Shown: positions 1 through 40,275, numbered from the stretch's first letter. The stretch: 40,275 bases of DNA from a virus (IMGVR_UViG_3300024232_000030:1-40275), one strand, 5' to 3'. The notes: a model not told the origin generated them from the sequence alone. Program-made: numbers and translations.

Positions 1-198
1 CTGTTCCCGTTCGCCCGCCGGCCGAGAGAAGACGTGACGTACGATGCGGAGAACGTGTTCTTCCGTGCAGCCGCAGGCCTGGACAAGTTCGACAGCCTCC
101 TCGATGAAGCGAAGGTTGCGCTCGGTCTTATTCTTCGCAATGAATTCGCCGAATGCGAGCATAGCCCAGCTTGCGGCACGAGATTGGAAGGTCCACAT
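1..198 (-). CDS. MazG-like NTP pyrophosphohydrolase, N-terminal part (runs off window edge)
   Basis: Hand translation from ATG at 198: MWTFQSRAASWAMLAFGEFIAKNKTERNLRFIEEAVELVQACGC...VFSRPAGEREQ; the ERxxRFxEEAxEL pattern is typical of all-alpha NTP-PPases; TGATG overlap with upstream ORF. Confidence 0.65.
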   Translation of the reverse strand, partial: MWTFQSRAASWAMLAFGEFIAKNKTERNLRFIEEAVELVQACGCTEEHVLRIVRHVFSRPAGEREQ

Positions 199-353
199 CA
201 CTCCCTCCCTGGAACGACGAAAACGTAGTACGCAACTGCGCAGACGATGATGTCGATAAAAGCGTGAACGAACCGACCGCGCGCAGCATCATTGTCAATG
301 AGCGGAGAGAAGAGGATTAAACCTCCGAGCGCGAAGCGTTGAGTACGCGTCAT
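198..353 (-). CDS. small hydrophobic hypothetical protein (51 aa)
   Basis: Hand translation MTRTQRFALGGLILFSP...VAYYVFVVPGRE; SD AGGAG upstream. Confidence 0.5.
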   Translation of the reverse strand: MTRTQRFALGGLILFSPLIDNDAARGRFVHAFIDIIVCAVAYYVFVVPGRE

Positions 354-516
354 CTTTCTCCTAATCACTACTTATCCACGTCGCTGCTGTCCAAACTGCC
401 ATGGCGAAGAAGCACAGCATGGATAGTAGTAGTGCACGCTCCGCTGGAGCTAGTAGCCAGAGCAATGTGCAAAGGATGATTACCCCACGCAGCGATATTA
501 AGCCACTTGTTGAGGT

Positions 517-1533
517 TCACTTCTGCTCCTTCTGCTGGGCGGCGATTTCTTTCTCAATGGCGTCCCAGATGTTATAGCACTCCGCGTAGATCGCGCTCTG
601 CTGCTTCGATTCAGGCGACCCCGGACGAAACTTCTGTATCTCCTTAAACGCAGTGTCTCTACGTTCGTTTAGCAACTTGAGGATCGCGGCGGCGAGGGCC
701 TGACGGGCGTCGGTGAGTTGGCGTTCTACTGTTTTCGCGCACTCTTTCCAGCAGATTGGGCATTCGCGTAGGGCGTGATACTCCAGATAGTCCAGCGAGC
801 TTTTGTGGTGCTCGCACTTCTCGCCAACGAGCGAACCCGCCATCTTGATTTTCTCGCGCATCGCATCGCCCCGTTCCTGCGTCAGTCGGGCGATCGTGGC
901 CTCGGCCTCGTCGAGTGCGTCATGAATCGCCAAGACGAGCGGATCGCGCTTTCGGAAGTGGATGGTTCGACCTTCGCGTGTTGCGTCTCGAAGTTCTGCC
1001 GTCGCCTCACGCGCTTGCTCAAACTTTGCGTTCATCTGTGGCTCCGGTGGGACGGATCGCCGTCCCTCGGCTGTCGGTGACGCGAGTTCATACTTCACAG
1101 GCCAACCACATTCGGCCGGGGTATGTTCGCGCATGAGATGACAGCGTTCGTTTACACATAGCGCCATAGGTTCTGTTCCTTTCGGCGTCTCGGCGCCCTC
1201 GCGGCGTGGGGGATCGACGGCGGCTAACAGGTTCAACACATCGGCAGATTTCATCCACTGGCCTTGCCTATGTCTTTTCTCTTTCGTCGTAAGAACAGGC
1301 TCTATATCGTGCGTGACGGCATAGACCACATAACGCGGTAATTCGCGGAGTCGGGCGATCACGTCCCCGCCCTCTCTGGCTGCAAGTGGGCCAATGGTCT
1401 CCGTCTTCACGACCGTGCCATCACGATCCATCCACTGAATCTTGTGCGGTTGGTCCGCGTAGAGCACGAACGTGGACATCGTGTCGGGCGTCATGCCCGC
1501 TCCGGGGGGTGAGGAGTGGTTTATTCCATCCAT
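517..1533 (-). CDS. hypothetical phage protein with coiled-coil and CxxCxxxC motif
   Basis: 338 aa ORF in co-oriented operon; CPICWKEC motif. Confidence 0.6.
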   Translation of the reverse strand: MDGINHSSPPGAGMTPDTMSTFVLYADQPHKIQWMDRDGTVVKTETIGPLAAREGGDVIARLRELPRYVVYAVTHDIEPVLTTKEKRHRQGQWMKSADVLNLLAAVDPPRREGAETPKGTEPMALCVNERCHLMREHTPAECGWPVKYELASPTAEGRRSVPPEPQMNAKFEQAREATAELRDATREGRTIHFRKRDPLVLAIHDALDEAEATIARLTQERGDAMREKIKMAGSLVGEKCEHHKSSLDYLEYHALRECPICWKECAKTVERQLTDARQALAAAILKLLNERRDTAFKEIQKFRPGSPESKQQSAIYAECYNIWDAIEKEIAAQQKEQK

Positions 1534-1982
1534 GCGACACAGCCTTTCGTGGAACAGGCCGCGTGCATATGCCCGTTATATGCGGCGACTGAGTAGGAGA
1601 TTTTTCCGTCGCAGTTCGGACACGCGACATCGGAGACGCCGCCGTGGCCTTTCTTGAGGCCCTTCGCTTTCGCGTCATCATGAGCCACTCGAATGGCTTT
1701 CTTATGGCGCTCCATCGCAGCGTCACCAGCCGCGACCGTCGCCTCCGCTTCTTCCCTCGTCGGTAACTCGCGCTTGTCGCAGGACACGCGTACCACGTCT
1801 TTCGCGTGGTCGAAAACGATGGTGTGGCAGGGAATTCGCAACCCCCATCCGAGATCAGGCCCTCCGACGAGCGCCCGGTAATCCACGCCAGCCTTACACG
1901 GCGTCCGATGCGTGCCAGTGAAATGCTTGCACGTCTGCATCTCGCGACGGATTTCCAACTCTCGATCTGTCGGCTTGTTCAT
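1521..1982 (-). CDS. Cys/His-rich zinc-binding hypothetical protein
   Basis: CKHF, CPNCDG and HMHAACSTKGC motifs. Confidence 0.65.
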   Translation of the reverse strand: MNKPTDRELEIRREMQTCKHFTGTHRTPCKAGVDYRALVGGPDLGWGLRIPCHTIVFDHAKDVVRVSCDKRELPTREEAEATVAAGDAAMERHKKAIRVAHDDAKAKGLKKGHGGVSDVACPNCDGKISYSVAAYNGHMHAACSTKGCVAWME

Positions 1983-2013
1983 CGGGTGGCTCCGGGGGGT
2001 GAGGGCTGATCGA

Positions 2014-2199
2014 TCATCGCGACTCCAAGATGAGATACATAATCGTGTTCAGCTCAAGGAGACGACCGTATTCCTCGTCGTTCATTTCCCACGCCTGCTT
2101 CTTATCCAGCAGCCTTTTGCGAGTGAACGCGCAGTGGTCGTAAATGCGCTGTTCTTCCGGCGTAAGCGTTGATTTCGTCTTAAACATTGGCTCACTCAT
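2014..2199 (-). CDS. hypothetical protein
   Basis: Start reassigned to MSEPMF; fits operon packing. Confidence 0.45.
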   Translation of the reverse strand: MSEPMFKTKSTLTPEEQRIYDHCAFTRKRLLDKKQAWEMNDEEYGRLLELNTIMYLILESR

Positions 2200-2224
2200 G
2201 GGGGATCGTCCCGTGCCCTCTCTC

Positions 2225-2605
2225 TTACACCACCGAAAACGACACTTCAATGCCCTTGCGGTGCATCTCCATAATCAACAGTCGCGCGAAGGCCCGCCGC
2301 ATCAGTTCCTTGATTTCTCGCCCTTCGCCTCCACCGCTTGCCAACTGCATAATCTGCCCCGGTTGGTCGTTCGCTGGTTCCAACACGCGGATCGTGGCGT
2401 CTTCGCAATCCGGCGCGTATTGCTTGGCATAGTCGCGCAATACATCGGCGCTGTAGGTTTCGTGTTCGCGCAGGGCCTCATCCACGATGCGAAGCGGACT
2501 CCGCCGCAACTCCCCCACGACCGCTTTCAACACTTCAAACGCCGAGGCGCGTTCTTGCCCGGTCAACCCGCTGTTGTAGCCGATGTAAATGTGATAACCA
2601 GTCAT
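2225..2605 (-). CDS. hypothetical protein
   Basis: 126 aa ORF with GAGGGG SD. Confidence 0.6.
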   Translation of the reverse strand: MTGYHIYIGYNSGLTGQERASAFEVLKAVVGELRRSPLRIVDEALREHETYSADVLRDYAKQYAPDCEDATIRVLEPANDQPGQIMQLASGGGEGREIKELMRRAFARLLIMEMHRKGIEVSFSVV

Positions 2606-2633
2606 TTACCCCTCGGAGGCCGCGTCTGCGGCG

Positions 2634-2819
2634 TCAGCGTCCCGGCGCTTCATAATTCGGATCACCGTGATGTGGGCAACTACGTCCACCGATATGGGCA
2701 CAGTGATAACAATAGCCACCCGCTGCCTGATACTCCTGCCTCCAATACCTGACTTCTTCCCGCAACTTTTTTATCTGCGCTTTCAGCTTTGCTATTGTTC
2801 GGGCGGGTGGCTCAGGCAT
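2634..2819 (-). CDS. small Cys/His-rich hypothetical protein
   Basis: CYHC and CPHH motifs; AAGGAG SD. Confidence 0.5.
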   Translation of the reverse strand: MPEPPARTIAKLKAQIKKLREEVRYWRQEYQAAGGYCYHCAHIGGRSCPHHGDPNYEAPGR

Positions 2820-3018
2820 CGCGTGTCTCCTTCTTCACTCTGTTGATTCGCATGAAGACATGAACCCCGCGCGGGTGATCGAGCGAGGTGTAATCGTACC
2901 ATTCACCAGAGTTCCATTCGTCAGGAGTGATTGGAATGAGCGTCCCATCGGCATCCTCTTGCATCCGCTGGTACGGTTCGTCGAAACTCGCGCCGCTTGA
3001 TCGATATGTTTCAGTCAT
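2812..3018 (-). CDS. hypothetical protein
   Basis: Start at MTETYR gives an ATGA overlap with the upstream gene. Confidence 0.5.
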   Translation of the reverse strand: MTETYRSSGASFDEPYQRMQEDADGTLIPITPDEWNSGEWYDYTSLDHPRGVHVFMRINRVKKETRDA

Positions 3019-3284
3019 CTGTATATCTTGAACGGCGTGTTCGGACAATACGTGTTGATAATCGTGAAGCATTGATCAATGCGCGCATCGTATGCCCGCT
3101 GCCGTGCAGTCATGAGCTGTTGCAGTTCTTGCGCGCTGTAATAGCGCTGCACCGTGCGGCCGGCACTGAACCACATGTACGAGTTCGCGATCGACGCGAT
3201 CATCATGATGATGAAGATCTTGAACGTCAGCACCGGAGCATGCTTGTCGATATTTGCGCGCCACGATGTGAGGGACATCGTCAA
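3015..3284 (-). CDS. single-TM membrane protein
   Basis: Hydrophobic segment VLTFKIFIIMMIASIANSYMWF. Confidence 0.5.
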   Translation of the reverse strand: MTMSLTSWRANIDKHAPVLTFKIFIIMMIASIANSYMWFSAGRTVQRYYSAQELQQLMTARQRAYDARIDQCFTIINTYCPNTPFKIYR

Positions 3285-3634
3285 TACTTCCCGATCAGTT
3301 CCTGGAGCACGGCTTTCCGCTTGTAGTTGTCAGCAAGCGTGGTCGCCGCCTGTTGCACGAGTGCAGCTGCAAGGAGTTTGGTCAACTCCGCAGCAGCAGA
3401 TGTCATAGCTTCAAGGATCTTCGGCTTCGCATCTGCAAGCTCTTCATGCAGCTGCTTCTTGAAGTTCTCGTCGATCACCTGCTTGACTTCGTCACGGACG
3501 ACGATCTGGATTTGATTGACGATCTCATACGAGACCTGCTCCTTCGCCTTCCGCACGATCTCGGGACGAAGATCCTCGATCGCCGCGGCGGTGAGGGCGG
3601 TGATTTGTTCTGGAGTGAATTCAACAGCTGGCAT
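3281..3634 (-). CDS. hypothetical helical protein
   Basis: 117 aa ORF with AGGAGG SD. Confidence 0.65.
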   Translation of the reverse strand: MPAVEFTPEQITALTAAAIEDLRPEIVRKAKEQVSYEIVNQIQIVVRDEVKQVIDENFKKQLHEELADAKPKILEAMTSAAAELTKLLAAALVQQAATTLADNYKRKAVLQELIGKY

Positions 3635-3644
3635 AGCGGTCCTC

Positions 3645-3902
3645 CTAGGACTGAAACCCTTTCATCTGCTCGCGAGTCGGCGTTGCACGCATTGCGTCAC
3701 GAAACCAAAACTCGAACTTCTCGTCCGGGATTCCATCAACACGGCAGAAGGTGACTGCTGCAATGAATGCGGCACGTGCGACGGATTCAAGCGAGAGTCC
3801 CGTCTCCATCGCGCGTTTCTGCATCATGTTGATTCCTGCCTGCAGGACAATCATCTGATTGTCCCATTGCTCTTTCGTCATGCTCGGGCGTTGATCATCC
3901 AT
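3645..3902 (-). CDS. hypothetical protein
   Basis: Start at MDDQRP with GGAGG SD. Confidence 0.55.
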   Translation of the reverse strand: MDDQRPSMTKEQWDNQMIVLQAGINMMQKRAMETGLSLESVARAAFIAAVTFCRVDGIPDEKFEFWFRDAMRATPTREQMKGFQS

Positions 3903-4302
3903 TGCGGTAGATCCTCCCGTCTTCAGACTCAGCGATTGCAGCATACTTCGCGGTTTCATGCACCGTCACTCGCATCGTGCCTGCGTATGCCTCATGCATC
4001 CGGTTATAGAAGTACGTTGCGAGTGCTTCGGTGGTTGGCTCAACACTCAAGGACACAGTCCGGAAGCCCTGGGCACGAAGAAAGTTCAAGACGTCATCCT
4101 TCTCGTAGAGCACCATCGCATGGTCGAAGCCGTCCAGGACACGATGCAAGCTGTCACTCACTTCCTTGAAGTCGAGGAAATCGGGAGAAGTGACTTCCAC
4201 CTCAACCGTTACGTTGTGACCGTGCGGAGAGGAGCAGATTCCTTCGTACGAGGGAAGACGGTGCCCCATCGAGATCGTGTGGGAGACGCAGATTTTGTTC
4301 AC
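3895..4302 (-). CDS. queD: 6-carboxy-5,6,7,8-tetrahydropterin synthase (QueD/PTPS)
   Basis: GHRL, CxxxHGHN, DFKEV, FDH, PTxExLA and VxET motifs. Confidence 0.92.
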   Translation of the reverse strand: MNKICVSHTISMGHRLPSYEGICSSPHGHNVTVEVEVTSPDFLDFKEVSDSLHRVLDGFDHAMVLYEKDDVLNFLRAQGFRTVSLSVEPTTEALATYFYNRMHEAYAGTMRVTVHETAKYAAIAESEDGRIYRNG

Positions 4303-4688
4303 TTCGTTCCCCCTTCGAGTACTCGTCGCTCCTTCTCCAAGTCGCGATTGAGAGCGGCGTCCTCGGTGAACTTCTCCGGGTACCGGGTTGCAAGCTTCGC
4401 AATGTTCAAGCTCTTCGCTTCAGCGAACGTGAAGCCCGCAGTTCGAGCAAGGAGAGCCTGGTACCAGAACGAATCGCCGCACTCTTCACTGAGGTTAACG
4501 AGGTCAATCGGCTTGCCGTATACGACGTGCCGTTTGATCGCGTCCATCAACTCTCCGGCTTCCGTGACCATGCCCATCACTGCGTGGAGCAGTTGCAGAG
4601 TCTGTACATTCTGCAACCGCTCTTGCATTGGTGCGTAGTCCGGGAGATCGGTCAGTCGTGCAGATTCAACGTACTTTACGTCGTCCAT
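4299..4688 (-). CDS. MazG-family nucleotide pyrophosphohydrolase
   Basis: LLHAVMGMVTEAGELMDAIKR, EECGDSFWY and NIAKLATRYP motifs; start moved to MDDVKY. Confidence 0.88.
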   Translation of the reverse strand: MDDVKYVESARLTDLPDYAPMQERLQNVQTLQLLHAVMGMVTEAGELMDAIKRHVVYGKPIDLVNLSEECGDSFWYQALLARTAGFTFAEAKSLNIAKLATRYPEKFTEDAALNRDLEKERRVLEGGTK

Positions 4689-5247
4689 GCTTCTTCGCCT
4701 TTCGTGTTCGAGCTGTCTCATGTTGAACTGAACGTGCAATACGAATGCCTGTTTGCCCGACTGTTCCGTGGTGTGTCACGTCGTACCCAGTTCTTCGAAC
4801 CGCCTCCTGCACATCAGGGCGCGAAGCGAAGGTTCGCAGGTCGAGTTCAGTTGGTTCTGAAGGAGCTAGGGCGTGTCCGGCCCAACTCTGATCAGGTACA
4901 AGCGCTCCATCGTTGATGAGGCAGATGAGTGCGAAGCACCCCCAAGCTGCTCCAGCGAAGTCGTCATCCTCCGTTCCGAACCGCTGCTTCAACAGGCGAG
5001 CAATCTCCTCTGGATCCCCGTGCGCAGCACGTACGCATTCGATATATCGAGTCTTCGCACTTTCAAGATGCGCCTGGATATGGTTCAGCGTGTCGGAGAA
5101 GGGAAGACCGCGCGTCCAGTTCCATTCACCGTACTTTGTACCGAGCGCATAGCGAGCGGCAAGCCGCCGCAGCGCTACGGACGGGATAAGGTCGTACCGT
5201 GCCGAGACTTGCTCGCTCCTTCTCGCTCCACTTTCAAACGTTTTCAT
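4666..5247 (-). CDS. dATP/dGTP diphosphohydrolase domain protein (DUF5664-type)
   Basis: FESGARR...RYDLIP..ALRRLA..YALGxKYGEWNWxRG..HL signature; GGAGGAG SD before ATG 5247. Confidence 0.8.
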   Translation of the reverse strand: MKTFESGARRSEQVSARYDLIPSVALRRLAARYALGTKYGEWNWTRGLPFSDTLNHIQAHLESAKTRYIECVRAAHGDPEEIARLLKQRFGTEDDDFAGAAWGCFALICLINDGALVPDQSWAGHALAPSEPTELDLRTFASRPDVQEAVRRTGYDVTHHGTVGQTGIRIARSVQHETARTRKAKKHGRRKVR

Positions 5248-5570
5248 TCGCTCTCCTCCGTGCTCTGCACGATGAATTCCGGGGGCAGGGACCACCCGCA
5301 CTCCGTGCACTTGTAGAACATCATCAGTCCGTGTTTGCCCGGGCGTCCTGCGTCTCGCGCGTGCCGGCGAAGCCGGACCCAGCAGTGTACGCTCCCATCC
5401 ATCTGATACATCTCGGCGATGGCCGCAATGAACAGGATCAGGATGCCTGCGGCACATGCGAACATGATCGCGAGGGCGGGAAGCACGACCCACGTAACGA
5501 AGTGATGCATCTTCAGCTCCTCAAAAGGCCCCATCATTCCTTTGGAATGCGTATCGTGCGCAGTGCGCAT
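5244..5570 (-). CDS. membrane protein with C-terminal zinc ribbon
   Basis: Long hydrophobic stretch followed by CTECG. Confidence 0.5.
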   Translation of the reverse strand: MRTAHDTHSKGMMGPFEELKMHHFVTWVVLPALAIMFACAAGILILFIAAIAEMYQMDGSVHCWVRLRRHARDAGRPGKHGLMMFYKCTECGWSLPPEFIVQSTEESE

Positions 5571-5651
5571 GGGGCCTCTTCAAGAGCCGAGTGCAATGCA
5601 CGTTGCAGGGGCTCCGGTTGATCGTGCGAAGCCCCTGCAAGTGCGAAGCAC

Positions 5652-6056
5652 TTACTCGATCGGAACGTACCGAGCGACCTTGCTGCGAGCAGCATAGGTC
5701 TGTCCCGTGTTTGGGTCCTTCCGCTCTTTCTCTGTTGTTACCACAACCCCGATCTCCCGGCCGATCAGTTGATCTGTATCGTCGAGAGTGAAGTCGTCGC
5801 CCTCTCCGCTCGCTTCGAGGAGCTGCCGCGTGCGGAACATCCCCTCTCCGCTCAGCATGAGAAGGTCGAAGAGCTTCCTGCCGTGGTACTCCTCGGCGTC
5901 CGATGGCCCGAAGATTGTCATCTCCAGGTTGGCCATTGGAGTTTTCTTCTCCTTGCTCTCCTTGTACTCGCTCTTGTCGACGCGCACGTGATACACGCCC
6001 TCGGGCACTGGCTCGCCCTTCGGCATATCGCCAAGGCGCGGAGCATTCGGAATCAT
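5652..6056 (-). CDS. DUF669-family single-stranded DNA binding protein
   Basis: VPEGVYHVRV...GRKLFD..DTDQLIGRE pattern; located downstream of the Sak4 gene. Confidence 0.75.
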   Translation of the reverse strand: MIPNAPRLGDMPKGEPVPEGVYHVRVDKSEYKESKEKKTPMANLEMTIFGPSDAEEYHGRKLFDLLMLSGEGMFRTRQLLEASGEGDDFTLDDTDQLIGREIGVVVTTEKERKDPNTGQTYAARSKVARYVPIE

Positions 6057-6073
6057 TACCGTATAGTTACCCT

Positions 6074-6466
6074 CTACTCTCTGTTGCTGTACCCGGTTGG
6101 TCCATAGACCTTCCTCCGGGCTATCCAAGACTGTCGCACGCTTTCCGCTCGGGTGGTCGAGGGCGTTCTTTCGCGGCTACGTCTGGAGTCGTCAGATTTC
6201 CACTCCCTTGTCTTGTTGAGAAGAGGAACGCCCCGTTCTCGAAGCGCTGCGATCCACGCTACTTCAACTCGATGACCTTCGCTCTTACTGTGTAGGATTG
6301 CCTGGACGTGAAAGTCCAAGGGCTCCGTGCATTCGAATAAGGCATTGGTATCGGGTTGGTTCAGGTGCCTCCACGATCTCATGTACGGATTGTTGGTGAC
6401 TCCAACATATCGAATGTGCCCAGCGGGATTCCGGAGGACATATAAGAAGTGCGGAGTGTTTTCCAA
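6074..6466 (-). CDS. GIY-YIG homing endonuclease
   Basis: LYVL..RYVGVT..R..H..E..LLN core; TTG start with AAGGAG SD; inserted between sak4 and the DUF669 gene. Confidence 0.8.
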   Translation of the reverse strand: MENTPHFLYVLRNPAGHIRYVGVTNNPYMRSWRHLNQPDTNALFECTEPLDFHVQAILHSKSEGHRVEVAWIAALRERGVPLLNKTREWKSDDSRRSRERTPSTTRAESVRQSWIARRKVYGPTGYSNRE

Positions 6467-6493
6467 CGTTCATTCTCCTTGTGAGTTTGAAGC

Positions 6494-7405
6494 TTACTTG
6501 CTGACCGTCTGGGGCTGCGCCCCGCTCGTAGGAGCTGTCGCTCCAGTGCTTGCACTTGCACTCTGGTTGCCGGTTGCCTCCTTTGAAGCTGGTTCGAGGA
6601 GTCGCAGTGCGTTGCGATCCCCGCACATATAATCCATCAACGCGCTGATGTTCGGGTTACAACGAAGGGGGAGCCTGGCATAGTCGGCGGGCAGCCGAAC
6701 TCGTGCAGGTGATCCACCTTCACCTTGCGTCACCATCACGTGCTTTCCGGATACGACGCGTAGGCGGACAGTTGCATCGGGCCAACCTGGAACTTCGCGA
6801 GGGAGTTTCTGGCCGGGGAGTTCAGGCGCTGCGAATTGAGGTTCGCCTTCTCCTCCGAAGAGACCTTCCCGTGCGATGATGTAGAGGTGCCCGTGCAGGG
6901 AGAACATCTCTTTGTAGAGCTGTCGCCCTTTCTCAGCGAGAAAACCGTACGCCATCCTCGGATCCTTATGCGCTGCTGGTGTTGCAAGGTCCTCCCAGCC
7001 CTTGAGCTCTGCATACCGCTCGAGAGGGAATTCCCCCCACTGCGTGAGAGAGTCAAGGACGACCGAGCCGAACTCTTCCTGTTCGTACTCGATCTTGCCG
7101 GGTTTCTTCTTCATCTCACGAACGACTTCGATGAGTTCTGCATGATTCTGCACGACGACGAACGGGACTCCATCGCTCTGCAGGCTCAAGAGCCCGTGGG
7201 TTTCACCCAACTCGCATGCAATGACGATTGGATTCTTCCTTCCATCCTTCAGCGTTCGGATGCTGTAGGTCTTCCCTGCACCTCCCGGTCCGTATGCAAG
7301 TACTGTGGCGAAGGTCGCCTTCAGCATGTCAGTACGGAAGAGCTTTGGGAGAGCGTTCCCGCGCCCGGTCCGAGAAGGTTGTGCGAATGAAGGGGCTGTT
7401 GGCAC
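6494..7405 (-). CDS. Sak4-like (AAA_24) ssDNA-annealing ATPase
   Basis: Walker A YGPGGAGKT, Walker B VVLDSLT; neighbours are an exonuclease and an SSB. Confidence 0.8.
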   Translation of the reverse strand: MPTAPSFAQPSRTGRGNALPKLFRTDMLKATFATVLAYGPGGAGKTYSIRTLKDGRKNPIVIACELGETHGLLSLQSDGVPFVVVQNHAELIEVVREMKKKPGKIEYEQEEFGSVVLDSLTQWGEFPLERYAELKGWEDLATPAAHKDPRMAYGFLAEKGRQLYKEMFSLHGHLYIIAREGLFGGEGEPQFAAPELPGQKLPREVPGWPDATVRLRVVSGKHVMVTQGEGGSPARVRLPADYARLPLRCNPNISALMDYMCGDRNALRLLEPASKEATGNQSASASTGATAPTSGAQPQTVSK

Positions 7406-7414
7406 ACGTGCTCC

Positions 7415-7594
7415 TTACTCGGCTTCGCCTTCGTCTTCGATGTCTTCGTCTTCCTCGTCATCGGCTTCGTCCTCGAGGCCCGAGACGAAGGATTCGATCT
7501 TCGCGGCGGCTTCACCGCAGTCTACATCCTCCCCTTTCTCGTACTCGTCTTTAAGGAACGTACTCAGCTCGCTGATGAGATCATCTCTGTCCAT
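7415..7594 (-). CDS. very acidic 59 aa protein
   Basis: 27 Asp/Glu versus 4 Lys/Arg; AAGGAG SD; own upstream promoter. Confidence 0.7.
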   Translation of the reverse strand: MDRDDLISELSTFLKDEYEKGEDVDCGEAAAKIESFVSGLEDEADDEEDEDIEDEGEAE

Positions 7595-7653
7595 GTGCGG
7601 GGTTCTCCTTGCGGTTGTCAACACAGCGGAAATGCGTGTTGAACTCAAAGCCA

Positions 7654-7683
7654 ATTATACATCAAGGTCTTTTGACTTCTCAA
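7654..7683 (-). promoter_or_regulatory. sigma70-type promoter TTGAGA-N18-TATAAT
   Basis: Reverse complement of attata 7654-7659 and tctcaa 7678-7683. Confidence 0.7.
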
Positions 7684-7816
7684 CGTACGGTTCGTGTCTG
7701 GACGTACTCAGCAAATCTTGCGCAACTCATCGACGAGGCTGTCGCCTTGGAGGGCTCGAGCGTCTCTGCGCTCGGCGCTCCGCAAGCGGACGTTCACCGA
7801 GAACGTGCGGAGCATG

Positions 7817-8005
7817 TCAATGCACGTGATCAGGATGGTCGATGACCACCTGAGGAAAGTCCCGAATGATTCTCGCAGTGAAGCACTCCGTGTGTTCGAA
7901 GGGCGGGCGAGTAACTTTGACATTTGGTGGTTGTACATCTAACTCTCCCCATTCAGGATCAGCGTCGTCGAGGAATCTTCCACACGTGAAGCAACGTTTG
8001 GGCAT
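7817..8005 (-). CDS. small zinc-binding hypothetical protein
   Basis: CFTCG and HTEC motifs. Confidence 0.5.
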   Translation of the reverse strand: MPKRCFTCGRFLDDADPEWGELDVQPPNVKVTRPPFEHTECFTARIIRDFPQVVIDHPDHVH

Positions 8006-8015
8006 AGCGTCCCTT

Positions 8016-8294
8016 CTATCCGGCTGGTCTCTTCGTACCCCGAACCGCGTCGAGCATGTCTTTCATGATTTGGGTAGTCTCCTCCCGTGCCTTCGCAGTG
8101 TCCGGGCGAAGCGTCACGATCTGCGTATCGAAGTTCGACAGTTCTACTTCGAGTTTTGCTGGGAGCTCGAGCAACGCCTGATACACTGCCTCCTGCGCAG
8201 TGTACGCTTCGAGGTGAAGGGTATGCTCCTCGCTCTTCCGCGTCTTCTTATCCGTGAGTTTGAGGACCATGAGGTATGCGTTTGCCATCGGCAC
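8016..8294 (-). CDS. hypothetical protein
   Basis: 92 aa ORF with GAGGAG SD. Confidence 0.6.
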   Translation of the reverse strand: MPMANAYLMVLKLTDKKTRKSEEHTLHLEAYTAQEAVYQALLELPAKLEVELSNFDTQIVTLRPDTAKAREETTQIMKDMLDAVRGTKRPAG

Positions 8295-9352
8295 TACTCC
8301 TCTACTGATGCAGGAGCATCAACGCGAAGCCCTTGCGCTCGCTCGATCTGTTCCTGCGCATCATCGACGTAGTCGTTCTTGCGCACGTTGTACATTTTCC
8401 GTCGGACCTCCGTGTCTTTCAGACACAGGTCGCGGAACGCGCATGTCCCGTATCGGAAGCAGTGTTCGGTGTTCTTCGGAAACACGATCTTCCAGTTCTC
8501 TCCGAGCACCACGCGATTGAGCTGCTCGCGAAGGCGGTTGCAGTATTCGTTGAATTCGGCCTCGAACTCCTGGAGCTCCTCTTCCGTCCGGGTGAAGAGC
8601 TCACGTGTGAACTGGGGGATCTTAGTCTTGACGAGCACGTCGATGATCGCGCCACGGATGTAGATCGGCTCGCCGCCCTCTTTCAAGCTTTGCTCGGTGA
8701 GGAATTTCGAGAGCCCGTAGATGTAGGCGGAGAGCTGAACGTCTAGCTCGTACTTGAGGAGATCGCGCGGGTCCATCCTGCCGGCCGTCTTGTAATCGAC
8801 GAGATACAAGCCACCCTTGGCAGTGCTGAGGTTGTCCGCGCGTAAGCGGAGCCAGTTGTTCGTGTCAGTTCCCACCTCGACGAGGCACTCGATCTCCTGG
8901 TTCAGTGGACGCCAGAGCTCACCAGTCTTCGCCCAGTGCGCGACGTAGGCAGGGAGCACGCGGTCGACTATGTCAAGGCATTCTGCAAGGTCCTTGTCTT
9001 CGAATGCTGTACGCGGACCCGCGGACTCCGCGAGCTTCGCACGAGCGACCTCGAGTGCTTGCATTGGGAGAGGAAGTGATGCAATCTCCGCGCGTCGCGC
9101 ATGCGCTTGTACGCTTGCGGGATCTGCAGGATCGAACGGTTCCAGTGCAACTTCCTCGGGCCGAAGCCCGCCGGCGTGGAAGAAAGCGAGGCCTGCATGA
9201 GTAGCCGTCCCGATCTCCAGTGCCGAGCGTTTGCCAGGAGGCTCGAGCCGGGCGATCTTTCCCCAGGCGTAGAGACGCTGGCAGTTCATGAAGTTCTTCA
9301 GACTGCTCTGGTTGATGACAATCGGAACGGTCGTTCGTTCGTTCGCTTTCAT
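8294..9352 (-). CDS. PD-(D/E)xK exonuclease, Cas4/AddB-like with probable Fe-S cysteines
   Basis: N-terminal SSLxxFxxC, GTATH, RADxL, VDYKT and QLSAY motifs; C-terminal CxxxxxCxxxxxC. Confidence 0.85.
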   Translation of the reverse strand: MKANERTTVPIVINQSSLKNFMNCQRLYAWGKIARLEPPGKRSALEIGTATHAGLAFFHAGGLRPEEVALEPFDPADPASVQAHARRAEIASLPLPMQALEVARAKLAESAGPRTAFEDKDLAECLDIVDRVLPAYVAHWAKTGELWRPLNQEIECLVEVGTDTNNWLRLRADNLSTAKGGLYLVDYKTAGRMDPRDLLKYELDVQLSAYIYGLSKFLTEQSLKEGGEPIYIRGAIIDVLVKTKIPQFTRELFTRTEEELQEFEAEFNEYCNRLREQLNRVVLGENWKIVFPKNTEHCFRYGTCAFRDLCLKDTEVRRKMYNVRKNDYVDDAQEQIERAQGLRVDAPASVEE

Positions 9353-9546
9353 CGTACTCCCGCCTGACGAGTAAGTGCAGTGGTGAGTTCTGTTAAGACG
9401 TGAATCTTCAAGCACCGCCAGTCGTGAAAGCGAAGTGGGTAGCGGTCGTCCTCTCCGAACTCCATCGCTGGGAGAAGGTCGAGAATGAGGTATGCCCGCG
9501 ACTTGTCAGTTGCGTCGATTTCCTGCTTGCAACCTGCACAGGTCAC
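9349..9546 (-). CDS. small zinc-finger-like protein
   Basis: GTG start overlapping upstream TGA; CAGC and HDWRC motifs. Confidence 0.5.
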   Translation of the reverse strand: MTCAGCKQEIDATDKSRAYLILDLLPAMEFGEDDRYPLRFHDWRCLKIHVLTELTTALTRQAGVR

Positions 9547-9869
9547 TTCGACACTCCCATCTGTACGCCTTCGGCATCTGTATGAGGAGTTCCTGCGCGT
9601 TCTTCGTGGCCGGCAGTCAGTACGCACTGTATGAGGCCTTCTTTGTACGGGCACATGCCGGCGAGGAAACGTGGATCTTTTAGACGCTCCGGTTGCTTTA
9701 GCGCTTCAAGCTCTGCACGTTGCTCTTCGATCTCTGCGATTGCATCGGCGATGTCACTCGACATCTTATGTGCGTCTTCGGCAGAGAGGTTATTGTACTT
9801 GCGTTTGAGGATGCGGATTGTTGCTTCGACCCACATCCGGTAGGACTTGAGACTGATGACGTTGCTCAT
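9543..9869 (-). CDS. hypothetical protein
   Basis: Translationally coupled ORF. Confidence 0.55.
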   Translation of the reverse strand: MSNVISLKSYRMWVEATIRILKRKYNNLSAEDAHKMSSDIADAIAEIEEQRAELEALKQPERLKDPRFLAGMCPYKEGLIQCVLTAGHEERAGTPHTDAEGVQMGVSK

Positions 9870-10252
9870 GCGGCTTGACCCCCGTACTCTCGAAAGAGCT
9901 TGAGCACTTTTTCACTTACGATTCTCTCATTCTCTCCGCATGCATAGCAACGGACGTATTGCCTGCGCGAACCGTCCTCACCGAGCATGTTGACCCACTT
10001 CCGAGTCTCATCCTGCCAGAACGCGATCTTCCGAGCGTAGAGATCCTCTGCGAGGTTCAAGCTCTGGAGCACTCGCTCATGCTCTCGCATGACAATGCTG
10101 TACAGGGCTTCCTTGGCAGTCGTGCCCTCAGGTACACGTCCCAGCGCACGGTACTTCCGCGAGGTTTGCAAGAAGCCTAAGCGCACAAGCAGGCGTGCGT
10201 ATTGCTCTGCGGTCATTGTTGCACGTTCACGTGCTGGTGATTCAGCAGTCAT
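9866..10252 (-). CDS. hypothetical protein
   Basis: Translationally coupled ORF. Confidence 0.55.
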   Translation of the reverse strand: MTAESPARERATMTAEQYARLLVRLGFLQTSRKYRALGRVPEGTTAKEALYSIVMREHERVLQSLNLAEDLYARKIAFWQDETRKWVNMLGEDGSRRQYVRCYACGENERIVSEKVLKLFREYGGQAA

Positions 10253-10584
10253 TTATCAAGCCTCTCACTCAAACCCGTCTGCATCCCATGCATGATGAGC
10301 GTCGATGCGAGTCGTGCCGAGCACTTGCAGTTTGCAATCCACTCCTTGACGATGTGCATGATGATGAAGCAGCGAAGGGCGTCGAGTTCCTTCGGATCGC
10401 CGGTGCGAGCGTCGCGAATTTGCTTAAGCACGGTTGCTCGCTCCATCTCACTGAGAAGGGTGTCGTGATCTCCTCCGCCTATGGCGGTTGTAACTGCATA
10501 CACGGCATCACACACGTCGTTCGCTCCGAGTAGGGACCAAACCGTCTCAAGGGCGAAGTCAGCTTTCTTGCAGAGTTCACACAT
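10249..10584 (-). CDS. hypothetical protein
   Basis: Start at MCELCK with AGGAG SD. Confidence 0.55.
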   Translation of the reverse strand: MCELCKKADFALETVWSLLGANDVCDAVYAVTTAIGGGDHDTLLSEMERATVLKQIRDARTGDPKELDALRCFIIMHIVKEWIANCKCSARLASTLIMHGMQTGLSERLDK

Positions 10585-10595
10585 GCTCTTCGCTC

Positions 10596-10844
10596 CTAGA
10601 TGGGAAGGTCCGCGTCGGTAAGAGGAGCAGGCTCTTCCTGCTGGGGCTTTGCCCCTTGCAGAGCATCTGCTTCGAAGAGGTGGTACTCTGTTCCGAAAAT
10701 ATTGAGCATGAGCTTCCCGCTCCATCGCCCTCCACCATCTTGCCAGAGCGTAACGCGTCCGCATGGTGCCCAGAATGCTTTCGCAGCACCAGGACGCACG
10801 ATCTTGTTCTTCACTTCAAGCGTTAGATTCGGTTTCCCCGCCAT
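10596..10844 (-). CDS. small beta-rich protein with SSB-like acidic tail
   Basis: WAPCGRVTLW..SGKLML core; C-terminus LTDADLPI resembles the DDIPF SSB tail. Confidence 0.5.
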   Translation of the reverse strand: MAGKPNLTLEVKNKIVRPGAAKAFWAPCGRVTLWQDGGGRWSGKLMLNIFGTEYHLFEADALQGAKPQQEEPAPLTDADLPI

Positions 10845-11679
10845 TGGCATTCGCCTCCTCTTGGAGAAGTTGCATGAGTTGTAGCCTGGCGCTGTCTTCG
10901 ACAGCATCGGTGGTTTCTGCACTTGCATCTGCTGCAGAACGCAGTTTCGCGATTCCGCGTCCCGCGAGGTCCTCGGCAACATCTGCAATCCTCCCGTGCT
11001 TCGGACGCACATGCCCGGTGAGAGGGTGTTGCCAACCGTTCACATCCTTGCTGCGCACGGAAAGTGCGATGCGAAGCATCCCTGCTTCCAGCGCGAGCTT
11101 CACCCAGCCCATGCCTCCGGAGAGGAGCCAGACTCCGATTTGCAGGGGATCGGGTACGTCGAAGATTGGCGGCGCACTGTCAGGGTAGAGGAGACCTTGA
11201 GCCTCGGGCTCCGCCAGTTCAGGGTCGAGAATGACCTTCCCTGTACTCTCGTCGATGTAGTCGAGGGCTTCGAGTTCGATCGCGGCGGATTCGACTTGAT
11301 CCTCCGGCACGTGGAGCGTTTCGCGAAGGAACTTGGCAACCGTGCAGCGTTGGCCGTACGTAGTCCAGTGCCGCAGAAGGTGCTCCGCGTACGCGTTGAC
11401 GTATTCCTCGCTCCATTCAAGAGCGTACGTGTTTAGCGTCCAGAGCTTGTGCGAGGAGCTCTGCTCCGGTACGAAGTGAAAGGCGCAGGCGCCCTTCTCT
11501 TGTTCTTCAACTCGGAGCTCTTCGGGCTCGAGGCCTTCGCTCTCGATTGAGGGGCCAGCGAGGCGGACCGTGCGAAGCCAGAGGTCGGGATTCTGTTCGT
11601 TCTGCGCCCAGATGTCCGACCGCTGGCGCAGGTGCTCAAGCAGTTCCTCACGTTCCCACCAGGTCAAGCGCATACTCAT
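10816..11679 (-). CDS. hypothetical protein
   Basis: 287 aa acidic ORF, coupled to neighbours. Confidence 0.6.
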   Translation of the reverse strand: MSMRLTWWEREELLEHLRQRSDIWAQNEQNPDLWLRTVRLAGPSIESEGLEPEELRVEEQEKGACAFHFVPEQSSSHKLWTLNTYALEWSEEYVNAYAEHLLRHWTTYGQRCTVAKFLRETLHVPEDQVESAAIELEALDYIDESTGKVILDPELAEPEAQGLLYPDSAPPIFDVPDPLQIGVWLLSGGMGWVKLALEAGMLRIALSVRSKDVNGWQHPLTGHVRPKHGRIADVAEDLAGRGIAKLRSAADASAETTDAVEDSARLQLMQLLQEEANANGGETESNA

Positions 11680-11891
11680 GTCCTGCTCACCGTGAAAGAG
11701 TCGAAGGGGAGCACTGCATGATCAGTCCCTGCGGCAGTGCTCACGCCGAGCTTCGTGAAGATGCGGTTCGCATCCTCTACCGAGAGCACGCGGATGAATT
11801 CAACATACAACTTCTGCTGCCGGCTTTCGAAGTAGATGACGGAAGGAAGCCCGAATGCGTGCACGTCGCCGTGCGTGATGTTGATTCTCAC
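11676..11891 (-). CDS. hypothetical protein
   Basis: GTGA and ATGA overlaps. Confidence 0.55.
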   Translation of the reverse strand: MRINITHGDVHAFGLPSVIYFESRQQKLYVEFIRVLSVEDANRIFTKLGVSTAAGTDHAVLPFDSFTVSRT

Positions 11892-12214
11892 TTGATCAGG
11901 CCTCCTCTCTTCAGCGCGTTGACGTAGTTTGTTACTTGCACCCGCCGAACCTTCGCCCGGTACTCTCGCACGGCATCAGGAACATCCGTCCAATCGTCAA
12001 TTGCCAGGTACTCGAGCAACGCCTTGTACTTCGTCAGCATGCTCGTACCCATCAAGCTCATGCGGAGCATCTGCCAATCGCCGTTCTGCACTGCATCCCG
12101 GATCTCCTCACGCGAGAAGCTCCCGAAGATGAGCTTCTGCCAGTCGGCACTCGTCGGAGGTGCGGTGAGAAGCGTGAGCGCGGAATGTATTCGTGCTGGT
12201 GCATCTTGATCCAT
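11888..12214 (-). CDS. hypothetical protein
   Basis: 108 aa ORF ending QVTNYVNALKRGGLIK. Confidence 0.6.
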   Translation of the reverse strand: MDQDAPARIHSALTLLTAPPTSADWQKLIFGSFSREEIRDAVQNGDWQMLRMSLMGTSMLTKYKALLEYLAIDDWTDVPDAVREYRAKVRRVQVTNYVNALKRGGLIK

Positions 12215-12276
12215 GAAGAGATTTTACTTCGAATTGCGGATTGAAATCTACGTACGTGGGCTGCTTCGCAGCCCCG

Positions 12277-12417
12277 TCAGTGCACGAGCAGCTGGAGCAA
12301 GTGCACTAGGCACAGGAGCAAGATCGCCATCCACGCAGGACATTTCTGCGGGTTGACGGCAGAGCCGAGTGCGATTGCCAGTGCACCGAGAACGAGGATC
12401 GTGAGAATGAGCATCAT
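12277..12417 (-). CDS. 46 aa two-TM membrane protein (below ORF-track cutoff)
   Basis: Hand translation MMLILTILVLGALAIALGSAVNPQKCPAWMAILLLCLVHLLQLLVH; GAGGTG SD; ATGA overlap. Confidence 0.6.
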   Translation of the reverse strand: MMLILTILVLGALAIALGSAVNPQKCPAWMAILLLCLVHLLQLLVH

Positions 12418-12614
12418 GACTTCACCTCTGCTTGGTTAACGGTTCGAAGAATCGCTTCAGCACGAGCGTCTGCGATCGCTTGCGTTTCGCCCCAAATGAT
12501 CACTGCACCGAGATGTGTGATACGGCCGTCTTCCACGACGCTTAGGGTCACGGCTTTGCATGAGCCTGGAGACCCGTCTGGAAGAATGGGAGTTGCATCA
12601 CGAACGAAGGTCAT
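12414..12614 (-). CDS. hypothetical protein
   Basis: ATGA-coupled to queC. Confidence 0.55.
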   Translation of the reverse strand: MTFVRDATPILPDGSPGSCKAVTLSVVEDGRITHLGAVIIWGETQAIADARAEAILRTVNQAEVKS

Positions 12615-13309
12615 ACTGGCACCGTCTCATACTCCGTGGGATCTTGGAGGCCAGCATCTCGGAAGGCTTCGATCCGCTCGACGCACGTTCCACACTTCCC
12701 GCAGTGCTTCTCACGGCCTTCGTAGCAGGAGTACGTGAGGTGCGTGGGGACGCGGAGGCGTTTCGCCTCCCGTGCGATATCGGTCTTCGTGAGTTGAATG
12801 AATGGGCGGTACAACTCTACGCCGGGATCATTACCCAGAAGCATTGCCTCTGCGATCGCAGCTGCGAATTCAGGACGACAGTCCGGGTAGATGGCGTGAT
12901 CCCCTGCATGCGCGGCATAGGCAACTGTACGTGAATTGATGCTGACGGCGTACGCTGTTGCCATGGCAATCAGGACCATGTTTCTGTTGGGGACGATCGT
13001 GGTTTTCATATTCTCCGCAGCATAATGCCCGTGCGGAACAGGAACGCGCCGACCAACCTGCGAGCTCGCGCTCTGCTCGAAGAGCCCTTGCATTGGCGCA
13101 GCCACGTTCACGATCTGGTGTTCAGCGAACGCCCCGGCAAGAGCGATGTTTCGTGCAGCATGCAGTTCCTGCACATGACGTTGCCCGTAGTCAATGCTTA
13201 TTGCATGGACGTTGAACCCGAGTTCTTGCACGAAGTATGCGAGTGTGCTGGAGTCGAGCCCTCCTGAAAGGAGGACGACCGCTCTGCGGCCTGAGCTGGA
13301 AGCATGCAT
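12611..13309 (-). CDS. queC: 7-cyano-7-deazaguanine synthase
   Basis: SGGLDS, DYGQRH, VPNRN, YPDCRPEF and SCY..CGKCGTCxER motifs. Confidence 0.96.
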   Translation of the reverse strand: MHASSSGRRAVVLLSGGLDSSTLAYFVQELGFNVHAISIDYGQRHVQELHAARNIALAGAFAEHQIVNVAAPMQGLFEQSASSQVGRRVPVPHGHYAAENMKTTIVPNRNMVLIAMATAYAVSINSRTVAYAAHAGDHAIYPDCRPEFAAAIAEAMLLGNDPGVELYRPFIQLTKTDIAREAKRLRVPTHLTYSCYEGREKHCGKCGTCVERIEAFRDAGLQDPTEYETVPV

Positions 13310-13386
13310 GAGAAGGTTCCCTTTCTTCGAAAGCGTTGGAGCGTGAGGCGCGAAGCGTGGAACTCAACGACGAAGATTACCCAACG

Positions 13387-13423
13387 AAAAGGGGCTCTGT
13401 GGAGCTGCCCATCCACGAGCCCC
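13387..13423 (-). terminator. rho-independent terminator
   Basis: GGGGCTC-GTGGA...TCCAC-A-GAGCCCC followed by TTTT on the minus strand. Confidence 0.6.
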
Positions 13424-13444
13424 TGTGCTGTGCGAAGCGCCGAG

Positions 13445-13798
13445 CTACGCCGGCTGTTGCTCGACCTCTCCGGTCTTCGGGTTGATCCCGAGTTCCGCGG
13501 CCCGTGCGAGCACTGCCTTGAGCATCGCTGCGCGCTTCTGCCGGTACGCCTTCATCCGCTCCTTGACCTCGGGGCGCTGGTGGTATTCCTTCATCTTCGC
13601 CTTGACTTCGGGCTTCTGAATGCGCGTCCGGTTGTACTCCTTGCGCTTCTCGAGCTGCTCTTCCGTGAGCTCCTTGCCCTTCTGACGTTCGCGCTGCTTC
13701 GCCCTCTGCGTCTGCATCTTGGCGAGCTGTTCGCGGACCTGATCCGCCGAGAGGTTGTTGACCTGCGCGCGGATCTGTTCGAGGATGTTCCCTTCCAT
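13445..13798 (-). CDS. basic coiled-coil protein
   Basis: Repeated PEVKxxMKxY units; strong SD; own promoter and terminator. Confidence 0.7.
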   Translation of the reverse strand: MEGNILEQIRAQVNNLSADQVREQLAKMQTQRAKQRERQKGKELTEEQLEKRKEYNRTRIQKPEVKAKMKEYHQRPEVKERMKAYRQKRAAMLKAVLARAAELGINPKTGEVEQQPA

Positions 13799-13877
13799 CG
13801 TCTCTGCTCCTTGCGGACTGCGTCCGCTCTTTGCACTTGCTGCTTCTTGCAGCTAGCGGTTTCCGAATCTGAAAGAC

Positions 13878-13907
13878 ATTATACTTTCGAACTTGAGTTG
13901 CTCTCAA
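13878..13907 (-). promoter_or_regulatory. sigma70-type promoter TTGAGA-N18-TATAAT
   Basis: Same -35, -10 and spacer as the promoter at 7654-7683. Confidence 0.7.
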
Positions 13908-14400
13908 CGGGCGGGATTTCGCTCGTTCTGCTTGGCACTTCTTGGGCAATAAGCAAGCTCAGGGCGCCTCCGAGTACTTCGTGCATGTGGGGGAGCGTCC
14001 GAGGCGCAAGCGTGGACGCACGATTCCCAGCGACGTTCAGATCTTGCACTCCGTACGTACGAATGAACGTGACGATCGATTCGATGGACATCGGATTAAG
14101 CAGGTACGGACGCCTGTACGCCTGCACGTGCTTAAGCGTAGCGCGGAAGCCGCGCGTTCCGGTGCGCCCGAACCAGATCGTGGCGTCCGATGCCTGCACG
14201 TTCAAACTGGTTCGCACGATGTAATCCTCTGAAGCGGTCTCCGTGCACCCGAACTCCGTGACGAGTTCAGGAGCCGGGCCACGTTCGGTCTTGCACCCGC
14301 GAGGAACGAAGCCGCCGGTGCGGAGCCCGAGCGTCTTGGCGATTTCGAGTGCCGTGCGATCGACGCCCGTTTGACCTCCTGAACGAATCTTCAGCTGCAT
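13879..14400 (-). CDS. SLOG-superfamily (putative molybdenum carrier / YpsA-like) protein
   Basis: SGGQTGVDR, TGGFVPRG, RTxxNVxxSDAT and LNVAGNRAS motifs; start MQLKIR. Confidence 0.85.
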   Translation of the reverse strand: MQLKIRSGGQTGVDRTALEIAKTLGLRTGGFVPRGCKTERGPAPELVTEFGCTETASEDYIVRTSLNVQASDATIWFGRTGTRGFRATLKHVQAYRRPYLLNPMSIESIVTFIRTYGVQDLNVAGNRASTLAPRTLPHMHEVLGGALSLLIAQEVPSRTSEIPPVESNSSSKV

Positions 14401-14576
14401 CGAACATTCCTCACAGGGGCGTACGAGAACGTCCCGCGTGTGTCGTCCTGAAGCATGCACGTCACTTCGAGCTGCCACGGAGCGGTGATGTCGAGGAGAA
14501 TCGAGACGTAGGGGAGCGCGTAACGCTGCCAACGCCCGTTTCGTTCTACGTCGAACTCGATGATTTTCACCGTCAC
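14391..14576 (-). CDS. hypothetical protein
   Basis: GTG start behind GAGGAGG. Confidence 0.5.
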   Translation of the reverse strand: MTVKIIEFDVERNGRWQRYALPYVSILLDITAPWQLEVTCMLQDDTRGTFSYAPVRNVRCS

Positions 14577-14724
14577 TGCTCTCCTCCTCTCACGCGTTGC
14601 ACGAAGTGCGGGCGTCGGCAAAGCCCGCATCAGGGATTAGGATCCAACCCGCTGGCGGATAGCGGAGTTCCCCTTTCTTCACTCGGCGCGACTCGCGAAG
14701 AGCCGAGCGAAACAGCGCTGCGCG

Positions 14725-15240
14725 CTATGCGCGAACGAGTGCCTCGATCTCCGCGCTTCGCTCTGTCACGGCTTCCGGCTCGCTCCATGCCTCCAGGCAT
14801 TCTTGGGTGATCGTTTCGAGCGATGCTTGCATCGCGGCGAGGATGTCACTCTTCACTCGCGTACTAGCGTCGTTCCACGATTCGATCTGCAGGCCTCCCA
14901 GCACCTTCTGAATCCGTGCACGAAAGACTTCGAGCAGCGACGCTGCCGTGCTCTCCGTGAGGGAGTCCGTGAAGCGAACTTGCTGGGGAATCTGGAGAAC
15001 TTGAAACTCCGGAATCACTGCCAACGTCAGCTCGATCTGCGGCCGGAGCACAGTTGTCAGTGCGCCGCGAAGTGCACCGACGACGCAGACTCCTGAAGGA
15101 TCTTGCCCATCGCTCCAGCCCGTAGGGCTTGCGTGCCCGCGTTCCTGCCCCTTGATCCAGCCACCCTGCAGCATCTGCTCGGCGAGCATCATGACTTCCT
15201 GCGGGTTGATCTCGATCTTCGGTGCTTGCTGCTCATGCAT
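14725..15240 (-). CDS. DUF6197-like phage protein
   Basis: GWIKG..CVVGAL..SWND..R pattern. Confidence 0.6.
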   Translation of the reverse strand: MHEQQAPKIEINPQEVMMLAEQMLQGGWIKGQERGHASPTGWSDGQDPSGVCVVGALRGALTTVLRPQIELTLAVIPEFQVLQIPQQVRFTDSLTESTAASLLEVFRARIQKVLGGLQIESWNDASTRVKSDILAAMQASLETITQECLEAWSEPEAVTERSAEIEALVRA

Positions 15241-15282
15241 GTTTACATCTCCTTTGTGAAAAGTATAGTGCAGCGCTTCGCG

Positions 15283-15771
15283 CTATGCACTGGACGTCTT
15301 CGAATTCTTCTCGATCAAGGCGTCGAGTTTACTGAAGAGGGCGTCGTCCTGCTGCGCAACGTCCACCGGTTCACTGGCGGCGGCAACCGCGGCCCGCCGG
15401 TTTGCTGCATACGTCTTCTGCGAAGCATTGACGCGTTCGCGGTTCGCCGTACGCCACCGTCGCATGTACTCCCGCGAACCTGCAGGTGCTCCGTAGGGAT
15501 TCTTCGCACGTTTCCCTGAAGGGGCCGTTGGTCGTGACGGCCGTGTCGCGAGGTCTACGTTCTCAAGCGTCTCGTTCGTGCGGTCGCCGTCGAGCCAGAA
15601 CGGGAATTTTTCCTCTGGCCACGTGCCGAATTTGCGTTCCGCCAGCAACAGAAGCACAGGACGCGTGCTCCCGTCCTTGAGGACCGCGAGCCGCGAAGCG
15701 GTGTAAGCGGAACGCTTGCCGATGGGCTCGATGAAACTCAGCGCGATTTCGTGAAGAAATTGCTCGGTCAT
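15283..15771 (-). CDS. hypothetical protein with basic C-terminal helix
   Basis: REYMRRWR segment. Confidence 0.6.
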   Translation of the reverse strand: MTEQFLHEIALSFIEPIGKRSAYTASRLAVLKDGSTRPVLLLLAERKFGTWPEEKFPFWLDGDRTNETLENVDLATRPSRPTAPSGKRAKNPYGAPAGSREYMRRWRTANRERVNASQKTYAANRRAAVAAASEPVDVAQQDDALFSKLDALIEKNSKTSSA

Positions 15772-15780
15772 AGCGTAGCC

Positions 15781-16002
15781 CTATTTGTCCCCGCGGTACT
15801 CTTCCCACGTGTCCGTGCCCGAGTCTGCTGCGTGCTGCAGGCGGTCCATCCGCGAAGCGCGGCGAGTGCTGCGGTTCGCCGGGCCTGTGCCCAAGATTCT
15901 CTCGCGTTCTTCGCGAGGAAGGCACTCGAGGCAGACCGAAAACTGCAGCCTGCTGTATACGACCTGCTTGTCCTTCCCGCATGCGTTGCAGAGTGGCATC
16001 AC
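15781..16002 (-). CDS. small zinc-finger protein
   Basis: CNAC and CLEC motifs. Confidence 0.55.
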   Translation of the reverse strand: MMPLCNACGKDKQVVYSRLQFSVCLECLPREERERILGTGPANRSTRRASRMDRLQHAADSGTDTWEEYRGDK

Positions 16003-16238
16003 CGTTCTCCTTGTGAAGCGTGGAACACTGCCCCGATGACTGCCGGTGCTTCTTGCACCGCAGGTGCAGGAACCGCTCGTGCGATTGCTGCGATCCGCTC
16101 CCCAGCATCCGCCAGGACTCGATGAATCTCCAGCACGGCCGGATGATCTGCCGCGAGCGGAGAGAGCTGGGAGTGCCGGAATTCCGTTGCCGTTTGCATC
16201 GAAATCGTGAGCCCTTGTCCGCTGTAGCTAATGATCAT
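15999..16238 (-). CDS. hypothetical protein
   Basis: Start MIISY behind AAGGAG, just downstream of a promoter. Confidence 0.5.
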   Translation of the reverse strand: MIISYSGQGLTISMQTATEFRHSQLSPLAADHPAVLEIHRVLADAGERIAAIARAVPAPAVQEAPAVIGAVFHASQGER

Positions 16239-16263
16239 GCTTCTCTCCTTTCCTTCCTGAGAC

Positions 16264-16293
16264 ATTATAACATGGAATGAGTGTGGAAATCAA
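16264..16293 (-). promoter_or_regulatory. sigma70-type promoter TTGATT-N18-TATAAT with extended -10
   Basis: TGtTATAAT on the minus strand. Confidence 0.65.
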
Positions 16294-16298
16294 GGACG

Positions 16299-16712
16299 TG
16301 TTCGATGTCATCGTGCCAGGCACTTTCCGAACGTTCGGCATTGCCCGTTGAATGCAAACGCTTGAAAGCAAATGAGTTAGCCGTTCAAAGTTTTGTTCTT
16401 GTTCTTTTGCCTTGCCAAGGCGTCTCAAAATCCTATAAACCCCACTCTCCACACGCCTACGGCGGAAGAAGGAGAAAGGATCTCTTCCTTCTAATTCCTC
16501 ATTTTTTTCTATATACATATAAATCCCTCCTCTCCTCTTCATACTCTTTCCTCTACCCCCTCCCCTATGATGTACGTGTATTAGGGAGTATGAAGTGCTG
16601 GGGCATGGCAAGAGAACACGAAACAGTACGTTGAAACGCTAAAGCGTTGAAATGCATCGAGTTATTCAAAGCCCTGAGTGAGGAATGTTCGGAAAATGCC
16701 CGGCATCGAACA
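16299..16712. other. candidate replication origin: AT/pyrimidine-rich core flanked by an inverted repeat
   Basis: 23 bp inverted repeat 16314-16336 / 16683-16705 (3 mismatches); pyrimidine-rich AT core at about 16480-16570. Confidence 0.5.
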
Positions 16713-16731
16713 GCGAATCGCTCTTTGAACT

Positions 16732-16956
16732 TCAAGGTCGACTCCCTCCATCCGTCGGCGGCAGCGGTACAACCCGTACGCTGATGACGCAGAGCGCGTC
16801 GTCGACTTGTGCAAGTGCCCTGTACTCACTCTTCACGACGCCTGGCAGCACTTCCTCTTCGTAGAGGGTCGGTGCAGTTAAGAGCTTCACGTACGGCTTC
16901 TCCTTGATCACGGCGCCCTTCCAAGCTTCGAGTTGTTCCTTCGTCGGATCGGCCAT
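16732..16956 (-). CDS. hypothetical protein
   Basis: Start MADPTK behind AAGGAG. Confidence 0.55.
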   Translation of the reverse strand: MADPTKEQLEAWKGAVIKEKPYVKLLTAPTLYEEEVLPGVVKSEYRALAQVDDALCVISVRVVPLPPTDGGSRP

Positions 16957-16988
16957 GTTGCACACGCTCCTTCTCGGGCGAAGCCCGT

Positions 16989-17189
16989 CTACCATAGTGC
17001 AAAGATTATCGCGAGCACGGAGAGTGCGATGCAGAGCAGTCCGTACATCACCTGCTCTGCAGGATCAGGACTTGTGAACACGACGACGATAGCGCAGAAG
17101 ATCGCTATGCTGAATAGGCCTGCAAGGCCCAGCTTGCTGGCCGCCATGAAGCGTCTCCAGTCGCGCGAGCGTAGTGAGTTTCGAGGCAC
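16989..17189 (-). CDS. two-TM membrane protein
   Basis: Two hydrophobic helices; GGAGGAG SD. Confidence 0.6.
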   Translation of the reverse strand: MPRNSLRSRDWRRFMAASKLGLAGLFSIAIFCAIVVVFTSPDPAEQVMYGLLCIALSVLAIIFALW

Positions 17190-17287
17190 GTCTCCTCCTC
17201 CAACGGCGTAGCCGCTGCATTTGCTCCCTGATGATTCTCATATTCTCCTGCACTTTCATGTTTCACACACGAGACGGGCGAGACCCG

Positions 17288-17488
17288 TCACCCAAACGTT
17301 GCTGTCGGTTCAACTCTCGCGCCTTCTTTCCAATCTACGTCGATGTGAATTTGATCCCCGCATCTCTCACACTTGTACGTGCGAACGGAGAGGACGAGGT
17401 CGATATCTTCCTGCGGGCGAAGCTCGAAGCGGGGAACGGGACCTGTGCGTTTGTCCCACGCCGGGCAGGAGCTGTGAAAGAGCATCAT
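17288..17488 (-). CDS. small zinc-ribbon protein
   Basis: HSSC and CERCG motifs. Confidence 0.5.
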   Translation of the reverse strand: MMLFHSSCPAWDKRTGPVPRFELRPQEDIDLVLSVRTYKCERCGDQIHIDVDWKEGARVEPTATFG

Positions 17489-17787
17489 GACGTACCTCCG
17501 TGCCGGCGGTTCGCGATGAGCACGTCCGTGCTCGATTCAGATTCCGCCGACAACTTCATCTCGTACTTCTCCGGTGGTGGAACGGAAGGACGGAACGCCC
17601 AGCTCCTTACGTCAAGCACTCGTTTCGCTTGCAGCGAGAGCATTGCCCGCTTGGCGCGGAGCGCTACGAACCACCATCCCTCGGAACGAAGTTGCGCGAC
17701 CGCGTGATCGAGCGTGGTGCTCCCATTCATCACGACGAACCAGTACAGGCGTCGCTCGATCCTACTTAGGTGGATGAATCGAAGCAT
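17485..17787 (-). CDS. hypothetical protein
   Basis: Coupled ORF. Confidence 0.45.
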   Translation of the reverse strand: MLRFIHLSRIERRLYWFVVMNGSTTLDHAVAQLRSEGWWFVALRAKRAMLSLQAKRVLDVRSWAFRPSVPPPEKYEMKLSAESESSTDVLIANRRHGGTS

Positions 17788-17980
17788 CTTGCATTCCTCC
17801 CTTCGGGAGTTCGAGCGGGAAGACCTCTACCGTCTCGAACCTCCGGCTTTTCATCGAATCTTCCCCGAGGAGCTGCTCCATCCGCCGGAAGAGGAACGTC
17901 TCCCGCATCCTGGCTCGTAGGATCTCCATGTCAGTCCCTTCGGGAAACTCGAACTCAAGCACTGCGCGCACTCTGATCAC
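17762..17980 (-). CDS. hypothetical protein
   Basis: Coupled ORF. Confidence 0.5.
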   Translation of the reverse strand: MIRVRAVLEFEFPEGTDMEILRARMRETFLFRRMEQLLGEDSMKSRRFETVEVFPLELPKGGMQDASIHPPK

Positions 17981-18171
17981 TTTGCACCTCTTCGTTCCTT
18001 CTCCCAGAGCAGAGCGACCCGCACAAGATGCGCGAGCACGACTGCCTCCAGGTAGATCGTATTTGACGTAGTCAAGCCGTTCTCCGTCGTCAGAACAACC
18101 GTCCCAGTCTCCTCCTCATACGCAGCATAAACGCCGTCGCCGAGGTATACCTTCTTGTGTGGATCGCTCAT
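17977..18171 (-). CDS. phage hypothetical protein (YLGDGVY motif)
   Basis: YLGDGVYA..LTTENG..IYLE pattern; start MSDPH. Confidence 0.6.
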   Translation of the reverse strand: MSDPHKKVYLGDGVYAAYEEETGTVVLTTENGLTTSNTIYLEAVVLAHLVRVALLWEKERRGAK

Positions 18172-18329
18172 ACGCGGTTCCTCTTCCTGCTTGCCTTTGC
18201 AATGCGAGCACGGGCTTGAGCTTTCAGCTGCTTCTTGCTTTTGCGCGCTGGCTTCCGTCGAACGCGCGAAGCGAGTTGCTCGAGCGGTGATTCTGCCAGC
18301 ATCCTGCGAATTGCATCTTCGAATCCCAT
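18168..18329 (-). CDS. 53 aa highly basic protein
   Basis: Hand translation MGFEDAIRRML...ARIAKASRKRNRV; AGGAGGAG SD. Confidence 0.55.
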   Translation of the reverse strand: MGFEDAIRRMLAESPLEQLASRVRRKPARKSKKQLKAQARARIAKASRKRNRV

Positions 18330-18352
18330 CTTCTCCTCCTGGCGTGAAGCGC

Positions 18353-19306
18353 CTACCGCGTAACTGCAATCAATGGCGTCGTTCGTGGACGCACCGGCTT
18401 ATCCTCCGGCCCCTTCAAATGTGGGTGGATGTAGAGAGGCAGATGCTTCTCGATCGACGGATACCACTGCTGACGAATGTGTCCACGTACGCTCCATCGG
18501 AAGTCGTACTCGCGAACTGCCCTCTCATGCTCTGCGCTTGCAGATTCGATCGACTCGTTCTGCTTCGCAGCATAACTGCGCATGTAGACGACTTGCACCT
18601 TACGCTCCGCGAGCTTATCAGCTCCTGCGGATTGCATCCGCTTCCGGGCGTGCCGTTCCACGGCTGCCTGTTCCGTGCGGAGCAGTTTCTGCCGCAGGAA
18701 GATCGCTGCGCAGCAGACGAATCTCGCGAGCGTGTCGAGTTCCGTGTGCGTCTGAGGAACGTCCGGCCCCGAATCGATCTTCCGCTGCATGTACGAATCC
18801 ATCGGCTCGCCTTCAGCGACGCTGAGCCAGAGCGAAGACGCAGGAATGGTCCTGTTACGAGACGCAAGTGGATCAGTCGTCCACGCAGTAATTCCGATCA
18901 TGGGAACGCCTTGTGCGCTAAGCGCATAGCCCCAAGAAATCGCCTTGACGGGGATGAATGCCCCTGCACGAGCACCTGCGTCGGGATCTGCAATCTGCAT
19001 CATGAAGGGTTCCTTCTCGAAATAGTGATACGCGAAGTCGACGGGCCAGAGCTCTCGTGTGCAGAGGATGTCCTTGAGCGAGATGTCCTTCGATAGTGCG
19101 TTCACCATCTGCACGCACTTCGCGTTCCAGTAGAAGGGCGATGCATGCGTAAGCATGATCACGTCGTCCTGCCACATACGAACTTCGTTCGGGTGCACAC
19201 GCTTGCGGAGCACGGGATTGCGGGTTGCGTAGAACGTGATGCGCAGCGATTCGAGCATCATCTCCGCTGCTTCGCTGTAGCGATTCATTCTCTCCTCCCC
19301 GTTCAA
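18353..19306 (-). CDS. hypothetical phage protein
   Basis: C-terminal RWSVRGHxRxQWYP..HxKGPxDxP motif. Confidence 0.7.
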   Translation of the reverse strand: MNGEERMNRYSEAAEMMLESLRITFYATRNPVLRKRVHPNEVRMWQDDVIMLTHASPFYWNAKCVQMVNALSKDISLKDILCTRELWPVDFAYHYFEKEPFMMQIADPDAGARAGAFIPVKAISWGYALSAQGVPMIGITAWTTDPLASRNRTIPASSLWLSVAEGEPMDSYMQRKIDSGPDVPQTHTELDTLARFVCCAAIFLRQKLLRTEQAAVERHARKRMQSAGADKLAERKVQVVYMRSYAAKQNESIESASAEHERAVREYDFRWSVRGHIRQQWYPSIEKHLPLYIHPHLKGPEDKPVRPRTTPLIAVTR

Positions 19307-19527
19307 TCCACTGCAACCTTGTAGAAGTGCCCCGTCTTAAACATCTCCGTGTCCCAAAACCACTTGTATCGCGGATCATCTCCGTGTACAGCAAGAAACT
19401 CTTCGCGCGTTGCAGGGCCGATCACGACGCCCCAGCACTCCCCATCTGCGTTTGAGACGTGTACGCGCTCACCGATTTTCACGTCGGCACGATTCGATCC
19501 ACTGACTATGTAATGTGCGTCAGTCAT
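19303..19527 (-). CDS. hypothetical protein
   Basis: Coupled ORF. Confidence 0.55.
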   Translation of the reverse strand: MTDAHYIVSGSNRADVKIGERVHVSNADGECWGVVIGPATREEFLAVHGDDPRYKWFWDTEMFKTGHFYKVAVD

Positions 19528-19946
19528 CGTGATAGGAAGAGCAGGTACACTGCGTCAACCTCTCCATCCGTGAAATGCACGTTGATCGTCGGGTATCCAC
19601 CCGTTCCATACCCTCTTCCGTGCTTCAGCAGGAACTCGGCGACTGCTGCCGTGATCTTGAGCGTATCGATCTTCCCGGAGCCCGGTCGCCCGAACTTCCC
19701 GACGTACCGATTCGACCTATCGTTGTAGGTGATTGAATCGAGCGTTCCCACGTAGACGGGATGCTCGCGCTCGGATTCCTCCTGCACTGCCTTCCGTGCA
19801 GCGTTGTAGTCTTCGCCCCTATCGCGTGCCGCCTGGGCCAGTTCGCTCGCATACGCGATCTTATTCGTAGGCCGTGGAACACTTGAGAAGTACTCTGCAT
19901 CCGTCTCGTGCAGTTCTGGTTCGCCGTTTCCATGCTGATCAGCCAT
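19524..19946 (-). CDS. hypothetical protein
   Basis: Coupled ORF. Confidence 0.6.
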   Translation of the reverse strand: MADQHGNGEPELHETDAEYFSSVPRPTNKIAYASELAQAARDRGEDYNAARKAVQEESEREHPVYVGTLDSITYNDRSNRYVGKFGRPGSGKIDTLKITAAVAEFLLKHGRGYGTGGYPTINVHFTDGEVDAVYLLFLSR

Positions 19947-20184
19947 TCTTCACTCCTTCTCTCGTATGCACCGTAAACTCCGTGCAACATCTCGGACAGA
20001 CTGCTTGCAGGGACTGCGCTGGAGCGGTGGAAACCGCCGTCGCTTGCGAAGCAAGGACGGCCCTCACCTCCTTCGCCCGTTCGAGAATCGTCCAGCGCCG
20101 CTCCGTTCCGTAGTGCGGATTCTCGCAGAGGGCGATGATCCGCCTGATTCGATCTTCGATGAACTCTTCCTGCTCTCTAGTCAT
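19939..20184 (-). CDS. hypothetical protein, possibly from a leaderless transcript
   Basis: TAGAAT lies 5 nt before the ATG; no SD. Confidence 0.5.
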   Translation of the reverse strand: MTREQEEFIEDRIRRIIALCENPHYGTERRWTILERAKEVRAVLASQATAVSTAPAQSLQAVCPRCCTEFTVHTREGVKNG

Positions 20185-20271
20185 GATTCATTCTATAACA
20201 CTTGCATGTTCGATCCTACGGACGCTGCTTCGCACGTCTTGCAGATTCCCCGGCTACATCGCTCTTGTGCT

Positions 20272-21099
20272 TTAGTCGTTGACGACGAGCAACGTACTCC
20301 CGTCGAACGCAACGTACTCGACGCCCAGCAGATCGCCCTCGCTGCTGCGTTTGACGACGCCATTCGTAAAGGTTCGTCCTCCGAAGTCCACCTCACGCGG
20401 CCAGGTCGTGCTGATCCCGAGCGTGCTTGCTTCTTCGGTGAATTCCTCGCGCGTCCGGGCGATCGCTTCCGTTTCTTGCGCGACGCTCGCGAAGGTTGCC
20501 TCCGCAGGCAGCATCTTCAGATCCGGTACGCCTCCTCGCCCCCACGGCAACCCCCACTTGCTCGCGCAGATCGGTCCGTACCCCGCCGTGACGCTTCCTG
20601 CGTCGGTAAGGGGCAGATTGCAAAAGCTGCAGCGGCACATCAGCGCGCCGTAGGCACGAGCCGCAGCCGCTGGATCCTTCGCGACAAGCGCGATGCATGC
20701 GAGGACATCCGGGCGGGACGCCAGGGGTCCTTCGACTCGCCCATCCGAGCAGATCCTGCCGATCCACTCATGCTCAATCTTCACCTGGATCGCACCAGCC
20801 GCCTTGCTGCCGAGGCCGGCGAGCGACAGCCGCATCTCGCGCTGATCGGGAGAGAGGAATCGGGCCTTCGGGAACTTCAACCCGCTCGCATGTGCGTTCT
20901 GCAAGAACTTAACAATCTCCGCTGCGTCCATGTGCACTGCTGGAGGGAGCGACGGAACTGCAATCTTCGCTGCTTCGCAGATGTCAGTGCTCTCGTGCCG
21001 TACGCCATACCCACGTTCCCAGAGCACTCGTACTCCCGCAGGGATCGATCCGCCACAGCGTTTACAAACGCCGGGATACTTCGAGATGATCGTTGTCAT
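20272..21099 (-). CDS. DUF6011-domain zinc-binding protein
   Basis: CSFCNLPLTDxxSVxxGYGPICA; N-terminal CKRC. Confidence 0.75.
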   Translation of the reverse strand: MTTIISKYPGVCKRCGGSIPAGVRVLWERGYGVRHESTDICEAAKIAVPSLPPAVHMDAAEIVKFLQNAHASGLKFPKARFLSPDQREMRLSLAGLGSKAAGAIQVKIEHEWIGRICSDGRVEGPLASRPDVLACIALVAKDPAAAARAYGALMCRCSFCNLPLTDAGSVTAGYGPICASKWGLPWGRGGVPDLKMLPAEATFASVAQETEAIARTREEFTEEASTLGISTTWPREVDFGGRTFTNGVVKRSSEGDLLGVEYVAFDGSTLLVVND

Positions 21100-21156
21100 G
21101 TGCTTTGCACTCCTCTGCTTCGCACAGCACCATGCTGTGCTTCTTTGCTCTTGATC

Positions 21157-21348
21157 TTACCCTTTCCTCGGCTGCACCACACGGGACGCCTCGCGAGGCC
21201 GCTGCACAATCTTCTCGTCGATCATACTCCGTAGCAGCGTCTGGACGTTCACTCCCCGGCCATCTGCCATGTCTTGCAGCGCAGTTGCCTGTTCCAGCGG
21301 GACGCTGAACGTGATCATCACCTTCATTCCATTTCTTGATGCTACCAT
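21157..21348 (-). CDS. ribbon-helix-helix (CopG-like) DNA-binding protein
   Basis: Alternating beta strand MITFSV then two helices with A..RGV...LLR; own promoter. Confidence 0.5.
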   Translation of the reverse strand: MVASRNGMKVMITFSVPLEQATALQDMADGRGVNVQTLLRSMIDEKIVQRPREASRVVQPRKG

Positions 21349-21368
21349 TTGCCTACGCTCCTGAAGGA

Positions 21369-21397
21369 ATTATACATGTAAAGCAGGTTGAATTCAA
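21369..21397 (-). promoter_or_regulatory. sigma70-type promoter TTGAAT-N17-TATAAT
   Basis: Reverse complement of attata 21369-21374 and attcaa 21392-21397. Confidence 0.7.
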
Positions 21398-21446
21398 CGG
21401 GACGTTTCTTCGATCAATGCCTGATCCTCCGGTGCCTGATCCTCAC

Positions 21447-21479
21447 GTGCGAAGCACGTACGAAGCAGGTGCGAAGCAC
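21447..21479. repeat. three tandem 11-bp units GTGCGAAGCAC / GTACGAAGCAG / GTGCGAAGCAC
   Basis: Read directly; preceded by two copies of TGCCTGATCCTC. Confidence 0.85.
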
Positions 21480-22048
21480 TACTCATGCTTCTTACAACTA
21501 TACCGTCCCGGCAACCGGGAATGCCGTCTCGTCGTGCTCTGTCCGCATTGCCAGCAACGTCCACGCTTCACATAGCTGTTCGCAACAATCTCTCCAGTCG
21601 GCGGCCCTGAAGCAAGATCCGCCCGATCCACTTGGCTCGTCTCGAAGAGGACGCAAAGTGCGTCCAGCACCTGTACGAATGGCCTCGTGTGCCCTACCGC
21701 GAGCGTTGCAAGATGATGCGCATACTCATGCAGCACGATCCCCACCCTCAAACACGGCTTTCCCGTCGCTGCGAATCGATACTGTGGAGCGGGCAGGGAG
21801 ATCCACGGCCGAACAACCCCTGAAGGCCGACGCTTAATCCCCGCCCTTCCGCGCTTTCCCGCGAAGACTACCTGCAAACGTCCGAGCAAGAAGTTCCCCA
21901 CATACACAGGACGCACTCTCACGAGCCACCGCACGATGGCCAATGCCTCTTCTTTCGAGCACGGCGTATCATGCAAACGGCGCAGCCGCTCTTTCTCCTG
22001 TGACGCACCAAAAACACTATCATACTCGCCGATGCACATCTTCTCCAT
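21479..22048 (-). CDS. SprT-like zinc metalloprotease
   Basis: VLHEYAH..GHTRPF; C-terminal Cys/His cluster. Confidence 0.65.
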   Translation of the reverse strand: MEKMCIGEYDSVFGASQEKERLRRLHDTPCSKEEALAIVRWLVRVRPVYVGNFLLGRLQVVFAGKRGRAGIKRRPSGVVRPWISLPAPQYRFAATGKPCLRVGIVLHEYAHHLATLAVGHTRPFVQVLDALCVLFETSQVDRADLASGPPTGEIVANSYVKRGRCWQCGQSTTRRHSRLPGRYSCKKHE

Positions 22049-22130
22049 ACCTCATTCTCCTTACAAAGCTGGTGCGAAGCACCGGACGGCCCCTTAAAAT
22101 AGCGCGCCCTGCTTTGCTTTCAGCAAATCG

Positions 22131-22304
22131 CTATGCGCCTTTCAACAGGAGCTCTTCGAACGCCTTCCAGGCGTCGCGTACTGCTTTGCAGTATGGGCAG
22201 TCCTTTGCACAGCAGCGTCCGAGCTGTGGATCTTTCCAGCCGCACCGTAGCTTCGCTATGCGCTTTGCTCTGTAGTACAGAGCACGTGCTTCGGCTTTAG
22301 TCAT
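22131..22304 (-). CDS. small Cys-rich hypothetical protein
   Basis: CC..CPYC; start MTKAEA. Confidence 0.45.
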   Translation of the reverse strand: MTKAEARALYYRAKRIAKLRCGWKDPQLGRCCAKDCPYCKAVRDAWKAFEELLLKGA

Positions 22305-22339
22305 ACGATCATTATCCCTGCAACGCGCTGTGCGAAGCA

Positions 22340-23128
22340 CTATTCCTCGAACGGCTCCCAAACCTTCGGATCGATGTAGCTCTTCATCGCCTGGCCGGGC
22401 TTGTTCCCCAACACTTCACTTACCTTCGTTGCCACGATCTTCTGATAGAGCTTGACGCCCTTCTTGCTGGTTGGCCGCTCGATCTTCAAGAGCTCTTGCA
22501 CCAGCGCTCGAGCCAGTTCGTTCGCCCTCCACGTGCGCACGTCGTGCACCTTCCTCAGCCCGATCTTCTTCATGTAGCGGAGCGTCTGTGCTGCTTCGTG
22601 CGGGAAGAGCTTCGTCGCGCCTTCCGCTTCGCGTGAGCGCACGTAGGCTGCGAAGAGATCGTCCTTCACTTCATGATCCTGCAGAATGCCGTGCTTCCCC
22701 GGGAAGCGCAGCCTCACGCTCTCAGGCGAAGCCTGCACATGCTGCATCAGCAGGCTGCTTGCCCCGAAGGATTCCTTCGTCCCCTGCGGTGCGCCGCCGT
22801 TCCGCAGGCCTGTCAGCATGATCAAGTACGCGGTCATGGCCACATGCCGATCTTCGCCCGATCCACTCGCATCACGCAGGATGCGCGATTCAATCCTCTG
22901 CATCCGCTCCGCGTTGAGCTTGCGAACGCGACGCCACTTGGCCTCGGCCGACCGAGCAGTGAAAGCCTTGCTGTACAAGTAGAATGTCTTCCCTGCTGCG
23001 GTACGCGCTGTGGCCTGCAAGTCCGCGTTCGGATCATCACTGATCATCACGTTCGTGTACGCTGGTGGAATTCCCCGAGCCTTGGCCTCTGCGGGCGTTG
23101 CGGGGCGCAATCCTTCTGCTCTGCACAT
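22340..23128 (-). CDS. type IB DNA topoisomerase (bacterial/poxvirus-like), 262 aa
   Basis: IPPAY, LQA, QY-like FYLY, TGLRxG, FGASSL, FPGKHG, DVRTW, LGN and SYIDP motifs; AAGGAGG SD. Confidence 0.9.
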   Translation of the reverse strand: MCRAEGLRPATPAEAKARGIPPAYTNVMISDDPNADLQATARTAAGKTFYLYSKAFTARSAEAKWRRVRKLNAERMQRIESRILRDASGSGEDRHVAMTAYLIMLTGLRNGGAPQGTKESFGASSLLMQHVQASPESVRLRFPGKHGILQDHEVKDDLFAAYVRSREAEGATKLFPHEAAQTLRYMKKIGLRKVHDVRTWRANELARALVQELLKIERPTSKKGVKLYQKIVATKVSEVLGNKPGQAMKSYIDPKVWEPFEE

Positions 23129-23150
23129 CGTGCACCTCCTTTCAACTATT

Positions 23151-23179
23151 ATTATGCCACAGCTTGATCGAAGAAGCAA
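23151..23179 (-). promoter_or_regulatory. promoter TTGCTT-N17-CATAAT with extended -10, driving the topoisomerase
   Basis: TGgCATAAT just upstream of the SD. Confidence 0.6.
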
Positions 23180-23592
23180 CCCTGGACGGGCGCGTGCTGC
23201 GTGCGGCAGTTTCCCCGTGCCCTGTACGCAGTGTTGCTAGCTACGGCATTCGGGACGGCATGAACACGGCCCTGGACCACAGCTCGCGGCTGAAAGCAAC
23301 AGGAAAAACGCTATCCTTTCGATCGTTCGTCTTTGTCCGCAGGGTCGTCTTTGGCCCGGGCACAAGTTCGTGCGCTTTGCGCAAAAACATTCAATGAATC
23401 TGCGAGGCTTGCAAACTTCGCGTATAACGCGCGATCGCAGCGCGCAGCATAGTAACCTATGCAGGTTCCCCCTCGCGCGTTACATCGCAGATATGCGCGT
23501 TTCGCGCCCGGGCAGCAACCTTCGAAGGAAAGCCACCCCCGGGGGAGGGGTGCGTATCATTATTTATATATCGCGCGGCGCGATTTTCCGGG

Positions 23593-23621
23593 TTGCCCTG
23601 CGAAGGCAGGTGTAGTAGTAT
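23593..23621 (+). promoter_or_regulatory. rightward promoter TTGCCC-N17-TAGTAT
   Basis: Precedes GGAGGT SD and ATG 23639. Confidence 0.5.
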
Positions 23622-23638
23622 ATAGATGGAGGTAGGCA

Positions 23639-23836
23639 ATGAACGAAAACGCAATGCGGTACACATTCAGAAAGGGCCCGGCGGTTTACACGTTCCTCGT
23701 CCACGAGAGCGGGGACGTGCAAGTCGAGGCCTTCATCGACGGCGTTCGGACGCGCCGGTTCACGACCGAGATCGAAGACGCGCGCGTTCGCATCGCCCGT
23801 CTGAAGAGCCAGGGGTTCACCGCAAAATTTTCGTAG
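23639..23836 (+). CDS. hypothetical early protein
   Basis: 65 aa ORF with GGAGGT SD. Confidence 0.6.
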   Translation: MNENAMRYTFRKGPAVYTFLVHESGDVQVEAFIDGVRTRRFTTEIEDARVRIARLKSQGFTAKFS

Positions 23837-23924
23837 AAACCGGTTGCCATGCATGCAACCGCAGCTCGTGATAGAATGTTCTTAGTTCGAAGAGCGCAAT
23901 CAAGCGCACAAAGGAGAAGAGAAA

Positions 23925-24290
23925 ATGACACAAGCACAGGCACAGACAGTTCAGCTGGCGCAGGATCTTCAGGCGAAGCGCGAAGCGCACATGGTCGTCC
24001 TCGAGGCCCTCCCGATGCCGAAAGCGCGCTTCAAGAAGTTCCCGTACGAGTCGCTCGATGAGGCGATCAAGGACGGCTTCAAGCTTCTCGACGGCGACAA
24101 ACGCACTGGCAAGGACTTCGCGTTCAGCCTGCTCGTGAAGGGTTACAACACGACGATGTGGCGGAAGGCCGCCGAGAAGAACCGCGAGACGCGCGACGCG
24201 GTCGCGGAAGGCGATATCGAGATCGCCGTGAAGAAAGTTCGCGCGAAGAAGGCGGCTGCCGCTGCCGAGCCGAAAGGAGAGAGCGCGTAG
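23925..24290 (+). CDS. Lys/Ala-rich early protein
   Basis: AAGGAG SD; extended -10 TGaTAGAAT at 23869-23877. Confidence 0.7.
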   Translation: MTQAQAQTVQLAQDLQAKREAHMVVLEALPMPKARFKKFPYESLDEAIKDGFKLLDGDKRTGKDFAFSLLVKGYNTTMWRKAAEKNRETRDAVAEGDIEIAVKKVRAKKAAAAAEPKGESA

Positions 24291-24351
24291 GCGCTTCGCA
24301 GCCTGCACCGGAGCTCGAGCTGCCCGTTCGAGCTCCGTCTGGAGGTTACGA

Positions 24352-24585
24352 ATGAATGCAACTCTTCGTCTCGGCGTCACGCCTTGTCCGGTCTGCGGAG
24401 CAGGCCAGCTCGATCACCAGGTGATGGACGTGGATGTTCCCGTCTTCCCCGTTCCCTACTTCGGCGGGGAACTCCCGCGCAGCACTCCCCGACCTACGGT
24501 CGTCTTCGCCTGCAATTGCTGCGAGTACGTCGTTGAAGCAAACCAGCAGCTGGAGTATAATGCTCAGAGAAGGAGGAGCGCATGA
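24352..24585 (+). CDS. zinc-ribbon protein
   Basis: CPVCG and CNCC motifs. Confidence 0.6.
   Translation: MNATLRLGVTPCPVCGAGQLDHQVMDVDVPVFPVPYFGGELPRSTPRPTVVFACNCCEYVVEANQQLEYNAQRRRSA
24533..24561 (+). promoter_or_regulatory. sigma70-type promoter TTGAAG-N17-TATAAT
   Basis: Read directly, upstream of AAGGAGG SD. Confidence 0.6.
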
Positions 24586-24773
24586 GCTTGACGCAAGAGC
24601 AGGTTGCAACGTATGTGAAGTCCCTTCACGAGAAGGGGAAAATCTCCGCCGAAGAGTGCGAGGCATACCTCGACGCCCTCGAGAGCAATTTCGAAGAGGG
24701 TGCGTATGAAGACTACGCCTCGCTCTGGCTGGACGTGGAACTCTACATCAAGATGATGGACGGTGCAGAATGA
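24582..24773 (+). CDS. acidic hypothetical protein
   Basis: 63 aa ORF with strong SD. Confidence 0.6.
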   Translation: MSLTQEQVATYVKSLHEKGKISAEECEAYLDALESNFEEGAYEDYASLWLDVELYIKMMDGAE

Positions 24774-25039
24774 GCGACTCGAACATCGGCCCGTATCCTC
24801 CCGGCACGACGAGCGCCGAAGGCTTCGCCTCATACAGCGTCTGCATGATGACGCTCGAGCAGGAGCCAGGCGCATTCCTCATGATCACAACTCTCCCCGT
24901 CCTGCGGAGCATCTTCCGCCTTCGGGACGAAGCGCTGGCGCGAATCGAGCGCGAAGCGGCTGGAGGCATCTGCCGCGTCTTCCTCTCCCAGCCGAACCTT
25001 CTCCACGTCACTAGAATCACAATCATTCGTGTGGGATAA
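24770..25039 (+). CDS. hypothetical protein
   Basis: ATGA-coupled ORF. Confidence 0.5.
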   Translation: MSDSNIGPYPPGTTSAEGFASYSVCMMTLEQEPGAFLMITTLPVLRSIFRLRDEALARIEREAAGGICRVFLSQPNLLHVTRITIIRVG

Positions 25040-25307
25040 TCTCATCATGATCTACATCTATCACCCCAAGCCGAAGGACGCTGCGCACGAAGCTCGCCTG
25101 GCATCGAGCGTAGCTCTGGCAGAAGTACCGTCAGAGAGTAAAGCGCGCAGCGGTCGCACCTATCAAATTCGCTTGGCACTGCACGAGAATGCAATCTTCT
25201 GCACGTGCGAAGCATGGTGGCACAGCTTCGCAGGACCTGATCCCACCCGTCACGAGTGCAAGCATCTTCGGGCATTCAAAGCGACGCTGCTCTCTGCTGC
25301 GAAGTAG
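25029..25307 (+). CDS. SWIM zinc-finger protein
   Basis: TYxI..CTC...CKH; start may be ATG 25047. Confidence 0.7.
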   Translation: MWDNLIMIYIYHPKPKDAAHEARLASSVALAEVPSESKARSGRTYQIRLALHENAIFCTCEAWWHSFAGPDPTRHECKHLRAFKATLLSAAK

Positions 25308-25386
25308 TCCCTCTCCTCTCGTTCATGCCGAAGGCCTGTGCGAAGCACGAACGGCCTTCAAAGGGCAGATCATCGAATCCAGAACG

Positions 25387-25416
25387 TTGACGTACACTTA
25401 GGCCTTGATCTATAAT
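25387..25416 (+). promoter_or_regulatory. sigma70-type promoter TTGACG-N18-TATAAT ahead of the packaging operon
   Basis: Near-consensus; ATG 25423 lies at the expected start site (leaderless). Confidence 0.7.
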
Positions 25417-25422
25417 GAATGC

Positions 25423-25860
25423 ATGAATCGTGGTCTCGACGTGATCGAGGACGGCGTCGTCGTTCTCCCGCAGCAGAGTCGTGCGGCAGACGTGCGAAGC
25501 ACTGCGGCTGAGAACGGCAGGCGAAGCCTATTCTACTTCATGACGGCCATCCTCGATCGCTCTGCGTGTGAGGACGTGTGCAGTTTTCTCCAGCGTGAGT
25601 TCGGCCGTAGGAGCAAGACGGTCATTCTTCCTGCCCGTCTTGCTCGCTCGTATGCCGAGGCACTCGCGCTCTGGGCGCAAGTTCGTGGGACGGCAGTGCA
25701 AGTGCTGCTCGCGGACAGTGCACCCGTTGATCCCTCACGTGCAGTGAACGAAACCTTCAAGTGGCTCTACGGCCCTGCTCGCGAAGCGAGCGCCGGCAGC
25801 GCTTGGATCCTGATCGTCCCGAGCACATGCGACGTGCTTGATGGTCGCAAGCTCAAATAG
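25423..25860 (+). CDS. hypothetical protein, possibly a degenerate TerL N-terminal remnant
   Basis: RRSLFYF..IL..C.FLQ..VILP..LW..NETFKWL. Confidence 0.45.
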   Translation: MNRGLDVIEDGVVVLPQQSRAADVRSTAAENGRRSLFYFMTAILDRSACEDVCSFLQREFGRRSKTVILPARLARSYAEALALWAQVRGTAVQVLLADSAPVDPSRAVNETFKWLYGPAREASAGSAWILIVPSTCDVLDGRKLK

Positions 25861-25870
25861 GAGAAGGCAG

Positions 25871-26314
25871 ATGGCATATCAACGGGTAAACCCCGAAGCA
25901 ACAGCACATATTCCGCGCGTTCATTCTCTCGCCGAGGCACAGAAGCGAGGGCGTCCGCCCGGCAGCATTAACCTCCGCACGAAGCAGGCTGCGGCGTACG
26001 CGAGGGAAGTTGTCGAGGATCCCGCGTACCGAGCGAAGCTGATGGAGCGCGCACGGAACGGCGAGCTCGGTAGCATGGAACCTATTCTCTGGGCCTACGC
26101 CTACGGCAAGCCGATCGAGCAAGTCAAGCTCATGAATGCCGACGGCAGCAACGCTCTTGACCTGAGCACTCTCTCAGCCGGCGAACTCGCACAACGCGCG
26201 TTGCATCTGCACGCCGTTCTTCAGGCTGCCGCCGAAGCGCAGCAGGAGAAGGAGGCGATGCGTGAAGCGGAAGCGCAGGACGCGATCCCGGAAGGCTCGA
26301 GCACGATCCAGTAG
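25871..26314 (+). CDS. terminase small subunit (putative)
   Basis: GRPPGSIN and YAYGKP motifs; position upstream of TerL. Confidence 0.65.
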   Translation: MAYQRVNPEATAHIPRVHSLAEAQKRGRPPGSINLRTKQAAAYAREVVEDPAYRAKLMERARNGELGSMEPILWAYAYGKPIEQVKLMNADGSNALDLSTLSAGELAQRALHLHAVLQAAAEAQQEKEAMREAEAQDAIPEGSSTIQ

Positions 26315-26615
26315 GGCCTTTGGCCCGTGTGTATACGTACTGCGGGATCCTCGGGACAACTCGATCAGATACGTTGGCCTGAGCACGAACCCCGCAGTAC
26401 GGTTCGCGCGACACCTTGAACGAGTAACAGATCAACACTGCGGCCGGTGGATCGCAAGCGTGCTGGCCTCCGGCCACATTCCCGTGATGGAGATCGTTGC
26501 GAGGCTCGATACGCTCGAGCGCGCGCAAGTGATGGAGATGGAGCTCATCGCAAAGCTTCGCTCGGCGGGCATGCAGTTGTGCAATCATACTGACGGGGGA
26601 GAGACAGGATCGTGA
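26262..26615 (+). CDS. GIY-YIG endonuclease
   Basis: VYVLRDPR..RYVG..RF..H..E..LCNxTDGGE; GTG start behind AAGGAGG. Confidence 0.85.
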   Translation: MKRKRRTRSRKARARSSRAFGPCVYVLRDPRDNSIRYVGLSTNPAVRFARHLERVTDQHCGRWIASVLASGHIPVMEIVARLDTLERAQVMEMELIAKLRSAGMQLCNHTDGGETGS

Positions 26616-27955
26616 GTGCTGAAGCACAACTCGACGAGCAAGAGGCCCGCGCCGCGCTGTATCGCGAGATGGTGCAAAGCATCATCGACTCAGCACAACC
26701 GGCGATTGAGGAGCTTGCGGCGATCGAGGCAGAGCTCGCAGCACGCCGGCTCGCCGACGCATTTCGATCTTCCGTCCCCCCGATCTTCAAGCCGTTCTGG
26801 GCACCGGCCCGGTACAAGGGGGCGCATGGCGGACGAGGCAGTGCGAAGAGCTGGAGCTTCGGCACGATGCTCCTTGAACGGGCGAACCGAGTTCCCGGCC
26901 TCCGCGCAGTCTGCGTCCGAGAGGTGCAACGTTCACTCGAGCAGAGCGTCAAGCGCTTACTCGAAGACCTCATCGAGAAGTTCGGTATCGGCGGCAGATT
27001 CAAAGTGTTGAACACGCATATCGAAACGCCGGGCGACGGGATCATCATCTTCCAGGGGATGCAGAATCACACTGCTGAAAGCATCAAGTCCCTGGAAGGG
27101 TATGATCTTGCGTGGGTTGAGGAAGCGCAATCGCTCTCAGAACGTTCGCTCACGCTGCTTCGTCCGACCCTCCGCAAGGAGGGCAGCGAGCTCTGGTTCA
27201 CCTGGAACCCCCGCCACGCATCGGATCCGATTGATCGATTCTTACGCGGCGGGTTGCAACCTCCGAACTCGATCGTGCTGAAGGCAACGTACCGCGATAA
27301 CCCGTACCTTCCGAGCGTGCTGCGGGAAGAGCTTGAATGGGACGAGTCCCGTGATCCTGATAAGTTCGCCCACATCTGGATGGGCGAGTACGAGAAGCAT
27401 AGTGAAACTCGCGTCTTCAAGAACTGGCGGGTGGATGACTTCGATACTCCCTCCGATGTATCGTTCCTCTTCGGGGGTGACTGGGGATTCTCGATCGATC
27501 CAACCGTCCTCCTTCGTGGATGGGTTGACGGGCGAACGCTCTTCATCGATCAGGAAGTGTATAAGGTCGGATGCGAGATCGATCGCACGCCTGAGCTCTT
27601 CGATCAGATCGGGAACGGTATGGCGCGCGGTTGGCAGATCGTGACAGATTCCGCAAGACCGGAGACGATCGCCTACATGCAGTCGCACGGCTACCCGAAC
27701 GTCGTTGCCGCGAAGAAGGGGCCGAACTCGGTGAAAGAGGGGATCGAGTTCCTGAAGTCGTATGACATCGTCATTCACCGTCGCTGCACGCACACGTCGG
27801 ACGAGTTCACGCATTACTCGTACAAACGCCACCCGCTCACGAACGAGATCACGCCCGTTCTTCAGGACAAGGAGAACCACGTGATCGATTCCGCCCGATA
27901 CATGGTCGAACCTCTCCGCTCTCCGCAAGAGCCGGAAGAGTTCGCAACTTGGTAG
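26612..27955 (+). CDS. terminase large subunit, PBSX family
   Basis: GGRGSAKS, WVEEA, TWNP, GGDWGF.DPT and NHVIDSARY motifs. Confidence 0.95.
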   Translation: MSAEAQLDEQEARAALYREMVQSIIDSAQPAIEELAAIEAELAARRLADAFRSSVPPIFKPFWAPARYKGAHGGRGSAKSWSFGTMLLERANRVPGLRAVCVREVQRSLEQSVKRLLEDLIEKFGIGGRFKVLNTHIETPGDGIIIFQGMQNHTAESIKSLEGYDLAWVEEAQSLSERSLTLLRPTLRKEGSELWFTWNPRHASDPIDRFLRGGLQPPNSIVLKATYRDNPYLPSVLREELEWDESRDPDKFAHIWMGEYEKHSETRVFKNWRVDDFDTPSDVSFLFGGDWGFSIDPTVLLRGWVDGRTLFIDQEVYKVGCEIDRTPELFDQIGNGMARGWQIVTDSARPETIAYMQSHGYPNVVAAKKGPNSVKEGIEFLKSYDIVIHRRCTHTSDEFTHYSYKRHPLTNEITPVLQDKENHVIDSARYMVEPLRSPQEPEEFATW

Positions 27956-27961
27956 CTCGAT

Positions 27962-28156
27962 ATGATCACACGACGTAACCTGCTCAAGCTTCTCGGCGTT
28001 GCCGCTGGCGCACCTATTGCACTGACCGACTCGCAGAAGGTCGTGGAGGCGGCGGTTCCAGTTCCTCCTGCACGTGTCGTGTATCCCGAGGAACTCAACA
28101 TCATCGCCTCTGGCGCGTACTACTCATCGCGGCCGTTCACGGAGCGAACCGAATGA
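27962..28156 (+). CDS. small protein with twin-arginine signal
   Basis: MITRRNLLKLLGVAAGAPIA. Confidence 0.6.
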   Translation: MITRRNLLKLLGVAAGAPIALTDSQKVVEAAVPVPPARVVYPEELNIIASGAYYSSRPFTERTE

Positions 28157-29028
28157 ACTCTCTTACCACGATCGTCCAAGTCCCCCAGAATGAGCAGACG
28201 CCACAGGTGAATCGGCGCCTAGGGCGCTTGCCGAGGAAGAGCTCACGTAAGGCGCTCCTCTTCAGCGACTTCTTCAAAGTGATGGTCGTGCCTCCGGCAA
28301 CGAACTTCTGGACGAAGCGCAGGGCACTGCCGCTCCGTTCCTTCGGGAACACTGACTACGGCGACTGCACCCGTGCGAAGCAGGCGATGGCGCAGATGCG
28401 CTTTGAACGCCTGGAGCAACGCTCCACGATCAACGTAACAGATGCAGAGGTCATTCGTGTCTACCTCGAAATGACCCAGCGCCTCTACGGAGGTGGAGAC
28501 ACTGGTGCGTACGAGGAAGATGCTCTCAACGAGTGGCGTCGGCCTGAAACCACCTTCAAGGATGTCAAGAGCCGGCCGTACACGATCGATGCATTCGTCG
28601 CACTTAACACTGCGAAGCAAGATGAGCTCCGCTCAGGCATTGCACTATCCGGTGCCCACGGCATCGCCGTTTGCTTCAACCTGCCTGCTGCTTGGGCTCC
28701 GCTCGGCGCAGGAGAGACCTGGGCACTGCCACCTGGGCAGTCGCTCACTGGTAACTGGATGCCGGGATCCTGGGGCGGACATTCCATGTGGGCGCTCGAC
28801 TACACGCAACGAGGGATGATGGTAGACGGAACGTGGAAAGATGGACCTCGCCTCGTGACGTGGGATGCAGTTGCTGCATACTGCGATGAAGCGCATATGG
28901 TGATCGACTCCGTCGATGCATGGAGGAAGAAGGTTGCAAAAAGCACGGTCGGCCACCTCGACCTCGATCGCGTCGTCGACGCAGTCAATGATGTATCGTC
29001 CTACCCGATCCTCCAAGGAGCTGCATGA
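28153..29028 (+). CDS. papain-like cysteine peptidase
   Basis: GNxxYGDCT, WGGH and TW motifs. Confidence 0.65.
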   Translation: MNSLTTIVQVPQNEQTPQVNRRLGRLPRKSSRKALLFSDFFKVMVVPPATNFWTKRRALPLRSFGNTDYGDCTRAKQAMAQMRFERLEQRSTINVTDAEVIRVYLEMTQRLYGGGDTGAYEEDALNEWRRPETTFKDVKSRPYTIDAFVALNTAKQDELRSGIALSGAHGIAVCFNLPAAWAPLGAGETWALPPGQSLTGNWMPGSWGGHSMWALDYTQRGMMVDGTWKDGPRLVTWDAVAAYCDEAHMVIDSVDAWRKKVAKSTVGHLDLDRVVDAVNDVSSYPILQGAA

Positions 29029-29297
29029 CCGCCCCGTTCGTTCTGACGTTCTCCTCGTTCGAAGAATTCATCATCTTCATCGCGTTCGTGCGGGGACTTG
29101 ACCTCTCCAGCACACGTGATCTCGCCGAGCTCACTGTCCGTATGCGACAGGTTGTGGAGGAGGTGGGCCATGTGACCGCAGTAGCAGAACAAGATGAATC
29201 AAGCTCAGACAACAGCGCGGGGATCAAAGACCCACGGGAGGCGCGCGGAGTACCTCCCATCGCAGTGTTCAGCACTGGAGAACGGGTGACTGTATGA
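29025..29297 (+). CDS. hypothetical protein
   Basis: ATGA-coupled ORF. Confidence 0.45.
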   Translation: MTAPFVLTFSSFEEFIIFIAFVRGLDLSSTRDLAELTVRMRQVVEEVGHVTAVAEQDESSSDNSAGIKDPREARGVPPIAVFSTGERVTV

Positions 29298-29434
29298 AAC
29301 AGATCAAGCACAAGCAGATGCAAGATGCAACGCTCATCAACGTCAGGTCGCTTCGCAAGGCGCTCGCCGTGCTTGAAGCGCGCGTTGATCGGAAGATTGC
29401 ACGACTGCTCAGAGCAGTGAAGAGGGCGAAGTGA
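29294..29434 (+). CDS. 46 aa basic protein
   Basis: Hand translation MKQIKHKQ...LLRAVKRAK; ATGA and GTGA overlaps on both sides. Confidence 0.5.
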   Translation: MKQIKHKQMQDATLINVRSLRKALAVLEARVDRKIARLLRAVKRAK

Positions 29435-31041
29435 CCGAAGGCCAGGCACAAGTCCCTCAGGTGATGGATCGGGAGCTAGAAGTCCGAGCGGCAGTGTCCG
29501 CCGTGATCGCTCGAGCGCAATTCCTCAAGCAAGCCGGGATCACGTTCAACGGCAAGCGCGACCTCTACGAGATTTTCGGATACGATCGCGTCCTTACTCC
29601 GAAGGACTACAGAGACCGATATGCGAGAGGCGGCATTGCGAAACGGATCGTCGAGGCTTACCCGAATGCCACTTGGCGAGGCGGCGTCGAGCTGATCGAG
29701 GATGAAGATCCCAAGAAGCATCCACCGTTCGAGCAGGATTGGATCTCGCTCGATTCCCGCTTGAAGGTTCAGAGCGTGCTGCGCAAGGCAGATATTCTCT
29801 CCGGTCTCTCCACCTACTCGGTCATCTTGATTGGAACGGCCGACGGCCAGCTCGATCAACCTTTGCCGCGAGGCAATGGGCCGGACGGCATCTTGTTCCT
29901 CTCGCCCTTCATGGGTGGCGGAGGTCCGACAGTCAACCCGAGCCTCACCGGCCTTCGTGGAAGCGCCTCATACGCAGAAGCGACAGTCAAGGATTACGAA
30001 GAAGACGTTCGCTCGCCGCGCTTCGCGATGCCGAAGACCTATCAGCTGAGTAGGGACACAGTCTCCAAGGCCTTGCAAATCCCCGTGCATTGGTCCCGTA
30101 TCATCCACCTGGCAGAGAACACACTTGACAACGAAGTTTTCGGTACTCCCACGCTCGAGGCATGTTGGAACCTTCTCGATGACCTCGACAAGGTCACAGG
30201 TGGTGGAGCTGAAGCTTACTTCCTTCGCGTGAATCGCGGCTTGCATCTCGACATGGATCGGGATATGGAGCTGAAGAAGGAAGCGAAGGAGGATCTCGCC
30301 GCGAACGTGGAGAAGTACGAGCACGGGATCCTGCGGATCCTGAAGACACGGGGGATCAAGGTCACGGACCTTGGCAGTGATGTCGCCAACATCACCGGGC
30401 CTGTCGACGCAATCCTCACGCAGATCGCTGGGACGAAAGGGATTCCCAAGCGCATTCTCACTGGCAGTGAGATGGGCGAGATGGCTTCCTCGCAGGACCG
30501 AGACAACTGGAAGGATCAGGTTGATGGTCGCCAAACCCAGTACGCTGGGCCGAGCGTCCTGCAGCAGCTCGTCGATCGGTTGATCGAGTACAAGTACCTC
30601 AGCGCACCAGGTGCAAAGGGCTACGAAGTCCGCTGGCCGCACATTCAAACCCTTACAGAAGCAGAACGGGCTGAAGGAGCGAAGGCTTGGGCGACGGTCA
30701 ACAAGGAGAATGGGAGTACCGTCTTCCTCGACTCCGAGATCCGGGACAAGTGGTATGGTATGGCCGCACTGACTCCCGATCAGCTCAAGATGCAGATGGA
30801 GCTTCAGCAAGCAGCGATGCCTCCGGCACCAACGCCTCCGGCACCAACGCCTGATCCAAATGCAGTTCCGGCAGACGCTCCGGCCTTGAAGGCTGCTGAA
30901 GAGCACTTGCTCGAGGAACTCGTTGTTGCAGTCCGGGAGAATGATCTCGAAGTGATCGACAGGATCCTTGGCCTCGACCACGAAGCAGTGCGGGTACTCA
31001 CTGACGAAGATCCAGCAGGAGAACATGAACTCGTCCATTGA
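29431..31041 (+). CDS. portal protein (DUF1073 family)
   Basis: RxGIAKRIV, VHWSRIIH and GIPKRILTG.E.G..AS..D motifs; position after TerL. Confidence 0.88.
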   Translation: MTEGQAQVPQVMDRELEVRAAVSAVIARAQFLKQAGITFNGKRDLYEIFGYDRVLTPKDYRDRYARGGIAKRIVEAYPNATWRGGVELIEDEDPKKHPPFEQDWISLDSRLKVQSVLRKADILSGLSTYSVILIGTADGQLDQPLPRGNGPDGILFLSPFMGGGGPTVNPSLTGLRGSASYAEATVKDYEEDVRSPRFAMPKTYQLSRDTVSKALQIPVHWSRIIHLAENTLDNEVFGTPTLEACWNLLDDLDKVTGGGAEAYFLRVNRGLHLDMDRDMELKKEAKEDLAANVEKYEHGILRILKTRGIKVTDLGSDVANITGPVDAILTQIAGTKGIPKRILTGSEMGEMASSQDRDNWKDQVDGRQTQYAGPSVLQQLVDRLIEYKYLSAPGAKGYEVRWPHIQTLTEAERAEGAKAWATVNKENGSTVFLDSEIRDKWYGMAALTPDQLKMQMELQQAAMPPAPTPPAPTPDPNAVPADAPALKAAEEHLLEELVVAVRENDLEVIDRILGLDHEAVRVLTDEDPAGEHELVH

Positions 31042-32290
31042 GCTTCGCCGCACGCCTGAACAAGCAGGAGCGCTGCTCCTCTCCTTCATCAAGCAGCGTG
31101 TGCTCGGTGGAGCCGGCTCGGGCAACTTCGGGCATGAGGGTCGGCCAGGAGAGGTTGGTGGCAGTGGTCCTGGCGGTGCTGGCGAGAAGACAAAGCACAC
31201 TCCTGAACAGATCAAGCAAGCCCTGCAGATGAAGGCGGATGGGAAGACCTACAAGCAGATTACAGCTGCGACGGGATTGAAGCACGGAACACTGAACTAC
31301 TACGTGAAGAAGCAGAACGCCGCTGAGGAGATGATCGGCGGGAAGCTCTTTACGCCAGGTGGTGGAGATAAGCCCAGTATCCAGGGGCAGAAGATTTCCG
31401 GGCCTGTGTTTACGGAGGAGGCAGGAACGCCTGCCGCTTCCGCTGGAAGCAAGTTCGATCAATCATCCATCTCCGCAACGCCGACTACTGCTCCTAGTAG
31501 CGCTGGAGACAAGGCCGCCCTCGCCGAGAAGTACGGGTATGATTGGAAGGAGAAGACCTTCGGCCCGAACGCGGGGAAGTATGCGTGGTTCCAGAACAAC
31601 GTGCAAGTCTCCGCACCGTTCGCCAAGGATCAAGCAGAGAGCGCTGCCGCCGGCATGCACTATGGAACAGGGCCGAAGGCTCCAGCAGCTCCTTTCACCG
31701 ATGCGCATGCGACTGACTGGCCAATTGGGAATAGCGTTCCGCGAAGCATCGGCACGAAGTACCCGGCGGAAGTTGCAAGCAAGTACAACGGTTGGGCGTC
31801 CTCTCTTCCAAGCGCCGAGTATCAGTCCGTCCATGATTACACAGGTAATGAGTACTCCGATATCAACCACGCAATGAGGAAAGGTGAACTCAATTCATAT
31901 GCTGGGAAGCAAGGTCTGCGAATCCAATCCGCTCTCTCGAAAGCGCCCACTCCTCCTCCGCCCGAGCTCGTCTGGCGTGGGTTAAATGGCGGCGCTGCCA
32001 AGGCACTTGCGAATGAAGACATCGGCGTTGGAGGAGTCATTCGCCTGAAAGGTTTTCAGAGCACTAGTATCAACCCGGACTTCGCTGCAGGCTGGCATCA
32101 CGGTGGACAGGAAGTTCCCCTTCTCGAGATCAAGCCGAAGGTTGGAGCATACGTTCAACCGATCAGCTCGCATAAGAACGAGCGAGAGTTTCTTCTCCCG
32201 CACGATGCGAAGTATGTCGTGAAGGGGATTGCGCACGTGAAGTTCAAAGGCCACGGCACCGTGAAAGTCATGCAGCTGGAGATGCAGTGA
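31025..32290 (+). CDS. ADP-ribosyltransferase (R-S-E clade) with Gly-rich leader and HTH
   Basis: YT..Y..IN..R, VWRG, GFQSTS and NEREFLLP motifs; AGGAG SD before ATG 31025. Confidence 0.88.
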   Translation: MNSSIELRRTPEQAGALLLSFIKQRVLGGAGSGNFGHEGRPGEVGGSGPGGAGEKTKHTPEQIKQALQMKADGKTYKQITAATGLKHGTLNYYVKKQNAAEEMIGGKLFTPGGGDKPSIQGQKISGPVFTEEAGTPAASAGSKFDQSSISATPTTAPSSAGDKAALAEKYGYDWKEKTFGPNAGKYAWFQNNVQVSAPFAKDQAESAAAGMHYGTGPKAPAAPFTDAHATDWPIGNSVPRSIGTKYPAEVASKYNGWASSLPSAEYQSVHDYTGNEYSDINHAMRKGELNSYAGKQGLRIQSALSKAPTPPPPELVWRGLNGGAAKALANEDIGVGGVIRLKGFQSTSINPDFAAGWHHGGQEVPLLEIKPKVGAYVQPISSHKNEREFLLPHDAKYVVKGIAHVKFKGHGTVKVMQLEMQ

Positions 32291-32511
32291 CATACAGTCC
32301 GAGCAAGAAATTCACCGCGACTGAGGATGATGTCGAGGTCCTTGAGAAGGGTGAAGCCTTCCTCTTGAACGAGGAGGACCTCGAGATCGGACGACAGCGT
32401 ATCGCGCAGGGTGAAGCACCGGCGGATGTTGCGAAGGATTTGGCACTTGAGTCTGTATCGCTCCTTCCTGCGCCGGACGCTTCGAAGCAGAAACCTAAGG
32501 AGGAAGAATGA
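32287..32511 (+). CDS. small acidic protein coupled to the ART gene
   Basis: GTGA overlap; acidic composition. Confidence 0.6.
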   Translation: MTYSPSKKFTATEDDVEVLEKGEAFLLNEEDLEIGRQRIAQGEAPADVAKDLALESVSLLPAPDASKQKPKEEE

Positions 32512-32651
32512 CAACACCATCAACACCAAAGCCGTCAGCACCACCTACTCCAGCCCCAACGAAGAGTACTCCGCCAACTTCCCATCCGAGCGGTGGAGCA
32601 CCAACGTCTCCATCCGCGCCTGGGACTTCGTCGCCGAAGGGCGGGAGCTAG
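32508..32651 (+). CDS. 47 aa Pro/Ser/Thr-rich peptide
   Basis: Hand translation MTTPSTPKPSAPPTPAPTKSTPPTSHPSGGAPTSPSAPGTSSPKGGS; AAGGAGG SD. Confidence 0.55.
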   Translation: MTTPSTPKPSAPPTPAPTKSTPPTSHPSGGAPTSPSAPGTSSPKGGS

Positions 32652-32654
32652 CCG

Positions 32655-34985
32655 ATGCCAGGGCGTCCGCATCACTCCGACAAGATGAAGAGCTGCGTTG
32701 ACAAGCTCACTGCCAAGGGCAAGAGCGAGGCGGACGCCTTTGCAATTTGCACCGTGTCTCTCAAGAAGGCCGGGGAGCCGATCTTCGAAGCAGCTGCCTC
32801 TGGCAGCCCGGAAGAGGAAACGCAGCTTCGTGCTGCTGCTTGGCCAATGGAAGCCGGCCACGTTCGCGGTTCGCAGGGTGGGCCTTCAGCCTCTCACTCC
32901 GACGCAAGCGCTGCGCATGCTAAGGCAAGTGCCGCACACGAGGCAGCTGCAGCCGCAATTCGCTCGAAGAGTGCGAACGCCGCGGAGCAGCAGAGCAAAG
33001 CCTTTGCCGCAACCCGTAAAGCGCACAGCGAGAGCATGAGCGCCGGGTTCGCAGAACAGTTCGCAGCGAAAGCTGCAAAGAGCTACGCGGGGATGGCCGC
33101 CAAGGCGGAGACTGCTGGAAGCGCTGCTCTCTTCCACGAGATGGCAGCAACGTACCACGGAAGCGCGGCGCACGCACACATGAACGAGCCGAAGACGTCT
33201 CCCGAGCTCACCGCTGCTGAGGTTGCAGACGACGTAGTGCTTCAAGCACTAGAAGCAGGAGATGCCCACTTCGAGGAGATTCGTGCCCTCACTGGGAAGT
33301 CGCGTATCGAGAAAAAGGATGGGAAGGACTTCCTCGTCGTCCCAGTCACAGCTCTTCGCGAAGGCGTAATCCATGCAGTGAATGCAAAAGTGCCCGAGTT
33401 CGTTCCTGCAAGCGTACTCGCGATCGCTCCGAGTACGTGGAACGGGCGACCGCTCGTGCTCGGGCACCCAACATATCAAGGGATTCCCATCAGCGCCAAT
33501 CACCCGCGCATCCTCGAAGAGCGATCCTTCGGCCAGGTCTTCAACTCTCGCTACGCGAACAAAGAGCTCCTGATGGAGGCGTGGATAGATCAAGAGAAGC
33601 TCGAGACGCTCGATGCAAAACTGCTCCAGCGCTTGCGCGACGAGGATCAAGTTGAAGTGAGCGTCGGTGCGCTCACACGCACTGCGAAGTCTGCTGGCGT
33701 ACATGGTGGGAAGAAGTTCTCCGCCGTGTGGAAAGATATTCTCTCCGACCACCTCGCATTCCTCCCGGACGCTCGAGGAGCTTGCTCCGTCGAGATGGGC
33801 TGTGGAACATTCCGTGCGGCAGCTGCTGCAGAAGGAGAACCGATGAACATCTTCGATCGGGTCAAGGCGCTCATCGCCAAGGCTCGAGAGGCTCCGGCGG
33901 AGGAAATCTCCGAGGACGAGCTTCGCGTGGCAATTAGTAAGACTGAATCAGACAGTGATCAGCGCAAGGCGTTGCTCGAGGCACTTCGTGCCATGGAACC
34001 GGGCGTGTACGACATCGTCGCGATGTACTCCGACAGGATCATCTACCCAACCTACGAAGGTGGGAAGACCTGCTACTACGTCCGGAAGTACACAGGCGAT
34101 GCAGCGTCCGGCTACAAGATCGATGGGAATCGGACGGAAGTTGAACTCGTGTCGGATTGGCAACCCGTCGCTGCGGCCAGTCGCCAGATGGACTGCCCGG
34201 AATGCGATGGCGCAGGTAAGATGAAGACCGGAAAGGACTGCCCGACGTGCGATGGCACCGGACAAGTCCCTTACGCAAAGCGTGCAGCAGAAGGCACACC
34301 CACGGATCCGCCCGCTCCGGTTCCGACGCCCTCTGCTTCAGCAGTAGCAAGTGCAGAATCAGTTGGAGATGCAAGCGCAGAAGTGAAGCCAGCACCCAAG
34401 GCACTCGAACACGCAAACGACGCGGCGAAGCCGCCGTGCGGATGCAAATCAGGAGAACCAATGAGCAAAGAAACACGTGAAGAGGTGATCAAGGGCCTCG
34501 TGGAGAGCAAGTACAGCGGCTTCACGACAGGCGACGAGAAGATGCTCGAGGCTGCAAGCGACGAGCGTCTCGAAGGGTTCCGCGTCGCAGCGGAAGCCCG
34601 GAAGAACGAGAGCGAGCAGAACCGCGCTGCCGCCACCCGCGAGCTCACGACCGAAGACTTCATGAAGGTCGCGCCGCCGGAGATCAAGAGCCTTCTCGAC
34701 AAGACGCAGAAGGCGGAAACGGAACGCAAGGGCTTCCTCGTCACGGAGCTCAAGGCGTGCCAGAGCGAGTACAGCGAGGCTGAACTCTCGAACATGAAGC
34801 TCGAGGATCTCGAGCGGCTTGCTCGCGTGTCAGGTGCGGATGTTCCGCCGGCTGACTACACTGCACGTGGCCTCTCGCGCTTCCCGAGCAAGGAAGACCG
34901 CGCGAAAGACGTGTACGCGAATCCGCCGAATCCGTATAAGCTCGCGATCGCCAAGGCAAAGGGCGAACAGCCGAAAGCTTCGTAG
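32655..34985 (+). CDS. prohead protease (DUF2213) fused to scaffold regions
   Basis: WNGRPLVLGHP, VEVSVG and DHLAFLP..GACS...GCG motifs; helical C-terminus. Confidence 0.88.
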   Translation: MPGRPHHSDKMKSCVDKLTAKGKSEADAFAICTVSLKKAGEPIFEAAASGSPEEETQLRAAAWPMEAGHVRGSQGGPSASHSDASAAHAKASAAHEAAAAAIRSKSANAAEQQSKAFAATRKAHSESMSAGFAEQFAAKAAKSYAGMAAKAETAGSAALFHEMAATYHGSAAHAHMNEPKTSPELTAAEVADDVVLQALEAGDAHFEEIRALTGKSRIEKKDGKDFLVVPVTALREGVIHAVNAKVPEFVPASVLAIAPSTWNGRPLVLGHPTYQGIPISANHPRILEERSFGQVFNSRYANKELLMEAWIDQEKLETLDAKLLQRLRDEDQVEVSVGALTRTAKSAGVHGGKKFSAVWKDILSDHLAFLPDARGACSVEMGCGTFRAAAAAEGEPMNIFDRVKALIAKAREAPAEEISEDELRVAISKTESDSDQRKALLEALRAMEPGVYDIVAMYSDRIIYPTYEGGKTCYYVRKYTGDAASGYKIDGNRTEVELVSDWQPVAAASRQMDCPECDGAGKMKTGKDCPTCDGTGQVPYAKRAAEGTPTDPPAPVPTPSASAVASAESVGDASAEVKPAPKALEHANDAAKPPCGCKSGEPMSKETREEVIKGLVESKYSGFTTGDEKMLEAASDERLEGFRVAAEARKNESEQNRAAATRELTTEDFMKVAPPEIKSLLDKTQKAETERKGFLVTELKACQSEYSEAELSNMKLEDLERLARVSGADVPPADYTARGLSRFPSKEDRAKDVYANPPNPYKLAIAKAKGEQPKAS

Positions 34986-35012
34986 TAGGCGCGTTGCGCC
35001 GGAGGACAAGAG

Positions 35013-35456
35013 ATGTCAATCACCAAGTATCCGCCGAATACGATTTGGCTCGGCGGTCCAAGGACGGAGATCGGGGACATCCCCGCAAAGGAAATCATCA
35101 CGCCCGGCATGTTGGTCGAGCGGACGAGTGATTCCAACGTCCACAAATGGCAGAAGCATAGCGTTGCCGGGGGAACGGGAACTGCGTTCGCGACCGAGCA
35201 GAGCATGCTGAACAAGACAGTTGATGATACGTACGCTGCAGGCGACTTGATGGAAGTCACCGAAGGTGGACACGGCACCAACTGGTGGGCAATCATCGCG
35301 TCTGGTGCGAACATCGCACGTGGCGCAAAACTCGAGAGCGCAGGGAACGGAAAGCTGCGGGCGTACACGTCCGGCGTGCAGGCTTTCGTCGCACTCGAAG
35401 CGAAAGACAACTCCGCTGGTCCCGGTGACGCGCGGATCCGAGTGGAGGTGGCGTAG
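35013..35456 (+). CDS. head decoration/cement protein
   Basis: Position before MCP; ITPGMLV, YAAGD and LESAGNGKL motifs. Confidence 0.75.
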   Translation: MSITKYPPNTIWLGGPRTEIGDIPAKEIITPGMLVERTSDSNVHKWQKHSVAGGTGTAFATEQSMLNKTVDDTYAAGDLMEVTEGGHGTNWWAIIASGANIARGAKLESAGNGKLRAYTSGVQAFVALEAKDNSAGPGDARIRVEVA

Positions 35457-35458
35457 CC

Positions 35459-36508
35459 ATGAACTTCGATACACTTCGCAATACAGCGACAAACGCGAAG
35501 AGCCCGATCGCCGGAGCGCTCCTTCGCAGCTTGCAGGAGACAGGGGATATTTCGATTCCCTCACTCCGTGCACTCTCTCCCCTGAGTGACAAAGCTCAGG
35601 TGCTCGTCGATCAGGCCGTGGTTGAAGTGGGACTTGAACGTCTCACGTTCGCCGCGGACCTGATGGCCGAGGGCCTGACGTACGATCTCCCCGATCCCAT
35701 GTCCGTGACGCAACTCGAATGGGAGGACATCGGGAAGACGGGCGGCGCGCAACGCACGATGAGTCCTTCGGCTCGCGGAGAGAATCAGCTCCCGAACCGT
35801 ACGATTCATCGCCTTCCGATCTACCTCACGACTGATGACTTCTCGCTCGGCATCAGGACGCTCAAGATGTCGCAGCGCGTCGGGCAGCCGCTCGACCTCA
35901 CGCTCGTGAAGCAGGCAACGCGCCGTGTGAACGAGGCGATCGAGGATGCGGCGATCAACGGTGCGAGCACGGTCGACGGCTTCGCACTGCAGGTCGGCGG
36001 GTACGCAGCGCCTGGGCTCCTGAATGCCCCAAGCGCAAACGTGCAAAGCTTGTCAGTTGACTGGACCGGCGCGAACACGGTGGGCACCACCGGTCCGGCG
36101 ATGGTGAATGACGTGCTGGCAGCAATCGGCAAGGCACAGGCGGATAAGAAGTACGGTCCTTACAACCTGTACCTCGGCACGAACGCAGGGAACCTGATCG
36201 AAGGCGACTTCAAGGTCAACACGACGAACACAATTCGTCAGCGACTTGAAGCGATCACCGCCGGCGGTCGTCCGATCCGCATTCGCGTTGCGGATATGTT
36301 CCCGAACACAAGCACTGGAACGCAGTTCGCACTCGTGCAGATGACGAGTGACGTTGTCGAAATGGTCACTGGGCAGGCTCCAACAGTCATCCCCTGGACC
36401 AGCATCGACGGCTTCACCCTCTACTGGCTCGTGCTCGCGATCATGGTCCAGCGCGTGCGTGCAGATCAGGACGCGAACTCGGGAATCGTGCTCGGAGTGA
36501 AGAGCTAG
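35459..36508 (+). CDS. major capsid protein (HK97 fold, encapsulin-like family)
   Basis: DxAVVEV..RL..ADL, LPI..DF...R.L..S and YGPY.LY motifs; gene position. Confidence 0.85.
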   Translation: MNFDTLRNTATNAKSPIAGALLRSLQETGDISIPSLRALSPLSDKAQVLVDQAVVEVGLERLTFAADLMAEGLTYDLPDPMSVTQLEWEDIGKTGGAQRTMSPSARGENQLPNRTIHRLPIYLTTDDFSLGIRTLKMSQRVGQPLDLTLVKQATRRVNEAIEDAAINGASTVDGFALQVGGYAAPGLLNAPSANVQSLSVDWTGANTVGTTGPAMVNDVLAAIGKAQADKKYGPYNLYLGTNAGNLIEGDFKVNTTNTIRQRLEAITAGGRPIRIRVADMFPNTSTGTQFALVQMTSDVVEMVTGQAPTVIPWTSIDGFTLYWLVLAIMVQRVRADQDANSGIVLGVKS

Positions 36509-36545
36509 GCGGCTTCGCCCAAGCACACAAGCGGAACGTAAGTGG

Positions 36546-36575
36546 AGGTAGGAGCGCAGGCTCCTACTTCTTTCC
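36546..36575 (+). terminator. rho-independent terminator after MCP
   Basis: AGGTAGGAGC-GCAG-GCTCCTACTT plus pyrimidine tail. Confidence 0.6.
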
Positions 36576-36592
36576 TCTTAGGAGAACGAACA

Positions 36593-37015
36593 ATGGCAGA
36601 CGCAAAAGACGCACCGGTTCCTTCCGGCGCCACTCCTTCTCAGGGTCCAGGCGACGCGAAGGCAGAGGTCACGGGAAATCCGAACGCGAACGTTCCGGGA
36701 AAGCCCGAGACGCAGGGCGGACCGGATAAGAATCCTCCGCCGGGCAGCATGAACAACCCGATCCCTCAGCAGATTCCGAAGGGCAACACCCCTCAGCACA
36801 AGGTCACGGAGTTCGCAGGGAATCCTGGCGGTTCCTTTCAAGCGACCGGGGATTTCGGCGACACGCCCGGAACCGTAACGGCTGACGGGCAGCCAGTGCA
36901 GGTTGCTCGGTGGAGCGCCAACAGCATCAAGGGAACGCTGCCGGCATCCTACAAGCGCGGTGGCACCGTGCAGATCAAGACCGCGTCCGGACACACGATC
37001 GATCACAAGTACTGA
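36593..37015 (+). CDS. Pro-rich protein with C-terminal IPT/TIG (Ig-like) domain
   Basis: G..FG..PGTVT..G..V..WS.NSI..TLP..G.V.I.T pattern. Confidence 0.65.
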   Translation: MADAKDAPVPSGATPSQGPGDAKAEVTGNPNANVPGKPETQGGPDKNPPPGSMNNPIPQQIPKGNTPQHKVTEFAGNPGGSFQATGDFGDTPGTVTADGQPVQVARWSANSIKGTLPASYKRGGTVQIKTASGHTIDHKY

Positions 37016-37040
37016 GCGCAGGGCGCAGCGCAAGCGCACA

Positions 37041-37070
37041 GGGGAGGTGTGCAGAGCACCTCCTCCTTTT
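37041..37070 (+). terminator. rho-independent terminator-like hairpin
   Basis: GGAGGTG...CACCTCC followed by TCCTTTT. Confidence 0.5.
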
Positions 37071-37081
37071 CGAGGAGAAGC

Positions 37082-37570
37082 ATGCTCACTTTCACTTCCT
37101 TCAACAATCCCTTCCGCAGTGTTGCGCTGCGAACGATGTTCTCTAAAGGAGATACGTTCGAGAACGACCTGCTGAAGCTGATTTTCAATGCCACGGCAAT
37201 TGCGAACATCGCAGACAATGCCGCGACGTCACCGATCACGAATATCGGGGTCTCCCTCCACACTGCGGATCCTGGCGAGACGGGAACGCAGACCACGAGT
37301 GAGACGTCGTACACCTCTTACGCACGCGTAGCGGTTGCCCGGACAAGCGGTGGGTGGACGGTTACGAACAACAGTACGTCGCCCGTTGCCAACATCGACT
37401 TCCCACAGTGCACGGGCGGTTCGGCCACGATCACGCATTGCGGGTTTGGCACGAACACCACGACCGGTGCAGGAAAGCTCTTGTACAGCGGAACGGTCAC
37501 TCCGAACATCAGCGTGAGCAACGGCGTCACGCCGCGCCTCACGACCGCCACGACAATCACCGAGGACTAA
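37082..37570 (+). CDS. virion structural protein (tail-fibre-associated type)
   Basis: FENDLLKLIFN, VSLHTADPG, YARVAV and IDFPQCT motifs. Confidence 0.7.
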   Translation: MLTFTSFNNPFRSVALRTMFSKGDTFENDLLKLIFNATAIANIADNAATSPITNIGVSLHTADPGETGTQTTSETSYTSYARVAVARTSGGWTVTNNSTSPVANIDFPQCTGGSATITHCGFGTNTTTGAGKLLYSGTVTPNISVSNGVTPRLTTATTITED

Positions 37571-37577
37571 CGCACAC

Positions 37578-38285
37578 ATGCTGCTGCTGGCTGCTCCTAC
37601 GTACGACGGAAGGCGCTTCAACTCCACTGCGATTGCCCTGGGCATCATTCACAGCAGGGAGCCTGTGCTTCTCCGTGACGAACCGAGCAGCCTGCTAGCA
37701 GCAAACGTTAATGCCGCGTGGTGCCAGATGCTTAACCTTCGCGGAAAGAAGGACATCACGCACTTCCTCCTTCTGCATGCAGATGTAGATCTACAGCACG
37801 AACCGCAGTGGATCAACATCCTGCTCGATGAGATGCAGTACGTTGGTGCAGATGTCCTCGCAGCGGTCATTCCTCTGAAAGATGCCACAGGCATCACGAG
37901 CACTGCGATCGAGGGAGAGAGCCTTTGGGCGCCACGGCGCTTCACGCTCCGGGAGATCTACTCGGAGAAACCTGCAACGTGGACCGAGCCGGGCCTGCTT
38001 ATCAACACCGGCTGCATGCTCGTGGACGTTCGAGCACCGTGGGTCGAGGACATCTGCTTCACGATCAAGGACGATATCATTCGTGATGCACGAGGACGCT
38101 TTCAACATGTCGTTGAAGGCGAGGATTGGAACTTCTCGAGGCAGTGTCATGAAAAGTCCTTGCGGGTGTTCGCAACAAGGAAAATCCCGATCGACCACGT
38201 CGACGGGCACACGCGCTACTCGAACACAAGCGCGTGGGGTACGTGGACGACTGACGAGAAGAACAGGGAGGCAGCACATGTCTGA
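37578..38285 (+). CDS. GT-A fold glycosyltransferase-like protein
   Basis: THFLLLHADV (DxD-like), TGCMLV and EDWNFS motifs. Confidence 0.7.
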   Translation: MLLLAAPTYDGRRFNSTAIALGIIHSREPVLLRDEPSSLLAANVNAAWCQMLNLRGKKDITHFLLLHADVDLQHEPQWINILLDEMQYVGADVLAAVIPLKDATGITSTAIEGESLWAPRRFTLREIYSEKPATWTEPGLLINTGCMLVDVRAPWVEDICFTIKDDIIRDARGRFQHVVEGEDWNFSRQCHEKSLRVFATRKIPIDHVDGHTRYSNTSAWGTWTTDEKNREAAHV

Positions 38286-38562
38286 GAACGGTCAAGAAGC
38301 ATCTGAACCGCGGATCGCCGAAGCAGCTGGTTCAGTGTCGACTTCAAGCGGGTTTGGAAAGCAGACGAATCGTGCACGGCAGATGGAGAAGGCAATGGTC
38401 GCCGCCATCAACTACTTGCAGGGCAAAGGCGTCTCGATGAGCGACGACACCGCAGGGCTCTATCGAGAGTTTCAACTCCGTGCACGGAACGCCGCAGGCA
38501 AGAACGAGACGGTGAACTTCGATGAGATGTATGAGGAACTCGGACCGAAGAACAAGGAGTAA
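38278..38562 (+). CDS. hypothetical protein
   Basis: Start MSENG behind GGAGG. Confidence 0.6.
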   Translation: MSENGQEASEPRIAEAAGSVSTSSGFGKQTNRARQMEKAMVAAINYLQGKGVSMSDDTAGLYREFQLRARNAAGKNETVNFDEMYEELGPKNKE

Positions 38563-38566
38563 CACA

Positions 38567-40111
38567 ATGCGAAATTTACGCTGCATCGTTTTCACACTTG
38601 CGCTGGTTTTCGGTGCAGCGTTCAGCGCATTTGCGCAGCCGCAAGCACCGGTTGTACGCACGCCGACGCCGCGTTCATTGGTTGCTGGTCAAACTTTTAC
38701 GATCATGTGGGACGCGAATGCTGATCTTGTGACCGGTTATCGTGTTTCGATCGGGACTGTCAGTCATGTGTATACGATCACGGCTGATGTTCCTGCAAAC
38801 GTGACGCAATATCAGTATACGGCGACGGCGAACGCGACATACTTTGTAGCAGTGCAAGCCTTGCGGAATGCAGAAATTAGTAATTACTCTGCCGAAGCAC
38901 ATACGGCGTCCGTTCCTGCATCTCCGGATTGTAGTTTTGTGCCGCCGCTGCAGACTGTCGTTGATGATGTTGGCACAACGTGGAGTCTAGGCACATCATT
39001 GACCGGTCCGAATAACTCATTCGCGATCATGGCGAAGCCTGAAGGTGCGGCGTCTCCATCTCAAATTCCGAACACATACGGCCGGAAGATCGGTTGGATT
39101 ACAGGCGGGTTATACATCATCGGAGATGACCCTACGGACATCTGGTATAAGTGGAACGGGACGACATTTACAAATGTTGCAGCTCCGGCCGGATGCACCG
39201 TTCCGCCGCCGTGCACATATACGCTCGGTTCGCCGGCAAGTACGATTGCTGCGAACGGCGGTAGCACGACAGTTCCGGTGACGGTCAATATTTCAACGTG
39301 TGTTTCAACAACATCAACGTCACAGAATTGGTTGCAAGCCGCGCCAGCTTCAGCAACTGGGAACTTCTCTGCAACGGTTACGGCTACTGCAAATCTGAAT
39401 ACTGCGCAGAGAACGGCGGATCTAATTGTTAGTGGTGTGCGAAGAACAATCACACAGCTAGGTTCGACAGCCCCACCGCCGTGCACGTTTTCAATTAGTC
39501 CACCGTCCGGAACTATTCCGGCAGCAGGCGGCACGGTAACAAGTCCGGTTGTTGCGTCGGATACAACGTGCAATGCGGCACCGACATCGAATCAACCGTG
39601 GATGACCGTGTCTCCGCCTACGGCTGTTGGTAACTTCGTCTTAGCGGCAACAGCTACGGCAAATACGGCACCGTCTGTAAGATCAGCGACAGCTACGGTC
39701 GGTAATGCATCAGTTGTTGTGACGCAAGCAGCAGCAACGACGTCAGTATGTCAAACTGCAATTCCTGCAATTACAATTCCGAGTAAAGGCTGGGATACTC
39801 GGATTAGTAAATCGGCGGATCCCGGCGGCTCGGTTCAGTTTTCAATTCGTTTCACGAATCCGGCTGTGCTCGGATCAACGGTGCCGCCGCCACGACGAAT
39901 CACAACAGTTGAAGCGCAATTGCAACAAAATGGCGTTGCGATCTTCAAGACGTTTATTCAAGTGCAGCCGACAAGCGACAGCTTGATCAAGCTGACCGGC
40001 TTGACGTATACCGGCACGACGATCGGACGGTATGACCTTCGAGTCATTGCAACAGATGAATCCGGCTGTGTTGGCAAGACGGCGACAACGCGTAACGTAG
40101 ATATTCAGTAA
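38567..40111 (+). CDS. secreted FN3 plus two BACON-domain protein
   Basis: Sec signal ending AFA-Q; FN3 WD..GYRV..Y..Y.VAV.A..S.YS; two CT...GG...C...W...AN...RxA...V.Q units. Confidence 0.8.
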   Translation: MRNLRCIVFTLALVFGAAFSAFAQPQAPVVRTPTPRSLVAGQTFTIMWDANADLVTGYRVSIGTVSHVYTITADVPANVTQYQYTATANATYFVAVQALRNAEISNYSAEAHTASVPASPDCSFVPPLQTVVDDVGTTWSLGTSLTGPNNSFAIMAKPEGAASPSQIPNTYGRKIGWITGGLYIIGDDPTDIWYKWNGTTFTNVAAPAGCTVPPPCTYTLGSPASTIAANGGSTTVPVTVNISTCVSTTSTSQNWLQAAPASATGNFSATVTATANLNTAQRTADLIVSGVRRTITQLGSTAPPPCTFSISPPSGTIPAAGGTVTSPVVASDTTCNAAPTSNQPWMTVSPPTAVGNFVLAATATANTAPSVRSATATVGNASVVVTQAAATTSVCQTAIPAITIPSKGWDTRISKSADPGGSVQFSIRFTNPAVLGSTVPPPRRITTVEAQLQQNGVAIFKTFIQVQPTSDSLIKLTGLTYTGTTIGRYDLRVIATDESGCVGKTATTRNVDIQ

Positions 40112-40113
40112 CG

Positions 40114-40275
40114 ATGTGGTCTGCGGCGACAGCGAAAAAATCATGGATTACACGTCGCGCTCGATACGGTGTAACCGGAACTCGGTTATCGGAACTGTGT
40201 CAAAAGCAATTGCATCCGATGACACCGGAAAACACGATCGTTTCGAAATCCGGTGAGAAAACATATCGCCGGTGT
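40114..40275 (+). CDS. partial ORF with HNH-associated zinc-finger-like motif
   Basis: Hand translation MWSAATAKKSWITRRARYGVTG..LCQKQLHPMTPENT..RRC; runs off the edge. Confidence 0.5.
   Translation, partial: MWSAATAKKSWITRRARYGVTGTRLSELCQKQLHPMTPENTIVSKSGEKTYRRC

Follow-up and report, generated by a model that had tools for sequence, protein, structure and literature searches.

Short GNA-triloop hairpins are over-represented across a soil phage genome and may be a footprint of template switching

Results and discussion

The genome of a soil tailed phage was found to carry a marked excess of short, perfect DNA hairpins with GNA triloops: 119 with stems of at least 4 bp, against 33 in the null model. 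The explanation that we prefer, and that we judge to be about evenly balanced between right and wrong, is that this excess is a lineage-specific mutational footprint of short-range template switching in phage replication or repair. The window analyzed is the whole stretch of 40,275 nucleotides; it contains 79 predicted genes, has a G+C content of 57.8% (originally estimated at about 60%) and represents 64% of the complete genome, about one third of which is missing. The features discussed below are collected in Table 1.

Table 1. Hairpins, 11-mer copies and recombination genes in the window
Feature	Position	Strand	Remarks
GNA-triloop hairpins (119), stem at least 4 bp	3484..40177	68 +, 51 -	densest at 10-30 kb
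11-mer	4929..4939	+	in dATP/dGTP diphosphohydrolase gene
Core at 5626 and 6-bp-stem hairpin at 5639-5653 (11-mer 5641)	5626..5653	+	overlaps stop of SSB-like gene
SSB-like DUF669	5652-6128	-	recombination module (5652..9352)
Sak4-like annealase	6494-7405	-	recombination module (5652..9352)
PD-(D/E)XK exonuclease	8294-9352	-	recombination module (5652..9352)
GAA hairpin, GATGC-GAA-GCATC	11068		confirmed as predicted
7-bp-stem GAA hairpin	12258..12274	-	directly 3' of stop 12277; RNA fold z -4.2
Core GCGAAGC	13432..13438	+	close to stop 13445
Perfect 5-bp-stem GAA hairpin	15272..15284	-	at stop 15283
5-bp-stem GAA hairpin	16975..16987	+	between stop 16989 and next ribosome-binding site
Three related units, 11-nt period	21445..21479	+	11-mers 21447 and 21469, degenerate unit between; after stop 21479; upstream of sigma70-like promoter 21397-21369 (-)
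11-mer (22072) in 5-bp stem	22071..22083	+	precedes ribosome-binding site
11-mer	22330..22340	+	overlaps stop of topoisomerase IB gene
Template-switch candidate, weaker	23857..23866	.	strain contig differences
Core	24293..24299	-	after stop 24290
Intergenic 11-mer	25338..25348	+	upstream of sigma70-like promoter 25387-25416
11-mer	25492..25502	+	within predicted gene
Core	36512..36518	-	after major capsid gene stop 36508

Enrichment of the hairpin core

The heptamer GCGAAGC/GCTTCGC occurs 64 times in the window (39 on the + strand and 25 on the - strand), where 7.2 copies are expected from an order-0 model and 24 from an order-2 Markov model. Two sets of codon-preserving shuffles, 60 in each, gave means of 18.0 and 25.0 and maxima of 31 and 32, so that the excess is 2.6-3.6-fold. 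The original prediction of more than 50 copies is thus borne out, but its expectation of about 8 is the order-0 value and has to be raised to the 18-25 of the shuffles. Survival of the excess in these shuffles rules out a codon or amino-acid artefact, and an assembly artefact is ruled out by contigs from independent runs, which show no differences over several copies (they are identical across, for example, 21957-22479 and 25231-25565). Cores lie inside predicted genes in 48 of 64 cases, in all three frames, and 29 of the 64 are in mRNA sense. The 11-mer GTGC-GAA-GCAC is present in eight copies, against 0.08-0.10 in the codon-preserving shuffles; all eight are on the + strand, at the predicted positions (binomial p 0.008), with GAA on the template strand in six. 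Related words were also counted: TGCGAAGCA occurs 19 times and CGCGAAGCG 12 times, and a G directly precedes TGCGAAGC in 17 of 30 cases.

The predicted complementarity of the flanks was recovered, and the five variant stems given as examples are present exactly as written. The third stem pair is formed in 43 of the 64 cores, with all four pair types present, against a mean of 18.6 and a maximum of 30 in 5,000 permutations; the fourth is formed in 32 of 64 against 19.0, and by the sixth the excess of pairing is gone. This covariation had been taken as a sign of selection for structure. It need not mean selection, because template switching creates covariation as well; the structural constraint itself holds, at the level of DNA, as the loop spectrum indicates.

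Loop spectrum and genomic distribution

The core family is the tip of a wider triloop bias. Among stems of at least 4 bp, the five leading triloop classes of 32 were GAA (49 observed, 10.6 in the null), GCA (32 and 10.5), GGA (25 and 7.6), GTA (13 and 4.0) and AAA (12 and 3.7), with counts that none of 200 shuffles matched. When closed by C, GNA loops number 71 against 14.6 and ANA loops 20 against 5.4; CTTG loops number 8 against 2.1, and GNA hairpins with GC stems of at least 3 bp 70 against 16.0. Reversed ANG loops gave 36 against 27.1, C-closed GNNA tetraloops were not enriched (10 against 8.9), and the GCGAAAGC tetraloop, unlike the GNA triloops, shows no enrichment in this genome. The excess is restricted to DNA loops of the tightest kinds (GNA, C-closed ANA and CTTG), with a C-G closing pair favored. 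It grows with the length of the perfect stem (1.2, 1.4, 2.2, 3.6, 5.4 and 7.2-fold for 1 to 6 bp) and is absent from broken stems: a mismatch at pair 2 gave 1.17 and at pair 3 0.94, and five-pair stems were enriched 5.4-fold when perfect against 1.4-fold when four of five paired.

Because this spectrum matches that of d(GNA) mini-hairpins, we read the bias as acting on DNA; it follows DNA, not RNA, thermodynamics. In the portions of PMC13037366 that bear on it, GCGAAGC is described as folding and resisting nucleases in vitro, and GNA alone among 64 triloops as forming a mini-hairpin, with RNA versions far weaker. Our hairpins resemble d(GCGNAGC) of that source in the loop, in the preference for a C-G closing pair and in GAA being the strongest. 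The natural sites it names (the G4/St-1/alpha3 origins, RSF1010 ssiA and the N4 promoters) differ in numbering one to three and having fixed roles, whereas more than 100 are dispersed and unconserved here; mini-hairpin words are given there as rarer than chance in natural DNA.

Enrichment is equal on the two strands (3.7-fold on +, 3.6-fold on -) and similar in the two transcript orientations (3.3-fold in mRNA sense, 4.1-fold on the template), so that the general bias has no strand polarity and the exact 11-mer alone is polar. Coding hairpins number 98. By region the enrichment is 9.9-fold between genes, 3.8-3.9 in early genes and 2.1-2.2 in structural genes, and hairpin density varies about 4-fold along the genome.

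These numbers bear directly on the analogy with N4 that had been drawn for the hairpins. The C-GNA-G loop and 5-bp stems are indeed those of the N4 early promoters as the relevant part of PMC4496689 presents them; N4, however, has three, within the initial 10% of the genome, and we count 119 on both strands. The N4 virion RNA polymerase has 3,500 aa, while the longest frames in 20-kb pieces of three relatives (G006, G007 and G009) reach at most 1,346 aa, so that near-complete relatives showed no gene of that size, and near-consensus sigma70 promoters are present in this phage. Promoters for a virion RNA polymerase are hardly credible.

A template-switch model

The literature and the hairpins themselves suggest how template switching could produce such a genome. 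The excess is confined to loops that close most tightly, and d(GCGNAGC) is described as folding with three pairs alone and resisting 3' exonuclease. When a nascent or template strand becomes transiently single, the loop would close and the polymerase would use one arm as the template for its partner, which would make the stem perfect and occasionally invert the loop. The products would be mostly near-neutral, persisting where codons permit and decaying at the ordinary rate, and selection may retain a minority right after stops as mRNA stems. The agent would be the replication module of the clade: relatives encode a family-A polymerase and a primase, both probably located to the left of the sequence recorded here, which has no polymerase gene.

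Template switching is favored by the preference for perfect over imperfect inverted repeats and by the growth of the excess with arm length. In the material available from PMC5941160, PMC8604942 and PMC8794818, perfect short inverted repeats likewise rise with arm length, in coding sequence too, arms are homogenised and spacers inverted, and stable loops are proposed as promoters of the process. Arm correction together with loop inversion is treated in PMC8794818 as the strongest support, and by our own reading of a yeast table in PMC8604942 all four inverted 3-nt spacers are GNA-type. The present case differs in being specific to GNA/ANA triloops, in its stems of 3-7 bp (the yeast inversions of PMC8604942 required arms of more than 9 bp) and in being genome-wide and limited to one phage clade; a loop-specific genome signature is absent from what these three sources say of template switching. 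Against template switching stand the GNNA tetraloops, which are as stable in vitro as GCGAAGC and are not enriched.

Strain variants and relatives

One strain difference has the form of a template switch. At 15272..15284, a single strain contig (481 nt, depth 3, no outgroup) carries an exact inversion of the loop (15277-15279), for which the chance is about 1e-5 per site, and one arm change (15281). All four differences of a 42-nt gap fall within the hairpin and fit one switch, and 19 of the 27 listed coding differences in this contig are at third positions. To judge by sequence, we take 15277-15281 as a probable template-switch signature, its direction given by parsimony only. A weaker candidate is found at 23857..23866, where three transversions in a strain contig (23859, 23861 and 23863) place the GNA loop on the opposite strand and complete the pairing of a 3-bp stem; one extra point change is required. 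Elsewhere the hairpin at 23978 has been lost in one strain.

Close pairs of relatives speak against template switching, with zero loop inversions among 1,787 differences (51,740 columns). Multi-base arm corrections numbered 8 at triloops and 8 in a mirror-repeat control, and a systematic scan for template switches gave no positive result in the 6 family pairs or the 12 control pairs. Hairpin arms diverge at the background rate (26/608, 4.3%, against 3.9%; and 12/408, 2.9%, against 2.9%), in relatives that are themselves only 1.4-2.2-fold enriched, which limits the power of this comparison. Individual hairpins appear not to be conserved, and purifying selection on single hairpins is not visible in these alignments. 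Given this background-rate turnover, the failure of relatives to share the stop adjacency, the genic location of most copies and the like enrichment of both strands and transcript orientations, the idea of a genome-wide punctuation signal is not supported.

The bias travels with the recombination module 5652..9352 (-), the marker of relatives that have it. Pooled over 16 module-sharing loci, hairpins number 262 against 169, and over 91 terminase or capsid loci 815 against 848. Most relatives with the replication module carry the bias, more weakly than this phage, and capsid-only relatives lack it. Enrichment in module-sharing records runs from 0.7 to 2.6, two of the 16 showing no excess (0.7 and 0.9). 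None of the cultured relatives is close (Sak4 is about 30% identical).

An origin of the bias in the host, through its repair or replication process or DNA composition, we consider improbable. Related phages would often share hosts, and G005, whose fragment reveals no module, is enriched; module-sharing records, however, differ in the strength of the bias (0.7 to 2.6), this genome itself shows fourfold variation, and relatives encode their own polymerase and primase. As to the host itself, a BACON-domain protein gives a weak lead to Acidobacteriota (score 0.86, under the acceptance bar), and no plasmid match was found for this phage. The sole bacterial-genome match, L199, comes from a Saccharibacteria bin and has the look of a phage contig. 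Family scans, run with no dedicated profile, identified no transglycosylase of 7-deazaguanine modification, and the papers listed on that modification gave no connection to hairpins.

Selection could also act diffusely, on interchangeable single-stranded mini-hairpins whose number rather than place matters, as exonuclease blocks, for SSB exclusion, or as priming or annealing marks for primase, Sak4 and exonuclease. The same loop spectrum fits this, and a preference for triloops only could indicate a reader protein; the trait tracks the replication module, and in the relevant part of PMC13037366 mini-hairpins are exonuclease-resistant, bind SSB poorly and are found at primase sites. Residues overlapping hairpins are as conserved as others (0.536 against 0.536, 28 sites), so that hairpins show no preference for variable residues, and conserved residues bear them through synonymous choices. 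Enrichment in conserved early genes equals that in accessory genes (3.9 against 3.75); on both grounds, relaxed protein constraint is not visible at hairpins, which counts against template switching. In four genes, 4 of 12 window sites are found again in one or more homologues. Diffuse selection is opposed by the lack of the strand bias to be expected of a role in priming or on the leading or lagging strand, by arm divergence that is not slowed, by the uneven density along the genome and by the loss at 23978. We regard it as unlikely. A further reading, which we also think unlikely, is that the clade marks its genome with interchangeable GNA mini-hairpins as a position-free structural 'self' code, written and refreshed by the polymerase through template switching and read by replication and recombination proteins, the 11-mer being the high-affinity form. 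That primase, SSB, Sak4 and exonuclease are the readers, of a shape-based counterpart of Chi sites, is put forward as part of the same unlikely proposal.

Stop codons and the 11-mer

Stop adjacency, the 8:0 polarity of the 11-mer and its 11-nt tandem would not follow from mutation alone. Each of the nine stops named in the original prediction has a core within 12 nt, and 9 of the 16 intergenic cores are found within 12 nt of a stop, against 2.7-4.6 expected (p 0.0002; 0.006 without ribosome-binding zones). 'Often' abutting stops is nevertheless too strong for 9 of 64 cores. The mRNA reads GCUUCGC at seven of the nine, as had been noted, a preference with p 0.18. Relatives have 0-1 stop-adjacent cores per record (12 records) against 8 in this phage, and no conserved cores were seen after orthologous stops, except that some relatives have cores dispersed downstream of the SSB gene. 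Stop adjacency is specific to this phage, and the hairpins concerned are therefore possibly a selected subset.

That the hairpins as a whole serve as RNA elements, whether to end translation (ribosome termination structures), to terminate transcripts or to stabilise 3' ends, is very improbable; for the stop-adjacent subset only, it is plausible. Further short stems were also found 3' of stops, and stable structure right after stops is described as general in bacteria in the part of PMC7518266 concerned with it. The termination structures given there are alike in a stem centred a few bases past the stop in gaps of at least 25 nt; they have no sequence motif and could cover at most 9-11 stop-adjacent copies here. 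The 98 coding hairpins and the DNA-specific loop spectrum would be left unexplained, and most stop-adjacent copies fold weakly as RNA, with folding beyond shuffles (z below -2) in two of nine segments. Terminator-like sites at 10-27 kb are near chance (17 against 14.5) and none of the 17 has a GAA/TTC loop; Rfam gave zero matches. REP/BIME elements are short dispersed palindromes, frequently right after stops, and REPs are extragenic copies of one consensus of 20-40 nt. The stems described here differ in being mostly coding and in having no common consensus beyond 7-11 nt.

The 11-mer and its near copies might be protein-binding sites atop the general bias, bound either by a dimer that recognises GTGC-N3-GCAC or by a NusG paralogue at an ops-like non-template hairpin. 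Eight exact copies on one strand, the G before TGCGAAGC, the 11-nt tandem and the positions upstream of two sigma70-like promoters would all fit, and the Bacteroides opsX non-template hairpin consensus YGCGNAGCR, as quoted from PMC11685472, matches the commonest 9-mers here. In that account, ops sites of RfaH and UpxY are found in operon leaders, on the non-template strand, and require a NusG paralogue. Two observations speak against ops sites here: mixed orientation (the 11-mer has GAA on the template strand in six of eight, which is wrong for ops) and gene location. The NusG domain PF02357 was not matched in this record and five relatives (6 records, two of the relatives at least 90% complete), although the host might supply a paralogue. 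Moreover, flanks covary through four pair types without keeping their letters, and TGCGAAGCA occurs 0-4 times per record in five relatives against 19 here. Binding sites of this kind strike us as quite unlikely, although the 11-mer subset, like the stop-adjacent one, possibly has a selected role. The tandem 11-mer was also considered as a universal 'attractor' across viruses and rejected: 12 records matched, against 17 for a reversed-loop control, and none of the loci in those 12 hit proteins of this phage.

Conclusions

If the template-switch explanation is true, the replication module leaves a readable, loop-specific mutational trace in which natural hairpins rank largely as in vitro chemistry would order them, and this phage clade would offer a natural test of which loops nucleate template switching and of why triloops do so when equally stable tetraloops do not. 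It would also be a warning that, in phage genomes, stems that covary and palindromes close to stops may arise with no selection. The signature may also date module swaps: the structural genes are more weakly marked, and the bias is lacking in the nearest relatives of these genes.

Hairpin family and loop spectrum

The original prediction described a dispersed family of C-GAA-G mini-hairpins, and its eight 11-mers (GTGC-GAA-GCAC), the stems that it quoted and its nine stop-adjacent copies are all present in the window. The core, GCGAAGC, is the commonest 7-mer of the window (n = 64), and its excess survives a codon-preserving shuffle check: shuffling synonymous codons with the next base kept or free gives 18 or 25 expected copies (maxima 31 and 32, 60 shuffles each), and the expectation for the 11-mer in synonymous-codon shuffles is 0.1. 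The proposed flank complementarity was borne out in 43 of the 64 cores, with all four pair types represented. Contigs from other runs carry several hairpin copies letter-identical to the window.

The family is larger than first proposed, as the excess extends past GAA to other triloops. The top five of 32 triloop classes on perfect stems of at least 4 bp are GAA, GCA, GGA, GTA and AAA. GNA stems number 119 against 33 expected; within genes the count is 98 versus 31 (84 versus 29 with an independent automatic gene set), and between genes it is 21 versus 2, a ratio that may be overstated by a null that keeps base composition only. C-G is the preferred closing pair. Enrichment extends to C-closed ANA loops and CTTG loops, which are tight DNA loops too; in the window it is slight for reversed ANG loops and absent for C-closed GNNA tetraloops. 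The excess is equal on both strands and for both orientations relative to transcription. In d(GNA) mini-hairpin DNA only GNA folds among 64 triloops, GAA is the most stable and the RNA forms are much weaker (PMC13037366). Because the loop spectrum resembles that of mini-hairpin DNA and the excess is symmetric in strand and orientation, we conclude that the cause acts on DNA.

The suggested proximity to stop codons holds in the window (9 of 16 intergenic cores, significant) but not in relatives: each of 12 further records has 0-1 such cores, and orthologous stops mostly lack them. In position the copies next to stops are like ribosome termination structures, although only 2 of the 9 fold strongly as RNA. 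The hairpins are very unlikely to be an N4 promoter set and are probably not an ops set, although the Bacteroides opsX consensus matches the word. In unrelated viruses (L220, L223, L225, L226, L227 and L230), including giant-virus bins of 31-36% G+C, the 11-mer recurs within the units of non-coding tandem repeats; the number of such cases is not above that of a control pattern.

Genome and gene content

The record (40,275 bases, 64% complete) comes from soil metagenomes. A codon-score and ribosome-binding-site script plus manual calls gave 79 genes, the majority without a family match. The left arm (-) encodes QueD, MazG, dATP/dGTP diphosphohydrolase, an SSB-like protein, a Sak4-like annealase, a PD-(D/E)XK exonuclease, QueC and topoisomerase IB, and the right arm (+) terminase, portal, capsid and neighbours. 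Two relatives (L143, L150) add GTP cyclohydrolase I and a radical-SAM gene, which with QueD, QueC, MazG and the diphosphohydrolase constitute a 7-deazaguanine pathway; family scans identified no transglycosylase. The most depleted 4-mers of the whole window are CTCA/TGAG and TCAG/CTGA (z about -6.5), and GACTC/GAGTC is also low, possibly restriction-site avoidance.

Features of the window and of the relative L150
Position	Strand	Feature
1495-1520, 1983-2013		identical 16-nt C-rich word ahead of start codons of two neighbouring genes
3895-5247, 12611-13309		QueD, QueC, MazG, dATP/dGTP diphosphohydrolase
13907-13878	-	near-consensus sigma70-type promoter candidate (these four match 10-11 of 12 consensus positions)
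16293-16264	-	promoter candidate, same type
21397-21369	-	promoter candidate, same type
25387-25416	+	promoter candidate, same type
15357-15363		six clustered changes in the sister-strain contig, altering three residues and creating a 4-bp stem with AGA-type loop absent in the window
16239-16731		493-nt non-coding gap, purine-rich and A+T-rich tracts, promoter-like site; possible replication origin
21445-21479		11-mer tandem
22340-23128		phage-borne topoisomerase IB, end of leftward arm
25871-37570		mosaicism against G001-G004, G006 and G009 (related records); closest capsids 76-79%
31025-32290		ADP-ribosyltransferase domain in head-module gene adjoining portal
L150:3592-5301		two adjacent PEP-CTERM genes
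L150:18196-18936		conserved 246-aa gene, no assigned function, between polymerase and primase

Distribution among relatives

Loci found through terminase or capsid (91 of at least 9 kb, some redundant, after removal of 51 shorter ones from 142) show no GNA excess (pooled 815 versus 848; twofold in 1 of 91), and those found through the exonuclease or Sak4 (16 of 42 retained after removal of duplicates, self and loci < 4 kb) do (pooled 262 versus 169; a ratio of 0.9 or less in 2 of 16). Since these sets span different genome regions, whole records were compared too. The GNA ratio is 2.64 for the window phage; 2.2, 1.94, 1.81, 1.48, 1.42 and 1.23 for the module-sharing G011, G006, G010, G007, G008 and G009 (the G011 and G006 records overlap at 98%); 1.27 for the distant G003; 1.12, 0.98 and 0.91 for the capsid-only G002, G004 and G001; and 2.07 for G005, a structural fragment. 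Against a codon-aware null in genes, G011, G006, G010, G005, G007 and locus L181 lie above all 25 shuffles, and G009, locus L185, G003, G002, G004 and G001 do not.

Downstream of the module, relatives have genes for a primase and for a family-A polymerase that includes a UDG-like domain; from this gene order, those of the window phage would lie beyond the left end of its record. The phages with the closest capsids lack the module or carry a distant form only, and module relatives carry distant capsids (28-54%). The structural arm is less enriched (2.1-fold versus 3.8) and the closest capsid kin are mostly without the module; a swap of modules in the phage's history may explain both.

Origin of the hairpins

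An excess of perfect inverted repeats is usually attributed to template switching (PMC5941160), which yields arm homogenisation and spacer inversion (PMC8604942) and is favoured by stable loops (PMC8794818). The stem statistics fit, because perfect-stem enrichment climbs with length, up to 7-fold at 6 bp, and stems broken near the loop show none in the window. A sister-strain contig of 481 nt at depth 3 (soil run X3), which diverges by about 6%, mainly at third positions, differs from the window at exactly four positions of the 42-nt gap 15241-15282: TTC at 15277-15279 reads GAA, an exact loop inversion, and a change at 15281 breaks one arm pair. One inter-strand switch would turn the X3 variant into the perfect hairpin of the window, and two events would be needed in the opposite direction. 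At 15123 the loop changes from GTA to GAA in the contig, retaining the GNA type. Among the 40 of 357 differences listed, the cluster at 23859-23863 fits one switch plus one point change, and there may be further cases.

Several results run counter to template switching. A scan of six close pairs of relatives turned up no loop inversion, and multi-base arm corrections were not in excess there; stability alone does not account for the lack of enrichment of GNNA tetraloops; and hairpins sit on conserved residues too, with no avoidance of these seen. As to whether single copies are kept, arms diverge at the background rate (strain pairs of 93-98% identity), which speaks against purifying selection on them; 34 of 86 GNA hairpins versus 99 of 303 with other loops are private to one strain, and in four conserved genes 4 of 12 window sites recur in any homologue, in at most 3 of 20. 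Weak selection on hairpin number may operate, as the present data fit it and mutation bias alike. Part of the family may be under selection or have been duplicated locally, to judge from the 11-mer's 8:0 polarity and tandem and from the proximity to stops.

By titles and abstract openings, searches of the open full-text literature listed no account of a phage whose whole genome is biased towards GNA triloops. The GNA-hairpin signature is real and limited to the clade. It is most likely mutational, a variant of a known process: the window pattern works like template-switch correction, which the mini-hairpins would nucleate.
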